Positions 1-55,565 of a stretch of DNA of 55,565 nucleotides are shown piece after piece. The stretch spans positions 1,067,537 through 1,123,101 of the forward strand of contig NW_018408567.1 in the NCBI RefSeq assembly GCF_002113885.1. Reading direction: 5' to 3'. Positions within the stretch are counted from its first letter, which is position 1, and each line of letters opens with the position of its first letter. A model generated the notes under the pieces. The model ran no database searches, was not told the origin of the DNA, and saw nothing but the letters and a program-made list of their open reading frames with translations. Both the position numbers and the translations under genes were made by a program. The DNA comes from Mizuhopecten yessoensis. Its lineage: Eukaryota.

Positions 1-121
1 TCTTTTTTTCGCTGAATTTTATTGTCCTGTTCAAGTATTTTTAGTCTTCATTTTATTACGGTCTTATTTACATGTGATAGTGTGACGTCATATACTGTTT
101 ATCCTCGATACTCCAAGGGTA

Positions 122-438
122 ACGCTCACTTTCGCTCTCTGCACCCCTGGAATATGTCATGACAAAATCGAAGCCTAAGTGTGCACCACCTTTTGGATGA
201 GACAAGAAGAGCAGTTTTATCCTTTGATGTACTTCAAAAGAATCTCGCGGTCGCGTAACGGTGAAATTGGCTGGCTTTGAGGTCGGGTACGTGTCGCTCA
301 TCTGTAATCTTGAAAAGACAGATACCAGCCTTGCGATTGGTGATGTTTTTTTCCACCTGAGATCAATCAAATAGCTTGCCTGGTGCCTTCACTTTTACTA
401 TGACATATCCCAGGGATGCAGAGAGCGAAAGTGAGCGT
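122..438. repeat. Inverted repeat pair of about 45 bp, probably a MITE
   Basis: acgctcactttcgctctctgcacccctggaatatgtcat (from 122) pairs with atgacatatcccagggatgcagagagcgaaagtgagcgt (to 438). Confidence 0.7.
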
Positions 439-1045
439 GGTATATGTGTTTTGTCTGCGTGTTTCTTTGTCTTTCTTAAAACCATATAATTTAGCTATTA
501 TTTTGCCTTTGTATATAGCATTTCTATATTTCGATAAAGGATCCTCCCCCCCCCCCCCCCCCCCCCCCCTTTCAAAAATAGAAATGACAAATATGAAGTT
601 GTCAGTGGATATATATACACGATACTTGTTTAAATACACGATGCATCTGAATATCTGCACCAGCAAGTGCACAATCTAGCTGTATTGCAGAGTGTGCAGG
701 AAGCCGTGAACGGAAAAACCGATGAGATCAAGGCGAGAACTAGATACCAGCACAGACAATACCAGACCCAGCGGGACTATATATTTTGACCTCTCTGTGT
801 GTTATAAACTGTAAGTATATAAACGTAATCAATGGCGGGCTGTATACAATTACACACCCATGTGGGTTTCAGTAACATTTAATTTAAACTTTGTTTTCAT
901 ACAATCTAGTTATAAACTATACACGCACTCTGCTGGTACACAACTTGTTACGCCATGCCACTGTATTTAAGTTATCGATTGGCTGGGTTATTTTTAGCGT
1001 ACGAGTGTATACTATTTTAGTCGTTCAGCATTAGCTCTGAGGAGC

Positions 1046-2456
1046 TAAAGAGCTATGGCGGAAATCTGCCCATATTTCCCTAAGTCGGCATTTATGAAAA
1101 CTGAAAACAATCTTAATGAATAAATAATTTCTAGCAGCGAAAATGCATAGAATAGATATAAAACCAATTGAATATGATTTTTTGAACTGCTGATATATTA
1201 GGTATTGTTAATATGATACAGCAAATATAGCCATATTCACTATATCTATGAAAGTGACGGGGTTTCCCAGACTTAAAAAACCGGTATCAACACTTTCCCA
1301 TCCGAGGACCAACTTTTGAATAAAAAAAATATATTCCGTGATGTTATATGCAAAAACAAATCGTATTCCGGAAAAGTGGTCCTCCCTTGGAAAAGTGCTC
1401 AAAAGAATGAAAAACAGTGGTGAGTGAGTTTCTTAAACTGCGACAGGTGTTTCTTGGGTTAAAACAGTTTGTATTCCCATCTTCGTCTATGTCGGATGTA
1501 GCCGAATATGTAACGCAGTTGACTTGTGACCAGACGAAATGGACGTTGCAAGTTCGAATCCACGTTTAGGTGTTGTTGTTTTTTGAATAATCAAGCATGA
1601 GATCTTTTTCCTTCATTCAGTTATACAATATTTTTAAAACCAATGGAACATTTTATTTAATTTTAATAATATACCTATTGATTTATCTTCTATGCAATCA
1701 TGTCAACAACTCATTGTACACGTGTACAGGACAGCTACGCTTTGTAGATAAGACATCATTTTAAATGATATTTATGAATTGTTTTACCCTCCAATTGACA
1801 CGAGTGATTTTATCTATCTAATTTAACCAAACAAATGATGCTAAAATACCAAATAAATGTGGGATTGTTGCGTCAGAATAAAAAAAGGCCAAGCCAATAA
1901 AAATGAACTGTTATTATCGCAAATAACTACCGAAAATACGGAAAAATTCATCGTTGCGGACAGTCTCATTTGTTTGAAATGCAGGAAGACTGTAGCAAAC
2001 ATCGAAAGTAAGGATCGCAATACACGTGCAAGAAATGCTATTCGAAAATGATGTATATCATTTTTGTCATTCATATGTGCAGGAAAATCAAGATGTGTAT
2101 TTTGTAAGAAAGCATGTAACGGCATGACGCAGGCAGTATTAATGGAAATTAAATCCTTTCAAAAACTTGTTGGTAATGATTGTACGATCTTGTATTACGT
2201 ACAATATATTATTTGTTTTAAATTCATAAAAATAATGCGAAATAAGCATTTTGAGTCTTTATCGTTAAACGCATGTATCAATAGCCATGGCATTGAATTC
2301 GGCTGTTTACAATAATCTATTATTAGACACAGGATTCCGATAGAGCTACCTGTATAAAAATACATGAGGACGCGTCATGACAGTACACGGTGGCACGCGC
2401 GAACTCACGGACACAACTTTGGGGAAATAGGCAAAGCAACCCGCCATAGCTCTTTA
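1046..2456. mobile_element. Non-autonomous TIR element (Kolobok/Crypton-like ends) containing a tRNA-like box
   Basis: Imperfect ~40-bp inverted ends taaagagctatggcgg...atttccc and gggaaatag...ccgccatagctcttta; internal gttcgaatcc B-box-like motif near 1553. Confidence 0.6.
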
Positions 2457-3760
2457 CGTTTGTGACAAAAAATAAACAAACGGGGCATTATTACAAAGTA
2501 GTTAAAACATAGAAGTTAATAGCAGGTAGTATATAGTATGGCATATAAATGTATTAATACTCCTTTGCGTATTTATCTCCATACAAAAGAACCTATAGTA
2601 CAATGATTAAATGTTATTGCCCTAAATTGATCGATACATGCTTTATCCCGGGGATATAGTCAATTTTACCAGGCTATAGATTTAGGAGCTATGTCCCTGT
2701 CATAGCAAACCAACTAAAACATTTACGCTAAGGAAATATGCCATTCACCCCTCTAAATCCATGCCACTATACACCACATGGACTGACCCAATCAGGTGAG
2801 GTGGTCGATTGTTCGAATTAGGATTTAATGTGTTAAAGAATTCAAATATAAAATATCTGCGATGCAGCTTTGACGTAAGGTGGCATTGTCTTAACCTTTT
2901 ATGCATAAAGACAAGTATGATGTCTTAGGAGGCGAGTTTTGTACTGCCTTTCTATATATGTATACATACATGTACGTACCTGTTCAAATACTTCAAATAC
3001 TAGTTTTTGTCTTGAAAGAATATGACTTGTTTTCATTATAGCAACAAAAAAAGGAAAATGAAAAACACCATGTATATCTTTAACGAAATATAATTTGCTA
3101 ATCAAAATGCAACCTTAAAAAAATGTTATTATTTATCGGATGAAATTAATGTGACCGTTTTAAATGATAATATATTGTTACATACTTGTATGACACTGTT
3201 AACTGTACATAAGTAATGATAGATAAAATACTTTAATACAAGACACTATTAACTTAACATAATTAATTATTATTCATTTACGTTATGTATGGCACTGTTA
3301 ACTCTATATAATTAATTAACAATAATTAACTAATCAGTCATTCAAAAAATGAAGTCGATCATATTTTTGACTTTCATTTCAAATTGATGTGGTCAGTGCT
3401 TATAATAATAAACTTATATATAAATAAACACGGTAATCTTGCTAGTAAAATACACGTGCTAGATAAAAGTTGCATACATATTGATGCAATCGACACATAT
3501 AAGGTTAGATCACAGTTATCTTAGTTAAGAGTATCACAGAATGCATAAAGTTTCATGCATAGGTATTTCATCAATTAAATGGCATGTGCCTAATATACAT
3601 ACATGCTAATATAGCAAACAATAAAAATTGATATAGTTATACGCAAATATAGCATAATCTAAAATATTGATATAATTCAGATAAGAAGTCTATTTAGAAA
3701 AGAAACTTTCATCCTCCACGATGTTAAAGCTTAAGTACAGAACAGTTTTATGTTCATAGT

Positions 3761-6541
3761 TTACAAATCACCGTCATGAATGTGTCCTGTGATTTTGCTT
3801 TGAAGAATAGAAAGTTCCTCAGTAAATGATTTGCTCTCTGACGCTAAAATCCCAAACAGTTTTTCTAGTTTGGTCAAATCTGGTCTTCTAGCATCCAGTA
3901 CAAACTGCAGTGGATTGAAACCTTTCTTCTTTAATTGAGTACACATGTACCCTTTTTCGTGTTGGTCCAGAAAGGAGACGAACACTAGCCGAGCTGGGAA
4001 CACTTCGTTATGGTATTTCTCAAAGAGATCGGCAAAATTTCCAACATTTTCCCCTTCGTCTGTCACAATAATGAAGGTCTTTACAACCCTCTTTTGTTTG
4101 TAGAAAGGCATCAAGGCCGACGATGGATTTGTGGAGCCGCTTGCCTCAGTTTTCATTGCAAGTTTCAGGGCTTCGTCGACATTTTCTGGCACCTTTTTTG
4201 GGCGCTTACAATTATGGTTGAATACAACAAGGTCGGCAGAACAAATCGAGCATAATATTCCAGTAATGACAGAACTAGTCCTGACCGCGATATCCATGGA
4301 CCCTGAACGATCTCCGAGTACAACGACAGGAGAATCTAGCTTCAGTTTGACGTTCTGAAGTTTAGATTCGGCAAGGCTGAGCAACGTTTTCATGAATGGA
4401 ATCTTATATTTTCCTGTCGCCCTCCTGCCACAGCGAAATCCGCGTGCTAGTTCTTTCAATGTGATTAACCTGTCCATCATCTTTCCGATTGGAAGGTCGC
4501 TTGTGTCTCCTGTGTCAAGTCGTTGCATTATTATTTCATCCACCTGGCGGCATTCTATGTCTTCATAATACCATAACACAGTGTCGAGTCGAGGTTCTGA
4601 TGTGGCAATTTTAATCTTTGACTCTACATTAAGGTACTTTTTAAATTTCCGGCTATGGGCATATGGAATGTCACACGTTTTTAATTTGTCGTTTATGTTC
4701 TTTTCGTTCAGGTCCTCGCAAGTGTGCACTACGGTTCCACAGGGTGCTGACTGGCCAAAACAGTAGGACAGAAACCAGGGTAGATTGGGAAAGTCCTCTA
4801 CAGGATTAAAATGGCAAATGTCGGCTAGTTTCTTCCATGGTTTTTTAGGAAGATGGAGGGCATAGCGTTCGAGCTCTTCCTTGCTCAATGTTTTTGTCCA
4901 TTTACGAACATTTTTACATATCGATCCACTTGCAGATCCCTTTTTAGGCTGTAGCTTTCTCATGCTATTTATTTTGCACTTCAATTTGTCAATTTTATGA
5001 CGAGACACCTTTCCCCTTGCCGTTTGAAGTCGTTTTAGGGTTTTTTCTCCTTGTCGGATAAGTCTTCCTGAATCCACGATTTGTAAAGCTTTCAATATTT
5101 CAACCATTCCATATCTGTCGCGATCGCATATGAACTCTGTGGACATCTTGAAATCGTTTCTTGCCCAGCTGGCAGCTAAAGCGCGTACTCGGACTTGTTG
5201 ACGTAGCTCCACCCCCTTTAGATGTAATAACGACATGCATGCAATATACCTGCTACGATTTTGATTTTGAGCTTGGATATGTTCATCCGTTGAAGCGTTG
5301 GCAAAGAAAAATTCGCTGACATTTTGATCAATATCAACCACGGTTGCATTCATTTTACTTCTGTGAGGCGATCTACTTTTACTATGACTTCTTCTGTGAG
5401 GCGTTACGCTTCTACTACGACTTCTTTTCCCGGGCCGTCTACGCCTAGTACGCCCCCTTCCCCGAAACCGTCTACGTTTAATTTTGCTCCTTCTGCGAGG
5501 CGATCTACTTCTACTGCGACTAAAGCGAGGCGACCTACTTCTACTGCGACTAAATCGAGGCGATCTACTTTTCCTATGACTCCAGCGACGCGAAATACTT
5601 CGACTACGCCTTCTTCTGCGACGCGATCTACTTCTGCTACGCCTCCAGCGAGGCGAAATACTTCGACTACGCCTTCTTCTGCGACGCGATCTACTTCTGC
5701 TACGACTCCAGCGAGGCGATCTACTTCTGCTCCGATTCTTTCTTTGAGTACTTGTTATGTAACTCAAGCCTTCAGGCGATCGACTCCTACTACAACTCCT
5801 ACTTACACTGCGACTCGATAAAACTCCTGGTGAGTCAGAGTAATTAGAATATGGCGATACCGATCGGCTTAATATCGATGAGTAAGTTGGAGATAGCTGT
5901 CGTGGAGAGAATGTATTTCTACGAGAACTCCTTGATCTGCGCGAGTATTTCATCATTTGAAACCGATTTGGGGAGAGACTACCATACCGTGGACCGATTG
6001 TTTTCGACGAGTTATTTCTACATGACGCGTCTCTTCTGTGTGGTTCATATAGATCCTGACTGACACATAGCAACGGACAACTTCTACTCCTTGAAATTTT
6101 TCTTGGACTTCGCCATCTTGATCTAGGTGATCGACGTCGCCAGGCTGTTATGTATTGCCATGGAGAACACGATCTGGAATAGGATCTTCTACGCCATCTT
6201 GGAGAGTATGACCTAGAGCGTGATCGTCGAATCTGGGTGTTCCGTCTTGGAGAACATGATGGTCGAATCGGGGTTCTCCGTCTTGGAGAACATGATGGTC
6301 GTGTCGGAGTTCTACTTCGTCTTGGAGAACATGCTGGTTGAGTCGGGGTTCTACTTCGTCTTGGAGAACATGATGGTCGAGTCGGGGTTCTCCGTTTTGG
6401 AGAACATGCTGGTCGAGTCGGAGTTCTACTCTGTCTTGGAGAACATGATCGTCGAGTCGGGGTTCTACTCCGTCTTAGTGAATAGGAACTAGGAACACAT
6501 TGGTGAGCTCGTCCCCTATTCCTCTTGCGTCTCCTTCCCAT
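3761..6541 (-). CDS. Gene A: RS/protamine-like N-terminus fused to a Ro60/TROVE-like helical region and a C-terminal vWA (MIDAS) domain, 926 aa, intronless CDS
   Basis: Residues 1-396 are R/S/P repeats (RSRTPTRPSCSP; SRSRSRRRRRRSRSISPRW). From M397 (5353) the sequence looks globular: PWKKLADICHFNP resembles the TROVE W-x-x-x-(D/L)-x-x-x-x-x-H-x-x-P segment. The vWA MIDAS is VVVLGDRSGSM (DRSGS at 4298-4312), followed by SGSTN and FIIVTDE, in the same order as in the Ro60 vWA domain. Confidence 0.85.
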   Translation of the reverse strand: MGRRRKRNRGRAHQCVPSSYSLRRSRTPTRRSCSPRQSRTPTRPACSPKRRTPTRPSCSPRRSRTPTQPACSPRRSRTPTRPSCSPRRRTPIRPSCSPRRNTQIRRSRSRSYSPRWRRRSYSRSCSPWQYITAWRRRSPRSRWRSPRKISRSRSCPLLCVSQDLYEPHRRDASCRNNSSKTIGPRYGSLSPNRFQMMKYSRRSRSSRRNTFSPRQLSPTYSSILSRSVSPYSNYSDSPGVLSSRSVSRSCSRSRSPEGLSYITSTQRKNRSRSRSPRWSRSRSRSRRRRRRSRSISPRWRRSRSRSRRRRRRSRSISRRWSHRKSRSPRFSRSRSRSPRFSRSRSRSPRRRSKIKRRRFRGRGRTRRRRPGKRSRSRSVTPHRRSHSKSRSPHRSKMNATVVDIDQNVSEFFFANASTDEHIQAQNQNRSRYIACMSLLHLKGVELRQQVRVRALAASWARNDFKMSTEFICDRDRYGMVEILKALQIVDSGRLIRQGEKTLKRLQTARGKVSRHKIDKLKCKINSMRKLQPKKGSASGSICKNVRKWTKTLSKEELERYALHLPKKPWKKLADICHFNPVEDFPNLPWFLSYCFGQSAPCGTVVHTCEDLNEKNINDKLKTCDIPYAHSRKFKKYLNVESKIKIATSEPRLDTVLWYYEDIECRQVDEIIMQRLDTGDTSDLPIGKMMDRLITLKELARGFRCGRRATGKYKIPFMKTLLSLAESKLQNVKLKLDSPVVVLGDRSGSMDIAVRTSSVITGILCSICSADLVVFNHNCKRPKKVPENVDEALKLAMKTEASGSTNPSSALMPFYKQKRVVKTFIIVTDEGENVGNFADLFEKYHNEVFPARLVFVSFLDQHEKGYMCTQLKKKGFNPLQFVLDARRPDLTKLEKLFGILASESKSFTEELSILQSKITGHIHDGDL
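6235..6475. repeat. 30/33-bp coding repeat in gene A (RSRTPTRPSCSP)
   Basis: The motif cgtcttggagaacatg recurs about 8 times. Confidence 0.85.
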
Positions 6542-8323
6542 GCCAACACCTCAATAATGATTCAATCAAATACAAATGTTTTTGTTTATATTAGCTGTTG
6601 TAATGACCCAGCTGATAATTCATTACGGAATGTACAGCGATCTTCAATTTCTTGTTGATATGCACGGCACTTGTTGCTGTTCATTGTACCTGAAATTGTT
6701 CATTAAAATCTGATGTAATAATACAGGTCTTCATTAAATATGATGTACGACTTGTAAGATCCCACATATGAAATGACAACAGTCTATATTAGGTTGTTTG
6801 CAGTGGATTTCTTTTCATTGTCATCGTATCAATTGTCGATATGGCGATCACTTATTGCCAATTCTAAAGTTCAAAAACAATTTCAGATGTTGATAGACAC
6901 TTCAAAACATCTAGCATCTGCTTAATATACTACCATAATCCATAATATGCAGATATTATAACCATATCCTCAGTGATTGATTGGCTGGAATTCATCAAAT
7001 ACTGTATGTACAAGCACTTATTAACACATTTTTTTCATACATCCAAAACGATATGATTGTAAAGGGGAAATGTCAATATCCCACACGCTCACTTACAGTA
7101 GAATGAAAAACACACATGTGTATTGAATAGAAAATCATTCAACCGATTTAATGGTCCGCACCATAGTCGGTTTGTTACGCAATCGTTACAGCTTCCCACT
7201 GTCACTGATATATATAAGCGTCGTTAACTCGAATATGTGGCTATGTAACAGCGTGGCAATATCAATCGTTAAATTAAAGTACCGATCGTAGATATATACT
7301 AGCACTCGTGTAGAACGTTCTGTATACGTATACAAAGCGTAGTCTGGTCGTATATATGGTATGTGTGTGTACTCACACTAACCTGTGTATATACGCACAA
7401 AGAAGTAGTCCCGTGTTATAATTAACCGTTTTTTACTGTCATGAAAGATATACTTTAAATTGTTACCATGTATATCTATATATAGACAGTATTTTTTCCC
7501 CGTACAACAGATACACCACTAAACAAGATTTTTTCTGTGTTGTGCAATAGTAACAGACTAATTAAAACGTCCCATAGGAATATATAGGAAGAAACACACA
7601 TAAAGAATCTAAATATGGAAATTACAAACAACTATAATGGAAACAGCACAGTCAGTATACTAGTTAAAAATTATAAAGAATCATATTTGCTTTTATTCAA
7701 GTATAGCATACAAACATATTAAAAGTATTGTAGTTGTTTTTCTTGCTAGTGTTAACTACGTATGATAGCGTGTAACTAAAACTTGGATATCATGATAATC
7801 AACGGCAATTATGCATAAACATGTATGTATTTTTACTTTAAAAGTAGATTTTATCAGGACTTGGTGGGGTTTTTTTTAAATTTTTAATCGGGTAAAACAT
7901 ATACAGAGCATTAAGTAACGAGTAAGTACATAAGTCGGGATCCAAGTTTTGGAACTGTTTTATTTTTTATTATTATTTTCATGCTTATAGAATACGTATC
8001 ACAGATATTTGCTGACATAATAGAAAATATTAGCACATAACACTTATGTAAGATTTGGAAATATCCTAGTTACCACAATAAGGAGTTTTGATATTTTATG
8101 TATAGTGTGATGTATAGCATTATTATATACAGTGGACTCGCAAATTGTTTGTTTAAATAAAAACATGTTATATTTATTCTTTAATAACACCTAGGATACT
8201 GTTAAAAAGAAGGTTACGGTTGAACGGTTCATTTATTTTGGATTACCTTTTAACTAAGACTACAAGGAGTGGCTATGTATTACCAACAAGATGGTATGCA
8301 AAATACTCTTTATTATGCATGTA

Positions 8324-9155
8324 TTTATTAGTCTCGTACCGATGAAACCGGGGAGACAAAAGGTTTTGTCTCCGTCCGTCCGTCCATTACCTTTGGTTAA
8401 AGTTTGTGTTAAAGTTTTGAAATGGCTCACCGTTCACTTAATAATAGTGTTAGGATTCTGGTTGTATGTACAGAGGTTCTTTAGGGGTCTAGCATTAATG
8501 TGTTGTTTAGTGAAAGTGGATTGTTTTCTTTTTCTTTTTCCTTTTCACATGTTTTGGACTTACATGTGACTATCTTGGCCAAAATCTGTAGGTTAAAGTT
8601 TGTGTTAAAGTTTCGTAATGGCTCACCGTTCACTTAATAATAGTGTTAGGATTCTGGTTGTATGTACAGAGGTTCTTTAGGGGTCTAGCATTAATGTGTT
8701 GTTTAGTGAAAGTGGATTGTTTTCTTTTTCTTTTTCCTTTTCACATGTTTTGGACTTACATGTAAATATCTTGGCCAAAATCTGTAGGTTAAAGTTTCGG
8801 TTAAAGTTTCGTACTGGCTCACCGTTCACTTAATAACAGTGTTAGGATGCTGCTATTACGTACACAGTTTCTTTATTGGGGTTTAGCATTAATGTTGTTT
8901 AGTGATAGTGGAAAACTAATTTTATTGTTTTTGAATTTTTGACATGTTTTGGACTTAACTATCTTGGCCAAAATATGCAGGTTAAAGTTTGGGAAAGTAC
9001 GGGCATTAGATTGCATGGTCCGCTATGTATTTACTGTGTACTCTGGAAAATCGTTTGAAAATATTGTCGCTTGCAATATCTTGTTTGCTGTGTATCTGTT
9101 GGGGGCGTCGGTAGGGGACATGTATTGATTCATCCATACCCACAGAATGCTTGTT
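8324..9155 (+). mobile_element. Non-autonomous Helentron-associated element (HINE/Pearl-like) with internal ~196-bp tandem repeats
   Basis: T-rich start, 5' subTIR gtctcgtaccga with nearby inverted repeat, (gtcc)n microsatellite, units starting at 8395, 8591, 8787 and 8980, 3' subTIR tcggtaggggac, end cttgtt. Confidence 0.8.
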
Positions 9156-10506
9156 ATTAATGCTTGAAAGATTTATTTAAATCACGTGTTATTTTTGACT
9201 GAAAACTATCATTTAAATAGTCCCTTAAGCGCTGTTTAGTCATTTCCGATTTTCTAGGATTACAAACTAAACACTGAAACTACGAATTAAGGTATTCCAT
9301 GTATAATACACATTTTTTTTAAAGTAAATGCATTTTATATTTTTCACACACACGTGTGAAGTCTTTCCCAAATTGTTGCTACACTATATGACAGTTTCGT
9401 CCGTTAAGGACCCATCAGTAGAACTAAAGGTGAATAGTCCATAATTAATGTATTGCAAAGTATATATAGCAAACAGAGAATGGAAGGGGAACGTGCCTAT
9501 CAACCCCTTGCTAGTGTTACGATCGAATTACAACATTTTGCTACAGCTGATAATTTATATCAGAATTCGTTGTTTTAAGTATCTCTACACCAACTTACTT
9601 TAAATACAATGTTCTTTGCCATCACCTTTTTTTTCTTTTCAAACTTTTGTTTTACATGCTTGTTTGACATAATCATATGTTTACTTTAAGGAAATCGCCC
9701 TGATTCAGATTTACATATTGTTATCTGAATGTATTTTATGGTTTGGATGTTTTATGTTTTTAACTGGTCGTAGATATGATGAGCGAAGTTATCACGACTT
9801 CAGCATGTGGTGCAGGAAACTCCCCATTTAGGATTCTTAGCTAAGGTTGCCTGTCCCACTGCACTGGATTCTTATGTACAGTGACCCCACTTTAATTTCC
9901 CTTTGAATATAACTGTAGCACATCTCGGCCAGAAGACGTCCATTGAACAGGTTACTCAGTTGTTTGGAGCGATAGTATAACAATCTGCAGTAATCAGGGT
10001 TCGAACCCCGGACTAGCCCCGCTGAAATTTTACACTAAGAACACTGTCGTTGATTATATAATTTGCTCATTCCATCTTTATTTGTTTTACATAAAAGTGC
10101 CACGAGGTATGGCTTTCATTTTTAAATGATTAATTAAAGCTATGGTCTTGCTGGGGAAAAACCCGTTTTCACTGTGCACTTACGGGGATCTTTAAGCAGA
10201 TGTTTATATGATGTCATTTCAACGATTTTAAGTCTCATTGGTGGTATTCTTTCTGTGAACAGTTTGAGGTCTTTTTATACCGTCAAACGTTGTTATTTCG
10301 AATTTGTGTTATGCAAATCACAAAGTCCACAGCGTTATTGTTTAAAATAATCTAGATAAAAATATGAAAAAGGAAACACCTTCTTTTAGTATTACAAATG
10401 TACAAAATTATATTGTGTCGATACAGAAATATATTAATAATACATTTAAAAAACCCCATCAACATATAAATGAATATCGGCCATGCACCTTTGACGTGAT
10501 ATATCG

Positions 10507-10712
10507 CCTATACTGTCGGAGATGACCTACCCATAGTCATGGTGCCGTTCCTGTTTACTCCCATTACAATATAGTAGGTTAACACAGCTGATCCTATACT
10601 GTCGGAGATGACCTACCCATAGTCCTGGTGCCGTTCCTGTTTACCCCCATTACAATATAGTAGGTTAACACAGCTGATCCTATACTATCGGAGATGACCT
10701 ACCCATAGTCCT
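10507..10712. repeat. 86-bp tandem repeat, about 2.4 copies
   Basis: cctatactgtcggagatgacctacccatagtc-type starts at 10507, 10593 and 10679. Confidence 0.9.
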
Positions 10713-11054
10713 GTTGTCTTAAGCTTATATACATAAACACGTGAAAAATATGCCGAAAAAATTAGAAAAGTGATACTGTTAACTGAAATTTTTGACGGTA
10801 TTACCTTTTTGCGCTTTTTTGCGATTTGATTGTGATACTAAGTTATGACTGCGCTATTTGAAATTTCTGTATATATTTGTATTTTGCATATATATTGAGT
10901 ACCAAAAACAAATAATTTAGGTAAATCGACAACACACGAATAAATTCTCAAAGAATTGAAGTTTTGTGCTGTCTTTACTATATATGTCGATTAATTCATC
11001 ACGTAAATGTTTCAATACTTTACATAAATGTCTTGTAAGAATATAAGTTCATTC

Positions 11055-11265
11055 TGCTGTAGTGGTTAGGGCGTCTGACATTATGCTACCACTAGCCCTC
11101 CTCACTGGGTCGCGTGTTCGAGACCTACGTGGGGCAGTCGCCAGGTACTGGCCGTAGGTCGGTGGTTTTCCTCCGGGAACTCCGGCTTTCCTCCACCAAT
11201 AAAACCTGGCATGTCCTTAAATGACCATGGCTGTTAATAGGATGTAAAACACAATCAAACCAATC
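11055..11265 (+). mobile_element. tRNA-derived SINE with V-domain (BivaV-type), slightly 5'-truncated
   Basis: tRNA-like head with B box gttcgagacc, V-domain ggttttcctccgggaactccggctttcctccacc, tail ccttaaatgaccatggctgttaataggatgtaaaac plus (aaacc)-like end; homologous to 25680-25902. Confidence 0.85.
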
Positions 11266-12250
11266 TACTGTAAAAAGCAACCAACCGTGTTTAAAAAAGA
11301 CAAAAACACCAGATTTTTTTATATAACGAAGTTTTATTTGCAAATCAACAAATTTTAACATCTGTTAAAATCTCTTATCATTTATTGTTTGAAAATGTGT
11401 ATGTGCTTTTTTTATATTCCAACTCGTTGTTACATACATTTATGGAGTTGTTATCTTATTTGTATATAACCACATATATGACATTGTTAATATAACTGAG
11501 TATGATTGATGATAGATAATTTACATTATGTTAAGCAGTGTAAACTCAATATAAGGAATTATGAATATCATTAAATATATATAATACACTACTACTATAG
11601 CACCGTTTGCATTGAGTGTAGATAATCAATAATAGATAACTTGGTCAGTGAAAAATAGTTCTGTATATAAATATACACACAAACATACATACATGAATTG
11701 AAATGTTAACTGTCTTTAATTAATAATAAATATTTTAGTTCATGAATGACACTAATAACTTAACTGTTAAGTTAATTGTTCATAATGAGTTAAACATACT
11801 TTTCTAAATATTTAATATACATGTTAACTTAACTGTATATTATTAAATATACATACTTTGCTGAATGTATAGCACATTTTACTTAACAGTAGGTAATAAA
11901 TAAAAAAAACAAAATGCTAAATGTATGACACTGAAATTTAACTGTTAACCCAATTGTTCATAATCAGTGAGAACTAATTTCCTGTATAAATGGAAGTGAT
12001 TATTGTATGTAAGTAACAATATACAATTGACAATATATATAATACTGTTAACTATACATAATTAAAGTTTTTTATATATATATATGGCACTGTTAATTGT
12101 ATATACATTTGTAATTGATAATAAATAATTAACTTTATGTATGACACTGTTAACATATTTGAACACCATCAATATTTTTTTCAATGATTAATGATTTATT
12201 AGATGTGTGATACGGATAACTGTACATAATTCATGATAAATTACTTAATA

Positions 12251-12500
12251 TGCTGTAAGCGTACCTATATTAGCACATTCACATTTTAGCGAAAAGAATG
12301 GGGTAGGACTCAAAAGCGCACTCTTTGCTGAGCAGAATCGCGGTACCTAATTTCATTTTCTGTCCCTTGTCACATTTTATGGTATTGAGATAGCTTGTGC
12401 AATGTAGTCTAATTTTGCGATGGACGTGAATTAACGGAGGAAAGGTTAGCGCGAAGGACGTACAGAATAAAATACCGCTAAAATTAGTACACTTACAGTA
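12251..12500. mobile_element. TA-flanked MITE (ctgtaa...ttacagta family); related copy near 31688-31885
   Basis: Inverted ends ctgtaagcgtac...tattagc and gctaaaattagtacacttacagta. Confidence 0.55.
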
Positions 12501-12659
12501 TTACGACATCGTTAAGTTTACTATATAATTACTGATGAAAGTACAAACCGGTTATATATAAAGAACGTGATATCAACAGGACTTTCAGTTGACATTAGTG
12601 AGTTCCGTGGTTTAATCTTCCACGATGTGAAAATACAAAATATGTTATAAAAAACATCG

Positions 12660-13281
12660 TCATGATCTTCAGTGAATGATTTCGCCTCTGACAAATCAAA
12701 ATCTTGAGCATTTTTTCTGGTTCGTTCAAATCGGGCCTTCTTTCATCAGGTACAAACTGCAGTAAGTGGATGTTAAACTTTCTCCTTTAATGCAGTCCAC
12801 GTGTAAACTTTTCGGTGTTTGTTCCAAAGGGAAAGGAACACTAGCCGAGCTAGGTACACTTTGGTTTGGTATTTCCCGCAAAAATCTGCAAAAATGTCTT
12901 CGTCTGTCACTAAAACAATGATGTCCTCTGTTGTTTGTAGAAAGCCTTGAAAGTCATTTGACATTTGTTAGCTTAGCTTTTAATTTCCATTTTGTTAAAT
13001 AACAACAAAGTTCATGTTCACATTTTTAAATCATTGTCAAATATTATTTATGATGAGAACCTCTCCCCGTTGCTTTAGCTATTTTTCTCCTTAACAGACA
13101 CGTCTTCAAACTTTGTTACGCTTTCAACAGCTCTCTCTCTCTGTCTTTATAAATATTGAAACCTTTTTATTGCCAAGCAAGCAGTTAGCGCACGTACTCG
13201 GACTCGTAGATCCTCCCCTTTTGAATTAACACTGGATACTACGAAACATCTGCTACGATTTTGACTTGGGCTTTGACATGT
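12660..13281 (-). pseudogene. Decayed TROVE/vWA remnant of gene B
   Basis: Frameshifted fragments match gene A: TDEHVKAQ vs TDEHIQAQ; QNRSRC...RVRVRALTA vs QNRSRY...QVRVRALAA; VLVTDEDIFADFCGKYQTKVYLARLVFLS vs IIVTDEGENVGNFADLFEKYHNEVFPARLVFVS; SEAKSFTED vs SESKSFTEE. About 0.6 kb remains versus about 1.5 kb in gene A, and the MIDAS segment is missing. Confidence 0.85.
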
Positions 13282-14106
13282 TCATCCGTTTAAACGTTCG
13301 CAAAGAAAATGATCAATGTCAAACACGGTTGCATTCGAGTTTTCTCTGCCTTTTTCATGTTTGCAATATGTATTTGTATTGATCCTACTATGTGATGCGA
13401 TCCTTCTATAACGTTTCCTTCCGCGATGCGATCCACTTCTACTACGTTTACTTCTGCAATGCGATCCACTTCTACTGCGTTTACTTCTATGATGCGATCC
13501 ACTTCTACTACGTTTACTTCTGCAATGCGATCCACTTCTACTACGACTCCTTCTATGATGCGATCCACTTCTACTACGACTTCTTTTGCAATGTGACACA
13601 CTTCTATGACGTTTCTTTCCGTGATGCGATCCACTTCTATTACGACTCCTGTTCGGCGATCTACTTCTGCTATGTTTCTTTCTGTGATGCGATCCACTTC
13701 TTTTATGTCCTCTAGGATGTGATCTACTTCTACTACAACTCTTTCTTTGCGTGCTAGTACTAAAACCCATCGCTTGAAACCGATCTAGGGAGAGGCTACC
13801 ATAACGTAGAGTTAATCCTTCCAACGAATGATGTCTAACTGATGAGTCCCTCCCATGCAATACAGATAACTGGCTGTGACTGGATCGAAGCAACGGACAA
13901 CTTCTACTCCTTGAAATGTTCCTTGAACTTTGCCATCGTGATCTAGGCCTCGGAGAACACGATCTGGAACAGGATAGGGGAATTGGGGTCCTACTCCGGC
14001 CTCGAGAATGTGACCGAGAACGTGATCGTTGAGTCGGTGAACTACTCCGCCGTTTTGAGTGCTGATGAGCTCGCCGCCTATACTTCCTTCCGCGTTTCTT
14101 TCCCAT
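13282..14106 (-). CDS. Gene B: truncated paralog of gene A; 274-aa R/S/H-rich protamine-like ORF
   Basis: Collinear with gene A: MGKKRGRKYRRRAHQ vs MGRRRKRNRGRAHQ; ISRSRSCPLL in both; RYGSLSLDRFQAM vs RYGSLSPNRFQMM; NATVFDID vs NATVVDID. A short deletion after NATVFDID shifts the frame to a stop at 13282. Confidence 0.7.
   Translation of the reverse strand: MGKKRGRKYRRRAHQHSKRRSSSPTQRSRSRSHSRGRSRTPIPLSCSRSCSPRPRSRWQSSRNISRSRSCPLLRSSHSQLSVLHGRDSSVRHHSLEGLTLRYGSLSLDRFQAMGFSTSTQRKSCSRSRSHPRGHKRSGSHHRKKHSRSRSPNRSRNRSGSHHGKKRHRSVSHCKRSRSRSGSHHRRSRSRSGSHCRSKRSRSGSHHRSKRSRSGSHCRSKRSRSGSHRGRKRYRRIASHSRINTNTYCKHEKGRENSNATVFDIDHFLCERLNG
13400..13700. repeat. 30-bp coding repeat in gene B (RSRSGSHHRS-like)
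   Basis: The motif gatgcgatccacttctactacg recurs with 30/33-bp spacing. Confidence 0.85.
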
Positions 14107-15262
14107 GCTTACTACTCAAGTACGATTGTGTTAAATACAAATGTTTTGTTTATGGTTTAGGAAATATTCAAGCAACCTTTATAATCTTGATAACAGGCAC
14201 GGCAATTGATAATGTTCATGAAGATATGTTGTAATCATAGGAGTGTTCAACAAACGTTCATGCACGAAGCCACATCAGCTGAATTCACAACATATGCAAT
14301 TTCAGGTGTCTAAATATATTTATAACGTCCAGAATCTGGTCGGTATACTATCATAATTTGTAGTCAAAGATATTATGAGGATATCCTTCCTGAAAGTTTG
14401 ACCGGAATTCCGTAACACATCCACCAATCCTGATGTACATTCTATAATTAAAACATTTTGTCAAACATCAAAATAAATATGATTGCTTAGGGGAAAATTC
14501 AATACCCCATCCAGTATCCTGCAATAGCGTGAAAACCACACATGTGTGATAAACAGAAAATCATGTCCAGGATTTAACAGTCCACGATAGTTATAAGATT
14601 ACATTATAATGTTACTCCAACATCTCCGTGAAATAGTTGAAATATGTTGCTACGTCCATGAGTTTCTTTCCCGTACATTAACGTACACCGTAATTACAAT
14701 CGTTTAACTGACGTGCTAAGATTACCGACCGTATATATACTAACACTGAAGAAGAACGTATGATATACGTTTAGAAAACGTAGTCTGGTCGTATCTATAT
14801 CAAGTAACGACGTGTGCTGTACGTTTGCCAAACGATACATATATTGACCTATACATACTTAGTCCCATGCTATTATTAGCATATATTCACTCTTATCAAT
14901 GAAAGATGAACGTAATATACACACACAGGGGACTGCACATTTAAAATGTGTTAAAAGATACAGTTTACAAAAAATAAATTTCACTATATCATAAAGCTGT
15001 TTCGTCCTTCCAGAAGTCATAGAAAATCATGTGGGGCCAGAAGTTGAAAATCTAAATTTTGTGAACAACTATTGAAACAGATGGTCAGGTGCGTAAAATC
15101 CCTTACTTAATTAATTAATATAATTTTTTTATTTAATTTTCAATGTATATTAATATATAGACAATAATTTCTCAATACAATTGATGCATCGACCATGATA
15201 GAATATATTTCTTTTTAACAACTGATATTGGTACTTATTGGCGATGTAGTATCACATATCTT

Positions 15263-15500
15263 ATAATGTGACCGGGTGGGGTGTCCTGCATGGTGTCTTC
15301 GGCGGTATGTTTCAGTGAGGTAGCACTATAAAGTCGGCATCAGTTCCGCGTTATCACAAGGAGACAAACACGAACATATCGCAGCCTCCCAAAACACACA
15401 CGCATACACTACACGCATGCATCTTGCACACAGGGGAGGTCGTCCTTAAATGACCATAGCTGTTGATAGGACGTTAAACAATACTAAACCAAACCAAACC
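15263..15500 (+). mobile_element. 5'-truncated SINE with Meta-domain-like core
   Basis: Core aatgtgaccgggtggggtgtc...ttcagtgaggtagcactataaa and the same 3' tail as the V-SINEs (ccttaaatgaccatagctgttgataggacgttaaac...aaaccaaacc). Confidence 0.7.
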
Positions 15501-15905
15501 AGATATTTGTTCATATATTTGCATATAACATTTAATAAGAGGTTTGTTTAAAGTTTTTTTTTCCCACGGAATATATTTACTAATATTGTACAATGATTTG
15601 CTGTTTTCACTTTAATGAAAAAATATGTTTTAGGTTTATCTATTAAAACATGTTATGATTTAAAAAAAAATAATGTATTCAAAAGAGTAATGTAAAATTC
15701 TAAAGAAATGAAGAATCAGCTTTAACGGTTCTATTTGGTCGAAATATTTGTGTAACCTTTACAGTTTAAGTGAAATATTAGTTAATGAGCTATTCTGCTG
15801 CATCCAAAAATTGTTAATTTGTAACTATTAGACAGTGATTTAAGTGCACCACTTTCCCCTTTTGCTACTTACAAATTATTTTTCGGAACCATTCAGTTGT
15901 GGTTT

Positions 15906-15996
15906 TTAACCCTTTCACTACTGTAGACCATAATGGACTCATCCAGATCAATGCATGGTAGAGTCGACTAAAGCTGGATAAGGGTGAAAGGTTTAA
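15906..15996. mobile_element. ~90-bp TTAA-flanked MITE; partial inverted copy at 30421-30485
   Basis: ttaaccctttcac...gtgaaaggtttaa; its reverse complement matches ccatgcatcgatatggacgagtccattatggtctacagtggtgaaacggttaa. Confidence 0.7.
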
Positions 15997-16744
15997 ATTT
16001 TTTTTTTTTATCCTTGGTACACCCACGAATTGTAAACCTACGAAATAGTCATACGGTGCAGTAAACCTCTTTCTTTAGTTTGGGTTTTTGCATCGAGTTT
16101 CTGAAGTTTTAAATAGGTATTCCCTGACTTAGTTTTTCTATTATTCACTTCTGAAACAATTCAACAGAGATGTTTGTGTATTGCCAATAAACACTGTTTA
16201 GAATGCATAAAGTTAATATTCAAACTTAAAAGCTTCACTTCTAAATCAGTTATTTTGTAGTGATAAAAGTTCTTTTAAAATGTCCTTCAATTATTATTTA
16301 GATCGTTTGAATTTTGTTCAACTGTTTTATTTCTTTTTAGATCTATCGTTTACATGTTGAAGTATTGCATATTTTTGTTACCTTCTAGGGCTAATAATAA
16401 ATACAGATACAAAATAAGAAGCTCATATATAAAACCTTCGCTTTTTCAAAGCAAGAAAAGAAAATCTTTACTGTAACGTTAAGCGATTTAGTTCGTAAAA
16501 AGTATGAAATACCAACACGTTTGACAACAAATGCAAAGTTATTTAAATGCATTATGGGACATATAAGCCTCATTTTAACTTCTTATACCAATACTCTTTA
16601 CATCTGCATAGTTCAATTACATGAGCACAATCACAAAAAGACTAAGGTGGGCTACTCTTTAAGATCGCTTTGGGAAACCAAAATTGAGAAGATGGAAAGA
16701 CTGACAAATCAGAAAGACTTGGCAAACGACTTTTAAAAATGGTA

Positions 16745-17370
16745 GTAATAGTATTTTTACAATTGTGTATGGTAACCAGTGCCAGATCTGGTACTATGGT
16801 TAAAGACATACATTTCCTACACAACGTTACTTTGATGCGCCACATACGGTGCTTATCAGTGGAAAGAAATTGTACTGACGTCGGCCCAACGTGACATTGA
16901 TACACCACATTCGGTGCTTGTTAGTGGAAATAAGATCTACTGACGTCGGCCCAGCGTGACATTGATACACTACATACGGTGCTTGACATTAGACAATTGC
17001 AATACCGACGTTGGTAGTACATGTAATAGCATTTTGACAATTATTTATGGTAACCAGTGCCAGATCTGGTACTATTTTTAAAGACATATATTTCCTACAC
17101 AAAAATGTTACCCATTTCACCCCCCNTACGGTGCTTGTCAGTGGAAATAAGATGTACTGACGTCGACCCAACTTGACATTGATACACCACATGCGGTGAT
17201 TGTCAGTGGAAATAAGATGTACTGACGCCGGCCCAACGTGACATTGATACACCACATACGGTGCTTGTCAGTGGAAATAAGATGTACTGACGTCGGCACA
17301 ACGTGACATTGATACACCACATACGGTGCTTGACATTGGACAAATAAAGTACCGACGTTGGTCCAACGTT
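16745..17370. repeat. 65-bp minisatellite inside a duplicated block
   Basis: cggtgcttgtcagtggaaataagatgtactgacgtcggcccaacgtgacattgatacaccacat-type units at 16847, 16912, 16977 and 17129, 17194, 17259, 17324; the leader ggtaaccagtgccagatctggtactat occurs twice. Confidence 0.9.
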
Positions 17371-18401
17371 CATTTCCATACATACGTAGAACTAGTCGTA
17401 TGTTTCTGTTGTCGTTATCGGGCCATAATTTGATCAATGTCTTTTTGCTCGTTTGAGGCCGCTGCCAGAATAATGTAACTTGCTAAATTGTCATGCTACC
17501 GTAATTGGTATTAACATTCTGGTGTTTCAGTGAAATACACTTAAAGATGGCCTTTAAGTGGTTTCATCACCTGTGGAAGCCTTTGTGGCAATTTTGAGGA
17601 CGGCAAACTCTCAACCAAAAAAATAATAAACCCGTGTCTTTTTTATTTCATCTAAAATATGCCTACGGGAATATTCTTTCAGTTTAATATCTAGCTATAC
17701 ACTACGACTACTTGTAAGTTTAGTAAATCATATTTACAAAGATGAAGAAAGGGAAAAACTGACTTTAATGCGAATACTTTCGAACCCAAAACCGAAAAGA
17801 AAAAAAAAATCCTCCGAAAAAAGTCCATCATTTTGTTAATGATTGAAGTGCAGTTTTGTTACATTATAGTTATGAATGTTTATCAAGATATAATTGAACC
17901 TTGATCCAGTGACTGTTTCTTCTTTTACTGACGATTGAGCAACTTAATTGTATTTTGGAAAAATTTCAACCTTGTGAAGATAACGAGTTCCGAGGAGACA
18001 CATAAACAAAACACAATCGAATGCACAGTAGTTTACTATATTTACCTTGTGATCATCGTTTTATTGTTTAGTTAATTGTGTACTTACAAGAGTATTTTGC
18101 TTTGCGAAAACCGTGGACAGTACAAAACAATTTCTTCCGATGTTTCGATTTTACACAACTTTATTGAATGGGTCATATTTTCGAAATGATTTATGGAAAC
18201 CTCAGTTCACAAAAGTGACCTTTTCTGTCATTTAAAAAAATAATATACATCTTTTTATTTAGTTTTATTCTGATGAGTTTCTTTTCATTTAAATTTGAAA
18301 ATGATTCCCCGTTTCGTTTACCAATAACCAAGTATCAAGTTAATTGATGTATAATACATTGTAGGAACATAATTAGTAGTATAAAACTCGGACTTTTTAC
18401 T

Positions 18402-18561
18402 TAAGGAATGATTTTTATTTTTTCAACATTTATGAGGTCATAACAACAATGGGTTTATGGACATATTGAATGAATCGCGTTAGCGATTCATGTAAAATAT
18501 GTCCAAAAACCCATTGTTGTTATGACCTCATAAATGTTGAAAAAATAAATATCATTCCTTA
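18402..18561. mobile_element. Near-perfect fold-back MITE
   Basis: Arms aaggaatga...caacatttatgaggtcataacaacaatgggtt and aacccattgttgttatgacctcataaatgttg...tcattcctt, with an inner hairpin tgaatcgc/gcgattca. Confidence 0.8.
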
Positions 18562-20397
18562 TATTTACATTGACGAATCCTTTCAGTGGATCGATATAAC
18601 AACGAATAAAACAAATAAACAGGGTTTGTTCCTGCTTATACACGGGTGCAACGCAGTGGCGAGAACAGTGTTTTTTCGCGGGGAAATGTGACACTATCGT
18701 GAGAGATCTTAGCAACCGTCAACAACAATAACACAACAAAATGTAGTTCCATATTCAATGTTTATTTGTAGCACAGGACACGTGAATACGTGGATATTTC
18801 ACAAAGCACAGTTCAATAATATTTTAAGATGTAAGAATTAAGCATCTAGGTCGGTCGTTCCGAGTGAGTAGTTTTTGTAGTGTATTACTACGCAGTGTGA
18901 TCAGGTTACTATCAGTTCCCACGTGCTGAGATTCTATGAACGCCTGTGTTATGCATTTATGAATGTAATTTTTGTCAATGGGTCTAAGCATATAGAATGT
19001 AAATATTTATAAAACAAACAACATCGGAAAACGTTTTTACATAAAAAAAAACCCAACGTGTTTCGTGTATCGCCAATCAAACTTAGTATGCACATTGTTC
19101 TATATCATCACACCTTTGATTACATAAGAACATTTTCCCTTTCTATTCTAATCTTTTGCAACATGTCATCGTTGGAAATTTACGTTCGATATCGATAAAC
19201 GCTAGTACAATCGAACGTGAGTTTCCGACGATGGCCAGGCAACATGCAGGTTTGATGGATCGTTCTCTTTAAAGATTAACATTTGGTTTATTTTGATGTC
19301 TCATGAATATGATATTATCACCGTCATTTGATGCATGGGTATCTGTCATCAATGTTCCGTGTTGTTTGTGTTGTATCAATATTTACATCTTTTGTTTAAG
19401 TATCTTATATTCATGTCTTCTCTTCTTCCTTCGTCCGAATTCAGTATTTTTTAACAATATGAAAAGGGTTGAAAGTTTTATAATAAAATATCCCATTCTT
19501 ATATTGCAAATACTTTATGGCAACCACACGTGATACAGAAAACTGCCCCATTGTGAAGCATATCATCTCCGATATCAGATGTTTACGATATTCTTTCCAT
19601 TGTTCTATGGTTTTTTGTTGTTGTTATTACTTTAGTAAACAGTACATTCTTTTTCTACTTCTTTTTGTTTGATTGTTTTTGGGTTTTTTTCTTCTTCTTT
19701 AGTTGTTTGTTTTTGTTCTTTAATGTTTTTTAGTTCGAAACGCTCTTTTCTATCGTGATATATTTGTTTTGTGACGATAGTAAACTAAAAATTTGCGAAG
19801 ATATTTAAATAATTTTATGCATGTTTACGTTTTATTGAGCTTTTTTCGAATTCAAATCCTCGCAATAAAGGGATTTTTTTGTAAAAATTGCTCAAAATTG
19901 AATGATTAACAGTAATATGAATCTACTGTTTATCTGGAAATAATTTTGAGGTTCAACTCTATCTATTTCAAGATTAAGTTGGCAGACGAATAACTATCAT
20001 AAGTTGGCCTGTTGTTCAAAGGAAACTAAGTATATGGTTCAATGCGAAATCAGTGATGTACGGTTCTACAATCAGTATTGATACTTGAAAAACATTAATT
20101 CTCACTAGAACAGAATATTTACATTTTCATTGATTTATTACAACAATACAGAGGTTCAACAGCCAAACAATTAATTCACATTGCTTTGTTATGTATACAT
20201 GCAATTAGCGATTATAGTATGAATAGTTTGATTATAAGTTCACGACCTAGCTTTTAACAGCTATTAAGTATAATATGTATATAACTAAAAGCAAACAAAA
20301 TAAAGATAAAAATACGACGACGACGACATTTTAAATCATCACGAATTTTACCATGTTATTGATCACATATTTAGTTCAAGCAGACATGGTTGGTATG

Positions 20398-22836
20398 TCA
20401 CTGACTGATAACGTCTGCGATGTGGTAACGGCAACCGTTTCGGTTCCAAGTAACATCAACTTCCACCACATCGCCACCTGACGTACGCTTACGTCTCTCC
20501 GTCCTTTTACTTATACATCGACATCGTTCAGGTGAGCTACTGCAACTACTTGAAAGAGACGACATACTACTTCTCCAAGGTGATGTGCTGCAAGTTCGAC
20601 AGTTCGACCTACTCCTTCTTCGACACCGTCGCCAAGGAGATAAACTGCAACTCCTTCGAGTGTATGAACTACCCCTACTTCGACGCCGTCGCCAAGGTGA
20701 TATGCTGCAGCTTCTTCGAATATGCGACGTACTCCTACTTCGGCGCCGTCGCCAAGGTGATGTGCTGTAACTCCTTCGATCATTCGACCAGCTCCTATTT
20801 TGATCTCGTCGCCAAGGTGACAAACTGCAACTCCTTCGAATATACGACCTACTCCTACTTCGGCATTGTCGCCAGCGTGATGTTCTGAAGCTCATTCTAT
20901 CATTCGATCCACTCCTACTTCGAGAACGTCGACAAGGTGATTTACTATAACTCCGTCGACGAGGAGATCTGCTTATGCTACGATCCCTGTACCAAGAATA
21001 ATATCTACTCCTTCGCTGGAGTGGAAACCTTGAAATCCCCCACCGGGGATATATATTTCTGTAGCAACCTCTATTGCGGAAGCGTGTTAGCCGTGACCTG
21101 TTTGTACCGCTACATCTTCGCCCAGGTGATCTAGTCCTGCTGCGTCTACTGCTAGTACTGCGACTCCTTAGCAAATGACGTTTTCTACTTGTACTCCGAC
21201 GCCATCGCTGTGGCGGTTTACTAAGACTGCGACTCCTTCGCCGTGGTGATTTACTATTACTGCGACTCCTTCGCCCTGGTGCGTTACTAATACTGCGACT
21301 CCTTCGCCCTGGTGAGTTACTAGGACTGCGACTCCTTCGCCCTGGTGAGTTACTAATACTGCGGCTCCTTCGCCGTGGTGAGTTACTATTCCTGCGACTC
21401 CTTCGCCCTGGTGAGTCACTAATACTGCGACTCCTTCGCCCTGGTGAGTTACTAGGACTGCGACTCCTTCGCCCTGGTGAGTTACTAGTGCTGCGACTCC
21501 TTCGCCCTGGTGAGTTCCTATTACTGCGACTCCTTCGCCCTGGTGAGTTACTAATACTGCGGCTCCTTCGCCGTGGTGAGTTACTATTCCTGCGACTCCT
21601 TCGCCCTGGTGAGTTACTAAGGCTGCGACTCCTTCGCCCTGGTGAGTTCCTATTACTGCGACTCCTTCGCCCTGGTGAGTTACTATGACTGCGACTCCTT
21701 CGCCCTGGTGAGTTACTAATACTGCGGCTCCTTCGCCGTGGTGAGTTACTATTCCTGCGACTCCTTCGCCCTGGTGAGTTACTAATACTGCGGCTCCTTC
21801 GCCGTGGTGAGTTACTATTACTGCGACTCCTTCGCCTTGGTGATTTACTATTACTGCGACTCCTTCGCCGTGGAGAGTTACTAAGACTGCGACTCCTTCG
21901 CCCTGGCGAGTTACTAAGACTGCGACTCCTTCGCCCTGCTGAGTTACTAAGACTGCGACTCCTTCGCCGTGGGGATTTACTATTACTGCGACTCCTTCGC
22001 CGTGGCGAGTTACTAAGACTGCGACTCCTTCGCCCTGCTGAGTTACTAAGACTGCGACTCCTTCGCCGTGGCGAGTTACTAAGACTGCGACTCCTTCGCC
22101 GTGGGGAGTTACTAAGACTGCGACTCCTTCGCCGTGGGGAGTTACTATTACTGCGACTCCTTCGCCGTGGTGATTTACTAAGACTGCGACTCCTTCGCCC
22201 TGGTGATTTACTAATACTGCGACTCCTTCGCCCTGGTGAGTTACTAGTGCTGCGACTCCTTCGCCGTGGTGATTTACTAGTGCTGCGACTCCTTCGCCAT
22301 GGTGAGTTACTATTACTGCGACTCCTTCGCCCTGGTGCGTTACTAATACTGCGACTCCTTCGCCCTGGTGAGTTACTAATACTGCGACTCCTTCGCCCTG
22401 GTGAGTTACTAATACTGCGGCTCCTTCGCCGTGGTGAGTTACTATTCCTGCGACTCCTTCGCCCTGGTGAGTCACTAATACTGCGACTCCTTCGCCCTGG
22501 TGAGTTACTATGACTGCGACTCCTTCGCCGTGGTGAGTTACTATTCCTGCGACTCCTTCGCCCTGGTGAGTTACTAAGACTGCGACTCCTTCGCCCTGGT
22601 GAGTTACTAGTGCTGCGACTCCTTTGCCGTGGGGTTATATTAGTACTGCGATGGCATCGCTGTGGCGGTTTACTCAGACTGCGACTCCTTCGCCGCGGTG
22701 AATTACTAGAACTGCGACTCCTTCGCCGTGGTGATTTACTAGAACTGCGACTCCTTCGCCCTGGCGATTCACCAGCACAGAGACTCCTCCGCCTTGGTGA
22801 TTTACTGGCACTGTGATACCTTTCCACAGACATCAT
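20398..22836 (-). CDS. Gene C: 812-aa protamine-like/RS-repeat protein with no globular domain
   Basis: ATG-to-TGA ORF made of about 54 decapeptide repeats (RRSRS[ILN]SNSP[GR]) followed by Cys/Trp/Tyr-containing 20-aa repeats (e.g. RSRSYIRRSCSLSPWRR). The frame stays open across the repeats and their unique flanks. Confidence 0.75.
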   Translation of the reverse strand: MMSVERYHSASKSPRRRSLCAGESPGRRSRSSSKSPRRRSRSSSNSPRRRSRSLSKPPQRCHRSTNITPRQRSRSTSNSPGRRSRSLSNSPGRRSRRNSNSPRRRSRSHSNSPGRRSRSISDSPGRRSRRNSNSPRRRSRSISNSPGRRSRSISNSPGRRSRSISNAPGRRSRSNSNSPWRRSRSTSKSPRRRSRSTSNSPGRRSRSISKSPGRRSRSLSKSPRRRSRSNSNSPRRRSRSLSNSPRRRSRSLSNSPRRRSRSLSNSAGRRSRSLSNSPRRRSRSNSKSPRRRSRSLSNSAGRRSRSLSNSPGRRSRSLSNSPRRRSRSNSKSPRRRSRSNSNSPRRRSRSISNSPGRRSRRNSNSPRRRSRSISNSPGRRSRSHSNSPGRRSRSNRNSPGRRSRSLSNSPGRRSRRNSNSPRRRSRSISNSPGRRSRSNRNSPGRRSRSTSNSPGRRSRSPSNSPGRRSRSISDSPGRRSRRNSNSPRRRSRSISNSPGRRSRSPSNSPGRRSRSISNAPGRRSRSNSKSPRRRSRSLSKPPQRWRRSTSRKRHLLRSRSTSSRRSRTRSPGRRCSGTNRSRLTRFRNRGCYRNIYPRWGISRFPLQRRSRYYSWYRDRSISRSPRRRSYSKSPCRRSRSRSGSNDRMSFRTSRWRQCRSRSRSYIRRSCSLSPWRRDQNRSWSNDRRSYSTSPWRRRRSRSTSHIRRSCSISPWRRRRSRGSSYTRRSCSLSPWRRCRRRSRSNCRTCSTSPWRSSMSSLSSSCSSSPERCRCISKRTERRKRTSGGDVVEVDVTWNRNGCRYHIADVISQ
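20565..20960. repeat. 60-bp coding tandem repeat in the 3' part of gene C
   Basis: The motif gtcgccaaggtga and its variants recur every 60 bp (near 20628, 20688, 20748, 20808, 20868, 20928). Confidence 0.9.
21190..22810. repeat. 30-bp coding tandem repeat inside gene C
   Basis: Unit ctgcgactccttcgccctggtgagttactaata-type with a strict 30-bp period and substitutions only, no visible indels. Confidence 0.95.
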
Positions 22837-24621
22837 TCTTACACGTCACTATGCAGCCAATGCGTACGTTATAAGAGTTTATGAAGTACAATCCTATAGA
22901 TAGACATCCACTTCTTATGAATTTCCTATAAAATATGAAAGTTAAAATCACTCGATCTATGTCCCATTTTTCTGTGTAATACTCACTATGACTGACTTTT
23001 TTTATTTTTCTAAATCAAAATATAATTAAATAAATAAACAGATTAAGAAGGATACGTTTTCGAGTAAAATGATGCATGGATCGCTTTTAGGAGCGAGTGA
23101 CTTTTATATTTTGTATTTTCCTCTTGCATTACAAAATCATCAGACAGTGTATCGATTACAATGAAAACATTATACTCGTATATTGTCTTTATTTAGTCAT
23201 TGTTTGGTTGTCAATACACTTCATTAACAGTAAACTATAGCTATTTCGTGCTATTACCGGTAGTGTCCCTATCCCATCTGAGATGTCGGGAAGTCAGTTA
23301 AGCTCCATTAAGGGACGCAACACACATCGCAAACATCTCATTTCTACGCAAGTTTATAATTAAAGGAACAAAACATTGGAGATAATTATAAGCAAACTGC
23401 GATACTTCATATCAATATTTGTATATACATTCTTACCTCGTTATGCTGCCACGATTTGTCAGAAAAACAATTGGGGTTAATTGAGTTTGGCGATGAGCTG
23501 AGGGAAAATTATAAAGAAATTCTTAAAAAAAGAGAGAAGATGGGACCTCGGAACAGGTTGGTGGTAGGCGAGGTGGCAAATGGAATGAGGACATTATATC
23601 GAAGATTTACTGTATATTAGAATAAGTGTAACGCATGCTGATATGAGAAGAATAGCTGACATAAAATCAATAACAGTTTTGCTAATTTTCCCTCTTCATA
23701 TATAGTATGGTATGACAATACCTACACGTAATCAGTCGACTATGTTGTGATAAATAGTATACTGTATGATACCTACATCACAATTGTCGATTTCATCCAG
23801 TTTTAACCTCAATATGTCATCTTCTAATTGATTTTTGAAAAAAAATGTATGAAAAAAAATATATAATCATGTTGTTGTGAGTTAAACTGTAAAGGAAAAA
23901 AAGAAAACGTTCCATCAATTAAACAAATAACTCTCACCTTTTAATGGCATATGCCACACATTAGATATAAACAATCAATATGATAATTATATATGTCCTT
24001 TTTGAACGAGGAATACATACGTACTGAACAAAAAAAAACATTCCGTGCTACACTGTGCACGTACAATCCTTACACAACCGCCTGTAATACCGGAGGCCGC
24101 ATATATATACCTGTATAAGCGTACAGGGTACGTTTTGTTACGTTATCGGATATATATAGAATTCATAAAGTAGTTCCTGTATTAATGCGCCCGTCAAAGA
24201 TACCGCGGTATTAGAAACGTTATGTTTGAGTTGTGCAATAGCAGTGTGTCGTTATGCTGACGTATGGAAAAACGTTTTGGAACGTTTATACTTACTGATA
24301 TCGGTCAAAGATAATTACTATTAGTAATACCACAGATGCCTGTGAAAATTAAGAATTAGTAACATAGAAGCACAGGTAATGAGGCGGTGTTGTGAAGATA
24401 TTACAAAATATTACACAGACAATATTACCGGGTATATACACATGTATTAATGACAAGAATAGTTTTAGCTATTTTTAGTATAGCTGACAGGAATAACAAA
24501 CAAACGCACCGTTGTTTATTTAGTATATCCAGCTTGTTTAACAGTAACGGAAGTTTTATATCTAGTTGGACTGTACTCTAAGATTCAGAGTTATGATAAA
24601 TAAAGTATGGATTTAGTGTCT

Positions 24622-24712
24622 TTAACTTGTTCACCCCTAAAGACACATTTGAACTCTTGTAATTCAAAGGGTGGAATAGTTCATTATAAAACTACAGGAC
24701 TGAATGAGTTAA
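24622..24712. mobile_element. ~90-bp TTAA-flanked MITE, same family as 42381-42469
   Basis: ttaacttgttcacccctaaagacac...tgaatgagttaa aligns with the reverse complement of 42381-42469. Confidence 0.7.
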
Positions 24713-24933
24713 AATTAATGGGCTCTCAGTCCTGTCTTTGTCTTGTTAGAAATTCCCTACTACAAAGGAATCGTCCCTGGTAGTTACCCAAAAGTGTTAA
24801 AACAGAAAACAAGTCACCTTACCATGAACTAAAATATATGCAATTTAAACAACTGCATTAAAGTACGTGTATTCCACTGTACTATTTTATACAATGAAGA
24901 ACTTGCCATCATCACCATAACAACATGCACATA

Positions 24934-25053
24934 TGGGCACACTTGTATAAAACATCTCAACTCTTGAGATTTCCTCAAGTCTAAGATTTCCCATAGACAA
25001 TACATTGCTTGAGATTTTCCCTAACTTTGAGATGTTTTATACAAGTGGGCCCA
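24934..25053. mobile_element. Short MITE with GGGC termini
   Basis: tgggcacacttgtataaaacatctcaa and ttgagatgttttatacaagtgggccca form an inverted pair. Confidence 0.7.
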
Positions 25054-25679
25054 TATGTACAACTATAACTTAAGGTTATTTCCATAGTAAGGATTTATAC
25101 AGGGGACATTACTATAATATGTCTGCTAGTTCATTGGGTACAACATTGAGCAATATATAGATCCTTATGTTAAATATTACTTCCGATCAGGAAAAAGTCC
25201 TAGACTAGTTTTTAGACAGAAATTAGATTGAGTAATTATGAATAATGCAGTAATTTAATTAGATGTAGGCCGAGAAAGTATTTATATGAAAGTATACTAT
25301 ATCTTTGGCGTCTTTTTTCCTTCCCAATATAAACTAGCATTAGATGCTAGCCATATACATGTTATGTCTTTCGATTTTCTTGTATAGCTACATCAGGGCG
25401 GGCGATTTAACTGACATGCCTCAATTTAGTGGCAGCAAAATATCACGATCTAGTTTTATTTCGAGATTTGAAATATTTATTCGATACCCCAATATTTCCA
25501 ATCTCTATTTCTTGTTAATGCCAATCTCCTTGAAATAAACACAACTAAATTCAGATGAGGAGGTCGATGTGGTTGATTGCTGTTGATAATCGTCATATTG
25601 TTTTTAGATAATTATACTTCTATTGTGTTTTTTATATAAATATTTTCGCCTCAATTTATACATGAAATGCCGATGACAT

Positions 25680-25902
25680 GGTCACGGTGGCCAAGTGGTT
25701 CAGGCGTCTGACATTCTGCTACCACTAGCCCTCCACCACTGGGTCGCGGTTTCGAGGCCTACGTGGGCCAGTCACCAGGTACTAGCCGTAGGTCGGTAGT
25801 TTTTCTATGGGAACTCTGGCTTGCCTCCACCACTAAAACCTGGCACGTCCTTAAATGACCATAGCTCTGTAAATAGGACGTAAAACACAAACAGACCAAA
25901 CC
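25680..25902 (+). mobile_element. tRNA-derived V-SINE, second copy
   Basis: A box tggccaagtgg and B-box-like gtttcgaggc; aligns along its length with 11055-11265. Confidence 0.85.
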
Positions 25903-26564
25903 GATGAAAAAGGTATGCATTTAAGTATGGACCATTCAATACAGAATAACTAGACACGGCTTTAACATCGATATCCATTACACATGTACATTACAGCTTC
26001 ATGCTGATCCTTTTAGTAAAATGGTGTAATGACACACCGTTACTCACTGAAAGACAGTTTTCTTATACAATCTCTTTTCACCACGTAAGGTATGTCTTTT
26101 AATTCACGTTAAAAGTACGTGAAAAAAATATATAAAACAACTCATCCAATTTAAAACCACTGTTCTTGAACATCCAATTATATGTAGACTGTAAAACATG
26201 TTTTTTTTTTTTTTTTTTACAATTTTCATTGTTTCATACAGATCAAAAGAGGTTGTCTACAGTATGGTAATATGGCTGATTTATATTTATTACGATTTAT
26301 TGCTTTTCTGATCGTCTGCTTCCAAAACTGTCATATTATATTAAGTTTATAACTCTTGTGTAATGCATATTTCTTGATGAATAAGCGACAGAAGAGTCAA
26401 CACGTCCTTGTAATGTAAGGAAAAATTAACTGTTGATACCTACTATAACGGAAGAGGCAGGAACTTAGACAACTCCAGATGACATTCGTACGTCAAATGC
26501 AACACTTCTTTTTATAATAATCAAATTTAATGTAGGTGTAATAAAGGAAAACTAACGAATAAAA

Positions 26565-28541
26565 ATGATGTTTATACTTACAGATTCCAGCGTGAACGTG
26601 GAAGGCTGCATCTTGTTGGATATGACCTCGTTTGATTCATTCCCAGGAGGGATCGAGCCCCCCGAGTCGGATAATCCGTTGCAGTGTCGGTATTGCGGCA
26701 AAATTTTCACGAGGTCCAATTATCGGAGGGAGCATGAGCGGATACATACCGGAGAGAAACCATACGAATGTGGATTCTGTGCACGACGCTTTAACAGCAA
26801 GGGAAGTTGTAACAAACACGAACAGAGTCACATGAACCGAGAGAAGAAATTGGCGGCACTGACATGGAGACCATTTACTTGTCATATCTGTCAACAAACC
26901 TTCAAGCACGAGAGTGTTCTCAAGAAGCATATCCTGTTTCACACAGGTCTGAAGAAATATCAATGTGAAATTTGTTTGAAGTTTTACTTCACCTCCTATG
27001 ATCTAAGAGTTCATGTCCGTTTTCACACGGGTGAAAAGCCGTACAAATGCCGTATGTGCAATGTGTTTTTCACAACAGGTAGAAAACGGAATCTTCATGA
27101 GAAATTTCACGTTCGGCAAGACACTCTACAATGCAAGAAATGCAAAACAATTTTCCGATCAGTCAACGCACTCAAACTGCACAAATATAAAAGTCAGTTA
27201 CGACGAACCGGTTGTGCGGAACCGGATGATTCATACGCTGTAAATAACTCGGCTGTCATTGATGATGGGAGTGATGGTTCAGTCCATACCACATTAGAGC
27301 TTGAGGAAGGGGATAGCAGGATGGTCCAAGCTACTGGAATAGAAAGCCAAGATACCAGTGGCAATGATGACAGCAGTTGTTTAGTAGTCAATGAAAACAT
27401 AGATGACCAAGATGATAACTCAGTTGAGCTTGACATAGAGGTGCTTGGCAACCACTACCGAAACGAAACTGCAGCAAATGAGACATTGCTTTCAAATGGT
27501 CTCCCATCGATGAAGACTTCTCCATCGAAAAACATCCAGAAAAGGAGCCAGACACGGGTGGTATTTCCAACAGGTCTATTTAGATCAACAGATCAAGGAA
27601 TTGAGGTTAGCCAGCCATTATCACAAAGTAATCGTACTACAAAACAGTCAATTCCTAAAGGGATCGACAGTATCGACTCCAGTCGAGGATTAAGTATATC
27701 TAGATATCATGATACCAGATTTATTTCTGATGATTCTACAGGAGGCAGTTACGTAGAGGAAAGGTCTTATGAATATGATGCTGAAGAGGTCATGTCCAAA
27801 TCTGTCGATTCCTGTGAACCTGGTAACATCGAAACAGGTACTTGCAGACTAGGTGCAACCGGATTTGGGTTATCTACTAGTCCTAACGATGGTCCTAATA
27901 ATGTCATCGCTGTCAAGACAGAAGTGACTGATGAACCTCAAACAACGCAAGTGTTTACATCAGCATTGGGTGTTCTGAATATGGGTTCTACCGAAGAAAT
28001 TACAAGTCTAGCAAAGCAAAGAATTCTGAACGATCGAAGTTCTGATTCTTCATCCTTGCGGATAAGTAATGCAGCTATTAGTCCTTTGCCTTTACCAAGA
28101 ATCACAAACGTTGCTGCTTTCAGAAAGGAGCCAAGTTCATCTCCATCTTCGTCCACGATTGGCAATGTGGTGCCTGTGTATAATTCAATTACACCACAGC
28201 TTGTGAAAACGTCGGTTATCTTCGACAGAACTCTTGACGAACCACGTTTGACCAGGCCAGATACGCCTTCTACTTCAGAGCTTACAGTAGTATCCACGTC
28301 TGTGAAGCACACACAGACTAAAATGATAGACGACGCCGATCTCCTATTTGCAGAAATGGAGTCGGCAAGGAAGGTGTTCGAGTGTAAACACTGTAGCATC
28401 ATCTTCCGGGATTTCACTATGTACCTTGTCCACAAGACACTTCACGTCGATACCAGCCGTCCATTTGTTTGCCACTTGTGTGGCAACGAGGCTAGAGACA
28501 AAGTAGATTTTCACTCTCACCATATTTGGCACATGAAGTGA
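26565..28541 (+). CDS. Ikaros/Hunchback-type C2H2 zinc-finger transcription factor (single large coding exon)
   Basis: Five canonical N-terminal C2H2 fingers with TGEKPY/TGLKKY linkers plus one degenerate finger. The C-terminal pair FECKHCSIIFRDFTMYLVHKTLH...PFVCHLCGNEARDKVDFHSHHIWH matches the Ikaros/Hunchback dimerization-finger pattern. A probable acceptor (tttatacttacag) ends at 26583, so the true start may be in an upstream exon or at the ATG at 26622. Confidence 0.9.
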   Translation: MMFILTDSSVNVEGCILLDMTSFDSFPGGIEPPESDNPLQCRYCGKIFTRSNYRREHERIHTGEKPYECGFCARRFNSKGSCNKHEQSHMNREKKLAALTWRPFTCHICQQTFKHESVLKKHILFHTGLKKYQCEICLKFYFTSYDLRVHVRFHTGEKPYKCRMCNVFFTTGRKRNLHEKFHVRQDTLQCKKCKTIFRSVNALKLHKYKSQLRRTGCAEPDDSYAVNNSAVIDDGSDGSVHTTLELEEGDSRMVQATGIESQDTSGNDDSSCLVVNENIDDQDDNSVELDIEVLGNHYRNETAANETLLSNGLPSMKTSPSKNIQKRSQTRVVFPTGLFRSTDQGIEVSQPLSQSNRTTKQSIPKGIDSIDSSRGLSISRYHDTRFISDDSTGGSYVEERSYEYDAEEVMSKSVDSCEPGNIETGTCRLGATGFGLSTSPNDGPNNVIAVKTEVTDEPQTTQVFTSALGVLNMGSTEEITSLAKQRILNDRSSDSSSLRISNAAISPLPLPRITNVAAFRKEPSSSPSSSTIGNVVPVYNSITPQLVKTSVIFDRTLDEPRLTRPDTPSTSELTVVSTSVKHTQTKMIDDADLLFAEMESARKVFECKHCSIIFRDFTMYLVHKTLHVDTSRPFVCHLCGNEARDKVDFHSHHIWHMK

Positions 28542-31500
28542 AACAAATTGATAGTAAAATAAGTTTGGTGTAGAAAGTAGCGTGGACCTTCGATACGTTA
28601 CCCATACATCTCACAAATATAATGCTCTTTCTCTCAAAATATAAGTCTGCTGATATGTAACCCCACTTATATTGCATTAAAATTGATTTCGCTTAACAAA
28701 TGTAAATATAGATATACATTGTATATCCAGTAAGTTTTTTTTTAAGTTATCAAATATGTAGAGCATGCTAATGTGTAGTCCTGATCAACATTTTGATTCT
28801 TCCGCCAGTATGATCAGGACTGCATTCTTGTAGGCCTGCCTATGATCCTTGCATCGCATATATACCATTTTCTTCAAAGAGTCGGCCCTATCAATCCTTT
28901 CACCCCTATGTAACTTAAGGTTGCTCCACACATCGTCATCAGCGTCCATTTTCGTGACGTACTTCCGGAAAAAGTACAGCTCGGACTCAATTATCTTGAT
29001 CGAAATGTGCATGTACACCGTGTCATCATTTCCGTATTGCGTATCGGGCTTTCAATATCGTAGTGCATATTATAGTAACACCTGGGCCGTTTTCGTTTAA
29101 ACGGTCAAACCGATCGGACCACTGTTGTTCGTTTATTAAATAAGGTAGGACCTAGTAATCTGATGCTGCTTTCAGGCGAGCCTTGAGAAAGCCTTGCAAG
29201 GCTTGCATACACAATTGCAGGTCCGCCAGATTTATACCCGAAATTGTTACATTTATAAACGGTCAAACCAGTTGTTCCGCATAAACGAACAGGCCCTGGT
29301 AAACAATAGTACACGTGCATGCCGATGATATGTTAACACCCGATATCGAGATTTTACCGGGAAATGTATAATCATACGTACTTCAGGAATAAAGCTTTCC
29401 AATTCATTGACATAAACAGACTCACGGGAGAACAGTGACATGAGACCAGACGACCTCAAGAAGGTTATATAGGAAACACATGTAATGCGGACGTACCAAC
29501 CTCACATGTGCATATCACGTGCTTACACGAGTTTAAAAGCTCGAGGTCGTCACGATTTTCGCTGTTGAGGGAGTTTCGCTCTGTCGATTAAATCGTGTTT
29601 ACAAATGTAGTCTACTTACTCTGTGAAAATAATGTTTTGTAAAATATCAAGATACTTATGAAATGCATGTTTGAGTGCACGTGAGAACGGCATACCATGC
29701 GATAGCCTCTGGTCACATATGACATGTACCTGACATGTAATTATAAATATACCGTCAGTTAGCGGACTATGGAATGATGTCCAAAGTGTACATGACTGAG
29801 GGTAATTTGGTTCCATTAAAGAACAATAAATTGATAATTTTGATATCATATTTATGATTTATTTCGATCCTTTTTGTTATATGTAAACAGAGACAACTGT
29901 CATTGTGTAAATGTCATCCCTCTGCAAAAAGTTCCGATTTTTTTCAAGGAAGATAACTCTCACCCGGATCAAAGTGATTGTAAAATGTAAAATAAATTAA
30001 TTATAAAGCCATTGTGTATATTTTGTTCAATTTCCCACTCTATATGTATAGATCTTTGTGTCCTGTTTGCTTTTAGCTGGTAGATAATAACTTTTATCCG
30101 TTCAAATTCAATAAAAAAAACAACACTTTGTGTAGCATGTGTTACATATTTTACGATAAATAAAACATTTATAGGGTTAATTATAAATGCTTCTTTTCAT
30201 TTTTTTTATTGTTGTTATTGTTCCAAACAATGCCATACACACAAAAAAACGGAAAATATTAAAAGTGGCGAAAATTCAAATTTTTGATATTTTTTCCAAA
30301 AAAGTCCCCAAACTATTGGAATGTTTACATTTTCATAAAATTAACTCTAGAAAGTTGCATAACCATTATATGAAAGTTTCAACGAGTTTTGCTGGTAAAT
30401 TGCGAAAGTGTGGAGCCACCTTAAGTAATCTTCCATGCATCGATATGGACGAGTCCATTATGGTCTACAGTGGTGAAACGGTTAATTCAGATTGAACGCC
30501 TGATTTATGAACAAAGATGGACCAGCATTTTCTTTAATGATTTCTAAATACTGCTGTTGTCAGATGGAAAGTGGCCAAAATGGAATTCTGAGCAGACACC
30601 ATGAATCAACAAATGCATTATGAGATGTTCATATATCGAAAGAGAACACAAAAAATCTACCATCATAAAATAACAAGGTATAAAGCAGAAGTGACTCTGT
30701 TTTTGGTGGCAGTTTGCATATCATTTTCAAATATAGCAAGCCAAATGCTTTCATGTCTATTTTTTTTAATCAAAAGTTACCAGTGCGTCAAGAAAATGAC
30801 TGTAACAAGGGAGGTAACTCTAGACATTGTAAAATGTTCAATTAATTGAGGAAAATTTGTTTTACCTTGTCTGAAATATCTTTCCAATGTTTTTTTGTTT
30901 TTTTTAAAATGACAGAACACTCAAATACAGATATAAACAATTTAATTGTATTGGTAAGTGCATATAAAACGTTTGTATATCTCTCTATATATAAAGTTTA
31001 TCAATGGTAAACAAATGTAAACACTTTTACATGATATAGGTAATAAGAATATATCTTTGTTGTACATATCTAAAACAATAATTGCTATAGAAATGTTTTC
31101 CTGTACTCCACCATAGACATGTACAATTATTAATTAGGAAGTTCCTGATCAGTTAGATAATTTAAGTCTGTGTCAAACCATTTGCTTACAGGGTAATTAA
31201 TGAAACCAAATTCCAATGGCAATATATACAAATTGTCAACTTGCAAGTTTCTTTCCAAGACAAATTGGGAGTTTGAATTGCATTCATGTATGAACTTCAT
31301 TTGCTATTTTTGAAAGGCATTTCATTTCATGGGATTTAGGAAACAAGCTTCATAAGAAAAAATTATCCCTGCGTCAATTTTATCCAGGCTCGATACGTCA
31401 GTTACATAACCAATGTCAATTTGGTGTCAGATTAAATAACTTCACATTATTGTCTTGCTGTTTATTTTACTTTTCAATTTACTGCCAATTCTATCGAAAC

Positions 31501-34500
31501 TACAGAGAGAATACAGTTTACTAGGACAAGTCAACTCATAGATTCTAAATACAGTAATTCTTGTTTTTTCCTTACAAATTTTGAATACCTTGATAACTAT
31601 AATCGCCATTTACTGGACTAGAGAAGTTACAAACAGCATACAGTTAGACACACTTGTTGCAATTTCTTCCTCATAGCAAAGTAAAATACCGTAAATGTGT
31701 AAGTTTTCACGTGTAGCAATGTTCGCGTTACAACTTTTTGAAAAAAATAATCGTAGAAATGTTCAGATTGGCATTGGTTACCGGTAAGAAATCGTTATAT
31801 CCATAATACATATATCCTATAAATTTGCATGTGGATATTTTCATGCCGATTTACTCAACGCAAAAATAATCCACTTTTGCAGTAATTGTCCCCTGGCATG
31901 TTTAAATCTGTAACCTATTATAGAGAATAAATTCCTTATGTTCCAAGAAGTTTGTCAGAAACGTGACTAACTACATCTTCAAAGTCAATGCATTTGGTGT
32001 TAACATGTTTAAGTGTAATATCTTTGTTGTAATATTTTGTAATACTATCTCTTAAATGTGTGAAATGTAAAAATACATAATATTCTTACTTATATGTAAA
32101 AAACAGACATGAGATCATAATTGTAACAGCTGCATATTGTGTTACTTTTCACAAGCATAATACCATATTTGTAACATCAAGAAATTATGAACTAAAACAT
32201 TGATAATATTCTCTAAAATTATTAAAACCCAAAGGTGAAATAAAATGACAGGTATATAAAATATTTTAAATTTGATGAAAACAAATCTGACAGATGTTTT
32301 GTTCAGATTCCTTATATAGTTACCATGTTGATATGGTACTGTGAACACTATAATAGCAAACATGTTCTAGAAATGATCAATGCATGATAAAAAATAAGAT
32401 CCTACAAATCACCAATCAAAAAGGTTAAATTGACCAGTTAAATATATCTCATCAAAATGATGATAAATGGGTGGGTAAAACAATGTAAAGGATGTTATTT
32501 CTGCTCCATCAATAAAATAAAAGTCTAATTGCTAGGATTTGTTTGTCAATAAAATTAAGTTATCATACATTTTGTGTGTATATTTCTACATTAAATCCAT
32601 CAGTTAAATAAACAAATGGCGAAGTTTTTCTTTCTACAGTGATCAAGTTTTAAAGTGAATCTACCAGAAATTTGAGCTCATTCATTAAAGCGATATAGAG
32701 ACGCATCTGTTTGTAAAATCTGGGGTGAAGCTTGATATTAAAATGCTGTTACAGATTACATTCAGTTGTATAATGCAGTGATACATTATTGAAGAATGTA
32801 ATTGTATGGAGTACAACTGAATTTGATGAAATGCACATCAAATTACAATCTCTGAAACGGCTGCCTGTAGTGCTACATTTACCACATGCAGGGGTTTCAG
32901 AGATTTTGAATTGATGTATATTGCATTAAAAGTAATTTCAATTAAGCTTTATCACAATTATTATTCACTATTGACAACTGAAAAACAATCTTTCTTGCAT
33001 GAACATTTTTTTAAACTAAATTGTTTAATTATCACAAAGTAATTTTACATATTAAACTGTAGTCTCATAGTTTCATTATACAAGTTTGTGATTAAATGAA
33101 GAAGTATAAAATTAGAATATTGGTATTTGTTTTTAAATCATAGGATAACTGCTAAAAATATAAATGTTGTAAAATATGATGTTATTAAGTAATCACTGTG
33201 ATTATTATGTATATCTCGTATCTAATTACACAATGCTGGCTAACTTGTTTTCAATAAAGTTTATGGTGTAAGGTCACAACCCTTTCAGATTAAAATCGAT
33301 TTGTAAAACAGACATTCAACTCACGAAATTCTAAAATCTGTACATCACAAGGGGAGATAACTCCACTATGACTTGTGAAAATTGTGACAACAACTTTATT
33401 GCCATTCTGAACACATAGCTTCAGGCACAAGTCGGTACTTTACTACATATGTACACAAAAACGTACACAATATGTACAAATACTGCTGCAGGGTTCTATC
33501 ATAAAACTGGATTACACAGAGTATGGTATTTACAGAATAATGCAACATTTGATATGTATATAAAATATAAAAACATAAGGTTTACTTCGGACATTCATAC
33601 TTCTATATCTAAAAATAATGCTATGTACAAACAAGTTCAAATACCTGCCAAAATAAACGTCACTTTACACCATACAATCTCACCTTAAAATACGTCAACT
33701 TACAAACACAGACATTCTTGTCATGTTCACAACCGTTCACTTAATCATTTATAAAAGAACAAAATATTGCTTTTTCTGTTGCATTGTCGCTGTTCATATA
33801 CTTCAATTCTCTTGTACAATGTAAAAAAAACTTCTTCCATAAAACAATGAAAACTAAATGAACTGAGTTAACTTACACAGTGTCGTGCTGATTTTTCAGT
33901 ATTTCAACAAAGCATTAAATTATAATACGTTTTCTGTTATTATCAATCAAATATGGCTTAATAAATTTGGTAAACATGATAAACAAGGCAACGTCATTGT
34001 GTTTTGATGAACTTTAAATCCCACCACATCCAATGGCTGTTAGCTGTACCAAGGCCATGAGAATTCTATGTGTGGATAACAAGGTGATTCTACTACCACA
34101 TCTAGGTGGAACAGGTTTTAACTGTGTCTCCACATATTCTGTCAATACACACATTAACTATCACCAGTGCTTTGCAATGCTGCTTATTAATAGATTCCAT
34201 AAATAGATGTTTACAGATGTATACACAAATTGTGACTTATAAATAACACGTACAGAACTTAAAGTTAATAATAAATGATATAACTGACACAATTCTTCTT
34301 AAACACTTTTTATAGAAAACATTCTCTTGTGACAAGTACCATAGTCAAAGTTGTCATGCTAGATACATAAACGATTGTCAGAAAACTTGCAAGTAACGCA
34401 ATGAAAATATTCTATTCCATAAAAAAGAAAGATAATTGAAATTTACTTGTGTCTCTTTTTTGTGGTTAGTTTCTTCTGTGTGCCAATAAAAGCAAATTAT

Positions 34501-34740
34501 TCTAAAAAAATAAATTAAGTAGACTGGTGCCAATTTTCTATATGTAAAAGAAATTATATTACATGTAATAATATGGTACAATACAAAATTGATGTATACA
34601 GTTAAAACTAAAGCTTTTTTCTTCTGCACTTATCGCTTCTTCATCCACACTTATCCGTTCCCTTTGTATACAATTCTTATAGCACTTTGTAGGGGTGTGT
34701 TTCTATGGAAGACGTGTTGTTCAAAATGGCTGGTCTGTGT

Positions 34741-34866
34741 TCACATGAATGTTGTGTCATCGTAATTAGTTGGTTTGTTTTGGGACCTTGCCTCAAACAG
34801 GTCACGGACTAGAGTTGCCTTCTCCTGCTCCAGCTTAGAGATCATATCTCCCTTCTGTCCCACTTC
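34741..34866 (-). CDS. SAPCD2: SAPCD2 last coding exon
   Basis: Acceptor ttccttgtcaacag; encodes EVGQKGDMISKLEQEKATLVRDLFEARSQNKPTNYDDTTFM followed by TGA. Confidence 0.92.
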   Translation of the reverse strand, partial: EVGQKGDMISKLEQEKATLVRDLFEARSQNKPTNYDDTTFM

Positions 34867-37800
34867 CTGTTGACAAGGAAAGAAAACATATATCAGTAAA
34901 ACAAAGTTTAACAGACTGAGTAAGATAAATGATTTTTTTAAACTTGACTCTATGTATTATTAACAATGAAATGTTTCCATTTTCTCACAAATCGAATTAT
35001 ATATGCATAACTCTTCTGTCCAATGTTTTAGCCCAATCCACTGAAAACTATAGACTATCTGAGTGAGATGAGACACCATGGTGTATGAAACATCATGAGT
35101 GAGGGTATAAAGGTCATTGTTACCTGGGTGAGATGAGATACCATGATATAAATGTGACCTGGGCGAGATGGGAAACCATAATGTAAATGTGACCTGGGTG
35201 AGACGAGACATCATGCTATATATGTGACCTGGGTGAGACGAGACATCATGCTATGAATGTGACCTGGATGAGATGAGACACCATGTTGTATATGTGACCT
35301 GGATGAGATGAGACACCATGCAATATATGTGACCTTGGTGAGTTGAGACACCCAATGCTTTATATGTGACCTGGATGAGATGAGACACCATGCTATATAT
35401 GTGACCTGGGTGAGATGAGACACCATGCTATGTATCTGACCTGGATGAGATGAGACACCATGCTGTATATGTGACCTGGATGAGATGAGACACTATGCTA
35501 TATATGTGACCTGGGTGAATTGGGACACCCCATGCTGTATATGTGACCTGGGTGAGATGAGACTCCATGCTATATATGTGACCAGGGTGAGATGATGACA
35601 CCATGCTATATATGTGACCTGGTTGAGATGAGACACCATGCTATGTGTGTGACCTGGGTGAGATGAGACACCATGCTATGTATGTGACCTGGGTGTGATG
35701 AGACACCATGCTATGTATGTGACCTGGGTGAGATGAGACAACATGCTATGTATGTGACCTAGGTGAGATGAGACACCATGATTTATATGTGACCTGGGTG
35801 AGATGAGACACCATGCTATGTATGTGACCTGGGTGAGATGAGACACCATGTTGTATAAGTGACCTGGATGAGATGAGACACCATGCAATATATGTGACCT
35901 TGGTGAGATGAGACACCCCATGCTTTATATGTGACCTGGATGAGATGAGACACCATGCTATATATGTGACCTGGGTGAGATGAGACACCATGCTATGTAT
36001 TTGACCTGGGTGAGATGAGACACCATGCTNNNNNNNNNNNNNNNNNNNNNNNNNNNNNNNNNNNNNNNNNNNNNNNNNNNNNNNNNNNNNNNNNNNNNNN
36101 NNNNNNNNNNNNNNNNNNNNNNNNNNNNNNNNNNNNNNNNNNNNNNNNNNNNNNNNNNNNNNNNNTGTGACCTGGGTGAGATGAGACACCATGCTATGTA
36201 TGTGACCTGGGTGAGATGAGACACCATGCTATGTATGTGACCTGGGTGTGATGAGACACCATGCTATGTATGTGACCTGGGTGAGATGAGACACCATGCT
36301 ATGTATGTGACCTAGGTGAGATGAGACACCATGATTTATGTGACCTGGGTGAGATGAGACACCATGCTATGTATGTGACCTGGGTGAGATGAGACACCAT
36401 GCTATGTATGTGACCTGGGTGAGATGAGACACCATGCTATATATGTGAACAGGGTGAGTTGACAAACCATGGTGTATGTTTCATCACAGATATGCTGTTG
36501 TCTATGCCATTTGAGTAAGATAAGACACCATTGTCTTTGTCACAAGAGAGAGATGAGACTAATAGAATCTGTCACCCCTTGGGGTGAGATAGAGGAATCT
36601 CAACCTGGGGAGGGGGGGGGAGATTCTTCAGTTACCAAACACATTGCTTGCTGAATCTTTCTCCGAGGGTTGAGAATCCCCATCTTACCTCAAGGGGCTG
36701 AATGATTCTTTTTCTCTTATCCTGTTGACCTATTATTTACACAAAGCAATTTTAACGTTACAGGTTCAATGCATTGTTAATGTGACATATATGCATTGTT
36801 GATGTGATGTCATACAGTTGTTATGAATAGGGCAATTCCCCTATCTCAAACCTAGGGTGAGACAAGGATATCTCACACCAAAGGTAGTGTGGATACACCT
36901 GTCAGGGTAATATAATTCACCAGAATGGGATAAGACACTTAGGTCTATGTTACCTTAGTGAGCTGCCTGTTCTGGCCCTTCAACATCCTGACGGTTTCCT
37001 CTGGGTTCATGGTGCTGTTAGTTGAGCGGACAGCAAGGTTCATGTGGAGTGGAAACCCCTGTGGATGAGGAGAGATAGAGATATAATACTGTAACGTCAA
37101 TTTAACGTTTTGCAATAATATAATTTTGATGAATTTTGTGCACTCTTTGCTGCCGATATTAATACCTGTATCATAATTTGTCTTGTCATTATTATTCACT
37201 GTATCGTTCAATAACCCATCAGTACTGACTACATCATGTTAAGGGCATGGGAAATCAATTGGAATGTTTCAGATTGACAGGATTCATCTAGGACCATTAA
37301 CAGATTTTATGTATGCAATCGTGCATAGTGAGGGTATTGATTGAAATGGGCCTTATCCTGCTAATTAACTTAGAGCGGTATAGAAACAAACACATGAGTA
37401 CAAGGTCTGCCAGGTAAAGTTACCTAGAGACACAAAATCTGATGTAAAAGACATGTTAATGAGTTTCATTTTACCAATAATAAACAGAGATAATTGAGGA
37501 CCTTACAAACACCTTTAGCTAAGGTAAAGTTACCTAGACACAAAATCTGATGTGAAAGACATGTTAATGATTTTCATTATACATGTCCCAAAAATATACA
37601 GCGATCATCGAGAACCTTATAAGACTCTTTCATGCCCAGGGGTGTAGGATAAGGAAATTCCACCCGAGGAGTTTTCATATTTGGTAAAACCTTAGGCTTT
37701 AGACGAAAACGAATCTGTCAGCGAGATTAAGCATACCCCATATTTGTAAACAGAACTGCACGGAAAAAATTCAATTCATCTTTCTAACGTGTATGGTAAA

Positions 37801-40800
37801 TATATCGTAGTAGGTTTTAATGTCATCACAACGCCTTTTCCGCATAGCGGCATCAGATTTTTCCAAATTCATGACGCCAAGTCATTGTTAAGCCATTGTG
37901 ACGTCGAGTGACGTGAAATGGGGTGTAATATAGAAATTTCCTACACACTTTTTTTACACTGGACAGCTCTATATCACACACTTGGAAATGAGAGAATACA
38001 AACTCCTTGAGACCAGGTAAAGTCACTACCACACTGATCTTAGATACTGGTATTGATTTTCTCCTACACTTACAGCAGAACTGACATGTTTGTTCACTCA
38101 ACCATTACAGTTGTTTCAAACCATTATTGATTCTGGTAATTTTTGCAGTTTTTGAACTGTGAATTTCTGATTGGTATCGGCCTCCGATTGCTTTAAGTGA
38201 ACTAAGATATGATCCTGCTCAGGTGTGACATCCTTATTTATTCATTAGCCGAGAGCTCACAGTGGCGACAAAAATGTGTCAAGCTTGGAGATGAAACGGA
38301 TAATTACAATACAATTAACATCTATTAGAGGCAGTTGAAACACAACATTTCTTTACAGTGGTATGAGGTTTATACCTAGCATGAAGTCAAACAACATTTC
38401 ATCTAGTTCGTTTTCATTACGTGGGTTTCGAAATTATAATGAATGGGAATAATTTACATTAGGAGATAGTGTATCAAATTACCATCATGATAATTGCCAA
38501 ATTTCATCATAAAATTATTCCCTCCTCTAATTGATTGTTGATATCGTTAGGGACTTGCGCACACTTCTGTAAATTTAGTTTGTTAAAGAGTAAAATGACA
38601 TTAAGCTGTCACAGGAGACTTGCTGACTGATGACTCGCATTATACTCAAGTATATAATGTAGCTCTCAAATCTCTGTTTTATTCAGAATTAATTCATTTC
38701 TGGGATAAAGTCAAGTAAAAATTAATGAAAAATGACAAAATCATAAGAACTGTTGTTTTTACACCACATTTTCTCATCTGAACATCGGAGTCATTGGAGA
38801 TATATATGTTGACTGATGACTCGCATTATACTTCAGGTACCAGGTGCATGTACATTATGTAGCTCTCAAGTCTCAAATTTTATTCAGTATTCATTTATTT
38901 CTGGAATAAATTCAAGTTAGAATTCATGATGAATGACAAATCAGAATTGTGAAAGTTGTTGTTTCCACAACACATTTCTCATCTGAATATTCATGTACAT
39001 GACAAAATTAAAAGCGAGCTGTCAGGTTTGACATATTTTGCCCAAATACCATACACTTTGTCAAGTGACAGCTCCTGAAGACCAAAGAAATTGGGTTAAA
39101 AATACGGACAAAACCCAGCAATTAATATCAACACCTAAACAAGATTAATGACAGCAGCATACAGACTAAAAACGTTACCTTTTCGGAACTCTCTATGAGA
39201 GTTTTCAGCTGTTGGTTCACCTCTGAAACACGAGCCTGCTGAAAATTCATTCTCTCTTGATGAGACTCCAAGTTGTTGTCCTGCATTTGACATAGAAATA
39301 GAATCTCGGTTAAATTTTCATTGCACCATAATTTGTTCTCTCTCGTTATTCCGATTGTCCTGTCACAAACTATCATACTATTTTAGAGTAGAAAGTTTTC
39401 CCCAAGCTTCAATACTGTCCCATATTTCAATATACAAACAAGTTGGTAAATCCTTTAATCTTGACTAACATTCAGATACTGACCACTCCAAAATATTTTT
39501 TAAAACATGAACACATCATGAATTGTTTGTGTGGAGTTAAGCGTCCTTGTAAGACAGAAGACAACGCCAAAATGAAAGGGTCGGAAAGTTGGAAAAGAAA
39601 AGATATATAGATCCCAAGATTGCAATGGGGGTAGGGTAGCAGATACAGTCGGGATTCTTCAATGATGAATAACTATTTGAAGCAAATCATCTTTAAACCA
39701 AAAGAATTGCAAAAGGAGCATTGAAATGGGGTCTGTTTCTTACATTATAGGTGGCTTTTCCGACATATTTCTGTTTTTCGTCGATGCTCTGGACTTGCTT
39801 TTGGTACCATTCTCGCGCCTGTTCTACTATTCCCAGTCCCTGCATCAACACCTCCTTCTCTTTCTCTAACTGTCTCAGTCTCTTGATCTGAAGGTAGAAT
39901 ACATTTTATATATAAAGTTGTGATTTATAAATGCTAGATGATGACTAAATCTTTACATAGCATATTCAAGGTATATCATATAGCATCAGTGATTATCTGA
40001 GGATAAAGAAAAAGTTTGGTTCATTCCTGAACCTGTAGTAAAACTTTGTAGCATAATGAAAATGGAATTAAAATGAAAACTTTCACATTCAATTAAAACT
40101 TTGTCTTAGTAAGTATCCTGTTTGGCCTGAAAGTCGTTGACCGGCTCTAGCTTTTTACCGTATAACAAAACGGTAATCATTACATACCATACTGTAATCC
40201 ACTCCACTGGACAGCGTATGTCTGCGGGCCGAGTTCTGTCGTCGGACTGTAGCCCCCGACTTCTGAGGGAGGGAGCTGGCATTCTGGACCTTCGGATCCG
40301 ACTCATTGCTGTGTGATACCCTGGCGACCTGCTCAATGTTAACTGTATAGAAGGGAAAGAATATATCATATATACTACATATCCGAACATAAATGTTTTT
40401 CTTTTTGTTTTCTGCTAAATATATGCAGGATTTTTAAGACCTACAATTCAGAATGATCACCTCAGTCTTACAACAGCAATATGAATGCACACTAAAACTA
40501 GAAAAAGACTTCAGCAATACACATGTTATACCTTGCTGCGTCAATGACTGTGAATTAACTTTTAAGTTGTTGAAAGCAAAAACAATCAATTTGCTTACTT
40601 GAAAATTGTGATCTCTTAATTAGCATACTGGTAATGCAATTTGGTGAGAAGTGCAAGAACTTGTACAATTTATGGTATGAATTGCATTTTTAATTAGCTT
40701 TTTTTATAATTAGTCACAATAACCCCAAAATGTATAACTTAATTATTCTTGGTGTTGGTACCACTGTAATAATTTTGATGAAAATTTAAACCTATTACCA

Positions 40801-43800
40801 ATCATGGCCCTGTCTTAAAACTTTGGACATGTCAAGAGTTAAGTTCTAAAACACCCTTCCTAACTTCAACAGTATACAAAACTTTATTACTGTAAATGTT
40901 AGCGGATTATATAATGTAATATAATGTAGTAAAAAACATTCCAGACGACAGCTGGTATAGGAAATTTTAAGTAGAACAGCATTATTGCTATGTAGCATTC
41001 TCTCTATGTACACAACCATTTCTAAAGATCAAGCAACATAGGGATTGATTTTTCTATATTTTTTTAAGATACCATGCAGATTCAATTCTAGTGACTTTTC
41101 ATGTCAGTTATTTGTGGAACACTACCAATGTCCTCCATTTGTTTCAAACCTTGATAAAACACTGATGCATATCAAGCTGTTTAAGTAAAGGTCCAGAAGA
41201 GCTATTAAGTAACATTTTATAAGTACCATAAATTGCCATCAATCTGTTCTGAGTACAGTGATACTATATGGCCGTCTGAACTCATTCATAAACATTTCAT
41301 ACTATTGTAGTTTATTATGGTTGGAAAACTGTGTAAAAGATTCAAAATATTTTCATAGGCTTTAAGTAGCTGTACATGACAATTCCCATGAACAAGTCTC
41401 AATATTCCATAAACAGTTATAAACATTTCATACTTTTGTAGTTTATTATGGTTGGAAAACTGTTTAAAAGATTCAAAATATTTTCATAGGCTTTATTTAA
41501 GTAGCTGTGCATGAAAATTCCCATGAACAAGTCTCAATATTCCATAAACAGTTATAAACATTTCATACTTTTGTAGTTTATTTTGGTTGGAAAACTGTGT
41601 AAAAGATTCAAAATATTTTCATAGGCTTAGTAACTGTACATGAAAATTCCCATGAACAAGTCTCAATATTCCATAAACAGTCAAGAAACACCAATACAAT
41701 AGGTGCATTGTGTTTAGGACAACACCTTACAAGTTCTAGACATTACGAGTCAACAGTTCCTGCTGGTTTTTACATACCGGCTGAATGTCAATACCAAATG
41801 TCAATGCAACCGAGCCCCGTATAAAGTCATTGATCAGCCCTCTTAACTATTTAAGGACCTTTGAAGCTGTACTATATGAGCCCCAATCCTTTCCCCAGAC
41901 CACAATAAACACTTGGCTGACACTTTAAATCTGAATCCCTTTCACCTTCTATATACTTGGTACTATATTGATTCTAGACCTGACATAAACGTCGACTATC
42001 TTGAGCAGCAGTCTATATTATATATTATATAAGTAACAACACAGTTCCTTGTTTAAATCTGAATCCCTTTCACCTTCTATATACTTGTTACTATATTGAT
42101 TCTAGATCTGACATAAATGTCCACTATCTTGAGCAGCAGTCTATATTATATATTATACATAAGTGTAACAACACAGTTCCTTGTTTAAATCAGAATCCCT
42201 TTCACCTTCTATACACTTGGTACTATATTGATTCTAGACCTGACTTAAACGTCGACTATCTTGAGCAGCAGTCTATATTTTATAATATGCATAAGTGTAA
42301 CAACACAGTTCCTTGTTCAAATCTGAATCCCTTTCACCTCCTATACACTTAGTACTACATATATTGATTCTAGCTCTGACTTAACTCATTCACCCCTGAA
42401 GTTTCAAAATGAACTACCAACCTTAGAATTGGAAGAGTTCAACTGTGTCTTCAGGGGTGAATGAGTTAACGTTGACTATCCCGAGCAGAAGTCCTTTATT
42501 TGATATTATATAAGTAACAACACTGTTCCTTATTTTTTCCCCCAAATGAATGCAATACATGTTTGAAGCCATATAAACAATATTCATGTTCCGACAGTTA
42601 ACAAGATTTTTTTTTGTATTTATTATATATCATATGCTATGGTATTTTTTTTTAATCCATTTGATCTTTGATCATTATATATATGAGAGATTTGCTTACA
42701 TCGTTAGGTGTGGCTTATTTGAGGTGAAATACGATTTAATGTACATTGTAGCTCTTGATTCTGACCTTGTTACTTCACTGAAAGTTGCCCATCATTCATG
42801 ACAATTTAATTAAGCCTAGAAGTGTTTAAACAAGGAGCTAGGCATGCACGGTTCATTTGTTGTGTTTGACATTAGTATGGACACAAATCTGTTTGTCTGA
42901 TGCATGTTAAAGTTCTTCATCCTCATGATCAGAGAACACGATACGTCCAAATCAGGTTTATAAGTTAACCATACATTAATGTACAACATAAAATATCAGT
43001 AATTTATATTCGATATTTTTTTCTTGCAAACTTTTCTATGTGTTTGTACTGAAAGCATATATACATGTACATGCATGTAAACCACAGTATACATGTACAT
43101 ACAACTGCTGAGTGACAATAAGGGTAACTTTTCACTTTATAATGATTTATCTCAAATGAAGATGGAAGACTTTCTGACAGACAAAAATGGTTAAATTCAT
43201 TTTCACTTAAAACTGACAAAACTTTGAACCTTTGATCCTGGCCAGTATAGTGTTTCGAGATTTTATTTCAATCACACAGCACCCCACTGTTAGACAGACT
43301 GTTTGCTAGTGTACTGAGAGTTAGTGAAGCGGTGTCTCCTCAATTGTATTCAATCCTAAATAAATTACCCTGTACAAACAGCTCTATTGAACACTGACCA
43401 ATGTTTTTGCTCAATTTCAAATCCAATGAAAACTAGTTTAATCCGAAGTTTGTGAACATGCTTTGAGGGCAAAAAGGAATAATGCACCAATATTGAATCT
43501 ATAAACTGTCCTTAAACCCAGTTCCAGAAGGCTACTATAGACTTAAGTCAACTGTCATTTACTTATTAAAAATTATAAAAATAGTGAATATTATGATAAT
43601 CTAAATCTGTAAAGTCAACAAAATTATCTTGTGTATTTAACAATGTATGTATGATCAGCTGTTTTAATTGGAACAGTTGTAGTCTGAGATATAAAACTGT
43701 TTTTATTTTCAGAGAGTACATTTGGGATTTAATATCATTTTCAACAATAACCCCAATTTTTCACGACCCAACCCACACCCCTAAATACTATAAGACATGA

Positions 43801-46800
43801 AATATTTTGTAATACTCTATGAAAATATTGGGTGTCATTTCTCTTTATCAAATATTTCTAATCTGTGATCTTTTTCAAACATAAAAGAAACTTTTCCTTC
43901 AAGACTGATACCAACCCAAATATTCGCCATTTAATAACCTTGGATAGGATTTCTACTTTGACCCTGTTACCTGTTGCGTGAGAATCTCTATTTTTTTCCC
44001 TCATTCTTCCTGTCACTAGCCGACAACCTTAGCAAAGCAATGTACCTGTGTGAAAGGCAAAATGATGAATTTGTTTCCGACTTCAATAACTGATTTTGTG
44101 AAGGCAGACTATTGACATAAATTCTTTTTGTAACTCACAACAGTCAAGCGCACACTTTAAGCAAAATCAAATAATTCGAGGAGGTGAGACAAAATTACAT
44201 CTCGAGACCACCTTACCCAACCAACGGTGGCCCACACCTGGGGGTTAATTACAGGTAAGAGTGAATGTAATTCCCGCCTGTCGATGCTATTAACGACCCA
44301 TTTGTAGCAATGTACAAGATTTTATCAGACAATTACGAGCTATCAGTGTTATCACTGCAATTCAAATAAGCCGTTATTTGATCTTGTACCCTAAATTAAG
44401 ATTTTTTGTACCGATCCATTGGTGCGATTATACAAGCAGCAAATCTCTTTTGTGATACTGATGTAATGTTCCCTGATGGCGCATGATTTTGAAACAAATT
44501 TGTAAAGAAGTACAAATTAAAGAGGTTTGGAACATCAGAAGTGTTTATAGTCCCCCTAGGTTTTACTTTTTTTGCAACATTAAAGAATGTGCAATGGTTT
44601 CCTATTAAATTATTTGCATATATACAGTTACATTGTTTATCATACTTGCCAAGTCTCCCTACTTTGAAGGGCGACTCAGGATTCTGGACCCTAAAATTGA
44701 GCATTTCTCCACCAGTGAATTTGTTAAAACTATTCTTATTTTCCAAGATCTAATGATTTCACCTAATTGTGTTTTTTCCCCCTAGGTTGTACAAATAATG
44801 CTTTTAATTCTGAGCATGCATAATCCCCCTCATGGAAATTAAAAAAAAAAATGGCAAGTTTGATTGTATCATTCATGGATATGGAAGATATTTCTATTTT
44901 CACAATTAAGAGCAAAGCAAGTGAAATTTATATATGATATTCAATGGAAAACTATTGAATTTTCTGTTTATTACATGACCAACAAAGTCCAGAGCTTGCC
45001 AGTAAATCCATTAAAAGAATTACTTCATTTTTCATTCCCCCTTCCTTAGACACCAAAATTGCATGTCATTTTTGTGTTTTGGCATATCACAATTAACTTG
45101 ATACCATCAGAAGTGATCTAAGTCTGAGCTAACATTGACATATGACCCCAGGCTCATGTCTATATCATTTCCTTATCACACTTGCCCCTGTATTACAGGA
45201 GATACAGTAGCTACCAGTGATTCCCCTTAATCCGTCACCCAACCTGATCAAAGTCAACAACTGATATGATCACTAACTCTGCAGTAAATCCTGAACACAC
45301 AGTATAAAATTGCTATAAGGTTTCTTCATAACTACATAAATAAGGACGTCTTCAACCAGGGTTTTTGCCAGCTATTTTGGGAAGAGTCCCTGAGCAGGAA
45401 TGGAGAAAATATCATCAGCATTTTGCAAAAAATGCAAAATATCATCAGTGTTCCCACATATAGTACAGGTTTGGGAAAATATCATCAGTTTGGAAAAAAT
45501 AAAACCTGCAATGTAATTAGCAAAACGTTTTCCTCCAGCTGTTTCTTACAGTAATTGTATAGCAATAAATAAACACATCAATTTTCAGTGTTTTTGTTTA
45601 CCAGTTTTCAATTTCAAATTCTTGTTATTTCTGTATTGTGAAATGTTCCTTCACGGATGGTTTAAATACTCTGAACGTTGCACATATCACGAAAAGAAAC
45701 TTGTATGAACATGTTTTCATCCAATTGGGAAAAGAAAGACTGAAATTGGGAAAATGTAGGGTCATATTTTTCAATTGGAAATTGGTCCCTCAGTACTGGA
45801 TCGCCCCTATAAAGACCTGACAAAAACACTGTCAACCATCAGCTTTAACACGAGTGTTTTAAAAGTTGGGTTCAAGCTTTATTACAAGTAGAAGATACCT
45901 CAAAAGTATTGTACACTTGCTAGTTTGAAGTCAATTTTGAATCCATGGCAGTTTATTTTCTATGTATTTCAAGTGAAATATATATCTTCATATTACAGTA
46001 TCTCAAAACTTTTTGCATTATCCCAACGGCTAGAATGCTGTATATTTGTGTATGTGACCACAGGATCGTCCCAGGTGAGTACTGATAGGCCCCCTGCAGA
46101 GCTGGGAGTTTTCTTCTGTGTCTGAATTCTACCTCAAGGAAAGAATTAATGAAGAGACGAACATTAATTTGCTGCCCCGATTGCAACATTTGGAATCTGT
46201 GTTTTCTTCTCTTTCTTTTTGGCTGGGTACCTCAGTCTTCATATGATATGACCTTAACTATTACAAAAAAACATTAAACCCCAATTAAATGAACAAACAA
46301 AATCATCTAATGATGTAGTGGCATACTTGTAAAAAGACTTGTACATGCACAATGTACCTACATGTGGTGATATTATTAGAGGTGTTAACTGTCTGTTGGT
46401 TGCCATAAATGACCACATGGCAGCTGGGATTCCAAAATAAAGACAGGAAATTGGTGTTGAGGCTCTGTGCGATACATAGCGGCACTGAGTTAATATTTAC
46501 ACAACATATCAGGGTGATTCTGGAGGTGACAAATCCGAGAGTGACACCACTCAACTCTACAATTAACTGTATTTACCTAAGTCCTGACATAGGTAATAAC
46601 ATACTGGGATCCTTTCACTCTGAGCAGACTAGTTTAAGTATTATTTACACTTGCATAACAGAAAGGGTGGTATTTCCTGGCCCCTAACTTAAACACACTG
46701 TAAATGAATGGATTACTGTACCACTATCTCAAAGTTGAATTATCCAAATAACAACTTTATAATTAATTCCTATGGTACATGTATGTGATTAATTCTGATT

Positions 46801-49800
46801 TTGTGACATTGTGGAAGAAAACTTACTTTAATTTCCTTCCATGTCTGTTTTTTTTCTAAATTGCTACCATGGCTATATATTATGACTGACTCAATCTTGG
46901 GTTAAACTTTTCCTGGAACAAAAATATTACTGTGCCTGATGGAATGGCTAGAAAAACATATGTGCGTAATGATTTAGGTATTTTTTCCCCCCTTTATGAC
47001 ATGTAATTAATACTTACTTTCAAGTTTATCAGCCCTAAGATGAAGATGGTTTTAACCCACTATACATGTATATAATAATGATACCAATTATCTTGCACAT
47101 GAAAAAGCAACAAATATATGTGAAATATTTAGGAACCAAAATAAACGTTTTATCGCAAACGATTTTTTGTTAGTAATTGTTACTAACTTGCCTGAAGAAA
47201 CTACTGAAAAATTAGTTTAATATAGCATAAATTTACAACATTTTAAATTCACATCCCATAAATCAAATCATGATCAAGATTTCCTAGCATAGAATGTCTT
47301 TTTCATGATAAACTTGTCATAAAGTGGATCATTATTTCCCCATATCCTGTACGATTATGTTCCATCTATCTCTGATCACGATGTACAATTAAAACCACTC
47401 AACCACAGCTCAATAGATCTAGATCCTATCGATGTTCCCAGCCGCAGAAAATTTCAGCAATTTCCCGGTCACGCTATTCAATGAAAAGTAACAACTTCAA
47501 TTTTATGCTACAATAGCAGGTTATGATGTACTATGACAATCATAGATTCGACACAATATTTCATAAAAACAGAACTGTTGAGCTCAGAGAAATTCAATTT
47601 GAAACCGAGTCTTAACTGGACCTGGACGGATCAAAGACGTTAGCCGTTGCTCAGGAGGGTATCAAGTGTCCAATGGATAATTTGTGAACAGTTAATAGAC
47701 AGGGCAAAGTAGCAGTGTTATCACGCCAGGTAAACTATTTACCTGTGTGTACCTTGACAGTTAGATGATATGGTCTAGTACTCGCCAATAATCGGACGTT
47801 GTGTAAACGAGACACTCGAGATCAGCATGGCACATACCGGTAGTACATTACCATATAAAACATTTCAGTTCCTGTCCAACTTTATTGCCCTTATCTATGT
47901 ATAGCAACAGTGGTTTCTCCTCTTTCTTTATTTAACATTTTGAATTCAAATTATATAGGGCAAGAATGCAAAGCAAATATCTTTCTCAACGTTTAACGTT
48001 TAAAATCCTATCAGTGTTTGAAAAACCTTATCAGTTATCCAACTCGCTGTTCTCACGATGACCTCATCTTTAACGAAAAGTTCAAAAGTTTGATTTGAAT
48101 AATTATTTAGGGCAAGACTGTTAACATATATATATATATACATCAAAAAACAAATATTTGAATACAACCACTTACCAGTACTGCATTGAGAAAAAACATT
48201 TAATAGAATAAAGAATAACTGAACATAACTGATTTAAAAATAATAAAAAAAATCCTGATGCCCAAAAAGGCTTTAGCAAGTGTGTTGTACTAGTAAATGA
48301 AGAAGCTTCTATTCCAACTGTAATTAATAGTTAACTTAAAAAATACACTTTCAAATGAAACTATTCTAGGTACCATGTCTTTGTTAAAGATCCTATATAC
48401 ATGCAATCATTACTCAACTCTTGCAATTGTCTATATATACAAGAATGCACATACGTTCATAGCACATTTTGTACAGTCTGTATGTGAATCTGAGGAGAGT
48501 CAACTTTAGACCTTTCAAACTTCGTGTTCTGATAAAAGCTTTTGCTGCAATCAAATTCTTCTTCTTCTTTTGTTTTGTAAAATTTTACAAAAGTGATAAT
48601 AACTTGACATTGGATTGAATAAGATTATAAATAAACAGAGCTTGTTTTAAATTTTCAATAATATTCACAGTGCAGAAACTTGTTCAGGTAATGTTTATAA
48701 TTAAACCATATTTTTTTTTATATAATTTTTATCTACAGAATGCAATTTTGATCAAATACAAAGATAGGTGTACAAATTACCCTGGAGCCTTATTAAATAC
48801 TTTTATTTTCTCATTTGTTATTATAAATGCCTAAATAAAAGTGTTATAGGCTTAAAGGCATGAAGTCAATTACTTTTCTATGCCCTGTGGGTTTAAAAAG
48901 CTAATCTACCAGTGGAAGGAGAGTTTAATCCCCTCAGGCTAACTACATGCATATGTAGCTTAGAAATTGGCAACAATTACCTGTAATCTTATCTCAATCT
49001 GACAACACACTATTATTTAGAAACATAAATAAACATGATTGGGTAAGTCAACCTTTCAATACCTGTGTTTATTTTTGATTGCTTATATCATCACTTGACA
49101 GATATAGATAACATTAGCTCTGGGAATCAGCAATTCATAATACATTACGATTGATCCCATAAGCTGTAGGCTATTTTCAAGTAATACAATTAAAACAATT
49201 ATAGTTACTCAATGTGATTTCCATTTCTATGTGATATAAGGTGAAAATGACACACTTAGGAATCATGTATTCAAGATTATTATGCTCTATATTTAATTAA
49301 TCAATTAATATTTTCAGACATTTTAATCATTGTCAACAAAATCCATTACAGAGTCTTAAAAGCTGCAACTGATAAAATACAGATTGGTAAACAAAATCCC
49401 TCTAGAACCTTATTAAATATTTTCATTTTTTTCATTTTCATGAACGTCTTTTTAAAAATTCTGGTGTCAGTCCTACTACTAAGAAATATAGTGGGTTCTC
49501 AAAAGAGTAGGCGAGTTCTATAAGGAAAGCATGATTAAGTCCTGGATTCAAATATCTGAATCCCAAAAATCACTGATTAGTTTAGACATATATATAGATA
49601 ACATTTCTCAGGATGTACCATCCCCTGGGATTATGTATTACATCTTTTACGTTTTTATTAAAATGCTCGATAATTTTCAGAAAATATTTACCGTAAACTC
49701 CTCCAGCTGATGAATGAGAACTTTGGGCCAGTAGATGTGAATCACTATTAGCTTGATGAAAATGTTCTTTCTTTGCAACAGATGGTTGTCCAGGCTCTTT

Positions 49801-50577
49801 GATTCGTCGCTGCCAGTTCTTCAGTTCAGTTATGATACGTTTATTATTTTTGTCTCTTGGAGGAACCTGAGGCGGATTACTCCCATTTGTATTGTGATTA
49901 TCTTTTAAAGAGTCAACGGATGATTTTGAAATCGGCGAAATTGGAACATCATGATGAGAGCTATAAGATGACAGTTTTTCTCTTGAATGGTATTTTTCTG
50001 GGTGATCCAAAATTTCTTTTCTAACATTACTTCGATCATGTAATGCATTCAATACATTATTCGGTTTCACAGCTGCAGTATTTATGGTGTGGTATCTATT
50101 TTGGTGTAAAGCTCTATGACTAGATCTCTTGGGAGGCTGAGGTGCATCACTTCGTGGCTGACTTGTTCTCCTGGTACCATGTTCGGTTCTATTTTCTTTT
50201 TCATTTATATGCTGCCCGTCATTTAGGACTCCTTGTCTGCTTGGGTCAACCTTTACGTGCTTATTATGTGTATGGCTTTCATGTTTTTGCTGGTGGTCGT
50301 GTGTTCTGGGATTTCTACTTGTTAACATAGCAAGTTTTAAACCGGCCACAAATCTGTCAAAACTAAGGTAACCATTATGAGGAGTAACTTTTCGTAAAGC
50401 TTCGATTACCCCACTTGGTAGCCCCTTCACCCCTTCCTCGTGCCATCTGCTTTCGATGTCGACAAATCGAACATAACCACATCTCTGTTCGTCTAAAATG
50501 TCGAAAAGAACACGAAGTGATTTAACAAACTGTTTCGGTAATCCTTCAATGCTGTTCCATGCTGTTACACTTGTCAT
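34741..50577 (-). CDS. SAPCD2: Suppressor APC domain-containing protein 2-like gene, six coding exons, 505 aa
   Basis: Exons 49692-50577, 40188-40342, 39744-39887, 39179-39280, 36954-37058 and 34741-34866 all have GT/AG ends and join in frame (1518 nt including stop). Motifs LRVLFDILD...LSFDRFVAGL, RRHTLSSGVDY, LEKEKEVLMQGL...AREWYQ and LEQEKATLVRDLFEAR...DTTFM* match SAPCD2. Confidence 0.93.
35120..36455. repeat. 35-bp minisatellite in SAPCD2 intron 5
   Basis: Unit tgtgacctgggtgagatgagacaccatgctatgta repeated more than 30 times and interrupted by an N gap. Confidence 0.95.
36030..36165. other. Assembly gap
   Basis: Run of N inside the minisatellite. Confidence 1.
36954..37058 (-). CDS. SAPCD2: SAPCD2 coding exon 5
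   Basis: Acceptor ctcctcatccacag; encodes GFPLHMNLAVRSTNSTMNPEETVRMLKGQNRQLTK; donor GTAACA. Confidence 0.88.
39179..39280 (-). CDS. SAPCD2: SAPCD2 coding exon 4
   Basis: Acceptor caaatgcag; encodes DNNLESHQERMNFQQARVSEVNQQLKTLIESSEK; donor GTAACG. Confidence 0.88.
39744..39887 (-). CDS. SAPCD2: SAPCD2 coding exon 3
   Basis: Acceptor ctaccttcag; encodes IKRLRQLEKEKEVLMQGLGIVEQAREWYQKQVQSIDEKQKYVGKATYN; donor GTAAGA. Confidence 0.92.
40188..40342 (-). CDS. SAPCD2: SAPCD2 coding exon 2
   Basis: Acceptor tctttcccttctatacag; encodes VNIEQVARV...RRQNSARRHTLSSGVDYSM; donor GTATGT. The ORF track shows this region in a different frame. Confidence 0.9.
41288..41680. repeat. ~132-bp tandem repeat, 3 copies
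   Basis: ataaacatttcatact starts at 41288, 41419 and 41554. Confidence 0.9.
41924..42530. repeat. ~130-bp tandem repeat, 4 copies
   Basis: aaatctgaatccctttcacc-type starts near 41924, 42052, 42184 and 42316. Confidence 0.9.
42381..42469. mobile_element. ~90-bp TTAA-flanked MITE (piggyBac-like)
   Basis: ttaactcattcacccctgaag...cttcaggggtgaatgagttaa inserted at a TTAA in one unit of a tandem array. Confidence 0.85.
45357..45831. mobile_element. Non-autonomous DNA transposon with 5-bp TSD (hAT5-like) in SAPCD2 intron 1
   Basis: TIRs cagggtttttgccag and ctgacaaaaacactg, flanked by TCAAC (45352-45356, 45832-45836). Confidence 0.75.
49692..50577 (-). CDS. SAPCD2: SAPCD2 coding exon 1 (EF-hand-like N-terminal domain)
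   Basis: Starts at ATG MTSVTAW (50577); contains GLPKQFVKSLRVLFDILDEQRCGYVRFVDIESRW; phase-1 donor GTAAAT at 49691. Confidence 0.9.
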
Positions 50578-51653
50578 GTCGACTTCTGTCCGTTTACCTG
50601 TCCACCTACCTATCAACGCATCACTCGCACCGACTGACTGACAGCGTCTGGGCCTACTTTTGTTTTGATTGGATGTGAGGCTCTACGGTGAATACATTTT
50701 GCTAAATAAAAAAACTGAAACGAAAACATTAAACTACAAAATATGCACAATAAACGGAGGTTCTCACCGAAAAACAGAATTAACATAAAATGTATTAAAA
50801 ATGAGTTGAATGAAAATTAAGTGAATACGCTCCTTTCGAAAACAAATTATGCACCCAAATTAATTCGTATGGCATTCTTAAATATGTACATACCGTATTA
50901 CTCTCAAACTGCTGTGTTTATCATTTGCATTTTTACGTTAAAAAAGTATTGTAATCTAAAATAGAAATGCCCTTTTGTTATTATTCAATTTTATATAATT
51001 TATAGACAAGCAGATATATATGTCCACCATTATAACTCGTTTCTAAATTTAGAGACTATAAGAGATATTCGGGGCCATTTTGAACCTGAACACGAGAAAG
51101 GTAATCAACATTATTGTATGCTAATGCAGTGCTAAGCACAGTCATTTTTAGGGTTATATGTGCACGGTATTCATTTAAACATGTGGCGTGGCTTTATTCT
51201 ACAAATAAATTGAATGCGCGTCTGAAAACTGGAGAAAACACTTTACGCTAGCGAATACACAACCACTTAGAGTTGTAGAAAAGCTGTCTGACAGGTCGGT
51301 CACGGACGCTACACTCGGGGTGGCGCATTTATCTTCCGCGTTCATTAACGAACTGGTATTCTGCACCATAAATGTAGTTTGCGTGAATCAGTGGGTCGAG
51401 TTTATTGAGAACCATATGTACTCCAGATCGTCAAAAAAATTGCTGGATCAGGTTTGGACAGAGACCGAGTTTTTGCTGTCCCTAACACCTTGGCTTTTGA
51501 CAGACGGGTGTCAGATGTCCATGTTGGGCTAGAGCACACCACTAAGCATGGCAAATATTGAAACCCTTTTAGGTGGGGTTTTCACAGTTTGATGTCCCAG
51601 AGTGGGTCGTGATATTGATCCAAGCATGTGAAAAAATGGTGACATTTCTCATT

Positions 51654-53271
51654 CGGGGGTGAAAAAAAAAATCAGAACACTTGCCCCGGGCAAGTACACC
51701 TGAATAGAAATCAACTTGCTTGAATATTTGCTAATAGAATATTTTCTACTTGCTCCATGTAAAATGCATAGTATATAGGCATGTAAAGACAGAAAACGGA
51801 TTTTTCATGAAATATATTAGTCTTTTTCTCTCCCTATTTGCAATTATTATAATTATTTTATTTGCTCACCTTGCCCAAAGGGTCATCTGAGCTTATGCCG
51901 TACTGCAGCGTCCATCGTCTGTCAGTCAACTAATTCTTTTGAACGACTTCTGATGAAAAACTGGAGGACCTAGTGTCATGATATTTGGCCAGTTGGTACC
52001 TATAAAAATCCTCATTAAAATGATCTTGACCTACTTTCAAGGTCACAGGTAGTGTTGGGAATCTCTTGTAAACTCATACCCGATCATCACTTCCAATCAT
52101 GTGACTGATGATCGACTAATGATCGATCAAATTGAACATATAAATTAAGTAATTTAAGGTTAGATTCACTTTCTAAAATCTACTTTCACTTTCATTAACG
52201 GGGAGGCCCTGACGTTAGAGAATTTCGCTAATAACACACAACATTCATACAAAAATCAATGAGTTTGTTAAGGACATTCCAATATGGCTGCCACACCAAA
52301 CTGTATATCAAATTAAATAATGCATTCCGTTACATTAAACAATCCCTGTCACAAAATAATCCTCCTCCAATATTTCTCAAACATAATTGAGGTACATGTA
52401 CTAAATTTCAGAAAAAACATTCAATAACTGATGAAAAACTCACTTTTTATATGTTCATTTTCCAAGCTAAATAAAAGTTACAATTCAGGAAAAAAAACCA
52501 TTTAAACTTGTAAATATCATAAGTTTGGATGTCCATGGAAATGCATTTGTCAAGAAAAATGTGAGAAAATGCTTTAAATCTTAAGAATGATGACATGTAT
52601 TTTGGTTGGATATTATACTTTCAACAAAGCGGTTTAGTTATATACAGCTAAGGACAAACAATACCTTCCAAACGTTTAAATCAGTAGCTCGCGGATGATC
52701 CTAGAGTTTAATGATCATCACTTCCAATCATGTGTCTGATGATCGACTAATGATCGATCAAATTGAACATATAAATTAAGTAATTTAAGGTTATATTCGC
52801 TTTCTGAAATCTACTTTCACTTTCCTGGTTTGCCATTTTGTTACGCACTGACAGCCATGCAGCATTTCTATTGAAACGCAAGTTCTGATAGGTTGTTGGG
52901 TGGACCAGCTAGCCAATCAGCGTCGTTGTTGTGTGAGACGTTCGCTTGTTTTGCCCAAGAACGAACAACTCGCTGACGGCAGTAATAACAGTATCCAAGT
53001 TTAATTTTTGTTAATACTTAAATAATTATTTATTAAATATTTACTTTTGAATATTTTTGAATTTCTGAAATCAGGGTCCGGATTTGTCCGGTTATTGGTC
53101 ATGCCAATGCGACTTCCTGTTTGAAAAACACTAAAATACAGCCTGTTAAGTTAATTATTTATTTTAGGGAACGGAGAATTACATGCATAACATGTTTTAC
53201 ATACTATTCTAATCCACTTGCCCGAGCGCTAAGACTGGTTATGTCGGGCAAGTGGATTTTTTACACCCCTG
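51654..53271. mobile_element. Non-autonomous DNA transposon with 5-bp TSD (hAT5-like)
   Basis: Termini cgggggtgaaaaaa and tttttacacccctg, subterminal acttgccc/gggcaagt motifs at both ends, flanked by TCATT direct repeats (51649-51653, 53272-53276). Confidence 0.75.
51861..52050 (+). mobile_element. Degenerate HINE 5' fragment nested in a TIR element
   Basis: gctcaccttgcccaaagggtcatctgagcttatgccg...ttcaaggtcacagg resembles 54169-54380. Confidence 0.7.
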
Positions 53272-54168
53272 TCATTTTCGTTACCAAATTCACAAGCAAC
53301 AAATGAAAAATATTATCAGGGATCGACAATAACAGTTGACTTGAGGACAAAATCCACCAAAATCTTAGAAACTCTTAATTGTTCTACAAAGCCGATGGAC
53401 CGTCGTGATCAGTTTATTTAACACAATACATATACAATTGTATATCGCACATGATTTGTTAAAAGAGAAAAATTAGAAAAAAATTTGTTAAATTCTGTGC
53501 TCTGCAGCTGACACGTTAAATGATTGGGTTTAAGTGTTCAGTTAATCAGCCCCATCCATATGGTCCAATTTTATCAATTTTTACCTGAGATGGTTTGGTA
53601 GGGCTAAGAATGAAATATAATATATGTTGTAGGCTCATTTTGTGTGTCATTTGTTTGTGTGTGTTACTGTTTACAGGGCGTGACCTTTAGTCCGAGTGGT
53701 GTAGGGGATTTCCCTTTTCGTCTATTTATAACATCCATGCGAGTCCAGTAATGGTCCTGTATCTATATTTGTCTGTAACCTGTTTGTCCAGTTGTGGTCC
53801 ATGTCCAGTTGTGGTCCAGATTAAACCAGTAATTAAAGGGGCAAACTTTGATGCCATATTTCTTTTAATGAATGTATGTATTGTATGCACTTCCACTTAT
53901 GTTACCTCGCTATCCTCATATTCATAGTCCGTTCCAAATGTCCAGTTTGACCACTTGAATTGTTCAGGAAAGCCCTGCTAAAAATAGCGCCGATAACGTC
54001 ACCTGACTAGAAAGTAAACACAAGTGGTGTGAGCGAGATGAAACTGTTTCCAAAGGGGCCCCCAGAGAGGGGATATTCACGAGACGAATATCCCTTTTCA
54101 AATGTTTTCATAAAGTGCATATATTCAATGACAAACTACACGCGTATAAAAAAAGGAAATGTTTATGA

Positions 54169-55117
54169 TTTTTAGCTCACCTGGCACGAAGTGCCAAGTG
54201 AGCTTATGCCGTGGTGCGGCGTCCGTCGTCCGTCCGGCGTCAATATTTTACTTTAAACGACTTCTTCTTAATAACCGAAAGGCCTAGGGTGATGATATTT
54301 GGCCAGAAGCAAACTGGGATGAAGGGCTACCAAGTTTGTTCAAATAAATGACCTTCATCTATTTTCAAGGTCACAGGGGTCAAATATGTTAAAAACTTTA
54401 AACAACTTCTTCTCAATAACCAAAATGCCCAGGGTAATGATATTTGGCCAGTAGCATGCTGAGATAAAGGGCTACAAAGTTTGTTCAAATAAATGACCTT
54501 CACCCATATTCAAGGTCACAGGGGTCAAATATGTTAAAAACTTTAAACAACTTCTTCTGAATAACCAAAATGCCCTGGGTGATGATATTTAGTCAGTAGC
54601 ATACTAGGATCAAGGGCTACCAAGTTTGTTTAAATGTATGACCTTGAATCATATTCAAGGTCACAAGGAGCAAATATGTTTAAAATATTTCAACAACTTG
54701 TTCTGAATAACCAAAAGGCTCAGGATGTTGATATTTAGTTAGTAGCATATGCTGGGATCAAGGACTACTATGTTTGTTAAAGTGAATGACTTTGACTTAT
54801 ATTCAAGGTCACAGGGGTCAAATTTGTTTAAAATCTTTAAACAACCTCTTATGAATAACCATGGGTCCCAGGATGTTTATACTTTGCAAGTTGCATCCTG
54901 AGATGAAAGCCTATACAATGTGTTCAACATAATGACTTTGTTCGACTTTCAATCACAGGGGTGAAATGTTTAAAAAAAAAATAACAGGGTCTTTTGAACG
55001 AATTTTAATCATAAATACTGATATTTTGCCTGTAGCTTTATTTTAGATCACTTTTAAGGTTACAAGCATGAGTTTTATACCAGGTGAGCGATGCAGGCCC
55101 ATTGGGCCTCTTGTTTT
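54169..55117 (+). mobile_element. Full-length HINE/Helentron-derived element with ~146-bp tandem repeats
   Basis: Start ttttagctcacctg, hairpin ggcacgaagtgcc, gtccgtc microsatellite, caaggtcaca at 54366, 54511, 54656 and 54804, 3' subTIR caggtgagc at 55081, terminal palindrome aggcccattgggcct then cttgtttt. Confidence 0.9.
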
Positions 55118-55380
55118 ATTACATTGTACAACTCAATGTCTTTGACCAATTGTTTTTCTAGACCATGCATATAAATGTATGTATACTCTCTTTCCCACTT
55201 TCACTGTCTCCATACGCTAACACTTAGTAAGTCATATTAGCCATCACACACAATAAACTGTATGGCAAAACCACTACGTGTGCATGTAGAATATGTGTCA
55301 GATATGGAAAGTGTTGAGATACTTGATAATTATATTTTTTCAATACTTTACAGAGATTAAAGCATACTTGTAAATGGACC

Positions 55381-55565
55381 TTTTTTAGGTCACCTGAGAC
55401 AAAGTCTCAAGTGACCTATTGCGATCGCCTTTTGTCCGTCGTCGTCCGTCGTCCGTCGTGCGTCCGTAAACAATTTACATTTTCGACTTCTTCTCCAAAA
55501 CCCCTGAACCAATTTCAATGAAATTTTGCAGGGACCTTCCATGGACAAAGGTCAACAAAAATAGT
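55381..55565 (+). mobile_element. 5' end of another HINE, cut by the window edge
   Basis: ttttttaggtcacctgagacaaagtctcaagtgacct hairpin followed by (gtccgtc)n. Confidence 0.8.

What the first reader, a model, noticed from the sequence alone, without database searches (positions are those of the whole stretch)
3761..22836. Cluster of three intronless RS/protamine-like genes graded from RS-TROVE/vWA fusion to pure RS polymer
Seen: three same-strand, single-exon, Arg/Ser-rich ORFs within 19 kb. A has an intact Ro60-like vWA module, B has the same module decayed, and C has none. A and B are directly homologous; the link of C to them is only compositional (SPWRR, RSCS motifs). Established: bivalve sperm nuclear basic proteins (PL-I, PL-II, PL-III) are RS-rich and derived from histone H1; no H1 winged-helix core is visible in any ORF here. 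Inference: this may be an uncharacterised locus of nucleic-acid-condensing or RNP-granule proteins, possibly germline, arising independently of H1.
Basis: partly seen in the sequence, partly recalled or inferred. Interest (0 to 1): 0.85.

Follow-up and report, generated by a model that had tools for sequence, protein, structure and literature searches.

The report
Scallop Ro60-like gene with RS tails
A scallop gene joins a long arginine/serine tail to a distant relative of the RNA-checking protein Ro60. Beside it lie a half-decayed copy and a tail-only reading frame, so this looks like an RNA-protein-particle locus and not a sperm DNA-packing one.

Summary
Three minus-strand Arg/Ser-rich ORFs exist: A 3761-6541, B 13282-14106 and C 20398-22836.

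- **A** is a real, conserved gene. Its C-terminal 530 aa belong to a large unnamed eukaryotic family: a helical ring-like domain plus a vWA domain with a full MIDAS motif. By fold, profile comparison and language-model features this family is a remote Ro60/TROVE relative, but it fails the Pfam TROVE model. Canonical members carry a short N-terminal RGG box and have at least 7-8 coding exons. A has one coding exon and a 396-aa RS domain where the RGG box sits. It looks like an old retrocopy, shared with Argopecten and Ylistrum, with its module under purifying selection (dN/dS about 0.11).
- **B** is a tandem duplicate of A. Its module is deleted or broken, but its RS ORF has stayed open, which is unlikely under neutrality.
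- **C** has no module. It is orthologous at DNA level to an ORF at the same syntenic place in Ylistrum, where NCBI's model splices it onto the A-like exon.

Nothing supports the protamine or germline reading.

The parts
3761..6541 (-). Gene A: single uninterrupted CDS of 926 aa (RS domain plus Ro60-like module). The same genome's public annotation holds the 926-aa form and a 730-aa form that starts at an internal Met.
5354..6541 (-). A's RS domain, aa 1-396. It has 39-bp repeats (6221-6476), 30/33/63-bp repeats (5490-5735), a non-repeat island conserved in B and Argopecten (about 5945-6088) and an RGRG relic at 5450-5470.
4352..5353 (-). A's helical, TROVE-like domain (aa 397 to about 730). 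It includes the motif PWKKLADICHFNP (4802-4840), whose invariant Trp and His align with Ro60 W177 and H187.
3764..4351 (-). A's vWA domain (aa about 731-926) with a complete MIDAS: DRSGS at 4298-4312, the Thr in SGSTNP at 4124-4141 and the Asp in TDEGEN at 4046-4063.
6878..7357 (-). Upstream flank of A that is homologous to the upstream flank of B. The duplicated unit therefore includes the presumed promoter or 5' UTR.
13282..14106 (-). ORF B: 274-aa RS-only ORF, paralogous to A's RS domain and to the first residues of the module.
12665..13275 (-). Broken remnants of B's module: the start at 13156-13275 and the vWA end at 12665-12944, with stops and frameshifts. About 1.1 kb between them is deleted.
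14297..14798 (-). Upstream flank of B, homologous to A's upstream flank.
20398..22836 (-). ORF C: 812-aa RS polymer made of an 11-aa unit SPGRRSRSxSN x 48 (21218-22806) and then 20-aa units RRSCSxSPWRRRRSRSxS (20605-20959). It is orthologous to an ORF upstream of the A-like gene in Ylistrum.

Best explanation
Gene A encodes a scallop-specific paralogue of a widespread, unnamed eukaryotic protein family. The family's body is a remote relative of the RNA-quality-control protein Ro60: a helical TROVE-like domain closed by a vWA domain with a complete metal-binding MIDAS site. Canonical members are about 590 aa, are encoded by at least 7-8 coding exons, and start with a short RGG box, which is an RNA-binding and condensate-forming tail.

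A arose from the bivalve 'clade-1' canonical gene. Because all ancestral introns are missing, the most likely route is retroposition. It evolved fast at first and has since been under purifying selection. In scallops the RGG tail was replaced by a 396-aa RS domain grown by tandem-repeat expansion.

Inferred mechanism: the module binds RNA or an RNP partner as Ro60 does. The RS tail, like RS domains of SR-related proteins, is phosphorylation-regulated and directs the protein to nuclear speckles or RNP condensates.

B is a later tandem duplicate, including the upstream flank. It lost the module but keeps the RS ORF open, so it probably still makes an RS-only protein. C is an older RS-only coding unit, conserved in Ylistrum. 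It is either a separate gene or an alternative 5' exon of the A-type gene.

Shown: homology, fold, exon structure, selection, synteny. Inferred: RNA binding, RS-tail function, and expression of B and C.
For: - **Family size and spread.** 718 cluster representatives at E<=1e-3 and 254 at E<=1e-30. Members occur in molluscs, echinoderms, hemichordates, amphioxus, annelid, nemerteans, Hydractinia, Balamuthia (U-box fusion) and protists (RING fusions).
- **RGG N-termini** in canonical members.
- **Invariant MIDAS** D-x-S-x-S...T...D.
- **Fold.** The AF2 model has pLDDT 93. The 13 best Foldseek PDB hits are all Ro60/TROVE at E 3e-9 to 3e-5, against at best 2e-4 for vWA-only hits. VIA-align gives Z 16 with about 396 residues aligned across both domains.
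- **Profile comparison.** hhalign against the scallop's own bona fide Ro60 homologues gives probability 91%, E 1e-6 over 302 columns, aligning the family's W/H motif to Ro60 W177/H187. H187S abolishes Y RNA binding (PMC11277228).
- **Language-model features.** The nearest ESM Atlas clusters carry TROVE and vWA_Ro60.
- **Exon structure.** The two canonical paralogues in this genome (C3225, C20) and Ylistrum P0003 are split into at least 7-8 exons with shared boundaries. A is one ORF.
- **Tree.** The A lineage nests in bivalve clade 1 on a long stem.
- **Selection.** Module dN 0.16, dS 1.3-1.5 against Argopecten.
- **B.** Collinear with A. P(ORF stays open) is 0.0004-0.02 in a neutral simulation.
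- **C.** 70-81% DNA identity to the syntenic Ylistrum ORF in both repeat modules. Gene order SAPCD2, zinc finger, C, A is shared. NCBI's Ylistrum model joins the C-like and A-like parts.
- **Possible expression of A.** 14 runs of transcriptome-like size, from 5 studies, hold 83-96% of A's words.
Against: - Pfam TROVE and vWA_Ro60 models do not hit A or its relatives. A PDB sequence profile search finds nothing. TM-scores to Ro60 are only 0.38-0.46 with large rmsd, and vWA alone already gives Z 14.
The runs are only guessed to be RNA.
- No poly(A) or target-site-duplication relic was sought for the retrocopy claim.
- dS is near saturation.
- The RS-domain alignments (omega about 0.5-0.6) are unreliable in repeats.
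- Within-array variation in C shows no clear third-position excess.
- Both Argopecten copies carry one frameshift each; these may be assembly errors.
Confidence: 0.7

Rival explanations
1. C and A (and possibly B) are not separate genes but exons of one long transcription unit. The C ORF would be an alternative 5' coding exon spliced into the start of the A exon, giving a Ro60-like protein with an RS tail of more than 1000 aa.
For: NCBI's Ylistrum balloti model P0236 (1086 aa) joins the C-like ORF (L028 10001 to about 11030) to the A-like exon (18098-20431). An acceptor-like pyrimidine tract plus AG sits at the homologous spot in A, about 6489. All units are on one strand and the order is conserved.
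Against: A, B and the Argopecten and Ylistrum A-like ORFs each keep their own conserved start, MG(R/K)(R/K/T)R. The NCBI models for this genome and for Argopecten treat A as standalone. The Ylistrum donor (T|GTCATA) is weak. C and its Ylistrum counterpart both run on to their own stop codons. No C-like ORF lies within 10 kb upstream of the Argopecten copies.
Confidence: 0.2
2. One reading: the three ORFs are protamine-like, nucleic-acid-condensing proteins of the germline that arose independently of histone H1.
For: Extreme Arg/Ser content and pI 12. Retrocopies are often testis-expressed (general knowledge). There is no H1 domain.
Against: A's 530-aa module is under strong purifying selection. 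It belongs to a family whose other N-terminal tails are RGG, RING and U-box, which are RNP and ubiquitin contexts and not chromatin ones. No germline expression data exist here.
Confidence: 0.08
3. Only A is functional. B is a dead pseudogene and C is a minisatellite whose open frame is a by-product of a stop-free repeat unit.
For: B's module is destroyed. Neither exact ORF is in the protein collection. Variation among C's array units is not enriched at third positions. Another frame of the same array is also open for 435 aa.
Against: B's 274 codons stay open at a branch divergence where 4-8 stops are expected, while its module remnant has 3 stops in 85 codons. C's ORF extends 820 nt beyond the array. 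In Ylistrum it is conserved in the same frame, with the same two-module order and at 70-81% DNA identity.
Confidence: 0.2
4. The module does not bind RNA. Its conserved MIDAS face is a protein-ligand site, as in integrin I domains or the MDN1/Rea1 MIDAS, and the family acts as an adaptor in a protein-remodelling or ubiquitin pathway.
For: All five MIDAS residues are invariant or nearly so. MDN1-MIDAS and other protein-binding vWA domains are good structural matches. There are RING/U-box fusions in protists.
Against: Full-length matches are to Ro60 only. The helical-domain motif aligns to Ro60's Y-RNA-binding His187. RGG and RS tails are typical of RNA-associated proteins.
Confidence: 0.12

Closest known systems
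Ro60 / Rsr (TROVE domain plus vWA_Ro60; PDB 1YVP, 9NEN, 2NVO)
   Same: Same two-domain order and about the same length (530 aa): a helical repeat domain followed by a vWA domain with MIDAS. It is the best full-length structural match (Z 16, Foldseek E 3e-9). hhalign gives probability 91%. The W...H..P motif aligns to Ro60 W177/H187/P190.
   Different: Sequence identity is 12-14%. The Pfam TROVE and vWA_Ro60 models are not matched. The scallop has separate bona fide Ro60 homologues elsewhere. Canonical members add an N-terminal RGG box, and A adds a 396-aa RS domain. No Y-RNA partner is known.
SR-related proteins (SRRM1/SRRM2-type RS-domain proteins)
   Same: Long RS/SR-dipeptide tracts: 88 dipeptides in A's tail and 178 in C. 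NCBI's automatic names for the Argopecten and Ylistrum orthologues are 'SRRM1-like' and 'SRRM2-like'.
   Different: No PWI, cwf21 or RRM domain. The similarity to SRRM proteins is compositional only. The folded part is Ro60-like.
Bivalve sperm protamine-like proteins (PL-I/II/III, H1-derived)
   Same: Very basic, Arg/Ser-rich sequence in a bivalve.
   Different: No H1 winged-helix domain. Far larger. Attached to, or derived from, a conserved RNP-type module. No sperm expression shown.
Bivalve-expanded Pfam TROVE families (IPR008858; PMC8059625, PMC8382680)
   Same: TROVE-like proteins that are multiplied in bivalves, several of them encoded by single ORFs (C5581, C82352, C2699 in this genome).
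   Different: Those match Pfam TROVE and human Ro60 at E 1e-125. A's family does not, and it forms its own deep eukaryotic family.

Membership tests
Ro60/TROVE (Pfam PF05731 + PF25045) | Sequence matches the Pfam TROVE / vWA_Ro60 models above the curated cut-off | tested here: not met
   Pfam scans of A, of its module and of 10 relatives give no TROVE hit. The only hit is VWA_CoxE at E 0.0046, below cut-off. PF05731 searched over the whole genome hits other loci, not A.
Ro60/TROVE (Pfam PF05731 + PF25045) | Helical-repeat domain followed by a vWA domain, superposable on Ro60 over the full length | tested here: met
   AF2 model at pLDDT 93. Foldseek ranks 1-13 are all Ro60/TROVE, E 3e-9 to 3e-5. 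VIA-align Z 15.6-16.2 with 368-400 residues aligned, model 1-461 against chain 79-536. Caveats: TM is only 0.38-0.46, and ring closure was not inspected.
Ro60/TROVE (Pfam PF05731 + PF25045) | MIDAS motif DxSxS...T...D in the vWA domain | tested here: met
   D300, S302, S304 and D384 are invariant and T360 is nearly invariant in 58 sequences. In A these lie at 4298-4312, 4124-4141 and 4046-4063.
Ro60/TROVE (Pfam PF05731 + PF25045) | Remote sequence homology detectable by profile-profile comparison, including the RNA-contact region around H187 | tested here: met
   hhalign of A2 against A3: probability 91%, E 1.1e-6, 302 columns. A3 is bona fide Ro60, hitting human Ro60 at E 7e-102. The template profile has only 3 sequences.
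Ro60/TROVE (Pfam PF05731 + PF25045) | Binds Y RNA or misfolded non-coding RNA | not testable with these tools
   Needs CLIP or in-vitro binding.
SR / SR-related proteins | RS domain of at least 50 aa rich in RS/SR dipeptides | tested here: met
   A aa 1-396: R+S 56%, 88 RS/SR dipeptides. B: 55 dipeptides. C: 178 dipeptides.
SR / SR-related proteins | RRM (classical SR) or PWI/cwf21 (SRRM) domain | tested here: not met
   No Pfam domain of these kinds in A, B or C.
Protamine-like sperm nuclear basic proteins (H1-derived PL) | Linker-histone winged-helix core or descent from H1 | tested here: not met
   No linker-histone Pfam hit. A descends from the RGG-TROVE-like-vWA family.
Protamine-like sperm nuclear basic proteins (H1-derived PL) | Expression in spermatids and presence in sperm chromatin | not tested
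Tissue labels are coded.
Processed retrogene | Lacks all introns of a multi-exon parent gene present elsewhere in the genome | tested here: met
   A's module is one ORF. The C3225 and C20 paralogues match exon by exon (at least 6-7 pieces each, shared boundaries near query residues 89, 137, 287 and 390). Ylistrum P0003 has at least 7 mapped exons over 7.8 kb.
Processed retrogene | Poly(A) relic and target-site duplications | not tested
   Expected to be eroded at this age (dS about 1.4 to Argopecten). Not searched.

The most novel reading that the evidence does not exclude
The RGG-TROVE-like-vWA family would be a third, undescribed branch of Ro-type RNA-surveillance proteins. It is old in eukaryotes, absent among the animal hits seen here from vertebrates, insects and nematodes, and may have its own non-coding RNA partners. 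In scallops it would have spawned a small locus-level system: a Ro-like protein with an SR-type tail (A) plus free RS polypeptides (B, C) that co-assemble with it in a phosphorylation-controlled RNP condensate, possibly in the germline.
Probability: 0.2. Interest if true: 0.75.

Novelty: new variant of a known kind. Interest (0 to 1): 0.55.

Why it matters
Only two TROVE-type proteins, Ro60 and TEP1, are studied in animals. This work puts a name-less but very widespread relative on the map. It has a complete MIDAS site, a conserved counterpart of Ro60's RNA-binding His187, and interchangeable N-terminal tails (RGG, RS, RING, U-box). The scallop locus is a natural experiment in tail-swapping. 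A retrocopy exchanged an RGG box for an RS domain, and its duplicate shed the folded body while keeping the tail. That makes two questions testable: what the tail does for a Ro-like core, and whether RS-only polypeptides have a function of their own. It also removes an attractive but unsupported 'new protamine' label.

Tried and rejected
- **Single-sequence AF2 fold** of the module was useless, pLDDT 41.
- **PDB sequence searches** with the module and with the family profile found nothing meaningful.
- **Exact look-ups** of ORF B and ORF C in the protein collection: not on record.
- **BLASTP of C's tail** against the Ylistrum ORF with composition adjustment gave nothing. DNA-level BLAST did.
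- **Codon-position analysis of C's 47 repeat units** was uninformative.
- **tblastx of window 1-3700** against the Ylistrum region holding UPF0184 and DDX39 gave no hit. Those genes lie beyond the window.
- **Literature searches** for a description of this family (TROVE + RGG / paralog / invertebrate) found none. They found only reports that Pfam-TROVE families are expanded in bivalves.
- They were compared exon by exon only.
Full report
**Observation.**
- A: 3761-6541, 926 aa.
- B: 13282-14106, 274 aa.
- C: 20398-22836, 812 aa.

They stand out as GC-rich blocks in an AT-rich animal sequence. Earlier notes of this scan call the genome a scallop, and the best outside matches are scallop proteins. 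Composition is extreme: R+S is 56% in A's first 396 residues, 47% in B and 61% in C, all with pI 12. Tandem repeats with periods that are multiples of 3 build most of the RS sequence:
- 39-bp and 30/33/63-bp units in A.
- 33/66-bp units in B.
- A 33-bp x 48 array plus 60-bp units in C.

**What A's body is.**
Pfam sees nothing in the whole ORFs. In the isolated C-terminal part it sees only a sub-threshold VWA_CoxE match, E 0.0046.

An exhaustive HMMER search with residues 445-926 found 718 cluster representatives at E<=1e-3 and 254 at E<=1e-30. The named ones are 'uncharacterized proteins' of Argopecten, Ylistrum, oysters, Pinctada, abalones, Aplysia, Owenia, nemerteans, sea stars, brittle stars, acorn worms, amphioxus and Hydractinia. 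Others are a U-box fusion in Balamuthia, RING fusions in protist transcriptomes, and members on long metagenome contigs. One Biomphalaria entry is auto-named 'TROVE domain-containing'.

The conserved block really starts at A residue 397 (NATVVDID...). My first query began 48 residues late. The module is therefore about 530 aa, the size of Ro60.

A 58-sequence alignment shows an invariant D-x-S-x-S, a nearly invariant Thr and an invariant Asp. That is a complete MIDAS. The helical part has invariant W125 and H133 in module numbering.

**Relation to Ro60.**
- With the alignment, AlphaFold gives a confident model: pLDDT 93, pTM 0.84, about 285 helical residues and then a Rossmann-like vWA.
- Foldseek against the PDB puts Ro60/TROVE entries in ranks 1-13, at E 2.7e-9 to 3e-5 with about 510-530 columns. 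vWA-only proteins follow at E>=2e-4.
- VIA-align gives Z 15.6-16.2 with 368-400 aligned residues spanning both domains, against Z<=14.5 for vWA-only chains.
- TM-scores are modest (0.38-0.46), so the relative domain geometry or the ring differs.
- The scallop has bona fide Ro60 homologues elsewhere. These match human Ro60 at E 1e-125.
- A profile-profile comparison of the new family with them gives probability 91%, E 1e-6 over 302 columns. It aligns PW..KKLADICHFNP with NWEHKDAIRLAHVNP. By this corresponds to Ro60 W177...H187..P190.
- H187S is reported to abolish Y RNA binding (PMC11277228).
- Language-model features also place the module next to TROVE/vWA_Ro60 clusters.
- Sequence-only searches of the PDB and the Pfam TROVE model fail.

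I therefore file it as a remote Ro60-like family and not as a Ro60 member.

**Tails.**
Canonical members begin with an RGG box, for example MPRGRGRGRGRGG, of 20-40 residues. A, B and the Argopecten and Ylistrum A-type ORFs begin MG(R/K)(R/K/T)R and then run into hundreds of RS-rich residues. A keeps an RFRGRGR relic at 5450-5470. The closest RS-less relative, P0192 from an unidentified sequencing run, has a short degenerate tail and shares A-lineage-specific residues. The RS tail was therefore gained after the A lineage had formed.

**Origin of A.**
- This genome has two canonical paralogues, on contigs C3225 and C20. Each matches A only piecewise, in at least 6-7 exons with shared boundaries.
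- They are the orthologues of Ylistrum P0003 and Argopecten P0187 respectively. P0003 itself has at least 7 mapped exons over 7.8 kb.
- A's whole CDS is uninterrupted, as are its Argopecten and Ylistrum orthologues.
- A maximum-likelihood tree puts (P0192,(A, Argopecten RS copy)) inside bivalve clade 1 with Ylistrum P0003 and oyster genes (SH-aLRT 98), on a long stem of 0.91.
- Loss of all introns at once points to retroposition. No poly(A) relic was looked for.
- Against Argopecten the module has dN 0.15-0.16 and dS 1.3-1.5, so omega is about 0.11: a working gene.
- The RS tail aligns poorly, with omega about 0.6.
- I compared exons one by one and did not build joined spliced sequences.

**B.**
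A and B are collinear from the upstream flank (6878-7357 against 14297-14798) through the RS region to the 3' end, at about 66-84% DNA identity. B lacks roughly 1.1 kb of the module. What remains carries frameshifts and 3 stops.

The 274-codon RS ORF is nevertheless intact. In a simple neutral simulation at the observed divergence, 4-8 stops are expected and P(no stop) is 0.0004-0.02. The simulation is crude and ignores indels, which would make openness even less likely. Ylistrum shows no B-like copy between its C-like and A-like ORFs, so the duplication is probably lineage-specific.

**C.**
Within the window, C has no detectable DNA similarity to A, only a marginal repeat match to B, and no module remnant. 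It is single-copy in the genome.

A protein search with its non-array part found one hit, Ylistrum P0236, 'SRRM2-like'. That 1086-aa NCBI model consists of two parts:
- A C-like ORF: an 11-aa unit SKSPQPRRRST x ~11, then 20-aa units RRSCSISPWRRSRSRSTS.
- An A-like exon, which has its own upstream MGKTRRRR start, spliced on 7 kb further down.

The two repeat modules match C at 70-81% DNA identity, in the same order. The neighbourhood is shared: SAPCD2, an opposite-strand zinc-finger gene, C, A, then UPF0184 and a DEAD-box helicase.

C is therefore a conserved coding-type element tied to the A gene, not a chance minisatellite ORF. Whether it is a separate gene or a 5' exon cannot be decided here. 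The order of motifs in C (SP-R repeats, then SCSxSPWRR repeats) parallels A's first ~150 residues. That hints at descent from an A-type 5' end, but in low-complexity sequence this is weak. No C-like ORF lies within 10 kb upstream of either Argopecten copy.

**Expression.**
Fourteen runs of transcriptome-like size (68-300 M letters of contigs, 5 studies) hold 83-96% of A's sampled words. They are only guessed to be RNA. I did not send those places to any search tool afterwards. Transcription, strand, ends, tissue and splicing of A, B and C therefore remain untested.

**Verdict.**
- The Ro60-like reading of the module is supported by three kinds of evidence.
- The 'protamine-like, germline' reading has no support.
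- The best account is an RS-tailed, intronless paralogue of an undescribed but widespread RGG-TROVE-like-vWA family, with a tail-only duplicate (B) and a conserved tail-only upstream unit (C).
- No paper in the held library describes this family. Published bivalve 'TROVE expansions' concern the Pfam-positive family.

Noticed in passing
G000 contigs C5581:608438-609223, C82352:5976-6725, C2699:22825-23565 (L017, L019, L021): Three bona fide Ro60 homologues, each encoded by a single long ORF (466-483 aa) and only 38% identical to one another. L017 matches human Ro60 at E 1e-125. This fits the published bivalve expansion of Pfam-TROVE genes. A multi-exon TROVE gene also lies on C5569.
   Followed up: partly
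L023 and L024 (Argopecten irradians CM084267.1, 39.11 Mb and 39.22-39.25 Mb): Argopecten has two nearly identical A-type copies 118 kb apart in opposite orientation. Each has a different single frameshift (NCBI flags them 'LOW QUALITY PROTEIN'). One has an internal duplication of the conserved RS-domain island. They are either a very recent inverted duplication or an assembly artefact.
   Followed up: partly
L001/L002 (metagenome contigs up to 802 kb carrying P0049): A family member sits in a densely packed, apparently intron-free stretch with a mitochondrial-carrier gene, a WLM protease, an HD domain protein and glycosyltransferases. That context is typical of a giant virus or a very compact protist. 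The nearest ESM Atlas cluster is 45% viral (Nucleocytoviricota).
   Followed up: no
P0007 (1905 aa) and P0011 (1963 aa, Acytostelium subglobosum): These proteins match the module in four separate stretches each, so some amoebozoans seem to encode tandem multi-module versions of the family.
   Followed up: no
window 26565-28541 (+): A 658-aa single-ORF C2H2 zinc-finger protein lies between SAPCD2 and C on the opposite strand. Its C-terminal finger is conserved at the syntenic place in Ylistrum (L028 6597-6773).
   Followed up: partly
window 8395-8912, 10507-10713, 16745-17369: Non-coding tandem repeats in the spacers between A, B and C: 196 bp x 2.6, 86 bp x 2.4, and 65/282-bp units. The Ylistrum spacer between its C-like and A-like ORFs is likewise filled with long satellites (L028 11519-15670).
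   Followed up: no
window 35746-36192: A run of N (assembly gap or masked stretch) inside a short repetitive ORF.
   Followed up: no
window 6489 and L028 18128: An acceptor-like pyrimidine tract plus AG lies about 18 codons into the A-type ORF in both scallops, offset by one base. In Ylistrum it is the acceptor that NCBI's fused model uses.
   Followed up: partly

Follow-up and report, generated by a model that had tools for sequence, protein, structure and literature searches.

How a highly basic region of 396 residues came to precede a folded core that resembles the RNA-binding ring of Ro60 is the question raised by one open reading frame in a 55,565-nucleotide stretch of Mizuhopecten yessoensis DNA (contig NW_018408567.1, positions 1,067,537 to 1,123,101; this whole stretch is referred to as the window). 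An initial annotation, made from the letters alone, described the product as an unusual fusion of a protamine-like tail to a Ro60/TROVE-like vWA protein. Our best explanation, with a probability of about 65% taken as a whole, is that the gene is a retrogene-like scallop paralogue that encodes a Ro60-type ring and in which an RGG box has given way to an RS tail. The identity and evolutionary part of this explanation is held with high confidence, and the mechanism part, which comprises RNA binding, tail affinity, a phosphorylation switch and localization, is put forward tentatively.

The open reading frame, its tail and its transcript

The ORF (3761..6541, minus strand; 926 codons and a stop) is complete and intronless, with no joints in reads or contigs, and an in-frame TGA lies four codons 5' of M1. 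It encodes an Arg/Ser/Pro-rich N-terminal tail (residues 1–396; 5354..6541), a TROVE-like all-helical half of the core (residues 397–731; 4349..5353) and a vWA domain followed by a C-terminal helix (residues 732–906; 3824..4348), all on the minus strand. No Rfam RNA family was found in the window.

The tail is identified by its composition, by its open frame and by the tails of orthologues. It contains 31% Arg, 24% Ser and 10% Pro, with 88 RS/SR dipeptides and five acidic residues among its 396, and carries a net charge of +130. The annotated frame has no stops in 396 codons and each of the other five has between 9 and 46, so that a single open frame of this length is far beyond chance. Tandem repeats occur with periods of 30, 33, 39, 63, 75, 93 and 114 nt, every one a multiple of 3; they include a 39-nt (13-codon) in-frame array of 6.2 copies with units (S/A)CSPRRSRTPTRP (6243..6476, minus strand) and in-frame 30/33/63/93-nt arrays with units RSRSRSPRF and RRRRRRSRSISPRW (5490..5735, minus strand). 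A non-repetitive island at residues 148–199 (KISRSRSCPLL...RYGSLSPNRFQMMKY; 5945..6100, minus strand) is common to the Argopecten orthologue and a decayed neighbouring copy, copy B, which also shares the N-terminal pattern MG[RK][RK]R..R.RAHQ with the window copy. The RS tails of the Argopecten (P0002) and Ylistrum (P0241) orthologues are 394 and 559 residues long, contain 29–32% Arg and 24–32% Ser and have SRSCSRSRSP in common; predicted RS tails are thereby found in three scallop genera. The Argopecten record is flagged 'LOW QUALITY PROTEIN', and NCBI names the Ylistrum protein SRRM2-like. The 396-residue tail of the initial annotation is real, but its description as protamine-like was loose wording, the Arg share lying below that of true protamines, which are small and contain roughly 50% or more Arg; judged by composition, it is an RS/RP-rich low-complexity domain.

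The window copy (copy A) has two tandem neighbours. Copy B consists of a long open RS-rich ORF (13282-14106) with core remnants interrupted by stops (12665-12916), and copy C is an RS-rich ORF of 812 aa (20398-22836; 30% Arg, 30% Ser). Unlike these copies, in which the core is broken and absent, respectively, copy A has an intact core. Retention of long RS-rich ORFs by B and C is among the reasons for considering that the tail is mainly a protamine-like condenser of DNA or chromatin in male germ cells, the cluster encoding sperm nuclear basic proteins with a core that is accessory or being lost; the polycationic charge of the tail, an expression difference of more than tenfold between samples of one study and the frequent expression of retrogenes in testis all fit such a role. 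We nevertheless regard it as unlikely: the Arg content and a length near 400 residues are unlike those of the small protamines, and strong conservation of the core across three genera means that copy A is not losing it. Moreover, the available part of the bivalve sperm-protein literature (PMC5550673) contains no scallop sperm-protein sequence of the RS-tail kind. A literature search found no paper joining yessoensis, testis and 'arginine repetitive matrix'.

Transcription was assessed with contigs and reads. The contigs of set X1, presumed to be RNA on the basis of the tool's guess, tile positions 3671-7313, covering the whole ORF including M1 and leaving the flanks uncovered. RNA-Seq reads (X22) map at 3496-5409 and 6106-6627, and no raw reads from three RNA runs fall on 5410-6105. 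These runs, of 11–12 million records each, yielded 37, 3 and 2 reads; expression is low and uneven. The contigs include a 3' untranslated end (3671..3760, minus strand), with neither AATAAA nor ATTAAA in 3601-3760, and a 5' leader (6542..7313, minus strand), transcribed in one run's contigs and partly conserved 5' of copy B. One contig has at 7313 a loose end of 76 letters whose sequence is absent from the window and which maps to scaffold C1206 with one mismatch; it was rejected as a splice, the window having no AG acceptor at the break, and is regarded either as a chimera of the assembly or as a 5' end that is unexplained.

The leader contains 19 upstream ATGs, which would hamper translation from M1, and the public model of the gene (P0001, 730 aa) begins at M197. 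Both observations favor a shorter product only, starting at M397 (the 530-aa core) or at M197, with the RS region serving as an untranslated leader. This alternative is slightly less probable than the germ-cell condenser, as it has to contend with a 396-codon tail that is open in its own frame and closed in the five others, with repeat periods that are all multiples of 3, with conserved tail islands (the 148–199 segment and the N-terminal pattern) that sit 5' of M196/M197, with Argopecten and Ylistrum models that include tails and with the start context of M1 (gttggcATGg), which is the best one. A conserved start at M397 was rejected: Met occurs in that column in none of the 54 other family members, and in 51 of them the column is preceded by 15 residues or more. 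Nor was there any sign of the transcript start near M397 that the initial annotation had raised as an objection, the presumed RNA contigs spanning M1.

An invertebrate family with a short RG-rich N-terminus

Searches with a threshold of E ≤ 1e-3 returned 158 homologues, the best 120 of which were used for taxa and names. Among these 120 are proteins of molluscs, annelids, nemerteans, echinoderms, hemichordates, amphioxus and rotifers, and at least seven carry the UniRef name 'TROVE domain-containing'. The members are about 590–600 aa long and have an RG-rich N-terminus with a median of 45 residues. N-termini were compared for 115 members: 89 are RG-rich and only two, both scallop copies, are RS-rich, and a paralogue in the same M. 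yessoensis genome has an RGG start, MRGRGRGGRGRGG. No paper on this RGG-TROVE-vWA family was found in a literature search. From these sequence comparisons, the window protein is a scallop-lineage paralogue within an old invertebrate family, as yet unnamed, whose proteins are about 600 residues long, and is an unusual but lineage-limited variant in which a roughly 400-residue RS tail takes the place of the short RGG box of its relatives. The RS extensions that the initial annotation suggested seeking in homologues are thus present in scallop copies (Argopecten and Ylistrum), the other family members being mostly RG-rich. Because RG-rich N-termini predominate, the tail is better regarded as an ancestral Arg-rich region that was replaced and expanded than as one half of a two-gene fusion, and the idea of an unusual fusion is abandoned.

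Over the 530 residues of the core, the window copy is 40–50% identical to family members such as Pecten maximus LOC117316564 and Lottia LOTGIDRAFT_229223 and 73–78% identical to the intact Argopecten and Ylistrum orthologues. The complete MIDAS reported earlier was confirmed: DxSxS is represented by DRSGS (residues 744–748; 4298..4312), the Thr lies in GSTN (residues 802–805; 4127..4138) and the Asp in VTDE (residues 826–829; 4055..4066), all on the minus strand, and the five MIDAS residues Asp744, Ser746, Ser748, Thr804 and Asp828 (core D348, S350, S352, T408 and D432) are the same in all 55 aligned members. The helical region ahead of it likewise contains PWKKLADICHFNP (residues 568–580; 4802..4840, minus strand), as had been noted; this is the most conserved helical motif of the family, with W, L, A, H and P each at least 90% conserved in the 55-member alignment. 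At 101 of the 117 columns with 90% conservation or more, the window copy keeps the conserved residue, and its changes are mostly conservative.

Family core residues 1–530 match the window copy in one open frame, whereas two paralogues on scaffolds C20 and C3225 are matched in six and seven separate pieces over 7–8 kb and hence are multi-exon genes. The introns of these multi-exon paralogues are missing from the window copy, which is retrogene-like in the sense of intron absence alone. A tree of 42 of the 120 best homologues together with the window protein (the other 78 were for the most part near-redundant or without a name, and the Ylistrum protein P0241 was outside the tree) singled out no parent for the scallop RS clade. 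The path between the window copy and its Argopecten orthologue is 0.52, compared with about 0.135 between Argopecten and Pecten for the canonical paralogue; the window lineage evolves about four times faster, yet its core stays constrained. Fast evolution, together with the intronless structure, the low expression and the decayed neighbours, might be expected of a processed pseudogene that is still transcribed, or of a functionless duplicate in decay. However, an intact 926-codon ORF, the retained conserved columns and MIDAS residues, the conservative character of the changes and the intact orthologues in two other genera make this reading very improbable.

Fold of the core and its relation to Ro60

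The AF2 model of the core has a pLDDT of 88.1 and a pTM of 0.77, with a pLDDT of 93 in the helical half. A Foldseek search with this model gave Ro60/Rsr/TROVE entries at all of ranks 1–12, with E values from 2.7e-9 to 2e-6. VIA-align superimposed it on 1yvp_A with a Z of 18.1 (427 residues aligned), on 2nvo_A with a Z of 16.0 (434 residues) and on 9l5y_B with a Z of 15.2 (406 residues, r.m.s.d. of 4.6). When the helical half was used alone, a Z of at least 8 was reached by only three of 48,161 chains, all of them Ro proteins: 2nvo_A (Z of 11.8, 276 residues aligned), 1yvp_A (9.8, 283 residues) and 9l5y_B (9.5, 246 residues), of 335 residues, although helical repeats can reach a Z of roughly 13 and these values of 9.5–11.8 lie below that. 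The alignments are collinear with Ro residues of about 23–364, and the next match has a Z of 7.1 over 44 residues. With Foldseek the helical half alone gave no match at E ≤ 1e-3, Ro60 (9nfa_A) ranking 36th with an E value of 0.68.

Sequence profiles gave a fainter signal. Comparison of the family with a single Ro60 sequence using hhalign was weak (E = 0.025), and a profile of 37 Ro60 sequences was therefore built, against which the family aligned over the vWA domain with an E value of 2.8e-4 and with the MIDAS motifs paired. A local comparison of the helical halves (E = 0.033, probability 1.5%) pairs PWKKLADICHFNP with GW.H.DVLRLAH.KP of Ro60, so that the strongest helical motifs of the family meet the strongest TROVE motifs of Ro60 in a weak collinear profile alignment; in global mode nothing was obtained (E = 0.73). 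The profile phrog_850, 'RNA-binding protein', matches the vWA domain (E = 0.0026) and is the only PHROG match of each of the three members tested; the nearest ESM Atlas clusters to the core are TROVE/vWA_Ro60, and in both ESM Atlas and PHROG the core is neighboured by TROVE-like clusters of phages and giant viruses. No Pfam family matches the full protein at E ≤ 1, and TROVE (PF05731) is absent among the 25 families listed for 55 members, a further nine families having matched at most one member each. No matches were found by phmmer of the core and family profile against PDB sequences, and an NCBIfam search gave none that names the protein. The PF05731 model does match seven other places in the M. 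yessoensis genome. The Ro60 of this species is encoded on scaffold C5581 and is 100% identical to P0121, '60 kDa SS-A/Ro ribonucleoprotein-like [Mizuhopecten yessoensis]', with PF05731 and PF25045; since the true Ro60 lies on another scaffold and the similarity between family profiles is marginal, the window gene was rejected as a Ro60 orthologue.

The predicted model combines a helical HEAT-like domain of Ro ring topology (from the helical-half alignments), a vWA domain that follows it and then a returning C-terminal helix (from the secondary structure of the model and the full-length Ro matches) and a complete MIDAS (DxSxS ... T ... D) paired with that of Ro60. This split-domain arrangement follows the description in the available part of PMC12135203. 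The model thus supports the core as a distant relative of the Ro60-type ring, with a TROVE-like half and a vWA domain. It matches Ro60/Rsr over both domains and no non-Ro vWA family, a match of the latter kind being what the initial annotation had named as a refutation; its Ro60/TROVE-like vWA protein with a long RS tail holds for the predicted fold, but the protein falls outside both Ro60 orthology and Pfam TROVE. That the helical half is an unrelated α-solenoid, with the vWA alone being Ro60-like by convergence or generic similarity, could appeal to the lack of a significant sequence or Foldseek match for that half and to the middling Z values that helical repeats often give, but was rejected as the least probable reading of all on the basis of the exclusively Ro chains aligned collinearly over 246–283 of 335 residues, the domain order and C-terminal helix, the pairing of motifs and, in the available part of PMC12135203, the mutual RMSD of 5.8–6.5 Å at 16–18% identity of accepted Ro60 homologues themselves.

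Proposed explanation and comparison with known systems

We propose that the family architecture is a short Arg-rich N-terminus followed by a TROVE-like HEAT-repeat toroid that is closed by a MIDAS-bearing vWA domain. In the scallop lineage, the ancestral RGG box of about 45 residues would have been replaced and expanded into the Arg/Ser/Pro-rich tail, which probably grew by in-frame minisatellite expansion. The predicted ring may, in the manner of Ro60, bind small RNAs that are structured or misfolded, and the polycationic tail may add non-specific affinity for nucleic acids. Phosphorylation of its serines could provide a switch, in place of the arginine methylation that its relatives would employ, and this switch might set localization, for instance to speckles, to condensates or to the chromatin of germ cells.

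These results point to a second animal family that has the predicted Ro60 fold, is widely conserved and lies outside Pfam, and the RGG box at the N-terminus of its members argues for RNA binding. The scallop retrocopy, whose low-complexity region seems to have exchanged RGG for RS chemistry with the folded ring still under constraint, may be viewed as a natural experiment in the retuning of an RNP protein by disordered tails and, with its tail-only neighbours, may show how highly basic germ-line proteins originate. A bolder version, which is speculative and which we think improbable, is that the family constitutes a second, unrecognized Ro-type RNP ring in non-vertebrate animals, that the scallop retrocopy was captured by the male germ line, where its RGG box became a phospho-switchable protamine-like RS polymer by which a ring acting as an RNA chaperone is tethered to germ granules or to chromatin as it condenses, and that the tail-only copies B and C are stand-alone sperm basic proteins; if true, it would make visible a route from an RNA-binding protein to a new family of sperm nuclear proteins. 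Current understanding is unchanged until the RNA partners, the tissue and the translated product have been measured.

The much-studied autoantigen Ro60 is a ring protein of RNA quality control that binds Y RNA on the outer face of the ring and the single-stranded ends of misfolded RNA in its central hole. Like Ro60 (RO60/TROVE2; Xenopus 1YVP/1YVR and human 9NEN) and Deinococcus Rsr (2NVO), the scallop core is predicted to be a HEAT-repeat ring with a vWA domain and a complete MIDAS, and the structural match extends over the full length (Z of 16–18) at an identity of only 12–14%; unlike the scallop protein, Ro60 has no Arg-rich N-terminal tail in its alignment consensus. The Ro60 homologue of Thermus phage phiLo (9L5Y) is similarly a very divergent ring with a vWA domain that can be recognized mainly by its fold, but it is viral, has no low-complexity tail and, according to the available part of PMC12135203, binds Y-like RNAs encoded adjacent to it. 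The RGG-TROVE-vWA relatives share the homologous 530-residue core and the same invariant residues with the scallop copy and differ in their short RG-rich N-terminus, their multi-exon genes (in this genome) and their slower evolution.

Two further classes of protein resemble the tail. An RS/SR-rich domain is also found in SR-related proteins with long RS domains, such as SRRM2, and the likeness is one of composition only. Classical SR proteins have one or two N-terminal RRMs and a C-terminal RS domain; the RS region of the scallop protein is N-terminal, and no RRM or other Pfam splicing domain was detected in it at E ≤ 1, which places it outside this class. Protamines and protamine-like sperm nuclear basic proteins are small, very Arg-rich or H1-related, sperm-specific chromatin proteins. 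The scallop tail resembles them in being strongly basic and rich in Arg and Ser, as does the locus in its tandem fast-evolving copies, but it is much longer, has a lower share of Arg and is joined to a folded core of 530 residues.

Reading frame and transcripts

The gene is a single open reading frame of 926 codons (3761–6541, minus strand) whose first ATG lies in a good context (gttggcATGg), with a TGA four codons upstream. The N-terminal tail (residues 1–396; 31% Arg, 24% Ser, 10% Pro) has a net charge of +130, with 88 RS/SR dipeptides and acidic residues limited to five. It is followed by a core of ordinary composition (residues 397–926) that contains, on the same strand, PWKKLADICHFNP (residues 568–580), DRSGS (744–748), GSTN (802–805) and VTDE (826–829). 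Tandem arrays make up most of the tail DNA, and their periods (30, 33, 39, 63, 75, 93 and 114 nt) are all divisible by three. The annotated frame has no stop in 396 codons and the five others have 9 to 46 each. The reading frame, Arg/Ser-rich tail and motif positions given in the initial annotation are thus confirmed by the ORF, composition, motif location and frame openness. Upstream of the gene, a ~106-nt unit (8395–8500) is repeated at 8591–8696 (98% identity) and 8787–8894 (85%) as a short tandem repeat.

The stretch is contained in 20 of the 24 listed sequencing runs, none of these 20 being recorded as RNA. Four runs (X1, X22, X23 and X24) were compared with 2800–8000 of the window, over which no joints were reported. 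Contigs of X1, which is presumed to be RNA, tile 3671–7313 and are absent from both flanks, a pattern that fits RNA and not DNA; one of 1,949 letters spans Met397 (3671–5619) and a second runs from 5690 through Met1 to 7313. The declared RNA-Seq run X22 contributes 37 reads at 3496–5409 and 6106–6627 and none in the flanks, and two further runs of that study, X23 and X24, contribute 3 and 2. No raw reads fall on 5410–6105, the most repetitive part, a dip of the kind that read-mapping caution does not count as a finding. The X1 and X22 coverage indicates that transcripts contain the tail-coding region and Met1; expression is low and sample-dependent. A transcription start downstream of Met1, by which only Met397 onward would be translated, had been considered initially, but coverage spans the whole ORF, including Met1. 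The leader (6542–7313, minus strand) contains 19 upstream ATGs. Beyond 7313, the X1 contig continues for 76 letters that are not in the window and match another scaffold (G000:C1206:790150-790179) with one mismatch; these may stem from a chimeric assembly, from a mis-scaffolded 5′ exon or from a polymorphism.

Predicted fold of the core and its relation to Ro60

The core of 530 residues was modeled with AlphaFold2 from a 55-sequence alignment, and the model is confident (mean pLDDT 88.1, pTM 0.77). The first 12 PDB entries found by Foldseek are Ro60, Rsr or TROVE structures (E values 2.7e-9 to 2e-6, TM scores 0.39–0.53, 506–575 alignment columns), with isolated vWA domains ranking after them. 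Among the 48,161 representative chains of the VIA-align library, Xenopus Ro60 (1yvp_A; Z 18.1, r.m.s.d. 6.8, 427 aligned), Deinococcus Rsr (2nvo_A; Z 16.0, 434 aligned) and phage Ro60 (9l5y_B; Z 15.2, r.m.s.d. 4.6, 406 aligned) each match both domains, followed by vWA-only matches (Z of at most 14.4, ~170 residues). By comparison, accepted Ro60 homologues differ mutually by 5.8–6.5 Å r.m.s.d. at 16–18% identity (PMC12135203).

Since the vWA domain alone could produce a whole-core match, the helical half (residues 397–731) was modeled separately (pLDDT 93.0, pTM 0.83). Foldseek found no match to this half at E ≤ 1e-3, with Ro60 first appearing at rank 36 (E 0.68). In VIA-align only three chains reached Z ≥ 8, namely the Ro proteins named above, which place 276, 283 and 246 of the 335 residues on the Ro TROVE region with Z scores of 11.8, 9.8 and 9.5, within the range below ~13 that can be generic among helical repeats; the next match is a 44-residue hairpin (Z 7.1). 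We take this half to be Ro-like because of how specific the matches are, how much of the half they cover and their collinearity with the vWA domain. The modeling predicts a Ro-type ring followed by a vWA domain, the metal site of which is intact.

Links to Ro60 at the sequence level are weak but consistent. The full 926-residue protein has no Pfam match at E ≤ 1, NCBIfam gave no match, and PDB sequences gave none to the core by phmmer or to the family profile. Core homologues at E ≤ 1e-3 number 158; the best 120 of these are of ~590–600 residues, come from molluscs, annelids, nemerteans, echinoderms, hemichordates, amphioxus and rotifers, and are mostly named 'uncharacterized' in UniRef, with at least seven 'TROVE domain-containing' and one 'VWFA domain-containing'. 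Some of the homologues come from metagenome contigs, and these group with rotifers in the tree. In some bdelloid rotifer members, the annotation joins further domains to the protein, namely PF00352 (TBP), methyltransferase families and PF01501 (P0044, P0049 and P0242 from rotifers, together with P0087 and P0269, are listed for such fusions); these may be real fusions or merged gene models.

All five MIDAS residues are among the 30 invariant columns of the 55-sequence alignment. Against Pfam, these members have only sub-threshold vWA matches (VWA_CoxE in 15, vWA_Ro60 in 5), and TROVE is absent among the families listed for them. The family profile aligns with a 37-sequence Ro60 profile at E 2.8e-4 (probability 41%) over 190 columns, which comprise the vWA domain and the last ring helices and pair DxSxS, T and D. 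The helical halves give no alignment in global mode and a weak local one (E 0.033), in which family GSASGAV..IRKW...ALH.P.EPWKKLADICHFNP lies opposite Ro60 GTGWGRAHRRAI..WY...LA.HVTKYRNR.GW.H.DVLRLAH.KP. The sole PHROG match, on the vWA domain, is phrog_850 'RNA-binding protein' for all three members tested (E 9e-5 to 2.6e-3), and the nearest ESM Atlas clusters (scores 0.95–0.97), from phages, giant viruses and cyanobacteria, bear TROVE/vWA_Ro60 or are unnamed.

The window protein as the Ro60 orthologue was rejected: in the genome searched (987.6 Mb in 82,659 contigs), the Pfam TROVE model matches seven other places and none in the window, and one of the seven is the annotated Ro60 (with PF05731 and PF25045), whose ORF is 100% identical to NCBI '60 kDa SS-A/Ro ribonucleoprotein-like [Mizuhopecten yessoensis]'. 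This places the window protein in a separate, distantly related Ro-fold family. The TROVE loci include C82352:5976-6725, C2699:22825-23565, C5581:608438-609223 and C5569:2973031-2988544 (G000); open frames of 475 residues occur at two of them and one of 484 residues at a third, the named Ro60, all three apparently with few or no introns, and a separate locus is multi-exon. This suggests that Ro60-type genes are themselves multi-copy in this genome.

Origin of the gene, its tail and its neighbours

The whole core of the window copy was matched in one open frame, whereas its paralogues on scaffolds C20 and C3225 were matched in six and seven pieces spread over 7–8 kb. The window copy is thus intronless among multi-exon relatives, as expected of a retrocopy. 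A maximum-likelihood tree (43 rows, quick search, SH-aLRT support only) unites it with the Argopecten orthologue P0002 and with P0003, a related 557-residue transcript product, at 100% support on a stem 0.72 long, and gives this clade no resolved position among lophotrochozoan sequences. The window–Argopecten path is 0.52, compared with ~0.135 between Argopecten and Pecten canonical paralogues (~four times faster). In 117 columns, conservation among the other 52 sequences reaches 90% or more; of these columns, 101 are kept by the window gene, 103 by Argopecten and 101 by P0003, and the window changes are conservative except for E830G (core E434G). The alignment shows purifying constraint on the core despite its fast evolution.

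N-termini were positioned relative to the core in 115 family members. The extension has a median of 45 residues and is RG-rich in 89; it is RS-rich in only two, the public model of the window gene and the Argopecten orthologue. P0003 (61% identity) begins with just a short MGRGFGRN... segment, and the multi-exon C3225 paralogue starts MRGRGRGGRGRGGRGRRGG. The RG-rich N-termini and the RGG start of C3225 indicate that an Arg-rich disordered N-terminus is ancestral, and the scallop copy has swapped RGG for RS/RP chemistry while its tail grew eight-fold. The 'unusual fusion' proposed initially therefore holds as a long RS tail on a Ro-like core, but not as a joining of two genes, the ancestral N-terminus having been replaced and enlarged.

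A search admitting longer proteins found the Ylistrum balloti orthologue P0241 (1,086 residues, core identity 78%). Its public name, 'serine/arginine repetitive matrix protein 2-like', has its source in the tail composition and hides the Ro-like core. The window, Argopecten and Ylistrum tails (396, 394 and 559 residues) have 29–32% Arg, 24–32% Ser and 7–10% Pro, with SRSCSRSRSP common to all. Aligned tails of the window gene, Argopecten and the neighbouring copy B share the non-repetitive islands ISR[ST]RSCP.L and R..SLS..R[FY]Q (residues 148–199), upstream of Met196/Met197, where the public 730-residue model begins; the start MG[RK][RK]R..R.RAHQ is common to the window gene and copy B. Met397 was rejected as the family start and is an incidental Met: its column holds no Met in any of 54 relatives, and in 51 of them 15 or more residues precede it.

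Copy B (12044–14798, minus strand) is a decayed tandem duplicate of the whole gene unit (3245–7357), with which it is collinear at 65–84% identity; the leader and the 3′ flank are in part duplicated as well. An RS-rich ORF of 274 codons is still open in copy B (13282–14106, minus strand); the core is mostly deleted, with a C-terminal remnant containing stops (12665–12916). Copy C, an 812-codon ORF (20398–22836, minus strand), is an RS polymer of nearly pure SP(G/R)RRSRSxSN repeats (30% Arg, 30% Ser), with RRSCSxSPWRR units in its C-terminal part, as in the Ylistrum tail; no TROVE/vWA core remnant was detected beside it. No Rfam families were found in the window. At 26565–28541 (plus strand), a 658-codon ORF has a long Ser-rich central part, and each of its ends bears C2H2 zinc-finger-like motifs with HTGEKPY linkers.

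Possible function and comparison with known Ro proteins

We put at roughly 85% the probability of the identity and history given above, an intronless, RS-tailed scallop copy within this Ro-fold family. For Ro60, binding of both Y RNA and misfolded RNA by the ring is established, and the role of the MIDAS is described as unclear (PMC12135203). By analogy, family members may act in RNPs and bind structured or misfolded RNAs. The Arg-rich N-terminal region is present throughout the family and, from what is generally known of RGG and RS regions, the disordered tail would add affinity and set localisation; in the putative scallop retrocopy, serine phosphorylation might take over control from arginine methylation. 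The protein could be directed to nuclear speckles or condensates; its polycationic tail-only neighbours make condensing germ-cell chromatin a further candidate. This mechanism, drawn from Ro60 behaviour and that of RGG and RS regions, is tentative, and we regard it as less likely than not. No description of the RGG-TROVE-vWA family or the RS-tailed putative retrocopy was found in the literature searched, and databases name family members and RS-tailed copies automatically only. The Ro fold family is a known one; the present family within it and its RS-tailed copy appear to be undescribed.

What the first reader, a model, noticed from the sequence alone, without database searches (positions are those of the whole stretch)
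12660..14106. Asymmetric decay in gene B: RS half open, TROVE/vWA half broken
Seen: about 260 codons of the RS region are stop-free despite strong divergence from gene A and indels in frame. The first frameshift falls right at the domain boundary (after NATVFDID); after it come stops, frameshifts and a large deletion that removes the MIDAS. Inference: selection kept only the basic domain, i.e. a stand-alone protamine-like gene forming by domain loss. Caveat: recently expanded repeats can stay open without selection.
Basis: partly seen in the sequence, partly recalled or inferred. Interest (0 to 1): 0.7.

Follow-up and report, generated by a model that had tools for sequence, protein, structure and literature searches.

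The report
Half-dead duplicate keeps its basic tail
In a scallop, a tandem copy of an intron-free gene has lost its Ro60-like folded domain to frameshifts, stops and a large deletion, while its arginine/serine-rich front half stayed open far longer than chance allows, so it likely still makes a short, positively charged, disordered protein; a role in packing sperm DNA is untested and is not the favoured reading.

Summary
The asymmetry is real. Gene B (13282-14106, minus strand) is a tandem duplicate of intronless gene A, which joins an RS-rich tail to a Ro60/TROVE-vWA-like fold. A 14-bp deletion just after NATVFDID truncates B at 274 codons. Downstream lie 8 frameshifts, stops and an ~870-bp deletion that removes the MIDAS; 59 amino-acid changes map to B against 6 to A. 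At those rates the RS half would rarely stay open (P 0.0003-0.009 for the non-repeat part alone). Eight runs show no stop or frameshift allele, but have little power. Selection on the amino acids is weak: dN/dS is about 0.65 in the RS half against about 0.73 in the dead half, SNPs are 8 nonsynonymous to 3 synonymous, and net charge matches neutral drift. 132 bp of the repeat is an in-frame length polymorphism. 'Protamine-like' is not supported: there is no winged helix, arginine clusters were lost, and H1-type PL-I-like genes exist elsewhere in this genome. Transcription is hinted at only by runs guessed to be RNA. Verdict: a truncated duplicate that likely encodes a weakly constrained basic disordered protein. 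The scan's notes showed no earlier finding of this on other DNA.

The parts
13282..14106 (-). Gene B ORF, 274 aa, about 31.8 kDa: S 24.5%, R 22.6%, H 9.5%, 33 RS dipeptides, only 3 SP
13738..14106 (-). Non-repeat 5' part of the RS half (basic N-terminus and the SRSRSCPLL...RYGSLS linker shared with A and the Argopecten orthologue); open in 1 of 6 frames
13394..13737 (-). Array of 30/33-bp units (SRSGSHHRRKR-like). The first units share A's 30/33 pattern; the last ones are B-specific expansions
13447..13578 (-). 132-bp (44-codon) in-frame length polymorphism; the shorter allele gives 230 aa
   Evidence: loose ends in 2 of 4 runs; junction check; contigs ending at 13446 with 8 unlaid letters in 4 of 4 runs (letters not shown, so inferred)
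13390..13403 (-). Likely compensated -2/-1 frameshift pair in the last repeat unit (reads RIASH in place of the repeat frame)
   Evidence: alignment by eye to the unit and to A
13309..13335 (-). NATVFDID (first conserved motif of the TROVE-like domain), followed by the 14-bp truncating deletion
13034..13308 (-). Decayed start of the helical TROVE-like region (homologous to A ~5325-4980)
12945..13033 (-). Junction region of the ~870-bp deletion that removed most of the helical ring and the vWA MIDAS
12666..12944 (-). Decayed vWA C-terminus (homologous to A 4107-3816; the TDE motif is still readable)
12147..13281 (-). Probable 3' UTR made of the dead half; AATAAA at 12200-12195
   Evidence: single contigs of guessed-RNA runs X10 and X11 span 12147/12154-13446; motif scan; inferred, weak
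14107..14798 (-). Upstream DNA duplicated together with the gene (72.5% identical to A 6878-7357 over 451 aligned columns); probable promoter and 5' UTR
3761..6541 (-). Gene A, intact sister copy: intronless, 926 aa, RS-rich 397 aa plus a 530-aa Ro60/TROVE-vWA-like domain with DRSGS MIDAS; likely an old retrocopy

Best explanation
Gene B is a tandem duplicate of the intronless RS + Ro60-like gene A; a 14-bp deletion at the domain boundary truncated it, its folded half then decayed at a neutral rate and is likely now 3' UTR, and the RS frame has likely been held open by weak selection for a translated, disordered, positively charged protein that would bind nucleic acid and nuclear condensates through its RS dipeptides, without the RNA-binding ring. 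Shown: the duplication including upstream DNA, the truncation, B-lineage decay of the C-half, and an RS frame open beyond neutral expectation. Inferred: that A is a retrocopy whose RS region grew out of the family's short RG tail; that B escapes junction-dependent nonsense-mediated decay because it has no intron (established knowledge); and that B is transcribed and translated. Predicted only: nuclear location and control by RS kinases (recalled from SR-protein biology). Selection would act on length, frame and Ser/RS content more than on individual residues.
For: Polarised with the Argopecten orthologue, the C-half has 59 B-specific, 6 A-specific and 14 three-way differences in 176 codons, and its 0-fold and 4-fold sites diverge alike (0.22-0.24 against 0.24-0.25). 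In forward simulations at d = 0.1-0.2 and 0.008-0.0157 frameshifts per bp, P(no stop, no frameshift) is 0.0003-0.009 for the 123 non-repeat codons and 2e-7 to 4e-4 for the 663 bp left after removing the polymorphic repeat. Both halves are about 76% identical to A, so recent gene conversion does not explain the open half. Linker residues shared by A and both Argopecten copies are kept in 13 of 16 cases, against 72 of 131 in the dead half (one-sided Fisher P 0.04; 0.04 and 0.09 per copy). Ser is 26% against 19 +/- 2% expected by drift. No stop or frameshift allele of the ORF appeared in the 8 runs laid; the one ORF indel allele is in frame. Contigs of three guessed-RNA runs from two studies cover B, and single contigs bridge the RS end and the dead half (weak).
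Against: dN/dS of A against B is 0.64 and 0.67 in the alignable RS parts and 0.71 and 0.76 in the dead half, so no clear difference. ORF SNPs are 8 nonsynonymous, 3 synonymous and 0 nonsense (9/4/0 before two ambiguously placed rows were dropped), close to the neutral 596:181 site ratio; P(no nonsense among 13) is 0.48, so the population test has little power. Net charge (0.284) equals neutral drift (0.284 +/- 0.023). The simulation assumes equal indel rates in both halves and a frameshift count that depends on the alignment. No run is shown to be RNA, there is no strand, splice or poly(A) evidence, and there is no protein evidence. No orthologue of B turned up in two protein searches.
Confidence: 0.58

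Rival explanations
1. B is a duplicated pseudogene, perhaps transcribed from the inherited promoter. Its RS frame survives through repeat structure and luck, or was constrained for a while and is now drifting.
For: dN/dS and pN/pS are near neutral; charge decays as drift predicts; a second frame is also open across the repeat; 132 bp is a recent, polymorphic expansion; 19 of A's 22 SP motifs and most arginine runs have no counterpart in B; B's exact protein is not in the collection, whereas A's is.
Against: The non-repeat 123 codons, open in only one frame, would stay open with P of at most 0.009, and the older 663 bp with P of at most 4e-4. Pure chance is therefore unlikely; only the 'selection ended recently' form survives.
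Confidence: 0.27
2. B is a new sperm nuclear basic protein (protamine-like) formed by loss of the folded domain, and would help condense spermatid chromatin.
For: 31.8 kDa, pI about 12, and rich in R, K and H, within the 6-40 kDa range given for PL proteins (PMC11607694, passages). SNBPs evolve fast and need not come from H1 (PMC9917458, passages). B is intronless and sits in a cluster with a third RS-only ORF.
Against: No winged helix. Arginine fell from 34% to 24% and arginine runs from 9 to 1 relative to A, the opposite of protamine-type evolution. The genome already has at least four H1-type genes with RSRS tails. No tissue information is available.
Confidence: 0.13
3. The asymmetry is an artefact of assembly error or of recent gene conversion from A into B's RS half.
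For: The central repeat is not resolved by contigs in several runs.
Against: Contigs of independent runs cross both deletion junctions, and the RS half is no closer to A than the dead half is (76-77% against 76-77%).
Confidence: 0.02

Closest known systems
Ro60/TROVE2 (PDB 1yvp, 9nfa; bacterial Rsr 2nvo; phage 9l5y)
   Same: A's C-domain model (pLDDT 90) matches Ro60 chains in Foldseek ranks 1-12 (best E 1.8e-9, TM 0.35-0.53) and by VIA-align (Z 16.8, rmsd 7.5, 397 aligned): a helical region followed by a vWA domain with DxSxS.
   Different: Identity is only 11-14% and Pfam finds no family in A, so this is a separate, uncharacterised family. B has lost the domain altogether.
Argopecten irradians XP_069121487.1 / XP_069121480.1 (P0266, P0002)
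   Same: RS-rich N-half fused to the same domain, 73% identical to A's C-domain, with the same linker motifs.
   Different: Full length, so orthologous to A rather than B. Both records are flagged LOW QUALITY PROTEIN. No truncated B-type copy was found.
Bivalve H1-derived protamine-like proteins (Spisula PL-I, Mytilus PL-II/III/IV) and this genome's PL-I-like genes (L039-L042)
   Same: Basic, with RSRS runs, intronless, similar mass.
   Different: These descend from H1 (PMC5550673 passages; PMC11607694 section 10). The scallop copies have a winged helix, R+K of 40-41% and Ala of 12-16%. B has no winged helix, descends from a Ro60-like gene's tail, and is rich in His and Ser.
SR-related RS-domain proteins (SRRM-like; the name NCBI gives P0266)
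   Same: Dense RS/SR dipeptides in a disordered region.
   Different: No RRM or PWI domain was found. The likeness is in composition only, not homology.
Duplicated or retroposed young genes that survive in truncated or chimeric form (jingwei-type, reviewed in PMC5408686)
   Same: An intronless copy of a multi-exon gene that gains or loses parts and then diverges.
   Different: Here the conserved folded domain is the part lost and the low-complexity tail is the part kept.

Membership tests
H1-derived protamine-like SNBP | Winged-helix (linker histone) domain or descent from H1 | tested here: not met
   No Pfam family on B; none of the 20 genome-wide PF00538 matches lies on the window's contig; B is homologous to A's tail.
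H1-derived protamine-like SNBP | Rich in Arg and Lys, 6-40 kDa | tested here: met
   31.8 kDa and R+K 29%, though below the 40-41% of this genome's PL-I-like genes.
H1-derived protamine-like SNBP | Present in spermatid or sperm chromatin | not testable with these tools
   Runs carry no tissue or library label; no proteomics.
Protamine (P type) | 3-10 kDa, highly arginine-rich, with arginine clusters | tested here: not met
   274 aa, Arg 22.6%, one RRR. Processing of a precursor cannot be excluded.
Ro60/TROVE-vWA (gene A domain) | Helical TROVE-like region followed by vWA with MIDAS | tested here: met
   D348, S350 and S352 are invariant in 98 aligned sequences. Based on a predicted model.
Ro60/TROVE-vWA (gene A domain) | Match to Pfam TROVE or vWA_Ro60 profiles | tested here: not met
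   0 families for A at E <= 0.1. Atlas neighbours of the Pecten homologue P0011 include TROVE-bearing clusters (10% to 98% of members), a lead only.
Ro60/TROVE-vWA (gene A domain) | Binding of Y RNA or misfolded RNA | not testable with these tools
   Needs biochemistry.
Ro60/TROVE-vWA (gene B) | Intact domain | tested here: not met
   Frameshifts, stops and an ~870-bp deletion.
Retrogene (gene A lineage) | Intronless copy of intron-containing paralogues | tested here: met
   A is one ORF. The paralogues on C3225 and C20 match in 8 and 7 pieces, with GT-AG resolved at 6 of 7 and 5 of 6 junctions. Which paralogue is the parent is unresolved (quick tree).
Retrogene (gene A lineage) | Poly(A) remnant and target-site duplication | not tested
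   The copy is old (about 50% identity to the paralogues); such marks are not expected to survive.
SR proteins | RRM domain before the RS domain | tested here: not met
   No Pfam hit on A, B or C.
Duplicated pseudogene | Disabling lesions throughout, at the neutral rate | tested here: not met
   Met for the C-half, not for the RS half.
Duplicated pseudogene | dN/dS and pN/pS near 1 | tested here: inconclusive
   About 0.65 and about 0.8 on few sites, not separable from the dead half.

The most novel reading that the evidence does not exclude
B is a sperm chromatin protein in the making, born from the basic tail of a Ro60-like RNA-binding retrogene. That would be a route to protamine-like proteins other than histone H1 or HMG boxes, caught with its discarded domain still readable in the 3' UTR.
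Probability: 0.12. Interest if true: 0.8.

Novelty: new variant of a known kind. Interest (0 to 1): 0.42.

Why it matters
The locus holds a built-in neutral control: the dead half of the same gene gives the local rate of stops and frameshifts, so one can measure how selection treats a low-complexity region on its own. The result (frame kept, residues nearly free) is what composition-level selection on a disordered region would look like. If B proves to be in sperm nuclei, it would add a non-H1 origin for molluscan sperm basic proteins. It also points to gene A, a scallop RS + Ro60-like fusion, and to an uncharacterised Ro60-like family that is widespread in invertebrates. Four paper searches on these topics (listings, with passages of one hit) showed no description of either; subscription journals are mostly not covered.

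Tried and rejected
Orthologue search for B: the whole protein (7,979 candidates, none at E <= 10) and linker residues 58-125 (8 candidates, none), both limited to proteins of 150-480 aa. This is no proof of absence, since sister scallop genomes could not be searched. The Atlas could not read B's sequence. Expression: no RNA holder was listed. In guessed-RNA runs X10, X11 and X15, gene A and most unique intergenic DNA had little or no cover, but the runs were found with B and a hole proves nothing, so I did not use this to rank A and B. Those libraries could also be chromatin-enrichment data; X9's uneven depth (5 to 190) fits either. Contig ends at 12147-12211 coincide with a polymorphic stretch where DNA-run contigs also break, and no poly(A) loose end was listed. 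Test on indel alleles: P about 0.1, not significant (one search used 7 indels, of which one is a double count; 6 gives about 0.12). The Fisher test on in-frame indels was discarded because its 8-of-8 count was an assumption and A's own coding constraint inflates it. The composition simulation had a frame error and was redone. The idea of a three-step series A > B > C was rejected: C shows no TROVE remnant and no flank homology to A or B above shuffles. SNP rows 13475 and 13477 were dropped as ambiguously placed in the repeat, and hid 42 further variant rows. A Pfam scan of the whole 98-sequence alignment was over the size limit and was not run. The careful tree did not finish; only the quick tree (52 of 158 homologues) was used. 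CpG o/e gave no useful signal. The paper search returned 0 hits, so how scallop sperm proteins are classified was not confirmed. No supplements were read.

Full report
Setting. The window lies on a contig of a 988-Mb genome. The nearest named homologues are pectinid scallops; earlier scan notes call the genome Yesso scallop, which I did not test beyond that. Three intronless RS-rich ORFs lie on the minus strand: A (3761-6541, 926 aa), B (13282-14106, 274 aa) and C (20398-22836, 812 aa). A and B are tandem duplicates, with homology from upstream DNA (6878-7357 against 14297-14798) to downstream DNA (3245 against 12044). A genome search with B's 5' region found only B and A.

What the lost domain is. 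Pfam finds nothing in A. A model built on a 98-sequence alignment has pLDDT 90. Its top 12 Foldseek matches are all Ro60/TROVE chains (best E 1.8e-9), and VIA-align ranks Ro60, Rsr and a phage Ro60 first (Z 16.8, 16.6 and 14.1; rmsd 5-7.5). The genome holds two paralogues in 8 and 7 pieces, with GT-AG introns resolved at 6 of 7 and 5 of 6 junctions. A has no intron, so it is likely an old retrocopy. Argopecten has the same RS + domain fusion (73% identical in the domain). In a quick tree of 52 of the 158 homologues, A, the Argopecten protein and P0003 form a clade (SH-aLRT 100). P0003 and most family members have only a short basic or RG tail, so the RS region probably grew from that tail (inference).

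The observation. B is open for 265 codons through NATVFDID. A 14-bp deletion then shifts the frame and a stop follows 9 codons later. The rest has 8 internal frameshifting indels in 572 aligned columns, 5 stops in A's frame of which 2 are clean nonsense substitutions, and an ~870-bp deletion covering the MIDAS. Contigs from 4 of 4 runs cross the 14-bp junction, and contigs of X4, X6 and X12 cross the large-deletion region, so these lesions are not assembly errors. Two refinements: the last repeat unit carries a likely -2/-1 compensated pair, and four 33-bp units (13447-13578) are an in-frame length polymorphism.

Is the asymmetry more than chance? Using the Argopecten protein as outgroup, 59 of 176 C-half codons changed on B's side, 6 on A's, and 14 differ in all three. 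Zero-fold and four-fold sites diverge equally. The dead half is thus an internal neutral clock, at roughly 0.2 substitutions per site and about 0.014 frameshifts per bp. In forward simulations bracketing these rates, the 123 non-repeat codons stay open with P 0.0003-0.009, and the 663 bp left after removing the polymorphic units with P 2e-7 to 4e-4. Identity to A is the same in both halves (76-77%), which excludes recent conversion. These tests assume similar indel rates in both halves.

What selection sees. It sees little at the residue level. dN/dS is 0.64 and 0.67 in the RS parts against 0.71 and 0.76 in the dead half. ORF SNPs from 8 of the 16 holder runs are 8 nonsynonymous, 3 synonymous and 0 nonsense after dropping two ambiguous rows; finding no nonsense allele among so few SNPs is expected even without selection (P 0.48). 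Net charge equals drift from A's homologous segments, while serine stays higher than drift (26% against 19 +/- 2%; A today is only a stand-in for the ancestor). Linker residues conserved between A and Argopecten are kept more often than in the dead half (13 of 16 against 72 of 131, P 0.04), a modest signal. The pattern fits weak selection on frame, length and RS content, or selection that has lately relaxed.

Expression. Contigs of three runs guessed to be RNA (two studies) cover B from 12147-12211 to 14147 or beyond, and single 1.3-kb contigs bridge the RS end and the dead half. An AATAAA lies at 12200. Library type, strand and tissue are not on record, so this is a weak hint that the dead half is 3' UTR. 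An intronless mRNA would escape junction-dependent nonsense-mediated decay (established knowledge; the 50-55-nt rule appears in the abstract start of PMC1854916 in the listing).

Protamine-like? PL proteins are described as Arg/Lys-rich, 6-40 kDa and H1-derived (PMC11607694: passages and section 10; PMC5550673: passages). Protamines are described as small, with arginine clusters, and hard to call from composition alone (PMC12216123: passages). Non-H1 origins exist in Drosophila (PMC9917458: passages). B fits the mass and charge but has no winged helix. It has lost arginine (34% to 24%), arginine runs (9 to 1) and SP motifs (22 to 3) relative to A, and gained histidine. The genome has at least four H1-type genes with RSRS tails elsewhere. 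So B is not a member of the PL family, and whether it works like one is open (about 13%).

Verdict. This is a real and measurable case of asymmetric decay: a duplicate of an RS + Ro60-like retrogene that discarded the folded domain and likely survives as a weakly constrained, basic, disordered protein (0.58). The main rival is a pseudogene whose constraint has lapsed (0.27). Truncated duplicates and retrogenes are a known kind (PMC5408686: passages); keeping the low-complexity tail and losing the conserved domain is a variant of it. Searches of the scan's notes by sequence and by place returned nothing similar, and paper searches showed no description of these genes.

Noticed in passing
window 20398-22836 (-): Gene C: an intronless 812-aa RS-only ORF (S 30%, R 30%), with 48 copies of a 33-bp unit (SPGRRSRSISN-like). 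It has no TROVE remnant or flank homology to A or B, no close copy elsewhere in the genome, and this exact sequence is not in the protein collection. By composition it is a better sperm-protein or SR-related candidate than B. Its last residues look like a frameshifted RS repeat.
   Followed up: partly
window 3761-6541 (-): Gene A: an intronless RS + Ro60-like fusion shared with Argopecten. Its sister in the quick tree (P0003, Logan) has only a short basic tail, suggesting that the RS region expanded later from the family's RG tail.
   Followed up: partly
G000:C3225:853000-863000 and G000:C20:120500-130500 (L019, L021): Two multi-exon paralogues of an uncharacterised Ro60-like family (158 hits; molluscs, annelids, nemerteans, echinoderms, amphioxus, rotifers). 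Pfam misses the family in A, and many members start with an RG-rich tail.
   Followed up: partly
L039-L042 (G000:C680, C1165 twice, C5580): Four H1-type genes with RSRSRS and SPKK N-tails that look like canonical PL-I sperm proteins (206-323 aa).
   Followed up: partly
window 14107-14165 and 6542-6600: A conserved block of about 24 bp (ATAAAC..AAAACATTTGTATTT) some 25-50 bases upstream of both start codons; a possible core promoter or 5' UTR element. A 30-bp deletion allele and an ~77-bp insertion allele lie just upstream in B.
   Followed up: no
window 26556-28541 (+): A 661-codon open frame with N-terminal C2H2 fingers and a C-terminal finger pair (Pfam zf-C2H2 hits); the layout recalls Ikaros/Hunchback (recalled label).
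   Followed up: no
window 49582-50682 (-): Exon of a SAPCD2-like gene (PF25825).
   Followed up: no
window 11061-11263, 15262-15500, 25694-25902: Copies of a short, very high-copy interspersed repeat (very high summed contig depth).
   Followed up: no
window 35118-36479: A 35-bp minisatellite containing assembly gaps (137 N in the window).
   Followed up: no
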